A DNA stretch of 64,000 nt from Armatimonadota bacterium (GCA_963677485.1 OY781964.1:3488001-3552000), one strand, 5' to 3'; shown: positions 1 through 64,000, counted from the first letter of the stretch. The notes: generated by a model not told the origin, from the sequence alone. Numbers and translations: made by a program.

Positions 1-369
1 CGAGATGATCCATACGAGCAGGAAACTCACTAATACGCTGATTGGACATTCGAAGGGGATGTATAAACACCGCGATAATGCCAGGGCAGAGATGGCCGTC
101 CAGATGATCACGAATACGATAGATGGGATTTTGTATGATATGGTGGAATCTCCAACGATGAAGCTATCTCGTTTCCCTCGTCCGGCCGCCATGGTGGTGA
201 ACACATAGACGAGTATCCATAATATCACCATGTTTATCCAGCTTACCATGGCTTCCGTAGACTGAAAGAGTAGTAGTGCCGCCACCCCAACCGCCAGCAC
301 CGAGGCCCAGCGCTTCCAGTCCTCGCGCCAGACCTTCCAAAACAGCCGTCCGAAAATGCTCCAGCTCAT
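1..369 (-). CDS. ABC transporter permease-like membrane protein, type A copy 3 (partial, runs off window start)
   Basis: ATG at 369 overlaps the stop of 366..1616 (ATGA). The reverse strand reads MSWSIFGRLFWKVWREDWKRWASVLAVGV, the same N-terminus as 1613..2860 and 4119..5402. Absent from the ORF track because it is truncated. Confidence 0.85.
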   Translation of the reverse strand, partial: MSWSIFGRLFWKVWREDWKRWASVLAVGVAALLLFQSTEAMVSWINMVILWILVYVFTTMAAGRGKRDSFIVGDSTISYKIPSIVFVIIWTAISALALSRCLYIPFECPISVLVSFLLVWIIS

Positions 370-514
370 TGCCCCTTACCTCCCGCCAGCGGTAGGATGC
401 GGCGCTTGCCCGCGGGGTCGATGTAACCCACGCTCGTCTCTGACTGCCACCAGCAGTTGCGCACCCTGATCGGCTCCGTCAGCCACTTGGCGTGGCGGAC
501 ATCGAGGACGCGGA
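281..514. repeat. Conserved ~235-bp permease B/A junction repeat, copy 1
   Basis: Near-identical to 2772-3006; its A-gene part also matches 5314-5408. Confidence 0.9.
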
Positions 515-1616
515 TAGGGTCGATATCACTGTATACACCTGAGCTGTATATGGCGTATTCTTTCGACTTTGAATGCATATAGCTCTCTTTGATTTTGCTA
601 TCGGGAACAAGCTGAGACACAGGTTGGTGCTTTTCCGAGAGTGTGATGATTTCGATCACATCCTTGCCGTTTTGAGTCCTGTCGCAGATCAAGGTGTTTT
701 CATCAAACCACGACACTGGGTATTGAAACACATGTTTCGCATGGATCTCTTGATCTGGCGAAGGGTGCCTGTTAGGGTTGGAGCTCACCAGATGCCAATT
801 GTATTCCGGAGCTGTTTGTCCAGGTCGACTAATGGGTACCATGTAGACAACCTTTGCGCCGTCAGGGCTAATGTCCGCTATCTCTGCACGGTCAAGCATG
901 TCATCACGCCTGAAGTTTGGTAAATGACCTATTGAAAAAATGAAAACTACCCAGATTACGGATATTAGGGCAAAACCTGTTCTCAACAGCCTGCTTCTGG
1001 AGTCCCACCGGCAGTACCTGTGTAACAACAGCATCAGTATGGGTGTTGCCAACAAGGCTCCCCATATTGGATAGAAAGTTATTGGAGTTTTGCCAGCCGA
1101 GTTTGGTAATAGCACAACCAGCAAGGCGGTAGGAAAGGCCCAGAGCAGCATGTGAAGATTCGTCTCGAAACGGCCAAACACAGAAAGCCCAAACCCAAAA
1201 CACCATGCAAGAAATGTGAGCCCCACCGCTTTGATCAGCCCATATTCCATACCATGAAGGCTGAGAAACGGCCGATATTCCGGCTGACATGCGATTAAGA
1301 ACACGACCAAGCTTAACAGTGCGGCCGCTATACTATAGACCAGTGCAAGCAATGCCTTTACATACATTAGCTTATCCAGATTGACAGCCATCGACGCTCC
1401 ATAATCAAACGCCCTGGTCTCTTTTTCTCGGGAGATGGAATAGGCTCCAAACACCATAGAGACGATCGCCGGCAGCAATGCCCAACCTGTCGTGCAGTCT
1501 ATGCTTCCAAGAAATGTGTAGGATGTGCCTATTGCGACAATCAACATGGAGCTCAAACATAATACGAGCCCGTATATCCAGCTCTCGTGGTGCTCTTTCC
1601 ACAGCAGACGTTTCAT
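366..1616 (-). CDS. ABC-2-type permease-like protein, type B copy 2 (about 6 TM plus C-terminal beta-rich extracytoplasmic domain)
   Basis: MKRLLWKE start, hydrophobic helices, ISREKE motif typical of ABC-2 permeases, ISPDG propeller-like motif; paralog of 2857..4122. Confidence 0.75.
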   Translation of the reverse strand: MKRLLWKEHHESWIYGLVLCLSSMLIVAIGTSYTFLGSIDCTTGWALLPAIVSMVFGAYSISREKETRAFDYGASMAVNLDKLMYVKALLALVYSIAAALLSLVVFLIACQPEYRPFLSLHGMEYGLIKAVGLTFLAWCFGFGLSVFGRFETNLHMLLWAFPTALLVVLLPNSAGKTPITFYPIWGALLATPILMLLLHRYCRWDSRSRLLRTGFALISVIWVVFIFSIGHLPNFRRDDMLDRAEIADISPDGAKVVYMVPISRPGQTAPEYNWHLVSSNPNRHPSPDQEIHAKHVFQYPVSWFDENTLICDRTQNGKDVIEIITLSEKHQPVSQLVPDSKIKESYMHSKSKEYAIYSSGVYSDIDPIRVLDVRHAKWLTEPIRVRNCWWQSETSVGYIDPAGKRRILPLAGGKGQ

Positions 1617-2860
1617 CTCTTGTCATCTCCTGTCCACTTTATAACAGGTCCTAGACTCATGGCATCTAGTCGAAGAATTCTGGTTGTTTTACGATGGTCA
1701 TCCAAAAACGTGGCGATCTTCGGGCTGCGGAACCCCATTTCGTAAATGTTGCTGTCATTAGCCATGATCATCTTCGTGGTGCGTGTTGGTATATCGATAA
1801 CCATGTAGTCAAAACCATTACCGAGTTTTGATTTGAGCCTGAGTAGAAGATATCTTCCATCATCACTTGAAGTGTGGAATATGGCACGGCCAGACTCCAT
1901 GGAATAGTCGTACCGATGACTATTGATAGCGATGATGATAGATACATCGTTCTTGATGTAGTTCCAACGGACTATACTCGACTCGGCCTTCTTGCTGTTC
2001 AATGCGATCGCCGAAACAAACTGATCGCGTTGAATGCCTACAGGAATCACTCGGTCCCAACCACCCCACTTTTTGATGTTTAATTTGTAGGAACGCCCTG
2101 TCCGGTAGTCACTGAGTGTGGCGACCCCCTCTGGTTCCTGCGTCACTTCTAACGTTTGATCCGCCGTGATTTGATGCCCATACTGCCCCAAATGCTCACG
2201 GTCGTCATCAATCACATAAGCCATCCCTGCCACAAATCCCCAGACCAGGCAAATAGTAAGTATGAGCTGAAGTATGGTCGGCATGCGCTTGTGCAGGCGT
2301 GTTGATAAAACAAGAGATAAGGTGGCGATTACCACGCTCACAGCTGCGATGTTGGCTATTCCTAGCTCTGGGAGTGAGGGTTCATAAGGCAGACTGTTGT
2401 GATAACTTATATAGTCAATGAATGCCGCGATGAATGGCAGTGTTGTGATCATGGCTGGAAACCACGGATGTGACCATATACCCAAAGAGTAACCCAACAT
2501 ACCAGCAGATACGAACCAAGTCACCATGAATGCTGTGGTATATGCAAGAGAGCCTGTATGCAACTCGGGGAGACAAGCGAAAAAGACAAGAGCATATACA
2601 CTTGCCCATATGGTGATGAGAACAATGGACGGCAGTTTTTCATATATCGTTGTGGTCTCGATATTATTACAATCTCGTTTCCCCCGTATGGCGGCCATGA
2701 AACTAGACATGTATATAAACAGAATTGGTATCCCTGACACATTGATGTATCTCCGAGCGATGCATATAACCGCCACTCCCACCGCTAGCACCGACGCCCA
2801 GCGCTTCCAGTCCTCGCGCCAGACCTTCCAAAACAGCCGCCCGAAAATGCTCCAGCTCAT
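1613..2860 (-). CDS. ABC permease-like membrane protein, type A copy 2
   Basis: LFWKVWRE N-terminus, multiple TM helices, soluble C-terminal domain with SDDGRY; paralog of 4119..5402. Confidence 0.75.
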   Translation of the reverse strand: MSWSIFGRLFWKVWREDWKRWASVLAVGVAVICIARRYINVSGIPILFIYMSSFMAAIRGKRDCNNIETTTIYEKLPSIVLITIWASVYALVFFACLPELHTGSLAYTTAFMVTWFVSAGMLGYSLGIWSHPWFPAMITTLPFIAAFIDYISYHNSLPYEPSLPELGIANIAAVSVVIATLSLVLSTRLHKRMPTILQLILTICLVWGFVAGMAYVIDDDREHLGQYGHQITADQTLEVTQEPEGVATLSDYRTGRSYKLNIKKWGGWDRVIPVGIQRDQFVSAIALNSKKAESSIVRWNYIKNDVSIIIAINSHRYDYSMESGRAIFHTSSDDGRYLLLRLKSKLGNGFDYMVIDIPTRTTKMIMANDSNIYEMGFRSPKIATFLDDHRKTTRILRLDAMSLGPVIKWTGDDKR

Positions 2861-3006
2861 TGCCCCTTACCTCCCGCCAGCGGCAGGATGCGGCGCTTGC
2901 CCGCGGCGTCGATGTAGCCCACGGAGCGGTCGCTCTGCCACCAGCAGTTACGCACCTTGATCGGCTCCGTCAGCCACTTGGCGTGGCGGACATCGAGGAC
3001 GCGGAT
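2772..3006. repeat. Conserved permease B/A junction repeat, copy 2
   Basis: Near-identical to 281-514. Confidence 0.9.
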
Positions 3007-4122
3007 GAAGGGAGAACTATCCCATCCAATCGATTTCATTATGATGTAGTCACCTTTGACCGATGGTCGGATATCGCTGCTTCCTGAACCAAGGATTATA
3101 CTTGGAAGAGTATGCGCTATCGGATGGTATCTGTCTTGGAAAGTGATGACTCTCACGCACGGTTTGTATGCTGTCTCGAAATACTCAATAACCGCAGTGT
3201 TTGCCCCAATCCATGTTTTGCTATTATAACTACCATTTATGATGTTGGCGTTGTCGCATCGATATAACTTGTTGCCGTTGCTCGCGTCAGTAAATTGCCA
3301 GTAAGTGTTGGATGCTGAACGTTTGGACTGCTTCACGGTCACCAAAAAGAGGGCGACATGGCCGTCTGGGCTGACACATATGAGCTTAGGTTTACTGGAT
3401 GGATGGTTGATCATATAAGCCTGATGTCTTCCGAACAACATCGCTATGACAACTGACGCGATGACTATCAATACAAATCCCGGTTTGAGCAGTTTATGGT
3501 CTGAACGCCATCTGCACTGCCTGTGCAACAGGATGACAGCTGCAGGTGTGATCATTAAAATCCATGTTGGCCACAATATCCACCATGATCGAACAACTTC
3601 ATATGTGGCTATCGTTGGTACCAAGAATGCGACTAACATACCCCACATGAGCGTGTGTAGATTTGTTTCGAAGCGTGCAAAGATAGATAATCCGAAGCCG
3701 AAATACCAAGCCATCGAGTTGATTGCTATGGCCTGAAACAATCTAGTAACGAGCTCATGGGGATTGAGCAAATCTCTGTATTCAGGACGACATACAATTA
3801 GGAACACTATCAGGCTGGAAATAGCGGCTAATGCGTTATAGATAAGGGCAAGCACCGCTTTTGCCAGAACAAGGGTGTCTGGGTTAACCGTGTTGTATGC
3901 TGCAAAATCATGGGTTCTGCCTTCTTTTTCGTGTGAGATTGAGAATGCCCCAAACATCATGGATATGATGACGGGTAGCATGAACCAGCCAGTGATGAAA
4001 TCTATATGCCTTATGTATGTATATGCTGTCCCTATTACTACGATCAGCACGGAACTCGCACTTAAAGCAAGACCATATGGCCAGCTCATACGGTTCTCTT
4101 TCCACAATATGCGCTTCATCAT
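2857..4122 (-). CDS. ABC-2-type permease-like protein, type B copy 1
   Basis: MKRILWKE start, ISHEKEGRT motif, TM helices, VSPDG; C-terminal ~50 aa nearly identical to 366..1616. Confidence 0.75.
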   Translation of the reverse strand: MMKRILWKENRMSWPYGLALSASSVLIVVIGTAYTYIRHIDFITGWFMLPVIISMMFGAFSISHEKEGRTHDFAAYNTVNPDTLVLAKAVLALIYNALAAISSLIVFLIVCRPEYRDLLNPHELVTRLFQAIAINSMAWYFGFGLSIFARFETNLHTLMWGMLVAFLVPTIATYEVVRSWWILWPTWILMITPAAVILLHRQCRWRSDHKLLKPGFVLIVIASVVIAMLFGRHQAYMINHPSSKPKLICVSPDGHVALFLVTVKQSKRSASNTYWQFTDASNGNKLYRCDNANIINGSYNSKTWIGANTAVIEYFETAYKPCVRVITFQDRYHPIAHTLPSIILGSGSSDIRPSVKGDYIIMKSIGWDSSPFIRVLDVRHAKWLTEPIKVRNCWWQSDRSVGYIDAAGKRRILPLAGGKGQ

Positions 4123-5402
4123 TTATGATCTCCTGTCCACTCAACAACGGGACCCAAGTTTGCGGTCTTTAGCTCTAGAATTCGAGTGGAATTCCGCTCT
4201 CGGTCGGTGAGTGTGGCGATTCCATGGTTGTTTACTTCAATATCGTATTTGGGACTGACATTAGCCAGGATAACCTTCAATATATTGGCTCGTATGTCAA
4301 TCAAGCAATAGTCACATCCTCTGCCCAGTTTTGTTTTCAACCTCATGACCACGTATCTGCCGTCATCGCTGGTGGTTCGAGGAGATTCTAGACCGTCGAA
4401 GTTGGACCGATACTCGTTCCCGTTGATAAAATACTGTCTATTGCCCAGGTCCATTAGTGTTGTTACTCGATTAGCCAGATAATCCCAGCGTATGAGGCTG
4501 TTCGTGTGAAGCTGCTTGTTGAATGCAATGGCCAGAACATACCGGTTACGACATATCCCTACAGGTATCGCCGCGCTCCAATCACCAAATCTCCTGGTAT
4601 TTATAGTGAAGGAACGTCCAGTCTTGCGGTCTTGAAGATATAGTAAACCTGCTGTTTTTTGGCGTGCTTCGAGTGTGTTATCATCTGAGGTAATGCGGCT
4701 CTTCGTGATATCCTGTGCACGATTCTCGCTGACTAGGCCGTATGCCGCAATAGCCCACAATATGCATAGGGCACCGATGAACTGGTAGCTGATCGGTATG
4801 CGCTTATTACATCTTGATGATAATGCAGATGCCGCGGCAACAATGATCACTGTGGCTACCGCCAAATTGAGTGCCGTAAATGCTGGGTATGGGATGTGGG
4901 TATGAAGTGTCAAGCTGCGTGCATAGTAGTTCTCGATTTCACATCCTACTACAGGTATTAACAAAATGGCTGAGAACCACGGATGTACCCATTGTCCGAG
5001 GACATACCCAATCAGTCCGGTTGAGACCATCAACAACATGATGAATGGGAACAATCCGCCATATGAACTCTTGGTCTCTAGATACAAGCTTAAAGATGGT
5101 AATATCGCGGATATGCTTGACCATATTACTATTAGCACCATAGACGGTGTTCTGTAGAAGGTCGCTATTGTATTCGCATCAAGACGATCTTTGTTACCTC
5201 GTACGGACGCAACAGCTATGCCGACAACCATGAAGATAAAAGCCGACATTACCACATAGGTATTTCGATCGCTATCGTCCAGAAGTGGGGTACTACTAAA
5301 AAATAGGTATGCCACCACCCCAACCGCCAGTACCGAGGCCCAGCGCTTCCAGTCCTCGCGCCAGACCTTCCAAAACAACCGCCCAAAGATGCTCCAGCTC
5401 AT
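4119..5402 (-). CDS. ABC permease-like membrane protein, type A copy 1
   Basis: Translationally coupled to the ATPase (ATGA overlap at 5399-5402); multi-TM N-terminal half, soluble C-terminal half. Confidence 0.75.
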   Translation of the reverse strand: MSWSIFGRLFWKVWREDWKRWASVLAVGVVAYLFFSSTPLLDDSDRNTYVVMSAFIFMVVGIAVASVRGNKDRLDANTIATFYRTPSMVLIVIWSSISAILPSLSLYLETKSSYGGLFPFIMLLMVSTGLIGYVLGQWVHPWFSAILLIPVVGCEIENYYARSLTLHTHIPYPAFTALNLAVATVIIVAAASALSSRCNKRIPISYQFIGALCILWAIAAYGLVSENRAQDITKSRITSDDNTLEARQKTAGLLYLQDRKTGRSFTINTRRFGDWSAAIPVGICRNRYVLAIAFNKQLHTNSLIRWDYLANRVTTLMDLGNRQYFINGNEYRSNFDGLESPRTTSDDGRYVVMRLKTKLGRGCDYCLIDIRANILKVILANVSPKYDIEVNNHGIATLTDRERNSTRILELKTANLGPVVEWTGDHK

Positions 5403-6298
5403 TGCCCCTCCTCCGGTCCGCCGACCAGTGCCACAAAGATATCTTCCAGACTCATCTGTTGCACATCCATCTCCATCGGTTGGAGCGCACGCAGACGCTC
5501 CAGCAGCTCGGGGGAGCTCTTGACGGTCAGCACCGCCTGCCGACCGGTCTGATCACACTCCAGCACACCGGGCAGGGAGGCCAGATCTGCGGGCTGCTCG
5601 GAAAAGCTCAGCACCACCCGCTGCACGCCGTTCTTCAGCTCCTCAAGAGGGGAGCACCACACCATATGGCCGTGGTCGAGTATCCCCACCCAGTCGGCCA
5701 CGCGCTCCACCTCATGCACAATGTGCGTGCTGAAGAACACGGTGCGGCCCTGCTGCTGGATCATCTCAATCACTTCGCCCAGGAAGTCGCGCCGCACCAC
5801 AACGTCCAGACCGGCGGTGGGTTCGTCCAGTATCAGCAGCTCGGGGTGATGCGCCAGCGCCAGCAGCAGACCCAGCTTCGCCTTCATGCCGCGGCTCAGC
5901 TCGCGCACCTTCTTCTTGCCATCTAACCCAAGGCGCGTTTTGTGCTCCTCGGCCAGCGCGTCGTCCCAGTCGGGGTAAAATCCCTTGCAGAACCAGATGA
6001 TCTCATCCACCTTCATCCAGTCATACATCTGCTGGCCGTCGGCCACATACCCGATGCGGCTCTTGATCTGCCTGGATTTCTTCACGCTGTCCAGTCCCAG
6101 CAGCTTCGCGGAGCCGGATGTGCGGGGCAGCAGGTCCATCAGCATCTGAATGGTGGTGGTCTTACCCGCTCCGTTGCGGCCCAGGAAGGCAAACACGCTG
6201 CCCGCCGGCACCTTCAGGTTCAGGTGGTCCACAGCGGTCTGGTGGCCGTAACGCTTGGTTAAATCGCACGTCTCAATGGCGTAGCTCAATTCGCTCAT
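5399..6298 (-). CDS. ABC transporter ATP-binding protein (YtrB/DrrA-like)
   Basis: Walker A GRNGAGKTT, signature LSRGM, Walker B LLILDEP, H-loop STH. Confidence 0.95.
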   Translation of the reverse strand: MSELSYAIETCDLTKRYGHQTAVDHLNLKVPAGSVFAFLGRNGAGKTTTIQMLMDLLPRTSGSAKLLGLDSVKKSRQIKSRIGYVADGQQMYDWMKVDEIIWFCKGFYPDWDDALAEEHKTRLGLDGKKKVRELSRGMKAKLGLLLALAHHPELLILDEPTAGLDVVVRRDFLGEVIEMIQQQGRTVFFSTHIVHEVERVADWVGILDHGHMVWCSPLEELKNGVQRVVLSFSEQPADLASLPGVLECDQTGRQAVLTVKSSPELLERLRALQPMEMDVQQMSLEDIFVALVGGPEEGQ

Positions 6299-6315
6299 GG
6301 TTCACTCCCTCTAAT

Positions 6316-6720
6316 CTACTTCGGCTCATCATGGCCGGATGATGTGTTGGTTGAAGATAGTCGCTGTTGGATGAGATCGATGAGTTCCTCACCGCTGACG
6401 TCCAGTTGGCTGGCATCACGCAGCAGGCGGTCGATGGCCTGGCTGAGGGTTTGGCGCGCGTAATCCGCGGCGACTCCCTTCACGCTTTCGGCGATGAAGC
6501 TTCCGGTGCCGTGGAGAGTGACCAGGATTCCCTCACCCTCCAACTGCTTGTAGGCCTTGCTGACGGTCAACGGGTTGATTTTCAACTTCAGCGAGGTCTC
6601 GCGCAGCGAAGGCAGACTGTCGCCAGGCTGCAGCACGCCGGTGGCGATGGCGTGCTTCACCTGCTCGACGATCTGCGCATAGACCGGTATAGAACTGCTG
6701 GTATCAACTACGAAAATCAT
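6316..6720 (-). CDS. GntR-family regulator, YtrA subfamily
   Basis: 134 aa; PVYAQIVEQVK...LQPGDSLPSLRE...INPLTVSKAYKQLE...GTGSFI; short C-terminal helices; upstream of an ABC ATPase. Confidence 0.93.
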   Translation of the reverse strand: MIFVVDTSSSIPVYAQIVEQVKHAIATGVLQPGDSLPSLRETSLKLKINPLTVSKAYKQLEGEGILVTLHGTGSFIAESVKGVAADYARQTLSQAIDRLLRDASQLDVSGEELIDLIQQRLSSTNTSSGHDEPK

Positions 6721-6730
6721 GGCCCGCCAA

Positions 6731-6780
6731 CTGTGTTAGTGATGTATAACAGTATATATGGTGTTTTACCTCAATGTCAA
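6731..6780 (-). promoter_or_regulatory. Sigma70-type promoter with overlapping YtrA-type operator
   Basis: Minus strand TTGACA (6780-6775), 18 bp, TATACT (6756-6751). Palindrome TGT-GT-TA-N6-TA-TA-ACA at 6732-6751 fits the YtrA-subfamily GTNNTA-N6-TANNAC pattern. Confidence 0.75.
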
Positions 6781-6885
6781 GGGGTATGGTAGGAATTGTA
6801 AAATTCGGTGGGGCATCGCGTGCGGTGCCCATGTGCGCGCCTGCCATTCGTAGGGGCATCGCGTGCGGTGCTTTGGCTGGATTCG

Positions 6886-7635
6886 GAACCGCGGATGGAC
6901 GCAGATGGACGCGGATGGGACGGTGGACTGTCACGCGAAGACGCGAAGACGCGAAGGCGCGGAGGGATAGGGTGGTAGCTGCCTGGGAACGCCAATCTCC
7001 CGATTGGCCTCCGGTGAAGTGACGGGGTCACGCGGGGTATTTGTTTGAACCGCGGATGGACGCGGATGGGGATGGTGTACTGTCACGCGAAGACGCGAAG
7101 GCGCGAAGGGGATAGGGTGGTGGCTGCCTGGGAACGCCAATCTCCCGATTGGCCTCCGGTGTAGTTACGGGGTCATGCGGGGTATTTGTCTGAACCGCAG
7201 ATGGACGCGGATGGGACGGTGGACTGTCACGCGAAGACGCGAAGGCGCGAAGGGGATAGGGTGGTTGCTGCCTGGGAACGCCAACCGACCGATTGGCCTC
7301 CGGTGTAGTCACGCTGTCACGAGGGTATGTGTCCGAACCGCGCATCGACGCAGATGGACGCGGATGCGACGGTGGACTGTCACGCGAAGACGCGAAGACG
7401 CGAAGGGGATAGGATGGTGGCTGCCTGGGAACGCCAATCTCCCGATTGGCCTCCGGTGAAGTCACGCTGTCATGCGGGGTATTTGTCTAAACCGCAGATG
7501 GACGCGAATGGACGCAGATGGGGACGGTGGACTGTCACGCGAAGGCGCGAAGGCGCGAAGGAGATAGGGTGGTAGCTGCCTGGGAACGCCAATCTCCCGA
7601 TTGGCCTCCGGTGAAGTTACGCTGTCACGCGGGGG
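6886..7635. repeat. Tandem array of five ~143-161-bp composite REP-like units
   Basis: Units start at about 6886, 7047, 7192, 7335 and 7489. Each holds (GATGGACGCR)n, CACGCGAAG(ACGCGAAG)n and the hairpin GCCAATC-TCCC-GATTGGC. Confidence 0.92.
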
Positions 7636-9403
7636 TGCCCAAGGGCGCGGGAACCGCGCCCCTTGTATGCTGCTGGTAGATATACCGCGCGCGGCCGCTG
7701 GGGGCGGTGTCGCCGTGTGTCCAGGCGGTCAGGATATCGCCGTCCTTCAGGCAGTTATCCGCCCACTTGAACTGCAGACTCACTAACTTACCAGCCAATC
7801 CCAGAAGCTTGCGCGGGATGGTGATCATCGACTGGTTTCCCTCCAGCCTGTAGTCCACATCGGCCAGTTTCTTCCACTTCCAGCCACCCTGACAGACCTC
7901 CAGAACCGCCTTGCTGCCTGGTGACACGCGGTTTACGGCATACTGGAACCCCTCCCAGGCCGGACCTTTACCGGTGCTGATGAAGAGCTGCATCCACTGC
8001 GGACCCGTGCGTGGTGTGATATCTTTGGTGGTCAGCACGTAGAAAACCAGGTTCTTGGCGTCACGGGCCACTTTGGCCACACGCAGGTCGTTGCGACCGC
8101 TGTTGTCTGTGTAGTGCAGTTCCTTGCCGATGCCATCATGGTCACGGGGCAGTGTCTCGTTGATGGTGTCCAGATAGCTGGGCTGCACCTTCTGCCATGC
8201 CGACCAGGGCGTGTTCTTGCCGATACTCACTTCGCGGCCTGCTTTTGGCACCGCACGGGCGCCTTTGAACTGGCGGATGTAGTTCACCATCTGGTAGTAG
8301 TAGTTGTCAGAATGTCCGCCCACCATCGGCTCGATATCGCGTGAATACTCCTGGTTGAATGTATCCACAAAGATCACTGGCTTCTTCACGCCTAGGAACT
8401 CCGGTAATCGCAACGCCATCCACTCATTCCATCCCGTGACGAAGATGAAGTCGGGGTCTTCTTTAATGGCGTGCTCGAACTGCTCAGCAAGATTGAACCC
8501 CATATTCACCGCTCCGGGCCGGGTGTCGCGTGCGCCGTTGTGCCATGTGCGTCCATATACGCGGTCGCCATCGCTCATAGAGCCCACTTTCCCATCGACT
8601 CCATTCTGCGAGGCCCCCACTGACATCATCTCTCGTTCGCCCTGGCTGTTTTTGAACATGTGCTGGGGGTATATCTCCAGCCAGCTCCACTGGTCTGGGC
8701 CGGAGGGGCCATCGAAATACGATGGCATCGGCTTGCGGAAGGTGAAGAACTCCTTCTGACTGCCAGTGGCAAACGCGGGGTCTGCCATGACCAACGGCTT
8801 CCCTTTCCATAGATACCATAACTCCTTGTAAAGGCCGGGCCGATACAACTGATCCCATAGCTGGTTCAACGAGGGGGTAGGGTCGCCGAAGGGGCACAGG
8901 AAGGCGATTTGCGGGGTCTCGAGCCCTTCGCGGCGCATCTGAGTCCATGTCTCCGCAAGGGCTTTCCAACTCTCAGGGTAGGTCACATTGTTGGTGACAT
9001 CAAAGATGACCACATCCACACCTGCATCGCTGAGCATCGTCGCGTGACGGCGTAACACCCATGTGTCGGTGTTCAGATAATAGCCATATATCGACTCCCC
9101 CCACTGATGGAAGCTGTACTGCGGGCCCCAGACCGGACTGTCGGCGTTCCTCACCGCGCTGGGATCTTTCGCCAGCGCCTTGGGAATATCGTATGGGCCA
9201 TACTTCAGGTCCAACCACAAAAAGTAGAATATACCCACCGCTTTACCTGGGCGTGGCGCCGGCACCTTCGGGGCAATGAGCAGGGGACGTCCCAGTGCAT
9301 CGGTGGCAGCCCAGGTATCGGGCATCGTGTCGATAGGTTTTGCCATCAGCGATCCTCCGATCAGTGCAAGAGCGATCAGCGGAATCACGGAAACGGGTGT
9401 CAT
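7625..9403 (-). CDS. Secreted glycoside hydrolase family 71/99-like protein
   Basis: Signal peptide; VGIFYFLW, RRHATMLSDAGVDV and FVTGWNEW...IEP resemble the GH99/GH71 barrel; close paralog of 11471..13204. Confidence 0.65.
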   Translation of the reverse strand: MTPVSVIPLIALALIGGSLMAKPIDTMPDTWAATDALGRPLLIAPKVPAPRPGKAVGIFYFLWLDLKYGPYDIPKALAKDPSAVRNADSPVWGPQYSFHQWGESIYGYYLNTDTWVLRRHATMLSDAGVDVVIFDVTNNVTYPESWKALAETWTQMRREGLETPQIAFLCPFGDPTPSLNQLWDQLYRPGLYKELWYLWKGKPLVMADPAFATGSQKEFFTFRKPMPSYFDGPSGPDQWSWLEIYPQHMFKNSQGEREMMSVGASQNGVDGKVGSMSDGDRVYGRTWHNGARDTRPGAVNMGFNLAEQFEHAIKEDPDFIFVTGWNEWMALRLPEFLGVKKPVIFVDTFNQEYSRDIEPMVGGHSDNYYYQMVNYIRQFKGARAVPKAGREVSIGKNTPWSAWQKVQPSYLDTINETLPRDHDGIGKELHYTDNSGRNDLRVAKVARDAKNLVFYVLTTKDITPRTGPQWMQLFISTGKGPAWEGFQYAVNRVSPGSKAVLEVCQGGWKWKKLADVDYRLEGNQSMITIPRKLLGLAGKLVSLQFKWADNCLKDGDILTAWTHGDTAPSGRARYIYQQHTRGAVPAPLGTPA

Positions 9404-9989
9404 GATTTGCCTCCGCAGCCGGCCTTAGCCGCGATCTTTTGATCAAGTTTACCCTATTGTATAGGAAGTATGATGTGGTGGGTTGTGACCGCGGGATATC
9501 TTCAAATGTCTGGGGCCGCGGGCATGAAGGATACCATACCAAATACGAAAAGGTGGTTCGACGATGTCTACCAGAATTCGGCTGTCGAGTGTGCGTGATG
9601 TTATAACCACCAAGAGCGAGGCTAACCGGGTTGTTATGCACAATCACGGGGAAATGAGTGAAAATGGGGCACAATGTGTATAGCAGATGGCATTCTGTAG
9701 CAGGTATGCGGATGACACGTATCTAGCCAGTTGGGCAAAAGGCTACTGGAAATCTCGGTGTAGAGGTTCCTCGAGCATCAATCTGAAAACACTCGACCAA
9801 CTACGCATCCAGATCACTAGATACGGACTCATAGCAGTGCATGTTCAAGGGTTCTCTTGATGTATCCTGCAGGTTACAGGGTCGTTTCCACTCAGATCCA
9901 TCGCACAGCACATCGCATCTTACGGCTCCTCGGCTACGTATCACTGTTAGCCTGGATGACCGTATTTCGAAGTCGAAAGGAATTCTGAG

Positions 9990-11222
9990 TTGAAAAACAT
10001 CTCAAGGTTGATGATCGTGTGTCTCTGTCTGATTCTAGTAGGAACGTTACCAGGATGGTCTGCCGAGGGCGTCGGCGGCTCTATGGCCAACGGCCTGCGG
10101 CAGGTAGAGCAGTACAACTTCTCCATCCACATTCTCGCCATGCTTCTGATCGGTTTCGGGTTCCTGATGGTATTTGTCAAAAACTACGGATACAGCGCCA
10201 CCACAGGCACCTATCTGGTGGTGGCCGTCGGTCTGCCCGTGTATATGCTGTTGCGCTCTATGGGCGTCATCAGCAAAGAGGCTGTCTCACCTGACACTAT
10301 GAACTCCTTGCTCTTCGCTGAATTTGCGGTTGCGGCCGCCCTGATCTCCATGGGTGCCGTGCTGGGACGGCTGAAACTCTACCAGTACGCCTTGCTCGCT
10401 CTGCTGATCATGCCTGTATATATGCTGAATGAGTGGATGGTGCTTGACGGGGGACTGGGCGTGACCAAAGGCTTCGTCGATATGGCGGGCTCCATCGTCA
10501 TCCATGCCTTCGGAGCATATTTCGGACTGGGACTGACAATCGCCTTAACCAATCGCGCCGTTCGGGCGACCATCATTAAGAGTGATGCGACCTCCGACCG
10601 ATTTGCGATGCTTGGTTCTATGGTGTTATGGATGTTCTGGCCGAGTTTTTGCTGCGCGATGGTGCCGCCGGAGCAGATGCCTCATGCGGCGATCAATACG
10701 ATCCTGGCCTTATGCGGTGCCACGGTGATGACCTTCGTGCTGAGCAGCCTGCTGCGTAAAGGCCAGCCTTCTATCGCCGATATGGCCAATGCCGCTCTTG
10801 CCGGCGGCGTGGCGATCGGTGCCACCTGCAACCTGGTATCGGCAGGCGGAGCTTTTGGTATCGGACTGCTGGCGGGTGGTGTCTGCGTCATCGGCTATGT
10901 GTTGATCCAGCCTCGGCTGATGTCGTTGCTGAAGGGCGTGGATACCTGCGGAGTACACAACCTGCATGGTATGCCAGGACTGATCGGCGGACTGGCGGCC
11001 ATCTTCGTGGTTCCTGGGATATTGAAACCGCAGTTGATCGGCATCGGCTTCACGGTCGCTCTGGCCTTCACTGCTGGGTTAGTCGGTGGCTATATCATTA
11101 AAGCGACTGGCCAAAAACAGCTCGCTTACGAAGACCGGGACGAGTTCGGAGAAGAATTACCTGGCCAAGACGAGATCGATAAGGTCGGTTCCGCGTTGAT
11201 CGATGAACGCGTTTCCGTGTAG
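9990..11222 (+). CDS. Rhesus (Rh50)-type ammonium/gas channel, Amt/Rh superfamily
   Basis: Rh-specific motifs HILAMLLIGFGFLMVF, DMAGSIVIHAFGAYFGL, SDRFAMLGSMVLWMFWPSF, DTCGVHNLHGMPG; TTG start after AAGGA. Confidence 0.9.
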   Translation: MKNISRLMIVCLCLILVGTLPGWSAEGVGGSMANGLRQVEQYNFSIHILAMLLIGFGFLMVFVKNYGYSATTGTYLVVAVGLPVYMLLRSMGVISKEAVSPDTMNSLLFAEFAVAAALISMGAVLGRLKLYQYALLALLIMPVYMLNEWMVLDGGLGVTKGFVDMAGSIVIHAFGAYFGLGLTIALTNRAVRATIIKSDATSDRFAMLGSMVLWMFWPSFCCAMVPPEQMPHAAINTILALCGATVMTFVLSSLLRKGQPSIADMANAALAGGVAIGATCNLVSAGGAFGIGLLAGGVCVIGYVLIQPRLMSLLKGVDTCGVHNLHGMPGLIGGLAAIFVVPGILKPQLIGIGFTVALAFTAGLVGGYIIKATGQKQLAYEDRDEFGEELPGQDEIDKVGSALIDERVSV

Positions 11223-11233
11223 TAAGCAGTTAT

Positions 11234-11452
11234 CGTAGGGGCATCGCGTGCGGTGCCCTCCCTTCGTGCGCCGGTGTCGGGAATTACCATCCACAGATTA
11301 CACAGAAGACGCAGATTAGATATATCCGGCTACCGGTCGATCCGAGTCATCCGTGTCATCCGCGTAATCCGTGGTTCAGACACGTATTGGACGCGGTCGG
11401 GTCGTAGGGGTCGGGTTTCCCGACCCCAGGGGCGGGGAGACCCCGCCCCTAC
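11234..11452. repeat. Cluster of REP-like palindromes
   Basis: GTAGGGGCATCGCGTGCGGTGCCC (also near 6808 and 6850); CCACAGATTACACAGA/ATCCGTGTCATCCGCGTAATCCGTGG; GTAGGGGTCGGGTTTCCCGACCCC..GGGGCGGGGAGACCCCGCCCCTAC. Confidence 0.75.
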
Positions 11453-11470
11453 ACGTCGAACCCGTAGCCT

Positions 11471-13204
11471 CTATTGCTGGTAGATATACCGCGCGCGGCC
11501 GCTGGGGGCGGTGTCGCCTTTAGTCCAGGCGGTGACGATATCGCCGTCCTTCAGGCAGTTATCGGCCCACTTGAACTGCAGGCTGACCTGCTTACCATCT
11601 AGTCCCAGAAGCTTGCGCGGGATGGTGATCATCAACTGGTTGCCCTGCAGCTTGTAATCCACATCGCCCAGTTTCTTCCACCTGTAACCACCCTGGCATA
11701 CCTCCAGAACCGCCTTGCTGCCGGGTTGCACGCGGTTCACAGCATACTGGAACCCCTCCCAGGCCGGCCCGTTGCCGGTGCTGATGAAGAGCTGCATCCA
11801 CTGCTGGCCGGTGCGTGGTGTGATGTCGTTGGTGGTCTGCACGTAGAACACCAGGTTCTTCGCATCACGCGCCACTTTGGTCACACGCAGGTCGTTGCGT
11901 CCGCTGTTGTCGGTGTAGTGAAGCTCCTGACCGATGCCATCATGGTCACGGGGCAGTGTCTCGTTGATGGCATCAAGATAGGTGGGCTGCACCTTCTGCC
12001 AGGCCGACCATGGCGTGTTCTTGCCGATGCTGACCTCTCGGCCCGCTTTCGGTACCGTTCGGGCACCTTTAAACTGGCGAATATAGTTCACCATCTGGTA
12101 ATAATAGTTGTCGGTGTGCCCGCCCTTCATCGGCTCGATGTCGCGCGAGTACTCCTGGTCAAACTGATCCACAAACATCACGGGCTTCTTGATGCCGTTG
12201 AACTCGCTGAAGCGCATCGCGATCCACTCGTTCCATCCGGTGATGAAGATGAAGTCGGGGTCCTCTTTGATGGCGTGCTCGAACTGCTCTGCGAAGTTGG
12301 GACCCTTGTCTACGGCCCCTGGGCTGGTGTCACGCGCGCCGTTGTGCCAGGTTCGGCCATATACTTGGTCACCCTCACTCATAGAGCCCAGGCGGCCATT
12401 CACGCCGTTCATGGCGGTGCCCACCACCATCATCTCTCGTTCGCCTTGACTATTCTTGTACATGCGCTGCGGGTAGATCTCAAGCCAGCTCCACTGGTCA
12501 GGACCGGTGGGGCCGTCGAAGTAGCTGGGCATCGGCTTGCGGTAGGTAAAGAACTCCTTCATCTCAGCCGGCACCGGAGCCGGGTCGGCCATGATCAGCG
12601 GTTTGCCCTTCCACTTGTACCACAGGTCCTTGTAAAGACCAGGCTTGTATAGCTGTTCCCACAACTGGTTCAGTGAGCCCATCGGGTTCCAGAAGGGGCA
12701 CAGGAAGGCCATCTGTGGGGTTTTGAGACCCTCTTTGCGCATCTGCGTCCAGGTTTCGGCGAGTGCCTTCCAGCTATCTGGGTAGGTCGCCTGGTTGGTG
12801 ACGTCAAAAATCACCACATCGATGCCGGCATCGCTGAGCATGGTGGCGTGACGGCGCAGCACCCAGGGATCCGTGTTGAGGTAATAGCCATACATGGGTT
12901 CGCCCCAGTGATGGTAAGCCATTTTTGGTCCCCATACGGGACTGTCGGCGTTCGTCATGGCATTGGGGTCATTTGCCAGAGCCTTCGTCACATCGTAGGG
13001 GCCGTATTTCAAATCTAGCCACAAAAAGTAGAATATGCCGACGGCTTTACCGGGGCGTGGTGCCGGCACATTCGGGGCAGTGAGCAGGGGACGTCCCAGT
13101 GCATCGGTGGCGGCCCAGGTATCGGGCATCGTGTCAACGGCTTTTGCCATCAGCGAACCTCCAATAAGTGAAAGCGCAAGAAGCGAGGTGATTGCGGGCT
13201 TCAT
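11471..13204 (-). CDS. Secreted glycoside hydrolase family 71/99-like protein (paralog)
   Basis: Colinear and highly similar to 7625..9403; FITGWNEW...SRDIEP. Confidence 0.65.
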   Translation of the reverse strand: MKPAITSLLALSLIGGSLMAKAVDTMPDTWAATDALGRPLLTAPNVPAPRPGKAVGIFYFLWLDLKYGPYDVTKALANDPNAMTNADSPVWGPKMAYHHWGEPMYGYYLNTDPWVLRRHATMLSDAGIDVVIFDVTNQATYPDSWKALAETWTQMRKEGLKTPQMAFLCPFWNPMGSLNQLWEQLYKPGLYKDLWYKWKGKPLIMADPAPVPAEMKEFFTYRKPMPSYFDGPTGPDQWSWLEIYPQRMYKNSQGEREMMVVGTAMNGVNGRLGSMSEGDQVYGRTWHNGARDTSPGAVDKGPNFAEQFEHAIKEDPDFIFITGWNEWIAMRFSEFNGIKKPVMFVDQFDQEYSRDIEPMKGGHTDNYYYQMVNYIRQFKGARTVPKAGREVSIGKNTPWSAWQKVQPTYLDAINETLPRDHDGIGQELHYTDNSGRNDLRVTKVARDAKNLVFYVQTTNDITPRTGQQWMQLFISTGNGPAWEGFQYAVNRVQPGSKAVLEVCQGGYRWKKLGDVDYKLQGNQLMITIPRKLLGLDGKQVSLQFKWADNCLKDGDIVTAWTKGDTAPSGRARYIYQQ

Positions 13205-13383
13205 GGTTCTCCTCCGTTTGGTGCATTACTGCAACTGCCTGTAGAGTTCGCCATATGGGGTCGGTGTTCCTGCATGGGTGGGGACGAGGCTCACGCGAAG
13301 ACGCGAAGGCGCGAAGAGGAGGGGAGTGTTTGAGGAACTGGTGCCGTATGTTGGCATCAAAAACGGGTATGAGTGCTCGTCCA

Positions 13384-13761
13384 CCGCGACATAAATGTCA
13401 ATCTATTACCCACAAATCCAGTTGGGATCGTATCGACCATGTGCCGCGACATAAATGTCTCGGCTACTGATCAACAAGCCCGCTAAACCGGGCTGCGGAG
13501 CTCCTTTCCGACAAAGATAACGTTAATGAAGACTGCTTCAGCAGTCTTGGTGTTCAATAGCCGAGACATTTATGTCGCGGAATCGATGACCTACTGGCCA
13601 TGCAATATTTGTGGGTAATAAACTGACATTTATGTCGCGGAATCGGTGATCTACTGGCCATGCAATATTTGTGGGTAATAAACTGACATTTATGTCGCGG
13701 AATCGGTGATCTACTGGCCATGCAATACTTATGGGTAATAGACTGACATTCATGTCGCGGC
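13384..13761. repeat. 60-bp tandem repeat with inverted copies (GACATTTATGTCGCGG core)
   Basis: Four cores at 60-bp period from ~13566; inverted cores CCGCGACATAAATGTC at 13384 and 13444; AGCCCGCTAAACCGGGCT hairpin between. Confidence 0.88.
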
Positions 13762-13869
13762 GTATGGGGTGTACATATCCTCCCTCCACCACTCGTATTC
13801 AGCGAGCCAATTTGTGCTCAGATATTGCCCAAACCATGCGCTTCTTGATATACTTTTCATGGTCTGCAA

Positions 13870-13954
13870 GCCCGGGTGGTGGAATCGGTAGACACACGGG
13901 ACTTAAAATCCCGAGCCGCAAGGCGTGGGGGTTCGAGTCCCCCCCCGGGCACCA
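13870..13954 (+). tRNA. tRNA-Leu (anticodon UAA)
   Basis: GCCCGGG acceptor stem, D-loop GGAATCGGTAGAC, anticodon arm CGGGA-CTTAAAA-TCCCG, long variable arm, GGTTCGAGTCC, encoded CCA. Confidence 0.96.
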
Positions 13955-14052
13955 TTTACAGATCTTTTCTGATGATATCGACCTTATGTGATCACCCCCC
14001 TATCGGGGTTCCCTCGGTGGAGAGTGACCACCAACCGGAGGCAGAACCTGAT

Positions 14053-15447
14053 ATGAGTTTTCAATACGACGTGGCAGTAATTGGTGCCGGCCCTGGCGGT
14101 TATGTAGCGGCTATTCGCGCCGCTCAGCTGGGTGGCAAAGTCGCCTGCATAGAGCGTGAGTACATCGGCGGTACCTGCCTGAACTGGGGATGCATTCCCA
14201 CGAAGGCGATGGTTGCTGGCGTCGAGCGTTACCACCAAATCAAAAACAGTAAGAATTTCGGCATCACAGTAGGTGATGTTACTATAGACTTCAACGGGCT
14301 GATGGCCCACAAAGAGAAGGTCGTCAAGACCCTGCGCGGAGGCATCGCTGGCCTGTTCAAAAAGAACAGCATCGACAGCATCGCGGGCAACGCCACCCTC
14401 GTCACCCCTAATACCATCAAAGTCACACGCGCAGATGGTTCCTCCGAGACGGTCACAGCCAAGAACATCATCCTGGCGACCGGTTCTGAGCCAGTCCGCC
14501 TGCCGGTTCCCGGTTTAGACGGTGAGGGCATCTGGACCAGTAACGAAGCGGTGAACGCACCTTTCGTACCCAAGCGTCTGCTGGTGATGGGCGCGGGAGC
14601 GATCGGCTGCGAGTTCGCCTACGTCTTCAACAACCTTGGCAGTAAGGTGACCGTTGTAGAGCTGATGCCGCAGATCCTGCCGTTGGAAGACGTTGAGATC
14701 GCCGCAGAGCTGAACAAGAGCCTGAAGCGCCAGGGTATCACCTTGATGAACGACGCCAAGGTGAAAGAAGTAAAGCACCAACCCGACGGCTCCAAGCAGG
14801 TGGTCATCGAGACAGCGAAGGGCGATCAGATCGTGGAGTGCGACATCGTGCTGGTCGGCGTTGGCCGCCGAGCCGTGCTTGCGGGTCTGGGTATCGAAGG
14901 TCTTGGTATCCGCACGCACAAGAAGGGCATTGAAGTCAACGAGAAGATGGAGACCAACGTGCCGGGTATTTATGCCATCGGCGACGTGATCGGCAAAATC
15001 CAGCTTGCACATGTGGCTTCTGCTGAGGGTATCGTCGCGGCCAGCAACGCGCTGGGCCACAATGAGACCATGAAATACAAAGTGGTGCCTAGTTGTGTCT
15101 ACACCGTGCCGGAAGTAGCCAGTGTGGGTCTGACTGAAGCTCAAGCTATCGCTGAAGGCCATGAAGTCAAGGTTGGAAGGTTCAACCTGCGCGGATTGGG
15201 CAAGATGATGGCCATGGGCGAGACCGAAGGTCTTGTGAAGGTCGTTGCTGACGCTCAGTATGGCGAGGTCCTTGGTGTTCACATCATGGGACCGCACGCC
15301 ACGGACATGATCGGTGAACCCACCACCGCGATGAGTCTTGAGGCTACCCTGGAGGATATGGTGCGAGTGATCCATGCTCACCCCACCGTCACCGAGGGGC
15401 TGCTTGAAGGCTTTGAAGACGCACTGGGACACGCCATCCATAAGTAA
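14053..15447 (+). CDS. lpdA: Dihydrolipoyl dehydrogenase
   Basis: GAGPGGYVAAIRAAQLG, GGTCLNWGCIPTK redox disulfide, HAHPTVTE; start moved to ATG 14053 (GGAGG RBS) because the longer ORF overlaps the tRNA. Confidence 0.96.
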   Translation: MSFQYDVAVIGAGPGGYVAAIRAAQLGGKVACIEREYIGGTCLNWGCIPTKAMVAGVERYHQIKNSKNFGITVGDVTIDFNGLMAHKEKVVKTLRGGIAGLFKKNSIDSIAGNATLVTPNTIKVTRADGSSETVTAKNIILATGSEPVRLPVPGLDGEGIWTSNEAVNAPFVPKRLLVMGAGAIGCEFAYVFNNLGSKVTVVELMPQILPLEDVEIAAELNKSLKRQGITLMNDAKVKEVKHQPDGSKQVVIETAKGDQIVECDIVLVGVGRRAVLAGLGIEGLGIRTHKKGIEVNEKMETNVPGIYAIGDVIGKIQLAHVASAEGIVAASNALGHNETMKYKVVPSCVYTVPEVASVGLTEAQAIAEGHEVKVGRFNLRGLGKMMAMGETEGLVKVVADAQYGEVLGVHIMGPHATDMIGEPTTAMSLEATLEDMVRVIHAHPTVTEGLLEGFEDALGHAIHK

Positions 15448-15467
15448 TATGCCGCGATGGGGCATTG

Positions 15468-15501
15468 AAATACGGTCTGCGCACGTCGCAGACCGTATTT
15501 T
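15468..15501 (+). terminator. Probable intrinsic terminator after lpdA
   Basis: AAATACGGTCTGCG-CACGT-CGCAGACCGTATTT perfect stem. Confidence 0.7.
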
Positions 15502-15566
15502 GTCATAATAAGGGTGTGCCATAATCTCTCATGTGCCTTGACCACACTCTTTGAGGAGAACTCACG

Positions 15567-16610
15567 ATGAACCAAATGCACTCTAAACTCGGACTTTTAG
15601 CTGCCATGTGTTTGCTGATTGCTGGCTGCAACAAGCCTGCGCCTAACACATCTGCCACCCCCACAGGCCCAAAACCGTTCCGTGCGGCGATGGTCACCGA
15701 TACAGCCGGGTTGACAGATCGCAGCTTCAACGAGACCTCCTGGAAGGGGCTGCAAAAGGCCCAAAAGGATCTTGGTATAGAGATCAAGGCGGTGGAGAGC
15801 CGAGCCGTGGCAGACTACGAAACGAACCTGTCTTTACTGGCGCGCCAGGGTTACGACGTGATCTTTGCAATTGGTTTCGCGCAGTTCGATCCGCTGTCTA
15901 AGGTCGCCAAGCAGTTCCCAAAGACAAAGTTTGCGATCGTCGATACAGACGCTCCGAAGCTGCCGAACTGCAAGGGGTTGGTTTTCCGTGAGCAGGAGGG
16001 CTGTTTCTTAGCCGGAGCTCTCGCCGCGATGGTCAGTAAATCAGGCAAACTAGGATTTGTGGGTGGACTGGACATCCCGTTGATCAAAAGGTTCGAGGTA
16101 GGATACCATGCTGGAGCGCTGGCGGTGAATCCTAAAATTGAGCTTTTTGCAGGTTACGCCGGAAGCTGGGAAGACCCCACCAAAGGCAAGGAACTCGCGC
16201 TGAGCCAGATCGAACGCGGAGCCGACATCGTGTTCACCGCGTCAGGCAAGACCGGCCTGGGTGTCATCGAGGCAGCCCGAACCAAGGGCCCTGGTTACTA
16301 TGCCATCGGCACCGATGCTGACCAAGACTATATTGCACCAGGCCGCGTTCTGACCAGCATGATGAAGGGGCTTGACAGCGTGGTATACAATGTCACCGCC
16401 GATGTAAAGAACGGCAAGTATAAGGCCGATAACCAAAGCTTTGGTCTGAAGGAAGATGGGGTCAGGCTTAGCCCTATGAAATACACTCGTGATAAAATCC
16501 CGGCGGGTGCGCTCAAGCGTATCGAGGTGTTGAAGCAGGCCATCATCAGCGGTGCGATCAAGGTACCTGTAGACGATGCAGGCCTCAAAGCGTTTGCTGC
16601 CGCCAAATAG
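15567..16610 (+). CDS. BMP-family (PnrA/TmpC-like) ABC substrate-binding lipoprotein
   Basis: Lipobox LIAGC; DRSFNE, GFVGG, GADIVF and AIGTDADQ motifs. Confidence 0.9.
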   Translation: MNQMHSKLGLLAAMCLLIAGCNKPAPNTSATPTGPKPFRAAMVTDTAGLTDRSFNETSWKGLQKAQKDLGIEIKAVESRAVADYETNLSLLARQGYDVIFAIGFAQFDPLSKVAKQFPKTKFAIVDTDAPKLPNCKGLVFREQEGCFLAGALAAMVSKSGKLGFVGGLDIPLIKRFEVGYHAGALAVNPKIELFAGYAGSWEDPTKGKELALSQIERGADIVFTASGKTGLGVIEAARTKGPGYYAIGTDADQDYIAPGRVLTSMMKGLDSVVYNVTADVKNGKYKADNQSFGLKEDGVRLSPMKYTRDKIPAGALKRIEVLKQAIISGAIKVPVDDAGLKAFAAAK

Positions 16611-16639
16611 ATAATCAGCTGGAAAAGGACCATATATAA

Positions 16640-17422
16640 ATGATAGTCGATGCGAGAGCTAACCGCGTGACGCTGTATGGCGATCTAAACAGCAACCAGT
16701 GGTTGACCATCAAGGCCGCCGCCACGCTGCTGCTGAAGCGCAATCCGTCTGGTATTATTATCAGTTGCGCCGGTCTGGAAGGCTTAACGCCCGAAGGTGC
16801 GACTACATTTTTGAACGCTCAGAACTACATTCAAAACAATGGCGCACGGATTGTGTTCTGTGAAGTGCCCACGGAGCTATTGCCCGTGCTGCGCTCCACA
16901 CCCGGACTGCGCAGCCAGTTGAATGTCACGAAGACGCTTGAGGACGCCCTCGCGTCATTAGGTGAGGGTAGTGATGACCTTGAAGAGATTGATGCACACA
17001 AGCATGAGGCCTGCAGCTATAGGGTGCTGCTGCCTTTATGGGATGAGTTGGACATCAAGTCACTAACCGACCATAGTCAGCACTTGGCCAAGGACTACCA
17101 TGGCATGGTTAAAGTGGTGTACATGCTGGTGGTACCACAGAAATTGAGCATCGATGCCCCTCTGCCCGAAGAGGAAGAGAACGCAAACGTGGTTCTTGAT
17201 CGGCTTAAGATTGAGGCTAAGGCTGCTAGAGTGAGATGCGAAACGCATGTTCACCGTTGCCGAAACCTCACTACAGGAATATTGAAGCTGGCTGTATCGG
17301 AGAGCCCCGAAATCATGGTGCTCGGTATTCCCAAAAATAACGAAGGCGGGTTTGAACTGAACGAAATCCTGTCTAAAGCGCCATGTGAAGTCATGGTCAG
17401 CAAGTCTAAGATCAGTTCATAA
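16640..17422 (+). CDS. STAS-like domain fused to universal stress protein domain
   Basis: N-terminal beta/alpha pattern like anti-sigma antagonists (RVTLYGDL...IVFC); C-terminal USP pattern (RVLLP...VVYMLVVP...IMVLG...ILSKAPCEVMV). Confidence 0.6.
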   Translation: MIVDARANRVTLYGDLNSNQWLTIKAAATLLLKRNPSGIIISCAGLEGLTPEGATTFLNAQNYIQNNGARIVFCEVPTELLPVLRSTPGLRSQLNVTKTLEDALASLGEGSDDLEEIDAHKHEACSYRVLLPLWDELDIKSLTDHSQHLAKDYHGMVKVVYMLVVPQKLSIDAPLPEEEENANVVLDRLKIEAKAARVRCETHVHRCRNLTTGILKLAVSESPEIMVLGIPKNNEGGFELNEILSKAPCEVMVSKSKISS

Positions 17423-17444
17423 CCAGCCCAGAACGGTAGGATAA

Positions 17445-18503
17445 ATGCGACAAGGAATCATTGAACGATACCGGAGTTACATGCCGGTCACAGATAAGAC
17501 GCCCGTCGTCTCTCTATTAGAGGGTTCGACCCCATTGATCCCCGCTCCACGTATCAGCAAGTGGATATCACCCCACGTGGAGGTCTACCTGAAGTTCGAC
17601 GGTATGAATCCCACAGGCTCCTTCAAAGACCGCGGCATGACGATGGCTATCAGCAAGGCGGCTGAAGCTGGAGCTAAAGCGGTGATCTGTGCCAGCACCG
17701 GTAACACCAGTGCCAGCGCCGCCGCTTACGCCGCCCGCGCGGGGATGAAGTGTTTTGTGCTGCTGCCCAAAGGCAAAGTAGCACTGGGGAAACTCAGCCA
17801 GGCGTTGATGCACGGCGCGAAAGCGCTGGCAGTGGAAGGTAACTTCGACGAAGCCTTGGATATCGTGCGGGAGATCGGCGAGAAGTTCCCTGTCACCATT
17901 GTGAACAGCACGAACCCTTACCGCGGTATTGGCCAGCGCAGCGCGGCATTCGAGATTTGCGATGATCTGGGCGACGCCCCGCATTACCACGCGCTGCCAG
18001 TTGGTAACGCGCGGAACATCACCGCTTACTGGGAGGGCTTCCAGGTTTACCACGAGGTCGGCCAAAGCACCCACCTGCCCAAGATGCTGGGCTTTCAGGC
18101 TGCCGGCAGTGCGCCGATTGTGGACGGCCACATCATCGAGCACCCCGAGACAATCGCAACCGCCATCCGCATCGGCAATCCTGCCAGTTGGAAGGAAGCC
18201 GAAGCAGCCCGGGATAACTCCGGTGGTCTGATCGATAAAATCACCGATGAGCAGATACTGGAAGCCTACCAGATGGTCGCCGCTCTTGAAGGTGTGTTCT
18301 GCGAGCCAGCAAGTGCGGCTCCGCTCGCGGGATTGAAAATGCTGGCAGACCGAGGCTACTTCACGGAACACGCCGTGATCACAGCCACGCTAACCGGCCA
18401 TGGTCTGAAGGACCCCGATACTGCAATGAGCTGCTGTGATGGTGCTTTTGAGAAGGTACCCGCTACGTTCGAGGCGGTTCGCAGCGCGCTTGGTTTGGGG
18501 TAG
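17445..18503 (+). CDS. thrC: Threonine synthase
   Basis: NPTGSFKDRG PLP lysine, CASTGNTSASAAAYAARAG, EPASAA, LTGHGLKDPD. Confidence 0.96.
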   Translation: MRQGIIERYRSYMPVTDKTPVVSLLEGSTPLIPAPRISKWISPHVEVYLKFDGMNPTGSFKDRGMTMAISKAAEAGAKAVICASTGNTSASAAAYAARAGMKCFVLLPKGKVALGKLSQALMHGAKALAVEGNFDEALDIVREIGEKFPVTIVNSTNPYRGIGQRSAAFEICDDLGDAPHYHALPVGNARNITAYWEGFQVYHEVGQSTHLPKMLGFQAAGSAPIVDGHIIEHPETIATAIRIGNPASWKEAEAARDNSGGLIDKITDEQILEAYQMVAALEGVFCEPASAAPLAGLKMLADRGYFTEHAVITATLTGHGLKDPDTAMSCCDGAFEKVPATFEAVRSALGLG

Positions 18504-18514
18504 TTGATTCAGTA

Positions 18515-18583
18515 GGACGGATTGGGGCGGATCGGACGGATATATTTGATCGGTCTGATCCGTCCAATCCGTCCGATTTTTTT
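18515..18583. terminator. Inverted repeat/terminator between convergent thrC and hspR
   Basis: GGACGGATTGG...CCAATCCGTCC followed by T7. Confidence 0.65.
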
Positions 18584-18585
18584 GC

Positions 18586-18957
18586 CTAGTTTTCCATGAT
18601 ACTGCTGGGCAAGCTGCGGCGTGGACCCGGGTCTAGCGTCTGGCGCAGCCGTTCACGCATGGCGTCGTCCATTTGTTCTACCATCACGTCCATCTGGGCC
18701 TGCATCTGCGAGATGCGGTCAAGTAGTTCTAGAATAACCTCTACCCCCGCTAAGTTCACACCTAAATCCTGCGTCAGACGTTGAATCTGCCGTAGTCGCA
18801 CCAGATCCGCATCGCTGTATAAGCGGTTCTTGGCGTTCACCCTTTGAGGGGTTACCAATCCCAGCCGTTCGTACAGACGCAGCGTCTGCGGATGTACTCC
18901 ACATAACTTCGCAGCGACTGATATCAAGTAGACAGGTTCATATTGATTGTGGTCCAT
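18586..18957 (-). CDS. hspR: MerR-family heat-shock repressor HspR
   Basis: PVYLISVAAKLCGVHPQTLRLYERLGL...RLYS...GVNLAGV; last gene of the dnaK operon. Confidence 0.92.
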   Translation of the reverse strand: MDHNQYEPVYLISVAAKLCGVHPQTLRLYERLGLVTPQRVNAKNRLYSDADLVRLRQIQRLTQDLGVNLAGVEVILELLDRISQMQAQMDVMVEQMDDAMRERLRQTLDPGPRRSLPSSIMEN

Positions 18958-18963
18958 ATTCGC

Positions 18964-20004
18964 CTATCCTTTCCCTCTGGCATGAAGGCTTTGTTGTAGT
19001 TGCTTCATGATTTCTTGTTCACCTTCGGTTAGCTCAACAGGCACGGTCACTCGAACTCGGGCATACAGATCACCCGGCTTACCATTACGGCGGGGTATAC
19101 CGTAGCCTGGCAGGCGGTATCGCTTACCGCTGCTGGTACCCGGCTTGATTGTCAGCTTCAACTGGCTATCCACCGTGTTGACCACAGCTTCACCGCCCAG
19201 GCACGCCACGGTGAAAGGCACGTCCACATCCGTGGTGAGGTCATGCCCATCCATTTCAAATCGGGCATCTGGACTGACATTGACCGTCAGTATGAGGTCG
19301 CCGACTGCACCTCTTCGGCCTGCACGGCCTTGACCTGCCACACGCAGCTTCTTGCCGCTCTCAAACCCTTTAGGTATGGTGACATCAATGGAGCGGTGCG
19401 CCCGTGTCTGGCCACGCCCGTTGCACTGCTGGCAAACCTGGCCCACATTATAGCCTCCGCGCGAGGTGCGCTGGGTGCCAGCCCCTCCGCAAGCGCTGCA
19501 AGCCTCATCGATATCGAATTCGATATGCCTGTTGTTGCCATGGAAAACATCCAGCAGTGAGACATCAATCTCAGCCGTGATGTCGCGTTCTGGCTCTGGT
19601 CCGCTCCCGCCGAAGGGGCTCCCGCCTCCTCCGCCAAAACCGCCGAAAATACTGCCCAGCAGGTCTTCAAGGCCTCCGAAACCGCCAAAACCCCCGAAGC
19701 CGCCAGCACCGCCACCACCACCCGGCCCGCCGCGTTGTCCAGGCTGCCCCGCTCCAGCACCACCTTCGGTGGCGTGCTTCCACTGCTCACCATACTGGTC
19801 ATACTTGGCTCTTTTATCGGCATCGGACAGCACTTCGTGCGCCTGGCTGATCTGCTTGAACCGCTCTTCGGCCTGCTTGTTGTTGGGGTTGACATCCGGG
19901 TGGTATTTCCGCGCCAGCTTACGATAGGCTGTTTTAATTTCCTTATCGGTGGCGTCGCGTGAAACCCCTAATATCTTGTAGTAGTCTTGATATTGATAAT
20001 CCAT
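18964..20004 (-). CDS. dnaJ: DnaJ-class co-chaperone
   Basis: DYYKILGV...HPD J-domain, G/F-rich region, two CxxCxGxG motifs, C-terminal domain; start set to ATG 20004. Confidence 0.9.
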
Positions 20005-20122
20005 ATGTGCACCCCAACGGCTGGTAGGCAGAGTGGGGATGAAGCCATCAATGGCCGCACCCCCACTCAATAGTTACTTACACGGAAGTCCGGTCATAAA
20101 GCCGAACAGTTTTCTGTTTCTG

Positions 20123-20569
20123 TTATCCTGCGGTGACTTGGACCTTTCGGGGTTTGGCCGCTTCTGCCTTGGGCAGAGTGATCGTCAGAACACCGTCTTT
20201 GAACTCCGCTTTGATGGCTTCCGCCTGAACCGCAGTAGCTATGGTCCAGCTACGCTGGAAGGTGCCAAACTGTCGTTCTACCCGAACGTAGTCCTTGCGC
20301 CTCTCGATGTCATCGAACTTGCGCTCACCCTTTACAACCAGGGTGTCGCGAGTGAGCTCAATGTCCACGTCCTCGGGTTTCACCGCAGGCAGGTCCATTT
20401 TGATCACTATTTCGTTGTCGTCCTCACGCAGGTCCGTGCTGGGCGTCCACATAACCGGCGTGTTAGTGCCGTTTGAACGTCCCCCGAATACCTGTCGGAG
20501 GGTGTGGTCTAGTTCGCTCTGTAATCGTCCCATCATTTCAGATGGATCGTCCCAACGTGATACTGGCAT
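20123..20569 (-). CDS. Small heat-shock protein, Hsp20/alpha-crystallin family
   Basis: DLPAVKPEDVDI, ERQFGTFQRS, AEFKDGVLTITLPK, C-terminal VQV. Confidence 0.94.
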   Translation of the reverse strand: MPVSRWDDPSEMMGRLQSELDHTLRQVFGGRSNGTNTPVMWTPSTDLREDDNEIVIKMDLPAVKPEDVDIELTRDTLVVKGERKFDDIERRKDYVRVERQFGTFQRSWTIATAVQAEAIKAEFKDGVLTITLPKAEAAKPRKVQVTAG

Positions 20570-20677
20570 GGAGAACCTCCTTCAGATTGGTGCCTATGCA
20601 CCTGATGCATTGATTCGTTATGTCAATTTCTGTGTACCTTCTGATCGCTTTTACCCGAAGGCACACAGCGTGTCGGT

Positions 20678-22528
20678 TTAGGCCTGCTTGAACTCAGCAT
20701 CCTCTACGTCGTCATCGGCCTTCTTCGGCTCTTCAGCCGCTGGCTGACCTTCGGCTTCGCCGGGCTGAGCCTGCTCTGCCTGCTGCTTGTAAAGAATTTC
20801 GCTGAGACTGTAGCTGGCCTGCTGCAGTTCGTCGATCTTCTTGCGGATGTCCTCGGTGTCACTGCCCTCTTTGACCGACTTCAGGTCTGCGATGGCGGTG
20901 TCGAGGCGGTCTTTCTCCGCGGCGGGAACCTTGTCGCCCAGATCCTTGATCAGCTTCTCGGTCTGGTAGACCAGAGAATCTGCCTGGTTCTTGGCTTCGG
21001 CCAGATCGCGGCGCTTCCTATCTTCATCGGCTGTGGACTGTGCGTCCTTCACCATGTTGTCGATGTCGCTGCGGTCCAGGTTGCTGGAACCCGTGATGGT
21101 GATGTTTTGCTCACGGTTTGTGCCCTTGTCTTTCGCGGTGACCTTCAGGATGCCGTTCGCGTCGATATCGAAGGTGACCTCAACTTGAGGCACGCCGCGC
21201 TGTGCCGGCGGAATACCGGTCAGGTGGAAGCGGCCAAGGCTCTTGTTATCGGTGGCCATACTTCGCTCACCCTGAAGCACGTTGATTTCTACTTCAGTCT
21301 GCCCATCGGCAGCGGTGCTGAAGGTCTCGCTCTTCTTGGTGGGGATGGTGGTGTTCCGGTCAATCAACCGGGTCATCACACCGCCCAGCGTCTCGATACC
21401 CAGCGAAAGCGGGGTCACGTCGAGAAGCAGGATTCCGGTTCCGGTTCCGTCGCCCACGGTCTCACCGCTCAGAACAGCAGCCTGGATCGCGGCACCGACT
21501 GCCACCACTTCATCCGGGTTCACCGTCTTGTTCGGTTCCTTGCCAGTCAACTGGCGGACCAGCAACTGCACGCAGGGCATACGGGTGGAACCACCTACCA
21601 GGATCACTTCGTCCAGATCCTTGACGTCCATTTTGGCGTCCTGGATGGCCTGGAAGAAGGGCTTCTTCAGCCGGTCGATCAGGTCGCCGCAGAGCTCTTC
21701 GAACTTAGCGCGGCTGAGCTTGGTCAGCAAGTGCTTAGGTCCGCTGGCGTCCGCGGTGATGTATGGCAGGTTGATCTCTGTCTCGGTCATACCGGAGAGC
21801 TCAACTTTGGCCTTCTCAGCCGCTTCCAGCAGACGCTGGTTGGCCTGCGGGTCCTTGCGAAGGTCGATGCCGTTCTCTTTTTGGAACTCACCAGCCAGCC
21901 AGGCCGCCACTTTGGTGTCAAAGTCGTCGCCACCCAGGCGGGTATCGCCGGAGGTGGACTTCACTTCAAACACGCCGTCGGCAATCTCCAGTACGGAGAC
22001 GTCAAAGGTGCCACCACCAAGGTCGAATACCAGGATGGTCTCTTCTTTGCCGCGGTCCAGACCGTAAGCCAGGGAAGCCGCTGTCGGCTCGTTGATGATA
22101 CGAAGAACCTTCATACCGGCGATTTCGCCGGCATCTTTGGTCGCTTGGCGCTGCGCGTCGTTGAAATAAGCCGGTACCGTGATGACCGCTTCGGTGATTT
22201 TGTCACCAAGGAAGGCCTCGGCGTCAGCTTTCAGCTTGCCCAGGACCATCGCCGAAATCTGCTCGGGAGTGTAGTCAGTCCCATCAACGGAGACGCGGTC
22301 TCGCGTGCCCATCTTGCGCTTGATGCTGATGACCGTGCGCTCTGGGTTGACGATAGCTTGACGCCGCGCGGCGGCACCAACCACTCGGTCACCATTCTTC
22401 TGGAACGAGACGACGGAGGGGGTTGTTCGCGCCCCTTCGGAGTTCGGTATCACTTGCGGCTCGCCACCTTCGACGACGGCGATGACCGAGTTGGTGGTAC
22501 CGAGGTCGATACCTACTGTTTTAGCCAT
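20678..22528 (-). CDS. dnaK: Chaperone DnaK
   Basis: [43 protein letters not shown]. Confidence 0.98.
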
Positions 22529-22589
22529 TTTCGGATGTATCCTCCATTATGGGTATTGGGCCTTGACCCTCTCCCGATTGATTGCTCTG

Positions 22590-22628
22590 TATATAATATA
22601 CACCACTTGAGTATATTGTTGTCAAGTG
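22590..22628 (-). promoter_or_regulatory. dnaK promoter with HAIR-like HspR operator
   Basis: CTTGAGT-N7-TGTCAAG at 22606-22626 versus HAIR consensus CTTGAGT-N7-ACTCAAG; overlaps minus-strand TTGACA and an AT-rich -10 region. Confidence 0.75.
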
Positions 22629-22713
22629 TTTTGTGTGGTGTAATTAATATCTGTTATTATTACCTGGTTTTTGCGGGGAGATGTATGACGAAACCTTCGG
22701 TATCGGGACGAAT

Positions 22714-22828
22714 ATCCTGCGATGTGGGCCACCAGCCCCGTGTCGACGGGTTCCATCGCCCCAAGGGGCTCCATCACCCGTCGCTGATCAGATGGCTGCC
22801 CGCGTCGCTTCGCTCCTGCGGGCGCTGG
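22714..22828 (+). repeat. Dispersed non-coding element, copy 1
   Basis: GTCGACGGGTTCCATCGCCCC...GCGTCGCTTCGCTCCTGCGGGCGCTGG shared with 24065-24264 and, inverted, 45622-45820. Confidence 0.88.
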
Positions 22829-22857
22829 GGTAAACTGGCATTAAAGGAGAAATCTAC

Positions 22858-23382
22858 ATGGAAAAGCAAAAACAAAACAGTAAGCGAATCCATATCGTGA
22901 TCGAAGCAGTAGTCTGTATCGCTATACTGGCTGGCTTAACAAAAATACTTGCCCCGATCTATCTGGGGGCACAGGATTTAGCCCGGTCATCGAACACACA
23001 GGAACATGCTAAGCTCATCGGTGATGCATTGAAAATTTACTGTGCCAAGAACAACGGGCGTCTTCCACTTGCCGAACGCTGGTGTGATGCCCTGCAACCA
23101 CACGTCGCACCTGATGCTTACTTCAATCTTCATAAATGGCAGCGTAATGGTATTAACACGGAGCCATATGCGATGGTCCGTGCAATGGGGGGTGTTAACC
23201 TCAATAACCTCAAAAACCCAGAGAAGACTGTGGTGTTCTTCGAAATTGCGGAGCGCAAACCTAATGTGTCAGGTGACATTCGAATGCAGGTTCCACCACA
23301 TGGTGAGCGTAAATGGAATGTGGTGGTGATGGCAGATGGCAACAGGAAACTTGTCAAGATGCCCGCGACAGTCACGCGTTAA
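22858..23382 (+). CDS. Degenerate prepilin-like protein with H-X9-DG-like C-terminus
   Basis: IEAVVCIAILAGLTKILAPIY resembles the IELLVVIAIIAIL..ILFPVF pilin helix; C-terminal HGERKWNVVVMADG. Confidence 0.6.
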   Translation: MEKQKQNSKRIHIVIEAVVCIAILAGLTKILAPIYLGAQDLARSSNTQEHAKLIGDALKIYCAKNNGRLPLAERWCDALQPHVAPDAYFNLHKWQRNGINTEPYAMVRAMGGVNLNNLKNPEKTVVFFEIAERKPNVSGDIRMQVPPHGERKWNVVVMADGNRKLVKMPATVTR

Positions 23383-23414
23383 CCCGCCTGTGCCAATGTG
23401 AAGGAGATGTCGAG

Positions 23415-24062
23415 ATGCCAAACGAATCAAAACACAAACCCAAGATACCTAAATGGGTCATTGGGTTCATCACCGTGGTTTTGGTTCTTTCCTATCTGTG
23501 GATGTTGTTACAGGGTGTAAAGAACACAAGCACGAACACTCATCGGTGGTCTGCCAACCAAGATACGGCCAAGATAATCGGTAGAGCCCTGTCGCTCTAT
23601 TATGAACAGAATGACTACTACCTGCCTCCTGCCGACCGATGGGCGACCGCCTTACAGCCATGTGTGAATGAGGTGGTAGACAGAGCCCATAAAAAATACC
23701 TCAATCGTCTCAAGAGAGAAGGTGTGAAGGCACCAGCAAGCCCGAAACAACCGGTTAGTGTGGTCACATGGGAATCTGGCGGATATCGATACGAGCCATT
23801 TGCCATGAACCGAGCATTGAGTGGCGTCTATGTGAAGAGGATCAAGCACCCAAGGCAGGTGGTCGCTTTCTACGAGACCACCGACCGAGAGCCAAACCTG
23901 TCGGGTGACCAGAGCATTCAAGTGGCACCTTATGGCGAACGCCAGTGGAACACGATGGTGATGGCTGATGGAAGCCGCTTGACTACCGAACAGGCTGAAG
24001 ACGGCACCGGTCAGCGCGTCGACCATTGGGATATGGCTGTGACCATCCGCTCGATGCCGTAG
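23415..24062 (+). CDS. Membrane-anchored paralog of the preceding gene (H-X9-DG-like)
   Basis: One N-terminal TM; LPPADRW..ALQP, EPFAMNRA and YGERQWNTMVMADG parallel 22858..23382; start set to ATG 23415. Confidence 0.6.
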   Translation: MPNESKHKPKIPKWVIGFITVVLVLSYLWMLLQGVKNTSTNTHRWSANQDTAKIIGRALSLYYEQNDYYLPPADRWATALQPCVNEVVDRAHKKYLNRLKREGVKAPASPKQPVSVVTWESGGYRYEPFAMNRALSGVYVKRIKHPRQVVAFYETTDREPNLSGDQSIQVAPYGERQWNTMVMADGSRLTTEQAEDGTGQRVDHWDMAVTIRSMP

Positions 24063-24064
24063 GT

Positions 24065-24264
24065 GGCAGCGGGGCTGGTGGATTGCGGTATGGGCAATCG
24101 GCCCGCGTCGACGGGTTCCATCGCCCCAGGGGGCTCCATCACCCGTCGCTGATCAGATGGCTGCCCGCGTCGCTTCGCTCCTGCGGGCGCTGGCGGAGGG
24201 CACCCTGCGCCCGCTTGCGGGCTGCAAATAGCTAGACGCGCGGTGGGTGACTAAACCCGCGGCA
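24065..24264 (+). repeat. Dispersed non-coding element, copy 2
   Basis: Matches copies 1 and 3; ends in GGGTGACTAAACCCGCGGCA. Confidence 0.88.
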
Positions 24265-24411
24265 TGTCGCGTCTGATATCATTCAGGTCCGTTCGCCAAT
24301 CACCGGAAATCATAAACAACCTCTGAAATCCGCAACCCTGGGCACCGGATTATACCCAGACGCGCTTGTATACTGAGTACAGTGGAATCATCACCAGGAG
24401 ATACAATAGTT

Positions 24412-26762
24412 ATGACTAGGTTCGCAGCAGTTATACCCCTCGCACTCTCTGCGGTGCTTGTGGGTGCGCCCCTCACGGCATCATCGGCGACGGCGGTGCT
24501 TACGGGCACATCGGAGCACCCAGCAAGGATCATTTGTGGCACATCGCCCGAAGCACTTCAGATGGGCCGCTACATCGCCAGCTTTTTAGGTGCTCGCCGA
24601 TGCCCTGCGAAGCTTGTGACAGGCGGTACTCTAAACACAAACACCACCGTGACACAGATTGTTCTGGCCACCCCTGAATATCTGAAGTCACTGGCACCGT
24701 CGGTGAAAATGCCCGGCTTCACGGCCAAATCACGTGATGAAGCTTATGTGCTGGATGTGAAAACAGGCAAGCAGGGATCGACAATATTACTAATAGGTAA
24801 GTCTATCACCGGGGTAAGGGCTGCGACTGCGCGGTTCGTGTGCAAGATTGCCAACGATGGCCGTCAGCTGACAATGCCCGTCGGCAGGGAACAGGCTGAC
24901 CCCTTCATCAAGCTTCGTGTGACGAACCCGGGCAACCCGTCTCGGCGTCAAACCCCCTTCACATCGCCATTCAAATCCACCGACATAGAAACATGGCCTT
25001 TAAGTAAGATCCGTGCCTACCCTGAAATGTTCTGGCAGTTCGGGTTCAATGGATTGCAGTTGGGTGAGTGCCGCGGCTATAGCAGCGTGCCTGACAGCGA
25101 CATCGTGCGCATCAGAACCGCGCAACAGACGATGTACAAAGGGGCCCGCGACTACCATATGTACACCTCAATGTTCATGTGGGGTGACGCGCTGTTTGAT
25201 GAGTTCGAGACCTTTTCCTGGAATAACCCCACCGAACGCAAGGTGATGCGCCTCTTCCAAAAAGACCTGGCGATGGACTATGGTCCGCTGGTCGACCATA
25301 TCATCGTGCATGTGGGCGATCCGGGTGGCTGCAGCCGCGATGGCTGTGACCTCTATAAAACGCCGCAGGAGATCACCGCATCTGCACTGGCTGAGTTCAG
25401 GAAGGTGAACCCTAAGATCGTGGCCACGCTGAGCACCTGGGCGAACAGCTATTTCTGGCGCAAGAGTCCGAAGCGAATCGACATGTCCAACTATGCGCCG
25501 ATGTTCCCCGGGATGGCCTCGCAGACCGAATACAACGAGCCCGTGCCTGGAGGCGCGAAGTTCATGGATGCAAGCTACATGCCCAAGGATGTGGGCATCG
25601 CCATGAACCGCGACTATAATGAGCAGCAGGCGGATATGATCTGCGCGAATGGCCGCCCTGCGGACATCTGGAGCTGGTATATCGGCGACAACGAGATGAT
25701 CAACACCTACTGGTTCGCCATGAAGCATACCGATGCGATGATCAGTAAGATGCCTGACAAGGCGCGCGACCAGATCAACATGGAGACACATGACCTATGC
25801 TGGCATGGCTGGCCGCAGGTGATTACCGCGTATGTGGGTGCTCAGAAGCTGTGGAACCCCCGGAAGCCCTTACTGAAGATCGAGCGTGAGTTCTGTGTGG
25901 CAGGTTTTGGTCCACAGAACGCTGACGCAGTGCTGCAGCTCTACCTCACGGTGGAGAATGGTTGGAACCAGGCACTGCCGACCCCGCCCAACTGGGGAAC
26001 CGCCGAATATAGTGCGCAACTGACCAAAGTGCTGCAGCAAGCTGCCAGTATCAAATTCCCGACGGGCTGGAAGCCCAACTTCGCCTTCCTGTGCCGGTGA
26101 AGAACTATATCGAAATGCTCACCGCGCGGGTCAAGCTGATGCGGGCGGTCTCTGACGCCAAGATGCAGATCGATGCCGCACGGAAGCGTCTGAAGGTCGG
26201 CAGTGTCAATAAGGCGAAGAGCCTGGCGTTGGCCGTGACCGACAGCTCCGGTTCACAGCTCATCGGCGTGAACGGCATGGACATCCCCATCCGGCTGGAG
26301 CCGGGCATGGCCGTGGGTGTGAGCTTCCGCGCCATCAAGGACTTCTCAAAGCTGGGTCTGATCAGTTGCACCTGGAGCAGCAGCAACTCGGGCTATACTT
26401 TATCGCTATATGACTCCGTGGGCGGCAAGCTGTTGGCGCAGAAGGTGATCACCAACCAGCCAGATAACGAGATGGCCTGGCTAGAGACCAAGCAGCTTTC
26501 TGGCACCTTCTACCTGGAGGCATCGAATCCTACAGGCAGTGACATTGGGGTCTACGGATCAGTCAATGGCAGCGAAGGAATCAGTGTGCTCATCAACCGT
26601 CAGGCGATACCTGAGGAACCGGCGGAGATCATGCAGTTGAAGCAACAGCTTGTGAAGTCGCTGCCAAACCTGCCCATCGACCCGATGTACAAGATGGACG
26701 CCAGCATCGTGAATCCCGGCTATACGACGCTTACATTTGCCCAGATCATCGAGCGGATGTAG
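24412..26762 (+). pseudogene. Putative secreted glycoside-hydrolase-like protein split by a 1-nt frameshift near 26088 (or a sequencing error)
   Basis: ORFs ending at 26100 and 26762 together align end to end with 27156..29501; TTCCTGTG here versus TTCCCTGTG in the paralog. Confidence 0.8.
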
Positions 26763-26863
26763 CATTGAGCAGAGGGGCGGATGAGGTTGCCGATATTCGC
26801 AACCCGATCCATGTTTAGGTGCATCCGTATCAACAGACTGTTTATGTTTGCTGGCAGTCCGGC

Positions 26864-27082
26864 ACCCCGAAGGGGTAGCGGTTCTTATAGCCACGGGTAA
26901 GCGCAGCGCAACCCGTGGTAGGCACACAAAAACAATTTACCCCGAAGGGGTCTGTTGTAATGACCAGGTTGCCTGGCATCTGAAGAGATACGACCCACTT
27001 CGGGGTAGGGACCGGTGTACCGCTTTCCAGGGGTTGCGCTTCGCTTACCCCTGGCTATAAGAATCTTACCCACTTCGTGGGT
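26864..27082. repeat. Long imperfect inverted repeat of REP/IS200-associated type
   Basis: TTCTTATAGCCACGGGTAAGCGCAGCGCAACCC pairs with GGGTTGCGCTTCGCTTACCCCTGGCTATAAGAA; terminal CCCCGAAGGGG-type hairpins. Confidence 0.82.
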
Positions 27083-27155
27083 GTCCGGAGGCCCGCCGCC
27101 GTAGATGCGGGTAGTGAATTGCCCTGCATCCGTATAAAAGGAGTTATCTATCTGT

Positions 27156-29501
27156 ATGACCAAGAATAACATAGCACTCCCTCTCGCCATCGCTGTGATG
27201 TCGTCGCTGCCAGCAGCGGCTGGAACGAGTCCGCAGGCGGTGATCACCGGCAGCGTGAAGCAGCCGGTGCGCATCCTCTGCGAGCAGTCGCCGGAAGCGG
27301 CCAAGATGGGAAGATACCTTCGCGACTTCTTGAAAGCGCGGCACTGCCCTGCCACCGTTGTGCTGAAAGGCACTCTAATTCCTGACAGCCAGGCCACACA
27401 GATGGTATTAGCTACACCAGGCAGCCTGCCCTCATTGGCCTCAGAGGTATCAGTGCCGAAGTTCGCCAAAGCTGCCCGCGATGAGGCTTTTGTGCTGGAT
27501 GTGCGCGCTGGGAAGACGAGCTCTACGCTTTTACTAATAGGTAAGTCGCCTGCAGGCCTGCGTGCCGCCGCCTCCCGGTTCGTGTGCAAGCTGGCCAATA
27601 ACGGCAAGCAGCTCAGCATCGACAGCGGCAGGGAGCAGGTCGACCCCTTCATCAAGCGAAGACTGATCTTTGTGGGTGACCCGGCACGGCGCCAGGTACC
27701 CTTCGGCTCGCCATTCAAAGACGCAGACTACGAGACATGGTCGGAAGCCCGAATCCGGGCCTACCCGGAGCTGTTCTGGCAGTTCGGCTTCAACGGCTTA
27801 CAGGCGGGCGAATACCGCGGATATGGCAGCGTGCCCGACAGCGACATGCCTCGCATCCGCAAGGCGCTTCAGACGCTGTATAAAGGCGCCGGTGATTATG
27901 ATCTGTTCCGCTCGATGTTCATATGGGGTGACTGCCTGTTTGACGAGGGCGTGACCTACTCCTGGAACAATGGCACGGAACGCAAAATCATGCGTCTATA
28001 CCAAAAAGACATCGCCCGCGACTTCGGTCCGTTGATCGACCACTTCATCATCCATGTGGGCGACCCGGGCGGCTGCAGCCGTGACGGCTGTGATCTGTAC
28101 AAAACGCCGCAGGACCTCACCACATCGATGCTGGAGCAGTTCCGCAGGTATAATCCCAAGATGATCGGCACCCTGAGCACCTGGGCGAACAGCTATTTCT
28201 GGCGGAAAAGCCCGGTCAAACTCGACATGTCTAATTATGGGCCGATGTTCCCCGACATGGTGGCGCAAAAGGAGTTCAACGAGCCGATTCCGAGCGGTGC
28301 GAAGTTCATGGACGACCACTTCCTTCCGATGGACGTCGGCATCGCGATGAACCGCAGCTACAATGAGCAGCAGGCGGACATGATCCGCTCGCACAACCGG
28401 CCTGCCAGCATCTGGAGCTGGTATATCGGCGACAACGAGATGTTGAACACCTACTGGTTTACCATGCAGCACACCAACAATATGCTGAGCGCCATGCCGG
28501 ACAAGGCGCGGGAGCAGATCGACTGGGAGACGCACGACCTCTGCTGGCATGGATGGCCCAACATCATCAGTGCCTATGTCGGCTCACAGAAGCTGTGGAA
28601 CCCTCGTCGACCACTCATCGACATCGAGAGGGAGTTCTGTGTGGCCAGCTTTGGTCCGCAGAACGCCGAGGCAGTGCTGGGACTCTATCACGCGGTGGAG
28701 AGCGGCTGGACACAGCCGATACCCACACCGGAGAAGTGGGGCACACCGGAACACAACGCCTACCTCACCCAGGTGCTTCAAAAGGCCAGCAGCATCAAGT
28801 TTCCACCCAACTGGAAGTCCAATTTCGCCTTCCCTGTGCCCGCTCAGAAGTATGTGGAGCTGCTTACAGCCCGCGTCAAGCTGATCAGGGCGGTCTCGCA
28901 GGCGCAACTGGCTTTGGATTCCCTGCGCAAACGCCATGGCATCACGAAAAGCAACCGCGCGCAGACGCTGTATTTCAAGGCGGAAGACAGCCGCGGTGGG
29001 GAAGTCGCCGCGGCCCGAAATTACGAGATATCCATGCCGTTACAGCCAGGGCACACGCTTGGCGTGAGCTTCAATGCGATCCGTGACTTCCAGAAGGCGG
29101 GCATTGTCAGCTTCGGCAACCCAGGTTGTGGCATGACCCTTAGTCTGTATGATAAGCAGGGTGGGAAGCTGCTAGCCCAGAAGGTGTTTACGTCTTTGCC
29201 TGCGGAGCAGTGGATCACCCTGGACACAGACCAGCCTGCTGGTGGCTACTATCTGGAGGTCAGCGACCCGACGGGCGTGCCGACCGGCGTTTACGGATCC
29301 GCCGTGGCGAAGGAGGGCGTCACTGTGTATACCAACGGCCAGGCTGTGCCGTCTGAACCGGCGGAGTTGATGCAGCTCAAGCGGAAGCTGATTGAGGAGC
29401 TGCCCAACCTGCCCATCGACCCGATGTGGAAGATGGACCGCTCCATCGCCAACCCGGGATTCACCGTACCCACCTTCGCGGAGATGATCGAGCGGATGTA
29501 G
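27156..29501 (+). CDS. Secreted uncharacterized protein, putative glycoside hydrolase (GH20/GH67-like N-terminal domain, probable barrel, beta-sandwich insert)
   Basis: Signal peptide; DEAFVLDV..LLLIGKSPAGLRAA resembles the hexosaminidase/glucuronidase N-domain; HVGDPGGC; family assignment uncertain. Confidence 0.5.
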   Translation: MTKNNIALPLAIAVMSSLPAAAGTSPQAVITGSVKQPVRILCEQSPEAAKMGRYLRDFLKARHCPATVVLKGTLIPDSQATQMVLATPGSLPSLASEVSVPKFAKAARDEAFVLDVRAGKTSSTLLLIGKSPAGLRAAASRFVCKLANNGKQLSIDSGREQVDPFIKRRLIFVGDPARRQVPFGSPFKDADYETWSEARIRAYPELFWQFGFNGLQAGEYRGYGSVPDSDMPRIRKALQTLYKGAGDYDLFRSMFIWGDCLFDEGVTYSWNNGTERKIMRLYQKDIARDFGPLIDHFIIHVGDPGGCSRDGCDLYKTPQDLTTSMLEQFRRYNPKMIGTLSTWANSYFWRKSPVKLDMSNYGPMFPDMVAQKEFNEPIPSGAKFMDDHFLPMDVGIAMNRSYNEQQADMIRSHNRPASIWSWYIGDNEMLNTYWFTMQHTNNMLSAMPDKAREQIDWETHDLCWHGWPNIISAYVGSQKLWNPRRPLIDIEREFCVASFGPQNAEAVLGLYHAVESGWTQPIPTPEKWGTPEHNAYLTQVLQKASSIKFPPNWKSNFAFPVPAQKYVELLTARVKLIRAVSQAQLALDSLRKRHGITKSNRAQTLYFKAEDSRGGEVAAARNYEISMPLQPGHTLGVSFNAIRDFQKAGIVSFGNPGCGMTLSLYDKQGGKLLAQKVFTSLPAEQWITLDTDQPAGGYYLEVSDPTGVPTGVYGSAVAKEGVTVYTNGQAVPSEPAELMQLKRKLIEELPNLPIDPMWKMDRSIANPGFTVPTFAEMIERM

Positions 29502-29927
29502 GGGATGACGTCGAGTACACAGGGTATCAGCACGCTGAACTACCCTGTGTACCGCTACAGAGCCATGGGACACCAGAAAATACCTCGACTTCATCCCCAT
29601 CCGTGCTGCGAGGGGATGTAGCCACACCATCATTGTGACCATTCAATCAGCACGCGTTTCGTCATTGTTTCCACTCCTCTAGATAACCACGGATTAATGT
29701 TTGTGATATTCACTAAGATTTTCATGAAATTCGCTCAAGATGCCCCTTGATCGCGATTTTTTTGCGGTATAACGTAATTGATGAAAAAAGGATAGAGGAT
29801 ATAATCCACTATTCTACCATTAAGTGGTGCTGCACGTAGTTGTGGGCAGACCATAAATGCTTGATATATAGCCAGCCTAGATGTCTTCCAGATATCTAGC
29901 GAATGGAAGAGTCCTGGAGGTTTCCTG

Positions 29928-32093
29928 TTGAAAAACACCGCGTCTTGTGTAGCTGTATGCCTAGCAATACTCATAACGCTAATTCAAATTCCCGTTTCCG
30001 CATACGCCCAGGGAGGCACCGTCGAAGCCTGGTCAGGATTACGAATCCTTCCGGGTGAACAGAACGGCTTTGTCTCCATATCTGCTGGCGGCGTTTACGC
30101 TGGATTGAAGCGTGATGGATCGATTGTATGTTGGGGTTCACAGATAGATAACATGATGAAGGTGCCCGAACCCAACAGTGGTTTCATAGCTGTTTCAGCG
30201 GGTCGTGAGCAGGTAATCGCCCTCCGAAAAAACGGATCTGTGGTGATATGGGGCCGAAATGACTACGGCCAATGTACCGTTCCTGAGCCAAACAGTGGGT
30301 TCGTTGCGGTAAAAGCCGATGCTTATCATAGCAACAATCCACTTTGTATGGGTATCAAGAGTGATGGATCTGTTGTATATTTTAGCGCGGACACCATTTA
30401 CAATATTGTGTTTACCAATCTCGCTTCGGTCTCATCGAGTTCAAACGACTATGGCTCCAACTATTCAATCGGTGTGAAGACTGACGGATCCTTGATATAC
30501 GATGGCTATGGCGGAACCAGTATGGAACCCCTACCACAACCCAATACCAACTTTACCGCAGTATCATGCGGAGCAAGCCATGCTGCTGCCCTAAGAAAAG
30601 ATGGTTCGATCGTCTGCTGGGGAGAGAACGCATACGGCAAATGCTCTGTTCCTGAGCCAAATACCGGCTTTGTGGAAGTAGCAGCCGGCGTTCAGCATAC
30701 CGTAGGACTGAAAAGCGATGGGTCGGTGGTGTGCTGGGGTTCCAACATCTATGGTCAGTGTACACCGCCTGTACCTAACGAAGGGTTTGTCAAAATCTTT
30801 GCGGTTGGCTACGGCACGATTGGCCTTAAGCGAGATGGATCATATGTCTATTGGGGTATCCGTAACCAATATCTGATGCCAGGACGTAATGAGGGTTTCA
30901 CCAAACTGACCTGTGGTGGTGGTTATATTGCCGGAATGAAGCAAGGTGGCAGCCTCACCGTTTGGGGCGGGCACGGGTATGACGTGTATCCCCTGGATGT
31001 CGTTCCATATCCGAACCAAGACTTTATCGATGTGGCGTTAGGTGACCAGCACGCGATTGCCGTGAAGAGTGACGGGTCGGTGGTCACCTGGGGACGCCAT
31101 GACGACGGCGGATGCACTCTACCTTATCCCAATACGGAATTCAAGGCTGTAGCGGCAACCAAGGCTACTAATCAAGCCTATAACTTAGGGCTAAAAAAAG
31201 ATGGTTCTGTGCTGAGCTGGAACACCGGTAACCTGGCAGCTTATAAGATACCTCAGCCTAATTCAGACTTCACAGCGATAGACGCAGGTGACTACCATTT
31301 CCTGGGGTTGAAGAGTGACGGGTCGATAGTCTGTTGGGGGAGTTCAAGCCCCAGCCTTACCACCGTTCCAGAACCAAATACCGATTATGTTGCCATCGCC
31401 GCCGGCAGCTCGCATAATGTGGCATTAAGACGTGATGGCTCTATAGTATGCTGGAGCCAGTATACTTCTGCTGATATATGCACGGTTCCGGAACCAAACC
31501 AGGATTTTGTGGGCATCGCCGCGGGCTATGATTATTCCTATGGCCTCAAGCGTGACGGGTCTGTGGTGGGTTGGGGATCCAACTATGGGACCACATTTGA
31601 AATGCCAGCTAAGGGGCCCGGTGTGATGTCCATCGCTGCGTTTTATCGTAGTTTACTCATGATTCGCAGCCAGCAGAACGTGCCAGGGCAGATCAGTTTG
31701 AGAGGTTTTACTGGCAGCGTGCCATCTCAACGGTTTACGGCCACCATCACCAGTATGGCTAATCCAGCCCTTAGTCAATGCCTTAATCTGCAACCGCAAA
31801 TTGATGGCCGCTATAACCTGTCAACTTACCTGCAACCGCCATACAATATACGTCTAGCCAGCCCTCACTTCCTCACTGCCAAAGCCACAAATGTGGCACC
31901 AGGGCAGAACACCGGTTTTGAGCTGATCAATGGCGATGCCAATGGTGATGGTCTGATCAATCTGTTCGACTACGTGGTTTTGGACTCTCACTTCAACAGC
32001 AATGATCCGATGGCCGATCTTGATGGTGATGGAAGTGTCAACCTGTTCGACTATGTCATCATCGATCAAGGTTTTGGAGCGTTAAGTGAATAA
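29928..32093 (+). CDS. Secreted RCC1/BLIP-II repeat protein with C-terminal dockerin-like domain (paralog 1)
   Basis: Signal peptide, repeated AG..H..GLKxDGSVVCWG.N..GQC, C-terminal GDANGDGLINLFD...DLDGDGSVNLFD. Confidence 0.88.
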   Translation: MKNTASCVAVCLAILITLIQIPVSAYAQGGTVEAWSGLRILPGEQNGFVSISAGGVYAGLKRDGSIVCWGSQIDNMMKVPEPNSGFIAVSAGREQVIALRKNGSVVIWGRNDYGQCTVPEPNSGFVAVKADAYHSNNPLCMGIKSDGSVVYFSADTIYNIVFTNLASVSSSSNDYGSNYSIGVKTDGSLIYDGYGGTSMEPLPQPNTNFTAVSCGASHAAALRKDGSIVCWGENAYGKCSVPEPNTGFVEVAAGVQHTVGLKSDGSVVCWGSNIYGQCTPPVPNEGFVKIFAVGYGTIGLKRDGSYVYWGIRNQYLMPGRNEGFTKLTCGGGYIAGMKQGGSLTVWGGHGYDVYPLDVVPYPNQDFIDVALGDQHAIAVKSDGSVVTWGRHDDGGCTLPYPNTEFKAVAATKATNQAYNLGLKKDGSVLSWNTGNLAAYKIPQPNSDFTAIDAGDYHFLGLKSDGSIVCWGSSSPSLTTVPEPNTDYVAIAAGSSHNVALRRDGSIVCWSQYTSADICTVPEPNQDFVGIAAGYDYSYGLKRDGSVVGWGSNYGTTFEMPAKGPGVMSIAAFYRSLLMIRSQQNVPGQISLRGFTGSVPSQRFTATITSMANPALSQCLNLQPQIDGRYNLSTYLQPPYNIRLASPHFLTAKATNVAPGQNTGFELINGDANGDGLINLFDYVVLDSHFNSNDPMADLDGDGSVNLFDYVIIDQGFGALSE

Positions 32094-32124
32094 CAACATG
32101 TTTACACACAGAGGAGACATCCAC

Positions 32125-34236
32125 GTGAAATGGACACACAGCCGTATGGCAGCATGGGTATGGTCAGCACTAGTCATTGTAATGACGTGCAGCATATGTC
32201 ACGCACAGAGCGGAACGGTAGAGGCATGGGGTCAACGCCGTGTTCTTCCTGGTAATATTCCTGGGCTTACGGCGGTGCTTGCTGGCAAGAGCCATACGGT
32301 CGGGTTGAAAAGCGATGGATCGATAGTGGCTTGGGGAGATAACACATACGGGCAGTGTGATTTCTCTAACTCGACGGAATCTTTCGTGTCGATCGGGGCA
32401 GGGGTGTCGCAAACATATGGGGTGACTCAAGCCGGCACCATCGTTTGTTGGGGCGACAACCATGACCTGTTGTGCAACGTGCCTTCGCCAAACAATGACT
32501 TTACCAAAGTGGTATCCACTGTGGGTTTTGCAGCCGGCCTAAAGCGAAATGGTTCAGTGATATGCTGGTCAATTATGGGGGCCAATGTCAGCGAACCTAA
32601 CAGCGGTTTCATAGACATCATAGCAGGCGACAAATCTATATTTGGCCTAAAGAGCGATGGGTCAGTCGCCATGTTAAGCACACCAATGAATAGCTGGGAT
32701 CTGCCAAATCCGAATACGGACTTCATTGCGATCGCAGCAGGTGACAGGCACCGAGTAGGCCTAAAAAGAGACGGCTCGATCGTTTGCTGGGGCGATGTAT
32801 GGGGCTACAGTGACAAAGGACAGATGATCGTACCGGAACCCAATACGGACTTCGTGGCCGTGGCTGCCGGTGGCGACTACACTGTAGGGCTTAAGCGTGA
32901 TGGTTCCATAGTCTGCTGGGGTGACACCACCTACAATCGGTGCAAAGTGCCCTTACCGAATCATGATTTTGTATCGATATCCTCAATGGGTGGACATTCG
33001 GTCGCCCTCAAGAAGGATGGAACTGTGGCTTGGTGGGGGACCGAATGTAATGTCCCAGTCGTTAACGAGGGTATTAAAGCCATAGCCACAGGCTACGATC
33101 ATGTCGTGATGCTGAAGCAGGACGGTACGGTGGAGTGTATAAGTGCTTTCCCCGATAACATGCCGGCCGTTCCGCTACCTAACAAGAATTTTACCGACGT
33201 CATCGCCGCTAGAAGCTATGCGGCTGGATTGAAATCAGATGGCTCTATCGTCACTTGGGGGAATTTTAGTGCTGCTAGCTCAGTGTCGGGTACCGGCTAT
33301 ACAGCGATCGTAGGCGGAGGGCAACATATCGCCGCGCTAAAGAGCACCGGCGTTGTGAGGAGTTGGGGCGACAACTGGTTAAAACAGACCGAAATTCCAT
33401 CGCCTAATAGTGGTTTCACAGCGATTGCTGCAGGGGAAAATTTCACCCTGGGGTTGAAAACTGATGGTTCGGTGGTTGGCTGGGGTGATAACCTTGCGGA
33501 TCAGTGCACCGTGCCTCAACCTAACCAGGATTTCATGGCCATCGCCGCCGGATATAACCATTCTGCCGGCTTGAAGCGAGACGGATCGATTGTTTGCTGG
33601 GGTGGAAATACCTTTGGTCAGTGCAACATACCAAGCCCTAACCAGGATTTCGTGGCCGTATATGCCAGTGGTGATAACACTGTCGGAATGAAGCGTGATG
33701 GATCTGCCGTTTGCTGGGGTTATGATGTGAATGGTCAAACCCGCGTGCCTGAACCTAACAACGGGTTTATATCTGTCACACCAAGCAAAGGTGCGATTTA
33801 CGCCATCCGCGCGATGCACCCTGTCTCTGGCCAGGTTGTACTTGGAGATTACCTGGGCGATGTATTAAACCGACCACTCATTGCCACAGTGAGCAGCAGC
33901 GTCAATCCTGTACACAGCCAGAAATTCAGCATGTTGCCACAATTGAATGGTGCATATACTCTGTCAAGCTACCTGCTTCCACCATATGACATCTATATAT
34001 CGAGCCCGCATTTTCTTACGGCCAAAGCGGCTAATACGGCCCCGGGGACAGGAGTGAATTTCACGCTCGTGAACGGCGATGCTAACGGTGATGGTCAGAT
34101 CAATCTGTTTGACTATGTGGAACTTGATACCCACTTCGGCGGAAATGATCCGATGGCCGATCTCGACGGCGATGGGGCAGTCAACCTGTTCGACTACGTG
34201 GTCATAGACCAGAACTTCGGAGCAGTCGGAAACTAG
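32125..34236 (+). CDS. RCC1/BLIP-II-dockerin protein (paralog 2)
   Basis: Same architecture; GTG start chosen after GAGGAG. Confidence 0.88.
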   Translation: MKWTHSRMAAWVWSALVIVMTCSICHAQSGTVEAWGQRRVLPGNIPGLTAVLAGKSHTVGLKSDGSIVAWGDNTYGQCDFSNSTESFVSIGAGVSQTYGVTQAGTIVCWGDNHDLLCNVPSPNNDFTKVVSTVGFAAGLKRNGSVICWSIMGANVSEPNSGFIDIIAGDKSIFGLKSDGSVAMLSTPMNSWDLPNPNTDFIAIAAGDRHRVGLKRDGSIVCWGDVWGYSDKGQMIVPEPNTDFVAVAAGGDYTVGLKRDGSIVCWGDTTYNRCKVPLPNHDFVSISSMGGHSVALKKDGTVAWWGTECNVPVVNEGIKAIATGYDHVVMLKQDGTVECISAFPDNMPAVPLPNKNFTDVIAARSYAAGLKSDGSIVTWGNFSAASSVSGTGYTAIVGGGQHIAALKSTGVVRSWGDNWLKQTEIPSPNSGFTAIAAGENFTLGLKTDGSVVGWGDNLADQCTVPQPNQDFMAIAAGYNHSAGLKRDGSIVCWGGNTFGQCNIPSPNQDFVAVYASGDNTVGMKRDGSAVCWGYDVNGQTRVPEPNNGFISVTPSKGAIYAIRAMHPVSGQVVLGDYLGDVLNRPLIATVSSSVNPVHSQKFSMLPQLNGAYTLSSYLLPPYDIYISSPHFLTAKAANTAPGTGVNFTLVNGDANGDGQINLFDYVELDTHFGGNDPMADLDGDGAVNLFDYVVIDQNFGAVGN

Positions 34237-34323
34237 ATCGAAGCAAATAACCGTTCTGAGATGCCGAAAGACAGGTTATCACGATAACTGGCATCTGAAC
34301 CACCAAACTCGGAGGCCGAAATA

Positions 34324-36471
34324 ATGAAACCAGCAGTTCTACAGCTTAGGAACCAGATCGTCTGTGTGATGTCATTCCTCATGCTTGTGCTTGCCTGTGC
34401 CGCTAGTCATGCCCAGGGCGGAACCCTGGAGGCCTGGGGCAATACACGGATACTACCCGGTGAACAGAATGGGTATGTATCGATATCGGTGGGTGGAGTG
34501 ATCGCAGGGCTGAAACGTGACGGCACTATAGATTGCTGGGGTGCGATATATGATTCTATGCTCCATGTGCCTGAACCGAATGCTGACTTCGTGGCGGTAT
34601 CGGCCGGTCGACAGCAAGTGATCGGCCTGAAAAAGGATGGGTCTGTGGTCATATGGGGGGTGAATGACAAAGGCCAGTGCTCAATTCTAGTGCCGAACAA
34701 CCGATTTGTAGCCGTTCAAGCTGACTTGTGGCACTATAATCTACCGTATGTGGCCGGTGTTAAGGACGATGGGGCGGTGGTCTACTTTGGATATACAGTA
34801 GCGCCCAACCAAGCATTGCATGGGGTTGCATCGCTATCATCTAGTTCGAGCTTCTTCTACCCGCCCTATTCGATCGCCCTTAAAATCGACGGTTCACTTG
34901 ACTACGATGGGTATAGAGAAACGCTTCATGCAACCATACCCCTGCCCAATGAGAACTACGTTGCCGTATCCTGCGGAGCCAGACATGCTGCCGCGCTGAA
35001 AAAGGATGGTTCTATAGTCTGTTGGGGTTACGAAGACAGTGGTCTGTGTGATGTTCCGCTGCCGAACACTGATTTTGTTTCAGTGGTCGCAGGCGAAAAC
35101 TACACCGTAGGATTAAAGCGTGATGGTTCTGTAGTCTGCTGGGGAGATAATGGCTATAACCAGTGTACTCCCCCAGAGCCCAATGAAGGGTTTGTCAGTA
35201 TCCACACGCTTGGGTTCGGCACCGTAGGTATTAAACGCGATGGGTCGTGTGTATACTGGGGGAAGCCTAGTCTCTATTTCATCCCGACAGGAAATAGTGG
35301 ATTCACCAAGATAGCGTGCAACATTAACCGCTTGGTGGGGCTTAAAGATGACGGCAGCATCACATGTTGGGGAGATAATGGGCATCCCGAATTAGGCTTG
35401 AACATCGTTCCAGAACCGAATACGGACTTCGTCGACATCTCCGCCGGCTACCAGCATTCCGTAGGGGTGAAGCGCGATGGGTCTGTGGTCTGTTGGGGCA
35501 GCAATGATTATGGACAATGCACGGTACCGCAGCCGAATACTGACTTTGTCTGCGTTCGTGCCACAGTAAACAGCAATAATGGTCTCAAGAAGGACGGCAC
35601 CATAGTCACTTGGGGGCAAGCCGATCCGGTTCCAGCGCCTAATCGAGACTTCACAGCCATCGCCGTCGGTTACAATCACTTCGTCGGATTGAAGAGTGAT
35701 CATAGTGTCGTTTGTTGGGGGAACAACACCGGCATGCAATGCAATGTGCCAACGCCCAACAGCCATTTTGTCGCCATCGCCGCCGGTCAATATCACACTG
35801 TTGGCTTGAAGGATGACGGCACTGTGGTCTGCTGGGGAGCACGCTCCGACGGGCAATGCACAGTTCCCGAGCCCAACCAAGATTTCGTGGCAATAGCAGC
35901 AAGCGACCAAAACAGTGTGGGCCTTAAACGAGACGGTTCGATAGTCGTCTGGGGATCGGACGCCTCCAAGCAATGTACCGTTCCAGAGCCAAACAGCGGT
36001 TTTCAGAACATCGCAGCGGGCTACCATACTGTTTATGGGATCCGAAGCCAACAGTCATTAGCGGGCCGTATTCTGTTGTCTGGATTAGCTGCTGGTGCCC
36101 CGGTTCGTCCAGTGACCGCCATCATCAACAGCACGTCCAATCCCAGCATCACTCAGTGTCAAGATATCAATCCACTATCGGATGGCACATATTCAGTCTT
36201 CAGTTATCTGAAACCACCGTACCAAATAACACTGTCGAGCCCCCATTTTCTCTCAACGAAAGTGACAGGGGTCGCGCCTGGCACGACCCAAAACTTCACG
36301 CTCGTCAACGGTGATGCGAACGGCGACGGTCAGATCAACCTGTTTGACTACGTGGTGCTGGACACACACTTCAACAGCAGCGATCCGATGGCGGACCTCG
36401 ACGGGGACGGGCAGGTGAACCTGTTCGACTATGTGGTCATCGACCAGAACTTCGGAGCGGTAGGCGAGTAA
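34324..36471 (+). CDS. RCC1/BLIP-II-dockerin protein (paralog 3)
   Basis: Same architecture; GGAGG RBS. Confidence 0.88.
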   Translation: MKPAVLQLRNQIVCVMSFLMLVLACAASHAQGGTLEAWGNTRILPGEQNGYVSISVGGVIAGLKRDGTIDCWGAIYDSMLHVPEPNADFVAVSAGRQQVIGLKKDGSVVIWGVNDKGQCSILVPNNRFVAVQADLWHYNLPYVAGVKDDGAVVYFGYTVAPNQALHGVASLSSSSSFFYPPYSIALKIDGSLDYDGYRETLHATIPLPNENYVAVSCGARHAAALKKDGSIVCWGYEDSGLCDVPLPNTDFVSVVAGENYTVGLKRDGSVVCWGDNGYNQCTPPEPNEGFVSIHTLGFGTVGIKRDGSCVYWGKPSLYFIPTGNSGFTKIACNINRLVGLKDDGSITCWGDNGHPELGLNIVPEPNTDFVDISAGYQHSVGVKRDGSVVCWGSNDYGQCTVPQPNTDFVCVRATVNSNNGLKKDGTIVTWGQADPVPAPNRDFTAIAVGYNHFVGLKSDHSVVCWGNNTGMQCNVPTPNSHFVAIAAGQYHTVGLKDDGTVVCWGARSDGQCTVPEPNQDFVAIAASDQNSVGLKRDGSIVVWGSDASKQCTVPEPNSGFQNIAAGYHTVYGIRSQQSLAGRILLSGLAAGAPVRPVTAIINSTSNPSITQCQDINPLSDGTYSVFSYLKPPYQITLSSPHFLSTKVTGVAPGTTQNFTLVNGDANGDGQINLFDYVVLDTHFNSSDPMADLDGDGQVNLFDYVVIDQNFGAVGE

Positions 36472-36552
36472 CAGCAAGTTTGTGGCAGCCGTGATGGCTG
36501 CCACTCCGATCAAGCTTGGGTACGATCCGATAGGGTATGAGGAGATCATTCA

Positions 36553-38697
36553 GTGAGTAATCGCAAACGGACACTCGTTTATTTTGTAGTGTGTATCATG
36601 GCATTCCTGGCGAATGTTACAGCGAATTCAGATGCTTTGGTGCCGAAAGGTACCGTCGAAGTATGGGGTTTTTGGAAGCAGTTACCTGGAGAGATGACGG
36701 GCTTTACTCAGGTATCTGCAGGTGGAAACCACTCCGCTGGCTTGAAACGCGACGGGTCCATCGTCTGTTGGGGTGGTAACGCCTACTTTATGAGTACAGT
36801 GCCTGCGCCAAACAGGGATTTTGTGGCGGTGTCAGCAGGGAGGAACCACACAGTCGGCTTGAAACGCGACGGTAGTGTGGTTTGCTGGGGAGATAATTAT
36901 GAAAAGCAGTGTAATGTGCCAGCACCAAATGCCGACTTTACGGCCATTGCGGCAGGGAATGAATTCACTCTTGGTTTAAAACGCGATGGTTCCATTGTGA
37001 GTTGGGGCTGGAGAGTGGGTGACCTTCCTGTGCCGCTGCCAAATTCGGATTTCGTGGCGATCAGCGCTAAAGCAGATCATGTGGCAGCACTAAGGCGTGA
37101 TGGCACGATCGTATGCTGGGGAACAAACCTCTACGGACAGTGTGATGTGCCGGGTGAGAACGCGGAATTTGTAGCTGTAGCTGTGGGCACCAATGTAACA
37201 GTAGGTCAGAAACGTGATGGTTCTATTGTTGTATGGGGTGATTGCTCACCGGGTTGGGCAAGCCCACCGGAACCGAATCAAGATATCTCGACGATCGCGG
37301 CAGGCTACAACGGACTGGGAGCGGTAAAACGTGATGGTTCCGTTATCTGCTGGGCACTATATCCCGTCATCCTGCCAGTACCAAACAAGGATTTTGTTTC
37401 AGTGCAGATAGGTACTGGGAACTTCGTTGGATTGAAACGCGACGGCACGGTGGTGTGCTGGGGGCCTAATGGCAATGGGCTGCCTACGCCGGATTTTCAT
37501 AATGACGATTTTGTTGATCTTGCTGGTCGTGGATCTTTCTGGCTCGGACTCAGGAGTAATGGCACACTGACTAAAGTGGGGTGGGGCGACGCTATCGATA
37601 AAGTACCGTTAGTGCCTGATCCTAATACAGGATTTGTAGATGTCGTGATGGGTAAGGACGGGGTATTTCTGGGGTTGAAGAAAGATAGCACGATTGCATC
37701 ATGGTATTTGGACCATGTTGGACTCTCACCCATGCCTGTTCCTGAGCCTAATAGCGACTATACAGCAATTGCGGCTGGAAATGTCGTACGGGCAGGCTTA
37801 AAAAAGGACGGCTCAATTGTGTGCTGGGGTGACAATACCTATGGGCAGTGTACTGTCCCATCTCCCAATCAAGACTTCATTGGAGTAGCAGTCGGATATC
37901 GTCATACAGTCGGTTTGAAAAAAGATGGAAAGATAATCTGCTGGGGCAGTGCTGATGATAACGCCCTATCGGTGCCATCACCAAACGCGAATTTCGTCTC
38001 AGTCTATGCGAGTGATACCCACTCGGCTGGTCTGAGGAGTGATGGAACTGTTGCATGCTGGGGCAATAATACAGCGGGCCAGCTTATTGTTCCGGTTCCT
38101 AATGCCGACTTTACCAGTGTCGCGTTGGGTTCGTATACTTCGATTGCATTACGTAAAGACGGAACAGTTGCATGCTGGGGTAACAATGACGGTGGCGCCC
38201 TGAACATTCCTGAACCTAATGGTGGGTTCATCGCTGTTGCCGCAGGTGAAAGCACCGTGGCCGCAATACGTAAAACTCAGTTGATATCGGGTACCATGCA
38301 GCTCAGTAATTTCCTTGGTACTACTGCCAATCACCAATTTTCCACTACTGTGACTAGCCTTGCGACCCCCGGAGTCACACAGTATCCAGTCATGCTGCCT
38401 GGTGATGGTGGTATATATGCGATATCCACCTACCTGCCACCGCCGTATAACGTCCGTGTCGCGAGCCCTCATTTCCTTGCGGCTAAGGCATCCGGTGTGG
38501 CCGCAGGTCAAGCAACCAACTTCCAACTCACTAACGGTGATGCGAACGGCGATGGCCAGATCAACTTGTTTGACTATGTAGTGCTGGACACCCACTTCAA
38601 CAGCAGCGACCCAATGGCCGATCTGGATGGGGACGGCAGCGTCAACCTGTTCGACTATGTGGTTATCGACCAGAGCTTTGGTGCTGTAGGTGAATAA
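36553..38697 (+). CDS. RCC1/BLIP-II-dockerin protein (paralog 4)
   Basis: Same architecture; GAGGAG RBS. Confidence 0.88.
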   Translation: MSNRKRTLVYFVVCIMAFLANVTANSDALVPKGTVEVWGFWKQLPGEMTGFTQVSAGGNHSAGLKRDGSIVCWGGNAYFMSTVPAPNRDFVAVSAGRNHTVGLKRDGSVVCWGDNYEKQCNVPAPNADFTAIAAGNEFTLGLKRDGSIVSWGWRVGDLPVPLPNSDFVAISAKADHVAALRRDGTIVCWGTNLYGQCDVPGENAEFVAVAVGTNVTVGQKRDGSIVVWGDCSPGWASPPEPNQDISTIAAGYNGLGAVKRDGSVICWALYPVILPVPNKDFVSVQIGTGNFVGLKRDGTVVCWGPNGNGLPTPDFHNDDFVDLAGRGSFWLGLRSNGTLTKVGWGDAIDKVPLVPDPNTGFVDVVMGKDGVFLGLKKDSTIASWYLDHVGLSPMPVPEPNSDYTAIAAGNVVRAGLKKDGSIVCWGDNTYGQCTVPSPNQDFIGVAVGYRHTVGLKKDGKIICWGSADDNALSVPSPNANFVSVYASDTHSAGLRSDGTVACWGNNTAGQLIVPVPNADFTSVALGSYTSIALRKDGTVACWGNNDGGALNIPEPNGGFIAVAAGESTVAAIRKTQLISGTMQLSNFLGTTANHQFSTTVTSLATPGVTQYPVMLPGDGGIYAISTYLPPPYNVRVASPHFLAAKASGVAAGQATNFQLTNGDANGDGQINLFDYVVLDTHFNSSDPMADLDGDGSVNLFDYVVIDQSFGAVGE

Positions 38698-38773
38698 TCA
38701 TAGCAACTCTATAATCGCAGCAATATCCGGAACCTCGACCGAGCACAGAACGCAGATCCTTGGAGGCAAATTC

Positions 38774-40912
38774 GTGAACCTAGCGGTAAAGAGACTCTTA
38801 CATCAACCTGCATGGCTGATATCTATCGTGATGATATGCATCTGCTGTGCTGCCGTCTTGGCACAGGGCGGAACAATCGAAACCTGGGGGCGGCAAGCGA
38901 TTGTCCCAGGTGAACTAACAGGGTTTACTGACATTTCGGCTGGTCGATATCACACCGCTGGCCTGAAGTTTGACGGTTCTGTGGCCTGCTGGGGATATAA
39001 CTATTACGGGCAGTGTAATATACCTGCCCATAACCAGCACTTTGCCGAGGTTGCAGCGGGAACAAGCCACACTGTAGGGCTGAAAGATGATGGCTCAGTC
39101 ATCTGCTGGGGTGACAACTACTACGGTCAGTGCAACGTGCCGTTGCCTAACCAAAACTTCATCGCGGTCGCCGCGGGGGAACGCCACTCGATTGGTCTGA
39201 AGAAGGATGGTTCCGTAGTCTGCTGGGGTGACAACACATACACCCAATGCACAGCACCATCGGCTAACAGTGACTTCGTATCGATCGCAGCCGGTTGGTA
39301 CCACTCCGTCGGGCTCAAACGAGATGGATCTATAGTATGTTGGGGTGACAACAACCTCGGGCAGGGCACGGTACCTGCGGATAATAGTGGCTTTATCGCC
39401 ATATCCGCAGGAAATGCGTTGACGGTTGGGTTGAAGAGCGATGGGTCGGTGGTTTGCTGGGGACGAAATAACCTCCAGCAGTGCGTGGTACCTGCACCGA
39501 ATTCGGGATTTGCCAGCATCGCCGCCGGTGCCTTCCACGTGGTTGGGTTGAAGGTGGATGGCACAACGGTATCCTGGGGCGACATGGTGCCTACTCTGAC
39601 CATTGGAGATAATCGCAACTATGCGGCGATATCGGCTGGTGGTGATCATTCGGTCGGGCTGAAACGTGATGGTTCTGTGGTCTGCAAAGGGTGGAACACC
39701 TATGGTGAGTGCAGCGTCCCCAGCCCCAACCAGGGGTTTGTCTCCGTCACCGCAGGTCAGAATCACTCGATCGCCATCCGTAAAGATGGATCCGCGGTCA
39801 GTTGGGGACTAAACACCGACAGGCAGTGTTATGTTCCAGAACCGAACCTGGGATACATCTGTGTATCGGCTGGAACATCACATTCCGCGGCCGTGCGGCG
39901 TGATGGAACGGCTGTGGCATGGGGCAACAATAGCTCCCGACAGTGTGATATCTCTACACCTGGTGTGACATTCAAAGCGATTGCTGCTGGCGATCTGTTC
40001 ACCGTTGGCATCAAGACCGATGGCACCGCTGTCAGTTGGGGTTATAGCGGTGACGATCGAACCTACATGAATAATGTCACAAATGCGAATTTCAAAACGG
40101 TGGCCGCTGGTAATCTTCATAATGTGGCTCTCAGGAACAACAAGACCATAGCTTGCTGGGGCAGTAATGTAAAAGGACAGCTCGATATCCCTGGCACCAA
40201 CCAAGACTTCATAGCGGTAGCCGCTGGAGCTTACCACTCCATGGCTTTGAAGTCTAGTGGTTCAGTTTCTTGTTGGGGCAGCAACACATACGGGCAGTGT
40301 GTGGTTCCCATACCCAACACCGGCTTCATAGCAATCGCCGCCGGCTCTGACCATAGTGTTGGATTGAAAGCGGACGGCACGATAGTGTGCTGGGGAAACA
40401 ACGCTTATGGACAGTGCAATGTGCCGAGTCCGAACAGGGGCTTTATTGCGATCGGCGCGGGTGGAAACTACACACACGGTATCCGCAGCATGGGCCGATT
40501 AACAGGCCATGTCCAACTGAATGACTTCAAGGGTAATGTGTTTACCCAGCAAGTGTATGCCATGGTGAACAGCAAAGCCGATCCTGGAACTACACAGTGC
40601 CTTGGCTTACTGCCGCAAACCGATGGCAGCTTCGGACTGTTTACGACACTCTTACCTCCATATGATATCCGTGTAGTCAGTCCCCACTTCCTCGCTGCGA
40701 AGAGCACCGGTGTTGATTCTACGAGCAGCCTCAACTTCGCTCTAGTCAACGGAGATGCCGACGGCGATAACCAGGTCAACCTGTTCGACATAGTGGTGCT
40801 GGATCAGCATTTCGGCAGCAATGACCCGATGTCCGATCTGGACGGCGACGGGCAAGTGAACCTGTTCGACTACGTGGTCATTGACCAGAACTTCGGCGCG
40901 CAAGGCGAGTAG
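38774..40912 (+). CDS. RCC1/BLIP-II-dockerin protein (paralog 5)
   Basis: Same architecture; GTG start chosen after GGAGG. Confidence 0.88.
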   Translation: MNLAVKRLLHQPAWLISIVMICICCAAVLAQGGTIETWGRQAIVPGELTGFTDISAGRYHTAGLKFDGSVACWGYNYYGQCNIPAHNQHFAEVAAGTSHTVGLKDDGSVICWGDNYYGQCNVPLPNQNFIAVAAGERHSIGLKKDGSVVCWGDNTYTQCTAPSANSDFVSIAAGWYHSVGLKRDGSIVCWGDNNLGQGTVPADNSGFIAISAGNALTVGLKSDGSVVCWGRNNLQQCVVPAPNSGFASIAAGAFHVVGLKVDGTTVSWGDMVPTLTIGDNRNYAAISAGGDHSVGLKRDGSVVCKGWNTYGECSVPSPNQGFVSVTAGQNHSIAIRKDGSAVSWGLNTDRQCYVPEPNLGYICVSAGTSHSAAVRRDGTAVAWGNNSSRQCDISTPGVTFKAIAAGDLFTVGIKTDGTAVSWGYSGDDRTYMNNVTNANFKTVAAGNLHNVALRNNKTIACWGSNVKGQLDIPGTNQDFIAVAAGAYHSMALKSSGSVSCWGSNTYGQCVVPIPNTGFIAIAAGSDHSVGLKADGTIVCWGNNAYGQCNVPSPNRGFIAIGAGGNYTHGIRSMGRLTGHVQLNDFKGNVFTQQVYAMVNSKADPGTTQCLGLLPQTDGSFGLFTTLLPPYDIRVVSPHFLAAKSTGVDSTSSLNFALVNGDADGDNQVNLFDIVVLDQHFGSNDPMSDLDGDGQVNLFDYVVIDQNFGAQGE

Positions 40913-40994
40913 ATGCCGATTGTGTGGCGGCCGTGACGGCCGCCCCGCAGTTTGAACACGATAGTGGACCTATGAAGTGTGAGGAGATCATTCG

Positions 40995-43136
40995 TTGATA
41001 CAAGTTAAGCTTCCGCGTGCGTTTTGGGCAGCCGTGCTCGCAACACTGGTGTTGACACTTGGGAATTGCCCCAAGGCCTTTGCCCAGGGAGGCACCATTG
41101 AATCCTGGGGATTATATAAAGTAGTTCCTGGTGGGCTCAAAGGAATCGTGGCCATGGATGGAGGTGGCGTTCACAACGCAGCACTCAGGCGCGATGGGTC
41201 AGTCATTTGCTGGGGTGATAATAGCTGCGCTCAGGGAATGGTGCCCTCTCCCAACCAAGATTTTATCGAAGTTGCCGCTGGGTATCATTATACTGTCGGT
41301 TTGAAACGCGATGGCTCTGTGGTCTGCTGGGGCGAAAACCATGTGGGCCAGTGCACGGTGCCTTCACCTAACAAGGACTTCATCGCTATCTCCAGTAGTT
41401 ACCAGCACACTGTCGGATTGAAGCGTGATGGAACTGTCGTTTGCTGGGGTGATAACACAACGGGTCAGTGCAGTGTTTATGCACCCAACCAAGACTTCAC
41501 CACAGTTTCGGCAGGCGGAGGCCACAGTGCTGGCTTAAAAACGGACGGATCGGTAGTATGCTGGGGAGATAACAGCCTTGGCCAGTACAGTGTGCCTGAG
41601 CCCAATAAGGATTTCGTGGCTATCTCTGCAGGAGAATCCCATACCGTCGGATTGAAAAGAGACGGTTCCGTAGTAGGATGGGGTCAGAACTGGTATAAAG
41701 AGTGTGACACTCCTGCGCCGAATCAAGACTTCATCGCCGTCTCCGCTGGCAAATTCCACACCGTGGGCTTGAAGAAAGACGGAACCATCGTGTGTTGGGG
41801 TAGATACTCCGAAGGACAACTTAGTGTACCCGCACCCAACAAAGATTTCGTTGCTGTGACTGCTGGAGACTGGCATTCAGCTGGCCTAAAACGCGATGGT
41901 TCGGTTGTTGCCTGGGGTGACAACTACTGGATACAGAGCAGTGTTCCTGGAGATAACCAGGACTTCATAGCCGTCAGCGCTAGAAATATGCACGTCTGCG
42001 GGATGAAAAGCGATGGATCACTTGTTTTCTGGGGTGATAAGGGCTCCCATCTGTATGACATACCCACTCCGAATAAGGATTTTATGTCTGTGTCAATAGG
42101 AACCAACCAGGCAGTCGGACTGAAGAAAGACGGCACGGTGGTTTGTTGGGGATATAACGGATATGGCGAATGCAATATCCCTGCGCCCAACAGCGACTTC
42201 ACTGCCGCTGCTGCCGGCGGTTTCCATTCAATAGGATTGAAGAGCAATGGTTCTGTTGTCTGCTGGGGATCAAATACATATGGCCAGTGCAATGTACCTA
42301 GCCCCAATCTAGGTTTTAGTGCACTTGCCGGTGGTGAAAACTTTACTGTCGGGCTAAAGAGCAACGGGACAATCGTGTGTTGGGGTAGAAATGACTTCAA
42401 CCAGTGCACAGTACCGGCACCGAACCAGGATTTTGTGGCTGTGGCAGCCGGTGACAGCCATGTCATTGGGCTAAAATCAAACGGCTCCGTAGTCTGCTGG
42501 GGTAGAAACTACTTCGGGGAATGCGGTGTACCTACTCCAAATACTGAATTTGTTGCGATCTCAGCGAGTCCCTATCAGTCCTGTGGCCTTAAACGTGATG
42601 GATCAATAGTTGTTTGGGGCAGCAACATAAAGTCAGAGAAAACTGTACCAGAGCCAAACAGTGGATTTACAGCAATTGCGATGGGTTGGAGTTTTGTATC
42701 TGCCATACGCAGCAATAACACTATGTCTGGGCAGGTACAACTGAACAATTTCACCGGCAGCTTACCAGGGCAATTGTTCTCTGCGATCGTGAGTAGCACA
42801 GCCGCACCCAGTATCAGGCAGTACCTTAGTGTAGTGCCACAAAGCGACGGTCAGTATTCCCTCTCTACCTACTTGCGACCACCATACGACATACAGATCA
42901 GCAGCCCGCATTTCCTGACGGCTAAAGCTGCGAATGTCGGCGTTGGACAAAGTCCCAATGTCGCACTGGTCAATGGCGATGCAGATGGAGATAACCAGGT
43001 CAACCTGTTCGACTTCGTGGTGCTGGATCAGCACTTCGGCAGCAATGACCCCATGGCTGACCTGGATGGTGACGGGCAGGTGAACCTGTTTGACTACGTG
43101 GTCATCGACCAGAACTTCGGCGCGCAAGGGGAGTAA
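40995..43136 (+). CDS. RCC1/BLIP-II-dockerin protein (paralog 6)
   Basis: 13 full repeats plus two terminal half repeats; dockerin-like tail. Confidence 0.88.
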   Translation: MIQVKLPRAFWAAVLATLVLTLGNCPKAFAQGGTIESWGLYKVVPGGLKGIVAMDGGGVHNAALRRDGSVICWGDNSCAQGMVPSPNQDFIEVAAGYHYTVGLKRDGSVVCWGENHVGQCTVPSPNKDFIAISSSYQHTVGLKRDGTVVCWGDNTTGQCSVYAPNQDFTTVSAGGGHSAGLKTDGSVVCWGDNSLGQYSVPEPNKDFVAISAGESHTVGLKRDGSVVGWGQNWYKECDTPAPNQDFIAVSAGKFHTVGLKKDGTIVCWGRYSEGQLSVPAPNKDFVAVTAGDWHSAGLKRDGSVVAWGDNYWIQSSVPGDNQDFIAVSARNMHVCGMKSDGSLVFWGDKGSHLYDIPTPNKDFMSVSIGTNQAVGLKKDGTVVCWGYNGYGECNIPAPNSDFTAAAAGGFHSIGLKSNGSVVCWGSNTYGQCNVPSPNLGFSALAGGENFTVGLKSNGTIVCWGRNDFNQCTVPAPNQDFVAVAAGDSHVIGLKSNGSVVCWGRNYFGECGVPTPNTEFVAISASPYQSCGLKRDGSIVVWGSNIKSEKTVPEPNSGFTAIAMGWSFVSAIRSNNTMSGQVQLNNFTGSLPGQLFSAIVSSTAAPSIRQYLSVVPQSDGQYSLSTYLRPPYDIQISSPHFLTAKAANVGVGQSPNVALVNGDADGDNQVNLFDFVVLDQHFGSNDPMADLDGDGQVNLFDYVVIDQNFGAQGE

Positions 43137-43148
43137 GCACACCTTAAA

Positions 43149-43191
43149 TGCACCCACCCCGTCAGCGAAACCGCCGCACGGGGTGGGTGCA
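43149..43191 (+). terminator. Strong hairpin ending the first RCC1 block
   Basis: TGCACCCACCCCGT...ACGGGGTGGGTGCA 14-bp stem; no clear U-tract. Confidence 0.55.
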
Positions 43192-43248
43192 GGCGTGCCT
43201 CACTTCGGGTAAACTGCAAGGTAATAACCCTGCAAGGAGCCTGATCAC

Positions 43249-45558
43249 ATGAAGTTATGGTATCAACAACCCGCCGCACGCTGGGTGGAGGCGCTGCCCA
43301 TCGGAAATGGACGACTCGGCGCGATGCTCTACGGATCGCTGCCCACTGAGCGAATCCAGCTCAACGAAGACACATTCTGGTCAGGATACCCCTATGAGAG
43401 CATCAACCCCAAGGCGTTGGCAGCACTGCCCGAGGTCAGACGTCTGATTGCCGAAGGACAGTACCTGCAGGCAACAAAGCTAGCCGACGATTGTATGATG
43501 GGCATCCCGCTGGGTCTGCAGAGCTACCAAACTTTTGGAGAGTTAGCGATAGAACATGAGGGGCTGGGGTCATATACGGACTACCAGCGCGAGCTGGATA
43601 TCGCAACCGCCGTGACCCGAAGCCAGTTCAACAGCCACGGCACCGTGTTTACCCACGAGGCGTTCGCCTCGCACCCGGCACAGCTCATCGTGATGCGGAT
43701 CACCGCGGATAAGCCAGGCCAAATCAACCTGGACATCAATGCCGAATCACCGCTTGCGGAACGATCATCGGCGGAAGGTCCCCGCTGGGAGGTTAGTGGC
43801 CGATGGCGAAGCGGGTCCGGTGAGACTAGCCTGCCGGGCGAGGGGATACGGTTCGTGATGGCCGTGCAGCCTCGTGTGGAGGGTGGAACCTGCGACATCA
43901 CCGATGCGGGGATATCGATACGGAATGCCGACGAGGCCACCCTCTTCATCGCCGCGGGTACCAGCTATCTGAATGCCAAGGATATCAACGGCGACCCTTA
44001 CCGCAACATAGACCCTCAATTGGCGGCTGCGGTCACAAAGAGCTATGATGAGCTGCTCCAACGGCACATTGTCGACCATCAACGTCTGTTTTCTCGTGTC
44101 AGACTGGAACTGCCGCATTCTCCAAACGAGGCATTACCCACTGATGAGCGTCTGCAGAGGCATCAAGAGGGTGAGACCGACTGTAACCTGGCGGCTCTGC
44201 TGTTCCAATTTGGGCGTTACCTACTGATCGCCAGCAGCCGACCCGGCACGCAGCCGGCCAACCTGCAGGGCATCTGGAACGACAATCTGAACCCCGCCTG
44301 GGGCAGTAAGTGGACATGCAACATCAACACCGAAATGAACTACTGGCCCGCCGAAAGCACCAACCTCAGTGAATGCCATATGCCGCTGTTGAAGATGGTA
44401 GACGAGCTGGTAGAGAGCGGTAGCCGCACCGCGCAGCAGCATTACGGCTGCCGAGGCTGGGTGCTGCACCACAATACGGACATCTGGCACGCCACCACGC
44501 CGGTGGATGGCGCCGGGTGGGGTCTGTGGCCAACAGGCGGAGCCTGGCTGAGCACGCACCTCTGGCAGCACTACCTGTTCACCGGTGACCGTGCGTTCCT
44601 GGGCCAGGTTTACCCGATCATGGCTGGTTCGGCCCGGTTCCTGCTCGACTATTTGACTGAGAATGCCGCTGGGCAGTTGGTGACATTGCCATCCTGCTCG
44701 CCAGAGAACTTTTTTGTCACGCCGGATGGCCAGCGGGCCGGGCTGTGCGAGATGCCCACGATGGACATCGGCATCTGCCGTGATCTTTTTACGGCCTGCC
44801 TGGAGGGTGCCAGGGTTCTGGGCATCACCGACCCCATGACCACTGATATGAGCGAGGCTCTTGTCCGGCTGCCAGCCTATCAGATCGGTCAGCATGGGCA
44901 GTTGCAAGAGTGGCTGCATGATTTTGAGGAGACCGAGCCGCACCACCGCCATATGTCACACCTATACCCTCTCTACCCCGGTATGGAATTTGACTGGTCA
45001 CGCAGTCCTGAGCTGATGGAGGCCTGCCGGGTCACGATGGAACGCCGCGGTGATGTGGCCACAGGCTGGAGCATGGGCTGGAAGGTCTGCCTCTGGGCGC
45101 GGTTATGTGATGGCGACCGCGCCGAACGGCTGATCCGCACGCAACTGCATCTGTGTGATGAGAGCGAGGGGGTCGCACTCACCGGTGGCAGCTACCCCAA
45201 TATGTTTGACGCCCACCCGCCGTTCCAGATCGACGGCAACTTTGGGGCCACAGCCGGTATCGCCGAGATGCTGCTGCAAAGTCATGGCGGGGTGCTGCGC
45301 ATTCTACCCGCGCTGCCGTCGTTGTGGTACAGCGGAGAAGTGCGCGGCCTAGTCGCCCGTGGGGGGATCAGGGTGGACATTCGGTGGCGGGAGGGCAGGT
45401 TGGTGTCTCTGAAGCTGGGCTGCGACCACGTCCAGGAGCTAACGCTGCAGCTTCCCGGTGGTGCCAGACCGAGCGGTGATACGCCACTGAGCGCCAACGC
45501 TGATGGTCTGTGGCACGGCATGTTACCGGTGGGGGACAATCCGTTTATGTTTGCGTGA
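43249..45558 (+). CDS. Alpha-L-fucosidase/alpha-L-galactosidase, glycoside hydrolase family 95
   Basis: [61 protein letters not shown]. Confidence 0.95.
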
Positions 45559-45621
45559 GGTGGCGCTTCACCATACCCGTCGACGCGGGGATGGTGGTGT
45601 AGGTCGCGGTGATCTCCCCGT

Positions 45622-45820
45622 TGCCGCGGGTTTAGTCATTCGCAACCCGCAAGCAGGCGCAGGTGGCCCTCCGCCAGCGCCCGCAGGAGCGAAGCGACGC
45701 GGGCAGCAACCTGATCAGCGGCGGGTGATGGAGCCCCCTGGGGCGATGGAACCCGTCGACACGGGGCTGCTCACCCACATCGCAGGATGTCAGCCCCGCT
45801 GCCGCGGGTTTAGTCACCCC
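45622..45820 (-). repeat. Dispersed non-coding element, copy 3 (inverted)
   Basis: Reverse complement of copies 1 and 2; flanked by direct repeat TGCCGCGGGTTTAGTCA at 45622 and 45800. Confidence 0.88.
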
Positions 45821-46230
45821 ACGGGACTGGCGTCCCTTAACGGGGTTCCTGCACCGCGCGGCTGATCATTAGCGGCCGGCGTCGCTTCGCTCCGGCCGGC
45901 GCATGGGGAGGGTGGCCTTCCCGACGCCCGCCGGAACGCGGGCCGGTACTGATAAGCGATGGGTGACAGTGCCCGTACCGGGACGAAGTCACGGACGGGC
46001 CGCCGAACCCGTCGCCAGGGGCCACTGGCATAGGAGCGTAGGGGCGATTCGCGAATCGCCCTCATCTACGTAACACCTGGCCCATGGAACCCGTAGACAC
46101 GAGGCCGGCCAACCCCTATCGAAGCAGCTAATCTCACGCATTCCGCAAGCGAGCTGCCCGCAAAGAAGGTATCACCCTACCAATCACCGAAACAAGGTAT
46201 GCATACACAAACCAAGACCAAGGAGCGACC

Positions 46231-47373
46231 ATGTTGACCACCCCAACAACCCAAACAGCACAGCTCGCGATGGACACCATCATGCGCAAACCGGTGAAGG
46301 GCATACCCACCTGGTTGCTGAATATCATGGAACATGACCACATCGACCCCCTGGCGGGGGTACCACAAGGAACCTACCGCGCGAACCCTGAGCCGACCTA
46401 TCTCGCCATGCAGCGCAACATCGGTGTGTGTATGCTGGACCAGTATATCTGGGACAACCCATTGAGCATGGGTCAGGCCGGTTACGAAGGCGCTGTGCAT
46501 GGGGCGACCACAGGCGCAGAGCAGATCATTCTTGACGGGATGTTGATTGACTCCCCGGAAGCGGTGATCGAGCATATGGAGCGATTTGTGTTCCCTGCAC
46601 TCAAGGGGTGGATAAGCAACTTCAACGAAGATGCCCAGTGCCGCCTTATCATCAACCAGGAGATGGCCATCCAAGAAAGCATCGGCCCCGCGATGCTGAA
46701 AACGGGGTATGGGTATATTTCATTCCCTGTGTTTTCGTATGGTCCGTATGGCTATGTGAACTACTTCTCCGCCTATGCGCTCTACCTCGAAGTGATCGAA
46801 AAACACTTCTCGCTTCAGGCCGATCTGGCCTTATTGAACAACCGGGCTGCAGCTCGGGCCATCACTGAAGGTGGCCTTCCGCTCCTCTATCGCCTTGATT
46901 TCGACATGGCGGATTCCCGAGGTACGCTGGTGAACATCAAGTCGCTGGATAGGATCTGGTTCCCGCACTTTGCACGCTGTCTTGAGCCGATACTGAGCAC
47001 TGACATGAACCTCATCTGGCACTGCGATGGCAACCTGATGCAGATGGTGTCGAGGCTGCTGGATGTGGGTATTCGGGGTTTTCAAGGCTTCCAGTATGAG
47101 GACGGGATGGACTACGAAAAGATCTGCCAGATGAAGACGCGAGACGGCGAGGAGCTCATCATTATCGCCGGAGTCTCTGTCACGCGCACGTTGCCGATGG
47201 GCACGCCAGCCGATGTGAAGCGTGAGATGGAGTTCCTGGTCCAACATGGACCCAAGACCGGCTTGTTCCTGGGAGGTTCCAGCTCCGTGGCACCGGGTGT
47301 GCCTTGGGAGAACCTGGAGACCTTCGTGCAGGGGTTGCAATATTACCAAGCCAACGGTCGCACGGGCGATTGA
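46231..47373 (+). CDS. Uroporphyrinogen decarboxylase-fold protein (MtaA/CmuA-like), function unknown
   Basis: DMADSRG, WHCDGNL metal-site motif, LPMGTPADVKRE, GLFLG...VPWENL. Confidence 0.75.
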   Translation: MLTTPTTQTAQLAMDTIMRKPVKGIPTWLLNIMEHDHIDPLAGVPQGTYRANPEPTYLAMQRNIGVCMLDQYIWDNPLSMGQAGYEGAVHGATTGAEQIILDGMLIDSPEAVIEHMERFVFPALKGWISNFNEDAQCRLIINQEMAIQESIGPAMLKTGYGYISFPVFSYGPYGYVNYFSAYALYLEVIEKHFSLQADLALLNNRAAARAITEGGLPLLYRLDFDMADSRGTLVNIKSLDRIWFPHFARCLEPILSTDMNLIWHCDGNLMQMVSRLLDVGIRGFQGFQYEDGMDYEKICQMKTRDGEELIIIAGVSVTRTLPMGTPADVKREMEFLVQHGPKTGLFLGGSSSVAPGVPWENLETFVQGLQYYQANGRTGD

Positions 47374-47430
47374 TACGCTGATATTCGTTACATACCTATG
47401 TCAAGTTCGCCTTAGTTTGGTTGACTATTT

Positions 47431-47463
47431 CTAGTCGGTGCCGCGTAAAAAGGCACCGACTAG
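47431..47463. terminator. Hairpin downstream of the UroD-family gene
   Basis: CTAGTCGGTGCC-N9-GGCACCGACTAG 12-bp perfect stem. Confidence 0.5.
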
Positions 47464-47887
47464 TATCGCCCGTTTCAGGCAGGCACCCCGCAAATCAGCA
47501 CCATTTAGATGTAAATCGGCACTGAGAAGATTAGCCTCTATCAAATGGTCTAGGTGCGCCGTGGCAGTGTCCTACATCAACCTGTATCCGCCACTGAGTA
47601 TGATTTTACCGGCCAGGTTTCGTCTATCTATCTTTGCATATGGTCACTCTGTCGATCGACTAGTATCGGTGCGTAATCATGCTTGTGAGCACATCAGCTA
47701 CTCAGCATTGTAGTATCTGGTTCATATTATCTTGGAGGCGATATCCGACGCATACCCCCTGAGAAGACGCGGGTAATGCGGTAAACTCGGAATGGAAGTG
47801 AACTTATCCATAAACGCATCGATATTTCATACTATTTAGGTACAATAGGCTAATGATCTGTATGATCTGACTCACAGGAGGCAGTCG

Positions 47888-50029
47888 ATGGCTAGTATTC
47901 AAGACTCTCGCATTCAAACAACTCCCATGACGATCTTAGTTTTGCTGATGGTTATCTGCAGCGGTCCATTATCCGCCCAATCGGGCACCATAGAAACCTG
48001 GGGGGCACGGCGCACTCCGCCTGGTGATCTGACGGGGTTTGTATCGGTTGATGGCGGATACCAGCATAACGCAGGCCTCAAGCAAGACGGCTCTGTGGTC
48101 TGCTGGGGCCGAAACGACCAAGGCCAGTGTACAGTGCCCGGCACGAACAGTGATTACATAGCCGTCTCTGCAGGGGACTTCCACACGGTTGGCTTGAAAA
48201 AGGATGGAACCATCGTCGCCTGGGGTTCCAACAGCAATGGACAGTGCAACCTTCCGGCACCCAATCTAAACTTCAAAGCTGTGTCCGCCGGTTACGCATA
48301 TACGGTTGCCCTAAAGAACGATGGTTCTGTGCTTGTGTGGGGTGATAACACCTATGGACAACGCACTGTGCCTGCCCCCAACCAGGATTTTGTAGCCATT
48401 TCCGCCGGTAACAGCCACGTGGTGGGACTTAAGAGCAATGGCACTGTGGTTTGTTGGGGTTCCAACTATTACACTCAGTGTACCGTGCCCGCTCCGAACG
48501 CCAACTTCGTAGCAATTAGTGCGGTTTTGGACCACACTCTCGGGTTAAAAAGCGACGGAACGGTTGTGGCTTGGGGTAAAAACTACAATGGCGAGTGCGA
48601 TATCCCCTTACCTAACGAGAATTACACTGCGATAGCGGCAGGGAGCTTCCACTCTATGGGATTGAAGAAAGATGGCATGGTTGTCTGCTGGGGATATCCA
48701 ACCGAGGGTGCGTTGAATATACCTGCACCGAACCAGGATTTTGCATCTGTCTCAGCCGGGGTGCATTATTCGATCGGCATAAAGCATGATGGCAGTGTCG
48801 TGGCGTGGGGTAACAACTACCATGGGGAGTGCAACCTTCCGGTACCCAATAGCGACATTAAAGCCATTTCTATTGGTGCAAACCACCTTGCAGCACTGAA
48901 GACCGACGGCAGTGTGGTGTGCTGGACCGAAAACATCAAGGGCCAGTGCGATGTGCCTGTCCCCAACCAGGGCTTCACTGCCGTGTCTGCGGGCGGGTTA
49001 CATACGGTAGGATTGAAGACAGACGGCTCCATCGTCATCTGGGGCGATAATGGCAAAGGTCAGCTCAACGTGCCCGATCCGAACAGTGGGTTCACAGCAG
49101 TTGCGGCTGGATATCAACACACAGTGGGGCTCAGGAGTGATGGTTCGGTGTCGTGCTGGGGATACAACTCCTACGGACAGTGTACTGTGCCCGCACCTAA
49201 CCAGGATTTCGCTGCCATTGCTGCCTCCCACAACCATACAGTGGGTTTGAAGCAAAATGGGTCTGTCGTGGCCTGGGGCGACAACAGCAGCGGCCAGTGC
49301 GCTGCGCCAGCATCCAACCAGGATTTCACAGCAGTCGCAGCGGGATGGGCCCATACTGTGGGATTGAAATCCAATGGAACGGTGGTCTGCTGGGGTGATA
49401 ACAGTTATGGGCAGACATCGGTTCCGGCTCCTAACCAGGATTTCATCGCCATTGCTGCCGGTGACTTCCACACAGCCGGGCTTAAGATCGATGGTTCCGT
49501 GGTGGTCTGGGGGTTGCGGCCCGATGGACAGAGCTCAGGACCTGCACCGAACAGCGGGTTTATGGGTATAGCAGCAGGGGCCAACACCACCGCTGCCATA
49601 CGGGGCATGCAGATTATGTCCGGCAATTTGCAGTTGGGCGACTTCGGCGGTGGATTGTCATCGACTCTGGTCACTGCATCCATAAAGAGTGCAGGCATAC
49701 CCGACATCACCCACTGCCTCAGCCTGCTGCCGCAGCCGAACGGGAATTACTCCTTCAGCACCTACCTGCAGCCGCCGTATGACATCCGCGTGAGCAGCCA
49801 GCACTTCCTGACAGCCAAAGCGACGAATGTGGCTGGTGGGCAAAGTGCCAATTTTGCTCTGGTGAACGGCGATGCGGATGGTGATGGCCAGGTCAACCTG
49901 TTCGACTTCGTGGTGTTGGACTCCAACTTCGGTAAATCCATTCCGATGGCAGACCTGGACGGCAACGGGCAGGTGAACCTGTTCGATTACGTGGTCATCG
50001 ACCAGAACTTCGGTGCCAAGGGGGATTGA
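47888..50029 (+). CDS. RCC1/BLIP-II-dockerin protein (paralog 7)
   Basis: 13 full plus two half repeats; dockerin-like tail; AGGAGG RBS. Confidence 0.88.
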   Translation: MASIQDSRIQTTPMTILVLLMVICSGPLSAQSGTIETWGARRTPPGDLTGFVSVDGGYQHNAGLKQDGSVVCWGRNDQGQCTVPGTNSDYIAVSAGDFHTVGLKKDGTIVAWGSNSNGQCNLPAPNLNFKAVSAGYAYTVALKNDGSVLVWGDNTYGQRTVPAPNQDFVAISAGNSHVVGLKSNGTVVCWGSNYYTQCTVPAPNANFVAISAVLDHTLGLKSDGTVVAWGKNYNGECDIPLPNENYTAIAAGSFHSMGLKKDGMVVCWGYPTEGALNIPAPNQDFASVSAGVHYSIGIKHDGSVVAWGNNYHGECNLPVPNSDIKAISIGANHLAALKTDGSVVCWTENIKGQCDVPVPNQGFTAVSAGGLHTVGLKTDGSIVIWGDNGKGQLNVPDPNSGFTAVAAGYQHTVGLRSDGSVSCWGYNSYGQCTVPAPNQDFAAIAASHNHTVGLKQNGSVVAWGDNSSGQCAAPASNQDFTAVAAGWAHTVGLKSNGTVVCWGDNSYGQTSVPAPNQDFIAIAAGDFHTAGLKIDGSVVVWGLRPDGQSSGPAPNSGFMGIAAGANTTAAIRGMQIMSGNLQLGDFGGGLSSTLVTASIKSAGIPDITHCLSLLPQPNGNYSFSTYLQPPYDIRVSSQHFLTAKATNVAGGQSANFALVNGDADGDGQVNLFDFVVLDSNFGKSIPMADLDGNGQVNLFDYVVIDQNFGAKGD

Positions 50030-50259
50030 GGCGAACTTGGGTGGTAACGATGATGATCTCTTGCCACCCGTATACGATGACCCATAATGTGGTGCATACA
50101 TGGAATTGGTAAGTCATAATGCCAGTATTTCATGTGTACATGAATTAGTTCATCACTAGCAGCAGGTATCTTACACACGCAAGAACAATATCATACAATC
50201 AGGTGGCATGAACTGTAATACAACCTACAATGGTCGTTCGGAACGAGCGGAGGGAAGTC

Positions 50260-52383
50260 ATGGATATCAGTTCAAGACTGTTCGTTGCGCGCTTTACATC
50301 ATGGATTATTGGGGTTTCACTAGCTTTATGTGGCTCCATATCCATTGCTCAAGGTGGCACCGTCGAATCGTGGGGTATCCTACGCATTCCGCCCGGCAGC
50401 CTTAATGGCTTTACCTCTGTGGATGCGGGCGACTACTACTCTGTGGGCCTGAAACAAGACGGGTCTATTGCCTGCTGGGGGAGTAACAGCATAGGGCAGT
50501 GTAACGTGCCTGCCCCTAACAGCAGCTTCACTGCGGTCACCGCAGGTTTCGACCATACCGTGGGACTGAAACGGGATGGCTCGGTAGTCTGTTGGGGAAA
50601 TCCTGAAAATGGGCAGCGTAATGTGCCGCTACCGAACCAGAACTTCATCGCAGTGAGTGCCGGACTTCACCATACGGTCGGGTTAAAAAGCGATGGCACC
50701 GTGGTCTGCTGGGGTGAGACCACGCTTGGTGCCAGTTCCTTACCCAACCCGAACCAGGACTTTACCGCTGTGGCGGCTGGTGACTACTTCAACGTGGGCC
50801 TGAAGCGCGACGGCTCGATCGTGTGTTGGGGCTACCTCGTCTACGGCATTGAGAACATTCCAGCTCCCAACAACGACTTTGTGGCGATTGCAGCCGGAAC
50901 GTATCACGCAGTAGCCCTGAAGCGTGATGGCACGATTGTGTGCTGGGGATACAATGCCTACCAACAGTGTGTGGTGCCTGGGACAAACCAAAACTTTGTG
51001 GCGGTGGCCGCAGGTAACTACTATTCCACAGGAATCAAGCGCGACGGCACCATTGTCAGTTGGGGACAGGATGATGCCGGTCAGTGTGGCCCACCAGTGC
51101 CGAACCAGGACTTCATAAACGCCGCAGGTGGACAGTGGCACTCGATCGGCTTGAAACGCGATGGTTCTGTGGTCTGCTGGGGTGACAACGAGTATAGCCA
51201 ATGCAGTATGCCATCTTCAAACCGCGATTTCGTTGCCCTTAAAGCAGGGGGGCAGCATGGAGTCGGGCTGAAGTCGGACGCGTCTGTAATCTGCTGGGGC
51301 TCCAACTACTATAGCCAATGCAGTGTGCCTGCACCAAACACGAATACTGTCGCTATCGATGCTGGGCTAAATTTCACTGCTTTGCTAAAGAGTGACGGCT
51401 CTGTTCGTTGCTGGGGTGATGACATCTACGAGCCTGCATCCAATCAAGGCTTCACTACCATTGCCGCTGGACACAGCTTCTGCGCCGGGTTAAAAAGTGA
51501 CGGCTCCATTGAGATATGGGGAGGGCCTTTTGCGCCACTGCCTCCGGTTGGTTCGATGAACACCAACTTCGTGGCGATCGCGGCAGGATATGATCAGCTC
51601 ATCGGGCTTAAAAAAGACGGCACTGTCTGGACTACAGAATATAACTCTACGCCATCAATGCCAGTTCCCAACCAGGGTTTTACCGCCGTCTCTTCGGGTG
51701 CCTACCACTATTTAGCACTGAAGACCGACGGTTCCATAGTCTGCTGGGGACGTCAAGGCGATGATATTCAACTGGTGCCTGAGCCAAATACGGGCTTCGT
51801 GGCCATCTCAGGAGGTGCTGACCACAGCGTTGGCCTCAAGAGTAATGGTTCGTTGGTGTGCTGGGGGCTCAATGATTACGGCCAGTGCGATGTCCCGTTA
51901 CCAAACAGCGGATTTACCGCGATCTCTGCTGGTGAGCAGTTCACGCTTGCGATCCGGGGTGAGCAGCCGATTTCGGGGCAGGTGCAATTGAGCAAGTTCC
52001 TAGGCAGTATCAGCTCGCAACGCATCACTGCGTCAGTGAACAACCACCAAGATACAACAATCACCCACTGCCTCAGCCTGCTTCCGCAACCGAGCGGGAA
52101 TTACTCCTTATCCACCTACCTGCAGCCTCCGTATGACATCCGCGTGAGCAGCCTGCACTTCCTCACCGCCAAGGCGACGAATGTGGCTGGTGGGCAAAGT
52201 ACCAACTTTGCGCTGGTAAACGGCGATGCAGATGGGGACGGGCAGATCAACCTGTTCGACTTCGTGGTGCTGGATTCCAACTTCGGCAAATCCACCCCGA
52301 TGGCTGATTTGGATGGCGACGGACAGGTGAACCTGTTCGATTACGTGGTCATCGACCAGAACTTCGGAGCCAAGGGGGAGTGA
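50260..52383 (+). CDS. RCC1/BLIP-II-dockerin protein (paralog 8)
   Basis: Same architecture; ATG 50260 after GGAGG. Confidence 0.88.
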   Translation: MDISSRLFVARFTSWIIGVSLALCGSISIAQGGTVESWGILRIPPGSLNGFTSVDAGDYYSVGLKQDGSIACWGSNSIGQCNVPAPNSSFTAVTAGFDHTVGLKRDGSVVCWGNPENGQRNVPLPNQNFIAVSAGLHHTVGLKSDGTVVCWGETTLGASSLPNPNQDFTAVAAGDYFNVGLKRDGSIVCWGYLVYGIENIPAPNNDFVAIAAGTYHAVALKRDGTIVCWGYNAYQQCVVPGTNQNFVAVAAGNYYSTGIKRDGTIVSWGQDDAGQCGPPVPNQDFINAAGGQWHSIGLKRDGSVVCWGDNEYSQCSMPSSNRDFVALKAGGQHGVGLKSDASVICWGSNYYSQCSVPAPNTNTVAIDAGLNFTALLKSDGSVRCWGDDIYEPASNQGFTTIAAGHSFCAGLKSDGSIEIWGGPFAPLPPVGSMNTNFVAIAAGYDQLIGLKKDGTVWTTEYNSTPSMPVPNQGFTAVSSGAYHYLALKTDGSIVCWGRQGDDIQLVPEPNTGFVAISGGADHSVGLKSNGSLVCWGLNDYGQCDVPLPNSGFTAISAGEQFTLAIRGEQPISGQVQLSKFLGSISSQRITASVNNHQDTTITHCLSLLPQPSGNYSLSTYLQPPYDIRVSSLHFLTAKATNVAGGQSTNFALVNGDADGDGQINLFDFVVLDSNFGKSTPMADLDGDGQVNLFDYVVIDQNFGAKGE

Positions 52384-52392
52384 GGCGGACTA

Positions 52393-52426
52393 AAAAGGGG
52401 CAACCACGGGGGGTTGCCCCTTCTTT
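52393..52426. terminator. Probable bidirectional terminator
   Basis: AAAAAGGGGCAACC-N6-GGTTGCCCCTTCTTT between convergent genes. Confidence 0.7.
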
Positions 52427-52456
52427 GGATGGTCAGCATACTATTTAGCGGTCATA

Positions 52457-52870
52457 CTACCGTTGGATACCGGTCATATTGGCACTGGTGAAGTCCGCAC
52501 CCAGCAGATTCGCTCCCGTGAGGTTGGTCCGGCTGAGGTTCGCACGATACAGTATCGCCCCACTTAAGTCGGCTCCACTCAGGTCCACCCCACTCAGGTC
52601 AGCACCGGTTAAATTGGCTCCTGATAGGTTGGCCCCTCCCATATTTGCCCCGGTAAAATCGGCATCTGTCAGATTGGCTCCCTGCATGTTCGCCTCACTC
52701 AGTTCCACGGCTCCAAGGAAGCCTCCGCTGAGGTCGGCCTGTGCCAGGTTGGCACCAAACAAGTTCGCAAATTCCAGATTCGCCTTACGGGCTTCTATCA
52801 CCGACCTTGTGTCGGCAAAATCGCCGGAAATGATGACCTCACCACGTCTGCTTCTGATTTCGATTTGCAT
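52457..52870 (-). CDS. Pentapeptide repeat protein
   Basis: Continuous A(N/D)LxG repeats. Confidence 0.9.
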   Translation of the reverse strand: MQIEIRSRRGEVIISGDFADTRSVIEARKANLEFANLFGANLAQADLSGGFLGAVELSEANMQGANLTDADFTGANMGGANLSGANLTGADLSGVDLSGADLSGAILYRANLSRTNLTGANLLGADFTSANMTGIQR

Positions 52871-53052
52871 TGGATATTGCCCCTTTTACCGGAAATTCAC
52901 TTCACTATCTGCATCATACCCCACATGGCTTGCTAATCGCGTGAATTTGTCGTTGGCTGACCCTATCGTGCCCATCAATGTGTCTCAGCGGATACTATGA
53001 ATGTGGTGTATGGCACTCGGTCCTTCCGCTAACCACCGAAAGGAATATCATC

Positions 53053-54081
53053 ATGACATCGAAAGAACGCGTCTATGCGGCCATCAGGCGACAGAGTGTC
53101 GACCGTGTGCCCCGTTATCTTTGGTTCCATCCCGACATTCTTATAGAAGCCGGCAGACGGCTTGGCACCAGTGGTTTTGCCACTGAAGCAGCATTGGGGA
53201 ACGATATCCTCCAGCCATGGGTGTCGATCAACGGCTCGATGGCCCGTCAGGTGGCGGAAGGGGTGGAGTTCACGGATGACTTCGGCATCACCTGGCTCCG
53301 CAGAGGGCTGTACAACACCGTGATCCACCATCCCCTCAAGGATGCGGACATTGCGATGATTCAGAGCTATCCCATGACTGATGCTACAGGGAGTTCGCGG
53401 TATTCGGTTCTTGAAGAACTGATGGCTCAATTTGGACATGAAAAGTTCATCGGTGCTGATGTGTCTGGCTCGATATTCGAACCAGCCTACCACCTAAGAA
53501 ATATGGAAAATCTGCTGATAGATATGATGACGGGGGCCGAAGAGGCCGAAGCCATATTCGACAAGACAATGGAGTTCACCATCCTCGCCGCGAAGGAATC
53601 CCTGCGCAGAGGGGTGGACTGGGTGTGGCTGGGCGACGATGTGGGCACGCAGACCGGCATGATCATGAGCCCGCGGATCTGGCGTAAGATGCTGAAGCCC
53701 AGGATGAAGCAGATCATCGACGAGTTAAGGTCGGTCAAGTCGGAGGTGATCATCGCGTATCACTCATGCGGATCCATTCACCCGATCATCGGTGATCTCG
53801 TGGAAATTGGCATCAACGTCTTAAACCCGCTGCAACCGATGGCGGCAGATATGGATAACCTGGAGATCAAGAGAGAGTATGGATCGGTTCTCAGCTTCAT
53901 GGCAGGCATAGACACGCAGGGCTTCCTACCGAACGCATCTCCGCAGGCAGTGAAAGACGAAACCAGAAGGATTATCGACACCATGGGTGAAGGCGGTGGG
54001 TTGATATTTGCAGGCTCGCACACCATACAGACGGATGTACCATGGGGCAATATCGAGGCCATGCTCGAAGCACTGGAATAA
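53053..54081 (+). CDS. Uroporphyrinogen decarboxylase-family protein
   Basis: MTSKERVYAAI..VDRVP, LGDDVGTQ, YHSCGSI, LNPLQP, GIDTQ, HTIQTDVPWGNI; start set to ATG 53053. Confidence 0.85.
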   Translation: MTSKERVYAAIRRQSVDRVPRYLWFHPDILIEAGRRLGTSGFATEAALGNDILQPWVSINGSMARQVAEGVEFTDDFGITWLRRGLYNTVIHHPLKDADIAMIQSYPMTDATGSSRYSVLEELMAQFGHEKFIGADVSGSIFEPAYHLRNMENLLIDMMTGAEEAEAIFDKTMEFTILAAKESLRRGVDWVWLGDDVGTQTGMIMSPRIWRKMLKPRMKQIIDELRSVKSEVIIAYHSCGSIHPIIGDLVEIGINVLNPLQPMAADMDNLEIKREYGSVLSFMAGIDTQGFLPNASPQAVKDETRRIIDTMGEGGGLIFAGSHTIQTDVPWGNIEAMLEALE

Positions 54082-54261
54082 GCCGGGGTTATGTTTTTTT
54101 CCGTGGCAGTCCCCATCTTGATGGACAGGTGGCCTTGGGCCCGATATCATCGGGTGGCAACGGTGCATGTCGGTAACTGGATTCGCATAATCCCAGTCTA
54201 TAAGTAAGAATAGATTCATAATGATTAGCGTCGATCGCGATGTTACCTGAAGGAGTATTCG

Positions 54262-55488
54262 ATGACCTTGATCCGAAAGTGTTCGCTTGTCTGCGCTGCG
54301 GCCCTCATGGCGGTGCTGCTCACGATGAGCCTCAAAGCTGCACCGCTGCTCAAAGCTGGGCAACGGCTGGTGTTTCTAGGCGATAGCATCACACAGCAGC
54401 GGATATACACACGCTATGTGATGAACTACTTCACGATGCGTTACCCGGGCAGCAGTTTTAGCTTTCGGAACGCGGGTATAGGCGGTGATCAGGCCTCATG
54501 GGCAGTCGATCGTATCGACCGCGATGTCTTGAGCTTGAAGCCCGATGTGGTGACCATATGTTTCGGGGTCAACGATGTCGGTTATAAGCCGTTCACCCAG
54601 GAGGCGTATGACGCCTACATCGGCAGCCTGAAGGCGATGATTGTGAAGTTGAAGCAGGCCGGTGTTCAGGTCGTGCTCTTGACATCGACCGTAGTGGATG
54701 ATGATACCGTTGCTAGCTTCAAGCCTTTCCTGAATGAGGCACTTAGTCAGTTCAGGGACGGCCTGATGGCTCTTGCTCGCGAAGAAAGGGTGCCCATTTA
54801 CGACTTGTATGCGCTGATGATGGATATCCAAACCCGGGCTAAGGCCGACGATAAGTGGTTTACCATGTTCCTGGATGGTGTCCATCCTAACAACGCAGGG
54901 CATTCGTTGATCGCTCTGGCTTTGTTGAAGGCGCTGGGAGCGATCGAGCAACCGGCGACACTTACGGTGGATGCCAGCAGCAAGCAGTTCAGTGCAGAGA
55001 AGTGCAAGCTGACCAATCTGCGGGTATCTGAACGTAGGCTAAGTTTCACGAGAACTGATGATGCGCTGCCGGTTTGGTTTGATGCCAATGCGGCGGTCAT
55101 CCGCAAATATATCGACCTTACCAATGAGATCAACAGGTACATGTTCAAAGTCTCCGGGCTGTCAAAGGGCAACTGGAGGTTGAAAGTGCAGAATACTGTC
55201 ATCGGCACATTTTCCAACGAGGCCCTGGCGGCAGGGGTAAACCTGGCCACATATGATGGCCCCTGGATGCAGATGGGCAAGTCGGTGAACGCCATCTCGC
55301 AGGCGCAGGAGGATTTCTACCTGAATAACTGGCGCATCTCGAGAGATCAGCTTCCTGACACCGTGTTGACGTCCGACCAGACTGCCACAGCTAAACAGCA
55401 GATGGGTACCCTGGCAGCCCTGATGGAGACAACCCGTCTGGAAGCCGTAGCACATCGGTGCTGGAACTGGAACCTGGAGAAGCAATAA
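54262..55488 (+). CDS. Secreted SGNH/GDSL hydrolase (esterase)
   Basis: FLGDSIT, NAGIGGD, FGVND and DGVHP: complete SGNH catalytic set. Confidence 0.9.
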   Translation: MTLIRKCSLVCAAALMAVLLTMSLKAAPLLKAGQRLVFLGDSITQQRIYTRYVMNYFTMRYPGSSFSFRNAGIGGDQASWAVDRIDRDVLSLKPDVVTICFGVNDVGYKPFTQEAYDAYIGSLKAMIVKLKQAGVQVVLLTSTVVDDDTVASFKPFLNEALSQFRDGLMALAREERVPIYDLYALMMDIQTRAKADDKWFTMFLDGVHPNNAGHSLIALALLKALGAIEQPATLTVDASSKQFSAEKCKLTNLRVSERRLSFTRTDDALPVWFDANAAVIRKYIDLTNEINRYMFKVSGLSKGNWRLKVQNTVIGTFSNEALAAGVNLATYDGPWMQMGKSVNAISQAQEDFYLNNWRISRDQLPDTVLTSDQTATAKQQMGTLAALMETTRLEAVAHRCWNWNLEKQ

Positions 55489-56751
55489 ATGAAAGCACAA
55501 CACATCAACTACATCAAACGTGGCGTAGTCCTCTGTATTGCGTTGGTCATGGGCACGATCCTAACTACACCTATACAGGCTGATCCGCTGCTTAAGCCGG
55601 GTCAGCGGATGGTCTTCCTGGGTGACTACATCACAGAACAAAACATGTATACACGATATGTTGCCAACGCCTTCTCCCTGCGCTACCCCGGGGTTTCGTA
55701 TAGCTTCCGTAACCTGGAACGGCGCGGCGACACGGTGCAGGCTGGAACCGCCAGGATACAGCACGATGTGCTGATTCTAAAGCCGGATGTGGCGGTCGTG
55801 CTCTGCACCAACTATGAAATCAAGACCGTGCCGTTTGTCAGCTTCTGGCCATTCACCAGTGCCACCATCGGCCCATATATAGCCGGCATCAGGTCGCTTG
55901 TTCATGAACTCCACAACGATGGCATTAAGGTAGTGCTCATCACCCCACCATGCATGGAGCTCGGTAAAAACTGGCGGTTCAAGGGCGATTACAATACTAA
56001 CATCGTGGCAGGGCTGGCAGATGCTGTGAAGAAGATCGCAGCCGACGAAAAGCTGCCCTGCGTTGACCTCTATACTCTGATGCTTGATGTGATGACGAGA
56101 ATGAAGGCGGATGACTCCAGCTACACTTTCATCCCCTGGGGTAATGAGCCTTCTCATGCAGCTCAGTCGGTGATGGCGTATGCGGTGCTCAAGGGTCTTG
56201 GCTTCGGTGATCAGCCTGCCTCCTTAAATATCAACGTGCGGTTCGGCAGGATGTCGGCCGCGAAATGCACCGTGAGCGGACTACACATAACCGACAACAA
56301 AGTCGTGTTCATCCGTACCGATGCGGCGTTGCCAACCTACCTCGATCCTGAAGCTGACAAGATGAAAGCCTACTTGCCATTCTCGAAGGAATTAAACAAC
56401 TACCCGCTGACCGTGTCAGGACTATCTGAGGGCAGGTGGAAGTTGACGGTGCAGGGCATTGAGGTGGGCGTCTTTACCGCTGATGAGCTGGCGGCTGGCG
56501 TGAACCTGACTGATAAGCCCGGTCCATGGACGGAGATGGGGAAGAAGGTCAACGCCATCACCAAGCTGCAGGATGACATAGCCAATAACAACTGGCGGAT
56601 CTATACCCAGCAGATACCAACGTCTGACTTCCCTGAGGCAACCATCGAAAAAGCCCGGCAGACGGTGGATGCGCTGATCAATACATTTGAGCAAGCCCGT
56701 ATCAAGGCTACATCTCAAAGAACCTGGAACTGGTTGCTGGAGAAGCAATAG
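55489..56751 (+). CDS. SGNH-fold paralog with degenerate catalytic residues
   Basis: Colinear paralog with FLGDYIT, LCTNY and WGNEP in place of the catalytic motifs. Confidence 0.8.
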   Translation: MKAQHINYIKRGVVLCIALVMGTILTTPIQADPLLKPGQRMVFLGDYITEQNMYTRYVANAFSLRYPGVSYSFRNLERRGDTVQAGTARIQHDVLILKPDVAVVLCTNYEIKTVPFVSFWPFTSATIGPYIAGIRSLVHELHNDGIKVVLITPPCMELGKNWRFKGDYNTNIVAGLADAVKKIAADEKLPCVDLYTLMLDVMTRMKADDSSYTFIPWGNEPSHAAQSVMAYAVLKGLGFGDQPASLNINVRFGRMSAAKCTVSGLHITDNKVVFIRTDAALPTYLDPEADKMKAYLPFSKELNNYPLTVSGLSEGRWKLTVQGIEVGVFTADELAAGVNLTDKPGPWTEMGKKVNAITKLQDDIANNNWRIYTQQIPTSDFPEATIEKARQTVDALINTFEQARIKATSQRTWNWLLEKQ

Positions 56752-56782
56752 GAAGTCAAATAACAGCCAATACCTTAGTCAG

Positions 56783-57892
56783 CTATGACTTATACACCCG
56801 TGGCACCATTGGGCTGGTGGGGATGCGAAACGCGGGGACATCCACAACGCTGCCGAGTTGGATGTCAGGGTGGTTGGTGACGTCCAGCACAGTAAACTGC
56901 ATGGCCACACGGCCAAGCACTGGGATGGCCTTGCCGTCATGTAACACATGCAAACGGCCTTGGCTTCTTTTAGCAATCAGCTTGAATACATTCTGTCGGT
57001 AGAAGGGGCCACTTGGCATCATCGTGTATCCATCGGCGTAACCGACAGGTAACACCGCGGTGCGGGTCGGCCGGCGCGTTTTTACATCAGCACCATATCC
57101 TACGCCACAGCCAGTGGGCAGCAGTTTGACCTCGCAAACCCGCGACTTAAATGCCCAGGTGGGCTTCAGATTGAGCTGTGTCGTACAGCCTGATACCGGG
57201 CATTGGCCGAATAGTACGGTGCCGATGCGTACCATATTCAATCTGGTTTCTGGATGTTTGAACATGGCGGCACTGTTGGCTATATGGGTTTTGGTGGAAG
57301 CAGGCAGTGGCTGCGAAAGGTCTGCCAACATATTTTTGAACTTCAAGAACTGTTTACTGACACCAGCCCCCGAGATCTCGGATGCTGTGGCAAAATGGGA
57401 ATAGACACCGTCAAGCTGCACAAACTTGCACATCAGGGCCATCTCGATAATGTCGTTGACCTCTGCCGGTAACGCCCCAAGACGGCTCATACCTGTGTCG
57501 ACTTTAATATGTATCCGGGCGGTTTTCTGCATCTTCACAGCGATCTCCGTTGCCTTTGAGACAGCGGTCTTTCGCGTTACGGTGATGCTGATATCTCGGT
57601 TGAATGCCTCGCAGAGTTCGTCATCAAACAGGGGAGTAAAAACCAGGATTGGTGCGGTGATGCCGGCTTCACGCAGAGCGATCGCCTCGCCAAGCCGAGA
57701 CACAGCGAGGGAATTGGCTCCAGCCTTGATGAGGCTGATGCTCGGTTCAACGAACCCGTGTCCATAGCCATTGGCTTTCACCACGGCCATGATGGCAACA
57801 TCAGGCCCGATGAGCTGCTGTACCGATATCAGGTTCGCTGCGATGGCTTTTAAGTCTACCTCAACCCAAGTGTCTTGTGGCGTCCAGGTCAT
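56783..57892 (-). CDS. alr: Alanine racemase-family PLP enzyme
   Basis: AVVKANGYGHG, HIKVDTGMSRLG, GVGYG, GYADG; start set to ATG 57892. Confidence 0.88.
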   Translation of the reverse strand: MTWTPQDTWVEVDLKAIAANLISVQQLIGPDVAIMAVVKANGYGHGFVEPSISLIKAGANSLAVSRLGEAIALREAGITAPILVFTPLFDDELCEAFNRDISITVTRKTAVSKATEIAVKMQKTARIHIKVDTGMSRLGALPAEVNDIIEMALMCKFVQLDGVYSHFATASEISGAGVSKQFLKFKNMLADLSQPLPASTKTHIANSAAMFKHPETRLNMVRIGTVLFGQCPVSGCTTQLNLKPTWAFKSRVCEVKLLPTGCGVGYGADVKTRRPTRTAVLPVGYADGYTMMPSGPFYRQNVFKLIAKRSQGRLHVLHDGKAIPVLGRVAMQFTVLDVTNHPDIQLGSVVDVPAFRIPTSPMVPRVYKS

Positions 57893-57897
57893 CACCG

Positions 57898-58983
57898 TTA
57901 CTCCTGTTGTTTTTGAGCCCGTCGTTTGATAATTGATTGAATTTTGGGCATACCAACGTTCCATAGCCAATACCATGCTGGTGATAAGACCATATCATAT
58001 TCACCAAGATATTCTACGAACCTTGGGTTAAACCCCTCTTTAAAGCGATTAAGCCCTTCAAGGTGAGCATCTCCCGCCCCTTTTTTAGGGCTCACACCGC
58101 GGAAGTCATACCACTTGCATCCGGCTTCCTGGGCCCATTGGATGAGGCTCCATTGCATCAGGTGGTTAGGCATCATATTGCGGTGTTCATTGGAGCTTGC
58201 ACCATAAGTATACATCGCCCGGTCACCAATAATGTATACCAAGGCGCCTGCTAGTGGTTGGCCGTTGTAATAGGTTAAGGCCATGCGCATCATACCTGCG
58301 GGTACAAGCAAGTCCCACATCTGTTCGAAGTAGCTGATCGAGCGTACCAGGAACCCATCGCGGGCGCAGGTTTCCTTCAAGAGCTCGTAAAAGACGGGTA
58401 GCTGTTCACGGCTGCAGTTGTTGTCTACAGTGACACCCTTACGGGCCGCCAGCCGGATGTTATAGCGCCATTTTTCCTTAAAACTGGCCAGAAGCTCATC
58501 GGCAGGCAGTGCCAGGTCAAGCTGCATCACGCATTTGGGTTGCGTACCGCCAAATCCACCTGCGTTGACAGGTTGAAATCCTGCATCTGCGATATTCTCT
58601 GCATCGGTGGTCTGCTCAATAGTCACCGGTGGATCGATCTTCAATAGTATCGCACGCTGTTGCCGTGCCACTTCGCGCAAATGGTCCATGAACTGAAGGG
58701 TGAGTTCGCGGTCTGATGAATCCCAGACTGGACCTCGGGAGGCATATAGTATGCATCGTCCGGTTTTAGGGATATTGCGGCGTAACAGAGAGGCGACGGC
58801 GACAACCTTACCGTCTTGGTGAGCCATCACACGGATGGGCTTCCATCCCGACTTGGCCTTTAGGTCGCCCCATTCGAAACTTTGCATGAGGTCGCCGGTA
58901 GGGAAATCTGCAATGAAACGGTTAAATGCTTCCCTTTCATTCTCTGTAGCAATGGTATATGTAAGTTTGGAATTTATGCTCAT
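57898..58983 (-). CDS. FemAB/FemX-family lipid II:aminoacyl-tRNA peptidyltransferase
   Basis: LMQSFEWG, YASRGPV, KWRYNIRLAARKGV, YTYGASS, YDFRG, GLNRFKEGF. Confidence 0.9.
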   Translation of the reverse strand: MSINSKLTYTIATENEREAFNRFIADFPTGDLMQSFEWGDLKAKSGWKPIRVMAHQDGKVVAVASLLRRNIPKTGRCILYASRGPVWDSSDRELTLQFMDHLREVARQQRAILLKIDPPVTIEQTTDAENIADAGFQPVNAGGFGGTQPKCVMQLDLALPADELLASFKEKWRYNIRLAARKGVTVDNNCSREQLPVFYELLKETCARDGFLVRSISYFEQMWDLLVPAGMMRMALTYYNGQPLAGALVYIIGDRAMYTYGASSNEHRNMMPNHLMQWSLIQWAQEAGCKWYDFRGVSPKKGAGDAHLEGLNRFKEGFNPRFVEYLGEYDMVLSPAWYWLWNVGMPKIQSIIKRRAQKQQE

Positions 58984-59053
58984 ATCAATATTGTAACTCT
59001 ATGGCCGTCATTTTCGGCCATAGAGCCATCAAGAGGTAGTGATAGTGGTTAAA

Positions 59054-59788
59054 CTAGAGTCCGACTTGCTCCAGCAAATCTTTGATTTCGCCCGTTTGAA
59101 GTGGCCGGTAATCTCCCGGAGCGAGCCCTTTTATGCTGACATTACCGAATGCACTACGGTGCAGCCGCACGACGTTGCCGCCTACCGCGGAGATCATGCG
59201 CTTCACCTGGTGGTTGCGTCCTTCATGGATGGTGATTTCCAGGTGAGTCGGGTTTTTGTCAAACCACACACGTGCGGGTGATGTCCAGCCGTCCTCCAGC
59301 TCCACACCTTGACGCAGGGCGGTGATCTGTTCCCGGTCCAGCGGTCTGTCGATCAAAGCCAGGTAGGTTTTATTGACACCGTAGCGCGGGTGTGTCAAAC
59401 GGAAAGCCAGTTCGCCATCGTTGGTTAGCAGCAGGGCACCAGTGGTGTCAATATCAAGCCTGCCGACGGGGTAAACCCGAAGCTTCACATTCTTCATGAG
59501 GTCAATCACCGTAGTCTGCTCTTGCTGGCCGATACAGGTTGTGACCACACCCTCTGGTTTGTTCATGATGTAGTAGACCAGCCGGTCGGCAAACTTGGCC
59601 AGAACGCCGTCCACCACCACTTTGTCACTGGGCAGCGCTTTACTGCCAAGTTCAGTCACGACCTTGCCATTCACGGTGACACGGCCATCGGTGATGATCT
59701 TTTCGCAGGCTCGCCGCGAGCCGAAGCCCGCCTCTGCCAGCAACTTTTGAAGCCTCATTGGCTCTTGGGGAGTATCATTCTCGGTCAT
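59054..59788 (-). CDS. rluB: rRNA pseudouridine synthase, RluB/RsuA family
   Basis: S4 domain MRLQKLLAEAG.GSRR, VGRLDIDTTG, EGRNHQVKRM. Confidence 0.85.
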   Translation of the reverse strand: MTENDTPQEPMRLQKLLAEAGFGSRRACEKIITDGRVTVNGKVVTELGSKALPSDKVVVDGVLAKFADRLVYYIMNKPEGVVTTCIGQQEQTTVIDLMKNVKLRVYPVGRLDIDTTGALLLTNDGELAFRLTHPRYGVNKTYLALIDRPLDREQITALRQGVELEDGWTSPARVWFDKNPTHLEITIHEGRNHQVKRMISAVGGNVVRLHRSAFGNVSIKGLAPGDYRPLQTGEIKDLLEQVGL

Positions 59789-59793
59789 TGGTT

Positions 59794-60087
59794 TTATCCT
59801 TCTATCGGATGCATCTGGGCTGCCTGCAGTTTACACTCGCTGATGACATCAGCAGGGATCATTCTATAAGCGAACCATATGGTACTTGGCACTATGAGTA
59901 GGTCATCTAGGTAGCCCAAAACCGGGATAAAATCCGGAATGATATCTATGGGCGAGGCTGCATAGGCCAGCGCTGCTAGAAGCATAATTCGGGAGAGCCA
60001 AGGAGTGCGTGGATGTGAAGCAACTAGCTTCACCACGGTCAGTTGTTGTTTGATATTCTGTAGTTTTTGCTTGATTTTAGGGTTCAT
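59794..60087 (-). CDS. DUF1232/YkvA-family small membrane protein
   Basis: AYAASPIDIIPDFIPVLGYLDD. Confidence 0.9.
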   Translation of the reverse strand: MNPKIKQKLQNIKQQLTVVKLVASHPRTPWLSRIMLLAALAYAASPIDIIPDFIPVLGYLDDLLIVPSTIWFAYRMIPADVISECKLQAAQMHPIEG

Positions 60088-60097
60088 ATGAGGTGAT

Positions 60098-60124
60098 GAA
60101 GTGGGGGCTGATGCCCCCACTTCG
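60098..60124 (-). terminator. Hairpin after dnaN
   Basis: GAAGTGGGGGC-TGAT-GCCCCCACTTC. Confidence 0.6.
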
Positions 60125-60138
60125 CTTCAGTTCAATGC

Positions 60139-61260
60139 TCAACCTGACGCCATGGGCATCATCACGCATAGGAACGCATCATCATCGACTGGTCTGACGA
60201 TGAACGGCCGTAGTGGCTCTGTCAGCTCGATCTGAACACCATCCGAATCCAGCACGTTCAGTAAGTCCACCAGATATCGGCCGTTGCAGATCAAAGTGAT
60301 GTCATCGCCTTCGCGTACCATGTCCACTTCATCATGAGCGCGACCTGACATCGGGCTTTGGGCCTCCAGCATCAGATACTCGCCGCTGGTGCTCAGGGTG
60401 ACTCGGTTCATGTCATCGCGCGAGACGATGTTCACACGTTTGCACTTGCTGAGCAGCGACGCCGTCTCCATGGTCAGCTTGCGTGTGCAGTTGGCCGGGA
60501 TGATGCGCTGATAGCTGGGGAACTGCCCTTCGATCAGCCGGGCCGTCATCAGCACCTGACGTGGGCTGTCGGCCAGACGGAAACATATGTGTGTGTTGCT
60601 GAGGGTGATCGAGACATCACCGTCATAGTCGTTGATGATCCGCAGCAGTTCATTCAAAGCTCTGGCGGGTACGACAGCTGATACGATGTCGTCCAGAGCA
60701 TTGGTGCCTATGATGGCAGAACGAACCGCCATACGGTGCGTATCGGTGCCAACAAGACGAAAAGTCACGCCATCATACTCCAGCAGCTCCCCCGCCAAAA
60801 TCGGGCGAGTGTCGTCGCTGGCTACGGCGAAGCTGGTCTGCTTGATCATCTCTTTCAGAGTGCCAGCCGGCACACTAATCGCTACCCCTTCAGTGGGTGC
60901 AATCAATGGGGTGTACTCTTCAGGGTCACGGCCCAGAAGTTTGTATTCGGAGCGTTCGGCGGTGAGGCGGGTGCTAAATGAAAGATCGCTCTCTAAAGTA
61001 ATGGTACCGTCCGGCCATGTGTTCAACACTTCATTGGCGGTTTTAGAGGGGATAGTGATCTGACCCTCTTGATCCACCGTGCATGGAACCAGGCACTCGA
61101 TGCTCATTTCAAGGTCTGTGGCTGATAAATAGATGCCATCTTGTCGCGTCGAAATGAGTATGTTCTGTAGAATTGCCATAGAGCTGCGCTGACTCACTGC
61201 GTGAGACACCGTGCTAACGCCTTCTTGCAGGTCTTTCCGGATAGCGGAAACTTTCATCAT
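60139..61260 (-). CDS. dnaN: DNA polymerase III beta sliding clamp
   Basis: ATDLE, RPILAG, GTDTHRM, RLIEGQFPSYQRIIP, C-terminal VMMPM. Confidence 0.93.
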   Translation of the reverse strand: MMKVSAIRKDLQEGVSTVSHAVSQRSSMAILQNILISTRQDGIYLSATDLEMSIECLVPCTVDQEGQITIPSKTANEVLNTWPDGTITLESDLSFSTRLTAERSEYKLLGRDPEEYTPLIAPTEGVAISVPAGTLKEMIKQTSFAVASDDTRPILAGELLEYDGVTFRLVGTDTHRMAVRSAIIGTNALDDIVSAVVPARALNELLRIINDYDGDVSITLSNTHICFRLADSPRQVLMTARLIEGQFPSYQRIIPANCTRKLTMETASLLSKCKRVNIVSRDDMNRVTLSTSGEYLMLEAQSPMSGRAHDEVDMVREGDDITLICNGRYLVDLLNVLDSDGVQIELTEPLRPFIVRPVDDDAFLCVMMPMASG

Positions 61261-61340
61261 CGCCTCCGTAGGGTATATGTGAAATTTGTTATATTCATAT
61301 TGATTTTACGTGATATTTCCGATAGTCACAAGCAGGGCTG

Positions 61341-62270
61341 CTATCTGTGACTTTTCAGTTTGTTCAACATCTCGTCGATGATGAGCTTCAGCGATTCGAG
61401 GGTGTCGATTGTTTCAACCCTGGTCTGCTCGTTCATCTCCATGCCTTCCACGTTCGCTACCAGCATGATGGCATCTCTGACGAGTTCATCTGCGGAGCGG
61501 GGTGCTGTCATGGCTCCCATGGGCACAGCGGGCGGCTGTGTTGGCTGTGCATTGCTGGCATACCCATCAACAGGGGGCAGCTCGGGGTTGATCCACTCGG
61601 CCCAGTCGATTTTTGGCGACCTTAACAGGTCACTGGCGTGCTCAGGGTTGTCCTTCATCGCCTTCACAAGCTTGGCGGTGTCGTCGGTATTCAGCTTCTC
61701 AGCCTTAATCTTTTCTACAACCTGGGTCTGCAGCTCCGGCTCATCATTCAGCTGGGTAAGGTATCGCGCATGTTTCGGGGTGATGGCTCCATCGCTAGGG
61801 CGATTGGGGCGGCTCTCCACCTCGTTGGCGATATCCTCCGGCAGATTGAGCAGCTCTAGCGTGTAGCTCAGCATCCGTTCGGAAATCCCCAGCCGACTAG
61901 CCAGCTCTTTGTTGGTCAGTGCCAGCAGCTCCTTGGCCTTTGTCAGCGCTTTCGCCTTGTCAAACGGCTGCAAGTCTTCACGCTGCATGTTCTCAATCAA
62001 CTGGTCGGTGACAATCTCATCGGAGGCCACATCGCGCACGATGCAGGGCAGCTCATACATCCCTGCTAATTGTGCGGCGCGCCAGCGTCGTTCGCCAACC
62101 ACCACCTGGTACATATTGACATTGTGTAGAGGACGTACAAGAAGCGGCTGCAGCAATCCATGTTGTTTGATGCTGTCCGCAAGGCCTTGAAGTGCCTCTT
62201 GATCCATGCTCTTTCGGGGCTGCTCGACGTCTTCCACAATGAGCTGCACCGGTATGAACTGGATTTCCAT
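61341..62270 (-). CDS. ParB/Spo0J-family protein
   Basis: QPRK, LADSIKQHGLLQPLLVR, GERRWRAA, LIENMQREDL, HTH. Confidence 0.9.
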   Translation of the reverse strand: MEIQFIPVQLIVEDVEQPRKSMDQEALQGLADSIKQHGLLQPLLVRPLHNVNMYQVVVGERRWRAAQLAGMYELPCIVRDVASDEIVTDQLIENMQREDLQPFDKAKALTKAKELLALTNKELASRLGISERMLSYTLELLNLPEDIANEVESRPNRPSDGAITPKHARYLTQLNDEPELQTQVVEKIKAEKLNTDDTAKLVKAMKDNPEHASDLLRSPKIDWAEWINPELPPVDGYASNAQPTQPPAVPMGAMTAPRSADELVRDAIMLVANVEGMEMNEQTRVETIDTLESLKLIIDEMLNKLKSHR

Positions 62271-62394
62271 TGGCGAATCCCTCCGAAACTGGTAATGTAA
62301 TTCATGATAGAGTGACGAATGAAGCCACTACTCTAGTAGTCTACACCAACAGGGCTGTGTGATGATGGTTCTGTATGGTATTTAAGGATATAAA

Positions 62395-64000
62395 ATGGTC
62401 AACGGACAGCTACCACTATTGTTACTGGTCGATGGGTACAGTTTGCTTTTCAGAGCATTCTTTGCCTCTCGATATCTTAGCACGTCGCAGGGGGTTCCTA
62501 CCAATGCGGTGTATGGGTTTGCGAACATGCTCATCGGACTGTTGGGCCGTTACCATCCTGAGTCTGCGATCGTAGCGTTTGATTTGCCCGAACCGACATT
62601 TAGGCATATCGAGTACCCAGCGTATAAGGCTCACCGGCCACCCACACCTGAAGAGTTTGTGACACAGATTCCTTACGTCAAGCGTCTGGTGGAGGGGCTG
62701 GGGTTTGGGCAATCTGTGAAGCCTGGGTTCGAAGCCGATGACATCATAGGAACCTACTGCCGTATCGCGGTTGAGCAGGGCTATCGCGTGGTGGTGCTGA
62801 CGGGTGATGGCGACAGCTTCCAACTGGTGAACGACAACGTGAGTATCGTGATGCCCCAGAAGGGGTTTCAAGAAACGACCGTATATGATGCCGCCCAGGT
62901 GATGGAAAAGACGGGTGTGTGGCCGCACCAGATACCAGACCTGAAGGCAATGAAAGGGGATAGCAGCGATAACATCCCTGGGGTGCCCGGAATTGGTGAC
63001 AAGACGGCGGCAGGTCTGCTGGCCAAATGGCCCACGCTGGAGGATATCTACCTGCATGTTGATGAGGTCAAACCGGAGCGGATCAAGAATCTACTTATAG
63101 AACATCGCGAACAGGCGGAACTGAGCAAACGGCTGGCCACCATCATCTGTGATGTGGATGTGGATCCTGTCTTACCAGCCAGGCTAATAAGTCCAGAGGC
63201 TGGCACCCAGCTCGTTGGTTTGATGAATGAGCTGGAGTTCCGCTCAATGGCCCGGAAAGTGGATGCGTTGATCAACGCCCCCTCCTCGCAGTCAGCCTCC
63301 GCAAAACCACTGCCGGAATCGGCACCTAATCCGAGTGTGGCTCTACCTCAGGAGCCGCCTGCTTTGCCAACAGTGATCACCTCGATGACCACAGCAACAC
63401 ATCGTGTGGAGACTACCGCTCAGTTCAACGCGCTGATGAAGCAGCTAGATGATGCAGCAGTGGTGGGTTGTACCATACGCTGGCAGAATACCTCAATACT
63501 TGACATCCACCCAGAGTGGCTGGCGGTGAGTTTGAAACCTGGTGAGGCCTGGCTGCTTTCGTTAAGCGAAGGGGGAGGGCTGTTCGCAGAGCCCTCGCCG
63601 TTTATGCCCATCATGAATAAGCTGGCGAAGACCGCCCGTGTTTGTATCAGCAACAGTAAAAATCTGGCAGCATATCTGCTTCGCGAAAAGATGCCAGTGC
63701 CTCCGCTTTTTGATCCGCTGCTGGCCAACTATGTGCTTGACAGCTCCCGTGGCGGCAACACCATCCAGCAAATCTCGGAAAACTGGCTCTACCAAGAGCT
63801 GCCCACGACTGCGGACCCTATAAACCTTGGGGCGGAAGCTGATGCCACGATGAGGTTGATGCCGCTGCTGCTGGACAGCTTGACGCAGCAGAAAGTGATC
63901 AATGTCTATGAGGATATCGACCTACCGCTAGTGCCTATATTGGCTGAGATGGAGTTGAACGGCATCGCTGCAGACCGCGACTACCTCTTTAAGCTTTCTG
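62395..64000 (+). CDS. polA: DNA polymerase I (partial, runs off window end)
   Basis: Read directly from DNA: MVNGQLPLLLLVDGYSLLFRAFF..PTNAVYGF..YKAHRP..EADDIIGT..GDSSDNIPGVPGIGDKTA; last codons in the same frame give IDLPLVPILAEMELNG. Confidence 0.95.
   Translation, partial: MVNGQLPLLLLVDGYSLLFRAFFASRYLSTSQGVPTNAVYGFANMLIGLLGRYHPESAIVAFDLPEPTFRHIEYPAYKAHRPPTPEEFVTQIPYVKRLVEGLGFGQSVKPGFEADDIIGTYCRIAVEQGYRVVVLTGDGDSFQLVNDNVSIVMPQKGFQETTVYDAAQVMEKTGVWPHQIPDLKAMKGDSSDNIPGVPGIGDKTAAGLLAKWPTLEDIYLHVDEVKPERIKNLLIEHREQAELSKRLATIICDVDVDPVLPARLISPEAGTQLVGLMNELEFRSMARKVDALINAPSSQSASAKPLPESAPNPSVALPQEPPALPTVITSMTTATHRVETTAQFNALMKQLDDAAVVGCTIRWQNTSILDIHPEWLAVSLKPGEAWLLSLSEGGGLFAEPSPFMPIMNKLAKTARVCISNSKNLAAYLLREKMPVPPLFDPLLANYVLDSSRGGNTIQQISENWLYQELPTTADPINLGAEADATMRLMPLLLDSLTQQKVINVYEDIDLPLVPILAEMELNGIAADRDYLFKLS

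Follow-up and report, generated by a model that had tools for sequence, protein, structure and literature searches.

The 64,000-nucleotide window analyzed here comes from the genome of an uncultured Armatimonadota bacterium and holds an array of eight co-oriented ORFs (R1 to R8; 713 to 740 aa), all on the plus strand and 42 to 56% identical in pairwise comparisons. They share one layout, in which a signal peptide precedes RCC1/BLIP-II repeats of 39 residues (13 complete and a 14th that is split), a ~90-residue beta-sandwich, and a tail with a duplicated Ca loop. ORF coordinates, Pfam matches, and repeat counts thus bear out an earlier note on this DNA, which had described eight ~715-aa co-oriented paralogs of a single layout. 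The array also contains a GH95 gene; two GDSL esterases and two MtaA/URO-D-like genes lie at its flanks, with synteny preserved in a sister genome.

29928..32093, plus strand: R1 (721 aa), signal peptide, 14-blade RCC1/BLIP-II repeats, X-like sandwich, and dockerin tail; sister-genome ortholog 75% identical (aa), dN/dS 0.17
32086..34236, plus strand: R2 (716 aa), start overlapping the R1 end by 8 nt; ortholog 82%, dN/dS 0.16
34324..36471, plus strand: R3 (715 aa); ortholog 90%, dN/dS 0.15
36553..38697, plus strand: R4 (714 aa); ortholog 90%, dN/dS 0.15
38690..40912, plus strand: R5 (740 aa counted from the first GTG, although translation may begin further in), overlapping the R4 end by 8 nt; ortholog 86%, dN/dS 0.12
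40995..43136, plus strand: R6 (713 aa); ortholog 91%, dN/dS 0.17
43249..45558, plus strand: GH95 (alpha-L-fucosidase family) gene, in the same place in the sister genome
47888..50029, plus strand: R7 (713 aa), the paralog chosen for modeling; ortholog 81%, dN/dS 0.11
50230..52383, plus strand: R8 (717 aa); best match in the sister genome 74%, dN/dS 0.10

The anatomy of R7 resolves into six segments, as follows.

47888..47977, plus strand: residues 1-30, signal-peptide-like hydrophobic N terminus ending in LSAQ, low pLDDT
47978..48034, plus strand: residues 31-49, N-terminal half repeat (GTIETWG strand), which probably closes the C-terminal propeller
48038..49558, plus strand: residues 51-557, 13 full 39-residue RCC1/BLIP-II repeats
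49559..49606, plus strand: residues 558-573, C-terminal half repeat, contributing two strands to the last blade
49607..49861, plus strand: residues 574-658, beta-sandwich like the X module of type II XDoc dyads and transthyretin-like domains
49862..50026, plus strand: residues 659-713, dockerin-type tail of two Ca-loop-plus-helix segments

Profile searches and structure prediction agree on the nature of the repeats. RCC1_2 matched 7 to 13 stretches in each of R1 to R8 (Pfam; E, 4e-58 to 5e-120), and WD40_RLD exceeded its 150-bit cutoff in all eight. The repeat period of R7 is exactly 39 residues, and our count of 13 full repeats plus one N-terminal and one C-terminal half repeat is the one given earlier for this paralog; in other paralogs, 13, 20, or 26 repeats were detected, numbers in keeping with seven-blade sets. 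The AF2 model of R7 (pLDDT, 86.5; pTM, 0.80) found its best PDB match in BLIP-II (1jtd_B; Z, 38.7; rmsd, 1.4 Å; 262 residues; 38% identity) within model residues 30..573, and phmmer aligned R7 with BLIP-II at an E value of 4.5e-40. Repeat profiles, together with the seven-bladed fold of the predicted model, place the proteins in the RCC1/BLIP-II superfamily, and according to the models each protein is a pair of BLIP-II-like seven-bladed propellers made from 14 blades of 39 residues. The layout anticipated in the earlier note, with two seven-bladed propellers, an Ig-like sandwich, and an EF-hand-like pair, was thus recovered in the predicted structures. The BLIP-II match spans residues 30..573, while seven-bladed UVR8 (Z, 34.2) aligns to 46..349 and ACR4 to 52..321; judging from these alignment ranges, the second ring is probably completed by the N-terminal strand (velcro closure).

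Loop variability is to be expected in any propeller family, a point that counts against a binding-repertoire reading. The repeat scaffold of the paralogs is conserved (F1, G7, G13-L14-K15, D17-G18, W23-G24, N26, G29-Q30-C31, P34, and P36-N37), and the most variable positions are 8 and 9, after AG, and 25, 27, and 28, after WG (entropy, 3.4 to 3.85 bits). At these five positions F, W, Y, or H accounts for 14 to 40% of residues. In a separate count, 110 of 487 loop residues were of these four types. When BLIP-II interface residues were placed by hand on the phmmer alignment of R7 and BLIP-II, 19 of the 22 that are named in an excerpt of PMC10817188 coincided with the same five positions. The concentration of variability noted earlier therefore holds, and it falls in two loops per blade, the ones that BLIP-II uses against beta-lactamases. 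Identity between paralogs is 11% in the loops versus 71% in the scaffold, and loop identity between sister-genome orthologs is 72%. Between species, dN/dS was 0.19 at loop positions versus 0.17 at other repeat positions, and this sister-genome comparison gave no sign of diversifying selection at the loops. The idea of an interchangeable binder set with variable faces is thus upheld for the concentration of variability, but the loops are under purifying selection rather than evolving fast. Based on the loop dN/dS, we see the paralogs as carrying old, fixed, and distinct specificities, with no arms race.

Comparison with BLIP-II of Streptomyces exfoliatus (PDB 1JTD, 3QHY, and 3QI0) shows what is shared and what is not. 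Both are secreted and seven-bladed, each blade having three strands and ~39 residues, and the variable loops of R1 to R8 correspond to the pair in each blade from which the BLIP-II interface is built. BLIP-II, however, is a single propeller that lacks an X module and a dockerin, whereas the proteins reported here have two propellers and some paralogs have three or four. The residues that, along with picomolar inhibition of class A beta-lactamases, define BLIP-II as a functional family (Trp53, Tyr73, Trp152, Trp269, and others) are not retained; their equivalents are the most variable positions here.

Two D-x-[DN]-x-D-x-x-x-N-L-F-D loops are present in the tail, and 30 sequences show no or almost no variation at the loop positions. 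Each is a 12-residue putative Ca-binding loop (D/N at 1, 3, 5, 9, and 12) followed by a helix, as in dockerins, and the Pfam evidence is marginal: Dockerin_1 (PF00404) scored 18.2 to 26.4 bits against a cutoff of 22.9 in hmmscan, with 3 of 8 paralogs passing, and exceeded the cutoff in all eight in a six-frame genome search, in two of them only with neighboring matches in frame. In the AF2 model of linker plus tail (pLDDT, 86.8; helices at 103-111 and 130-139), the C-terminal 145 residues matched type II XDoc dyads in all of the top 10 PDB matches (E, 1.3e-8 to 2.2e-6; TM, 0.59 to 0.66; ~157 columns), and the next matches covered the beta-sandwich alone, from an E value of 6e-4. The tail also superimposed on dockerin 2y3n_B (rmsd, 1.6 Å; 41% identity). 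An Ig-like X module directly N-terminal to a dockerin is therefore present at the fold level in the predicted model. Tail identity among paralogs is 82%, with nearly saturated synonymous sites (pS, 0.66) and a pN of 0.12, compared with 0.39 in the propeller; the tail is held by strong purifying selection. Fold matches and substitution patterns together support the common dockerin-like tail as a shared, selectively conserved dockerin-type module.

We searched 13,623 ORFs of ≥80 aa with HMMs built from the eight paralogs and recovered 32 propeller ORFs and 70 tail-bearing ORFs from the whole genome; a hydrophobic N-terminal-type window like that of R7 occurs in 64 of 74 ORFs with tail or propeller. 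The array of eight described earlier is real, but the set to which it belongs is larger. Similarly, all eight paralogs share the tail, but it also occurs on ~40 other secreted proteins of unrelated type, including many enzymes, and is thus a lineage-wide tag rather than an array-specific feature. Cargo of the 37 non-propeller tail proteins scanned was mainly TIG (11), FGE-sulfatase-like (6), and peptidases (5); the only glycosidase-associated families were DUF5722 and CHB_HEX_C. The tail-bearing set as a whole takes in peptidases, a phosphatase, and SUMF1-like and IPT/TIG proteins. In 63 of 70 cases the tail ends within a few residues of the C terminus, and in 7 proteins it is internal and followed by an FGE-sulfatase-like domain. 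Tail matches occurred in 17 of 17 family genomes searched (18 to 84 each) versus 2 of 13 in the phylum's other families, and all named matches to the XDoc profile came from Armatimonadota. Propeller homologs number at least 7,870 database proteins, and those of other phyla instead carry SLH, T9SS-CTD, FlgD-Ig, PEP-CTERM, or Ig domains according to Pfam annotation.

Searches for a docking partner were negative at the sequence level. Cohesin PF00963 had no match (E ≤ 1) in this 97%-complete genome and likewise none in 13 genomes of the family, whereas across the phylum it was present in 25 of 151 genomes. Neither an HMM built from the phylum's own cohesins nor the cohesin of a “Candidatus Sumerlaeota” homolog gave a match with an E value of <0.09. 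As no cohesin or other partner was found, the modular binding complex envisaged earlier is not supported, and the cohesin-dockerin pairing within one genome that defines such systems was not seen. The proteins also lack the marks of a cellulosome, namely, a cohesin-repeat scaffoldin and dockerins mainly on plant-cell-wall CAZymes, and the label “non-cellulosomal” fits both the lack of cohesin and a cargo dominated by TIG, FGE-sulfatase-like, and peptidase proteins. Peer et al. (2009) reportedly found orphan dockerins to be widespread. The genome encodes OmpM-like SLH proteins, a TolC-like OEP, and three secretins. The host is probably diderm, and the proteins could therefore be periplasmic.

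Type II XDoc dyads of Clostridium thermocellum CipA and A. cellulolyticus ScaA (PDB 2B59, 5G5D, 4U3S, and 3KCP) resemble the tail in having a beta-sandwich followed by a two-helix, two-Ca-loop dockerin, but sequence identity is only 18 to 20%. Those dyads sit mainly on scaffoldins of Gram-positive anaerobes, whereas here the module is on ~70 binders and enzymes of a probable diderm, and searches of the genome and its family detected neither a type I nor a type II cohesin. The combination of RCC1 repeats and a dockerin in one protein is already known from Cthe_0258 of C. thermocellum, a cellulosomal protein of ~51 kDa listed as (RCC1)5 dockerin-bearing with no assigned function in a table entry of PMC6083626; it has five annotated repeats and occurs only once in its genome, which encodes many cohesins. 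In freshwater Planctomycetes, a hypothesized surface assembly, the “planctosome,” resembles the present system in that non-cellulolytic bacteria bear dockerins on peptidases and binding modules; as excerpted from PMC6461901, it includes cohesins, which the present lineage lacks as far as sequence searches show. A protein from a “Candidatus Sumerlaeota” MAG (P0025) has ~12 to 13 RCC1 repeats and then a dockerin; it shares 48% identity with R7 across 72% of its length. It differs in lacking a detected X module and in carrying, after the dockerin, a cohesin for which this genome yielded no relative.

Taken as a whole, we favor, at a probability of roughly 0.55, a reading in which R1 to R8 are double-propeller binders of fixed specificity, tethered by the XDoc tail to one common envelope receptor. 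In each blade, the loops at repeat positions 8-9 and 25-28 would contribute to a face matching the BLIP-II target clamp. Because the loops differ almost completely between paralogs yet are kept between species, each paralog may recognize its own ligand, either protein or glycan. The C-terminal 145 residues would act as an X-module-plus-dockerin dyad, the same module being on ~70 secreted proteins, and could tether all its carriers to a single receptor that is not a recognizable cohesin, possibly displaying them at the cell surface. This last suggestion draws on the analogy with type II XDoc modules and on the SLH, T9SS, PEP-CTERM, and Ig anchors that replace the tail on propellers of other phyla.

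The ligand question allows a glycan-based variant that is compatible with a docking tail, in which the propellers provide lectin-like glycan capture for a polysaccharide degrader, like CBMs or surface glycan-binding proteins. The fucosidase gene inside the array, its syntenic esterase and MtaA/URO-D-like flanks, a GH78 rhamnosidase and GDSL gene near another group of tail-bearing genes, the aromatic-rich loops, the seven-bladed bacterial lectins among the fold matches (Z, 14.6 to 16.3), and the (RCC1)5-dockerin cellulosome component tabulated in PMC6083626 all point this way. We hold it as a tentative possibility, given that lectin scores are far lower than those of the nearest solved relatives (BLIP-II, UVR8, RCC1, and ACR4), which bind proteins or peptides, that most other arrays lack CAZyme neighbors, and that a Pfam scan of R1 to R8 (E ≤ 0.01) found no CBM family. 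It is unlikely that the tail serves instead as a Ca-dependent folding or stability element, or directs export or sorting along a dedicated route in the manner of the T9SS C-terminal domain, with no docking. Its usual C-terminal position, the preceding beta-sandwich (as in T9SS CTDs), the lack of a cohesin, and the need of a probable diderm for a route across the outer membrane are consistent with such a role, but the internal tails before FGE-sulfatase-like domains, the dockerin followed by a cohesin in the Sumerlaeota homolog, and the gap between XDoc and subsequent fold matches argue for docking. Moreover, neither T9SS-CTD (PF18962) nor PEP-CTERM (PF07589) was found in R1 to R8 (Pfam, E ≤ 0.01), the genome's five PEP-CTERM matches lying elsewhere.

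A structural, S-layer-like coat with no specific ligand would suit an abundant, paralogous, secreted family with SLH-domain homologs in Paenibacillus that are named as such by NCBI. We consider it very doubtful: loops that are particular to each paralog yet kept across species point to specific recognition, the same tail occurs on peptidases and a phosphatase, and none of the searches turned up a characterized S-layer relative. The least probable role is BLIP-II-like inhibition of competitors' beta-lactamases, penicillin-binding proteins, or other enzymes. The second propeller does resemble BLIP-II closely, and the variable positions coincide with its interface, but the interface residues are exactly those that differ between paralogs, and 32 copies with different faces are ill suited to a single enzyme target. 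The thousands of database proteins that share the propeller further indicate that BLIP-II is one specialized member of a very large family.

Returning to tethered binders of fixed specificity, we read the system as a lineage-specific variant of two things already known, bacterial secreted RCC1 propellers and orphan non-cellulosomal dockerins. R1 to R8 would then be one local block in a lineage-specific expansion of secreted, non-catalytic, putative binding proteins.

Eight plus-strand ORFs of 713 to 740 aa (R1 to R8) encode the propeller paralogs of the window, and they lie where the earlier note had placed them. The genome is a single contig of 5.22 Mb, and the paralogs, which are 42 to 56% identical to one another overall, form two blocks with the following surroundings.

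Paralogs and neighboring genes (window positions)
27156-29501: gene for a 781-aa secreted protein without a family match, upstream of the paralogs
29928-43136, + strand: six tandem paralogs, R1 to R6
43249-45558: GH95 gene, between the two paralog blocks
46231-47373: URO-D/MtaA-like gene (URO-D fold, weak MtaA/CmuA methyltransferase similarity), between the two paralog blocks
47888-52383, + strand: two further paralogs, R7 and R8
52978-54081: second URO-D/MtaA-like gene (URO-D fold, weak MtaA/CmuA methyltransferase similarity), downstream of the paralogs
54262-56751: two GDSL esterase genes, downstream of the paralogs

Overlaps of 8 nt join R1 to R2 and R4 to R5, and the remaining gaps among R1 to R6 measure 81 to 87 nt. 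A scan of window 29000-55000 found no terminator-like (intrinsic) site between R1 and R6, with promoter and terminator counts at or below shuffled expectation. The GH95 gene, the two URO-D-fold genes, and the two GDSL esterases may make up a module that handles decorated glycans (fucosylated, acetylated, or methylated); no neighbor gene recurs beside the other arrays of this genome. NCBIfam contains no family matching R6, R7, or the upstream 781-aa protein. Two adjacent ORFs at 24382-26100 and 26091-26762, which match the beginning (66% identity) and the end (52% identity) of the 781-aa gene, look like a frameshift-split tandem duplicate of it, and two more paralogs, likewise without a Pfam or NCBIfam match, occur elsewhere in the genome. 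At the start of the window (366-5402, - strand) are four consecutive ORFs of 415 to 427 aa with successive 4-nt overlaps and no Pfam match; an ABC ATPase gene (5399-6298) lies immediately upstream of them.

Pfam recognized 7 to 13 RCC1_2 stretches and a marginal Dockerin_1 match in each paralog, and in a six-frame genome search Dockerin exceeded its cut-off in all eight tails. R7 repeats with a period of exactly 39 residues: residues 51-557 hold 13 full units, with one half repeat on the C-terminal side and another (GTIETWG...) on the N-terminal side, following the signal peptide. A repeat HMM found 12 to 14 units in each of R1 to R8 and 13, 20, or 26 in other genomic paralogs, counts that agree with groups of seven blades if one blade is split. 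R7 was modeled with AF2 from an alignment of 14 sequences (pLDDT 86.5, pTM 0.80), and the model has BLIP-II as its best PDB match (Foldseek E 3e-28; VIA-align Z 38.7, rmsd 1.4 Å over 262 residues, 38% identity), followed by UVR8, RPGR, HERC2, RCC1, and the ACR4 "crinkly" ectodomain. Based on the ranges of the model that align with seven-bladed UVR8 (46..349), ACR4 (52..321), and BLIP-II (262 residues within 30..573), we infer that R7 would comprise two seven-bladed rings, the N-terminal strand completing the final blade of the C-terminal ring; residues 303-573 also match BLIP-II by phmmer (E 4.5e-40). The double-propeller interpretation made from sequence alone thus holds in the predicted structure.

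Per-position entropy was calculated for the 105 repeats of the eight paralogs and for 441 repeats of all 32 genomic propeller ORFs. The conserved scaffold consists of F1, G7, GLK 13-15, DG 17-18, WG 23-24, N26, GQC 29-31, P34, and PN 36-37, and the maxima fall at positions 8, 9, 25, 27, and 28 (3.4 to 3.85 bits), where F/W/Y/H account for 14 to 40% of residues; these values bear out the earlier description of an invariant scaffold with variable, aromatic-rich residues. A BLIP-II study (PMC10817188) lists 22 residues in contact with TEM-1 and/or Bla-1, all of which fit the BLIP-II chain at an offset of 38 when the truncated entry "Tyr19" is taken as Tyr191. Placed on the repeat register by hand, 19 of these 22 occupy position 8, 9, 25, 27, or 28 (the others are Gly49, Asn51, and Thr57), and the variable positions therefore correspond to the face that the solved relative uses for binding. 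Cysteines C22 and C31, which bracket the variable 25-28 loop, are both present in 186 of 404 repeats, one is present in 143, and neither in 75. An obligatory intrablade C22-C31 disulfide is unsupported, as co-occurrence is weak (odds ratio, 2.7) and the repeats are not independent.

The same-genus sister genome G001 (5.3 Mb) carries a syntenic array of about 20 paralogs (3185561-3218764) versus 8 here, and its best matches to R1 to R8 share 74 to 91% protein identity, similar to the flanking genes (80 to 89%). Because synonymous sites are saturated among paralogs (pS about 0.8), pairwise Nei-Gojobori dN/dS was computed against G001 orthologs. Values were 0.10 to 0.17 for the eight paralogs and 0.07 to 0.19 for five neighboring genes; by region, they were 0.19 at loop positions, 0.065 at 16 scaffold positions, 0.17 at other repeat positions, 0.16 in the linker, and 0.076 in the tail. 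Loop positions are identical in 11% of comparisons between paralogs (171/1,545) and in 72% between orthologs (346/482). The picture suggested by these comparisons is one of old paralogs, each probably with its own binding face held by purifying selection. A repertoire of diversifying loops, as previously proposed, is not what we found: the loop dN/dS of 0.19 reflects purifying selection, and the comparison of the two genomes gave no sign of an arms race at pairwise resolution. Ortholog dS is uneven, at about 0.29 to 0.34 for R3, R4, and R6, 0.9 to 1.6 for R1, R7, and R8, and 0.47 to 0.91 for neighbors, which could stem from interspecies recombination or mis-paired orthologs. Among paralogs, the tail shows 82% protein identity with pS of 0.66 and pN of 0.12, versus a pN of 0.39 in the propellers; since its synonymous sites are near saturation despite this identity, selection, rather than recent gene conversion, is what keeps the tail conserved.

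The idea of a dockerin-like tail was refined by modeling the C-terminal 145 residues with AF2 from 30 sequences (pLDDT 86.8). Type II X-module-dockerin (XDoc) dyads, from CipA/CipB of C. thermocellum and ScaA of A. cellulolyticus, fill all of the top ten places among the PDB matches to this model (E 1.3e-8 to 2.2e-6, TM 0.59 to 0.66). The dockerin part alone superimposes on 2y3n_B with an rmsd of 1.6 Å and 41% identity, both Ca loops reading D-x-[DN]-x-D-x-x-x-N-L-F-D, and the sandwich alone resembles transthyretin-like domains. The tail is thus of dockerin type, as proposed, and is better described as part of an XDoc-like dyad used across the lineage.

HMMs built from the eight paralogs and run genome-wide detected the tail in 70 ORFs, the linker in 36, and propellers in 32, with propellers and tail together in 28, so that the proposed eight-member repertoire with a common tail stands for the window and is part of a much larger family. 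The four propeller-only ORFs are three broken genes and one (TIG)14 protein with a single propeller and no tail. The broken members lie at G000:C1:3218256-3222089, 2087166-2089322, and 3242667-3247847 of the contig; a 511-aa ORF, present again at 4242332-4243867 and 3224720-3226255, interrupts one of them, and in each of the other two a lone in-frame stop codon (TAA, TGA) separates the propeller from linker plus tail. Enzymes are among the cargo of the tail proteins without a propeller.

Pfam cargo of 37 tail proteins without a propeller (families may co-occur; five tail-only ORFs of <150 aa left out)
IPT/TIG: 11 proteins
FGE-sulfatase-like: 6 proteins
Peptidases: 5 proteins (M6, S8 twice, C1 plus lectin twice)
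Alkaline phosphatase, DUF5722, CHB_HEX_C, laminin_B, ice-binding-like, beta-helix, DUF3466: 1 protein each
None beyond dockerin or EF-hand: 12 proteins

The linker-plus-tail profile gave 18 to 84 matches per genome in all 17 genomes of the same family searched and a single match in each of 2 of 13 phylum genomes from other families. In a 5.8-billion-protein collection, the XDoc profile matched 140 proteins at E ≤ 1e-8 among 7,999 candidates scored, and all named matches were "Armatimonadota bacterium"; none of the 120 matches listed has a precomputed cohesin domain.

The partner that the earlier note expected for the tail was a cohesin scaffold. Pfam Cohesin occurs in 25 of 151 phylum genomes, some with 13 to 18 copies, and gave no match in 13 genomes of this family or, at E ≤ 1 for PF00963, in the genome under study (97% complete). 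The latter also returned nothing with an Armatimonadota cohesin HMM (10 segments from six loci, full sensitivity; best E, 0.098) or with the cohesin of P0025, an RCC1-dockerin-cohesin protein of a Candidatus Sumerlaeota MAG (phmmer; best E, 0.39). A cohesin scaffold detectable by these searches is thus missing. Complex predictions for two copies of the XDoc module gave scores of 0.01 and 0.02 (mark, 0.42), which speak neither for nor against a complex. A screen for scaffoldin-like proteins (fragment repetition plus Pfam) yielded solely IPT/TIG-repeat, CBM4_9, ankyrin, NRPS, and GH20 proteins. Four tandem SLH paralogs of 609 to 665 aa (G000:C1:1641600-1652529) were rejected as scaffoldins, each having one N-terminal SLH domain and one of them a weak OMP beta-barrel match; they resemble OmpM-type proteins that tether the outer membrane to the cell wall. 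These paralogs, a TolC-like OEP, and three secretins jointly point to a diderm envelope, and because the envelope is apparently diderm, surface exposure of the tail-bearing proteins is assumed.

A different reading, to which we assign a probability of roughly 0.2, is that this Armatimonadota family uses cohesin-independent docking, in which XDoc on 18 to 84 secreted proteins per genome would serve as the plug by which binders and enzymes attach to a receptor with another fold. The FGE-sulfatase-like (C-type-lectin-fold) domain is one candidate receptor. Of the 70 tails, 63 sit at the C terminus and seven are internal, and in these seven this domain directly follows the dockerin (e.g., 379284-382127 and 865175-866638; one is RCC1x14-X-Doc-FGE), whereas in the Sumerlaeota homolog a cohesin stands at that place. 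The domain also occurs, 54% identical, as a small lipoprotein with a canonical lipobox (LLAGC) at 1023794-1024684. The other candidate is the group of IPT/TIG repeat proteins that lack the tail. Two such secreted proteins with scaffoldin-like repetition, one of 1601 aa with 14 IPT/TIG and a single RCC1 propeller (G000:C1:3032949-3037754) and one of 826 aa with 8 IPT/TIG (G000:C1:3039312-3041792), are encoded between two clusters of tail-bearing genes. Should cohesin-independent docking prove true, a diderm phylum would possess a surface "plug-board" of a new kind, whose recognition subunits would be double propellers of fixed specificity, 30 or more in number.

Secreted bacterial RCC1/BLIP-II propellers are very common, and to our knowledge almost none has an established ligand. 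R7 has at least 7,870 relatives at E ≤ 1e-10; among the matches listed, near-full-length architectural matches come only from Armatimonadota MAGs (37 to 45% identity). Pfam annotation of the 120 matches listed shows the double propeller of other phyla joined to SLH, T9SS C-terminal domains, FlgD-Ig, PEP-CTERM, Ig/I-set, cadherin-like, or TIG, and in two cases to an FGE-sulfatase domain. Such lineage-typical anchor swapping on one binding body is expected of surface-displayed binders, and mainly because anchor modules swap on homologous propellers, XDoc is by analogy probably the anchor of the Armatimonadota lineage. Earlier publications describe RCC1/BLIP-II propellers as a large, for the most part bacterial group (PMC9218822), extracellular RCC1 giant proteins in Oscillospiraceae (bioRxiv 10.1101/2023.11.21.568195), and the (RCC1)5 dockerin protein Cthe_0258 among C. 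thermocellum cellulosomal proteins (PMC6083626; Pfam list in bioRxiv 10.1101/066357). They also propose non-cellulosomal cohesin-dockerin assemblies in Planctomycetes (PMC6461901) and report cohesin and dockerin domains as absent from Fervidibacter sacchari (PMC11535203), which was the single statement located on these domains in Armatimonadota. Literature searches on dockerin in Armatimonadetes/Armatimonadota or RCC1 with dockerin found no description of the XDoc-propeller family, a variant of two known kinds that is specific to this lineage.

The family offers a natural panel of some 30 paralogs in one genome, with one scaffold, differing species-conserved binding faces, and a common handle. 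That handle resembles the cellulosome-anchoring XDoc dyad, yet the family genomes have no detectable cohesin, and the partner of XDoc would show either how far cohesins diverge or another class of dockerin receptor.
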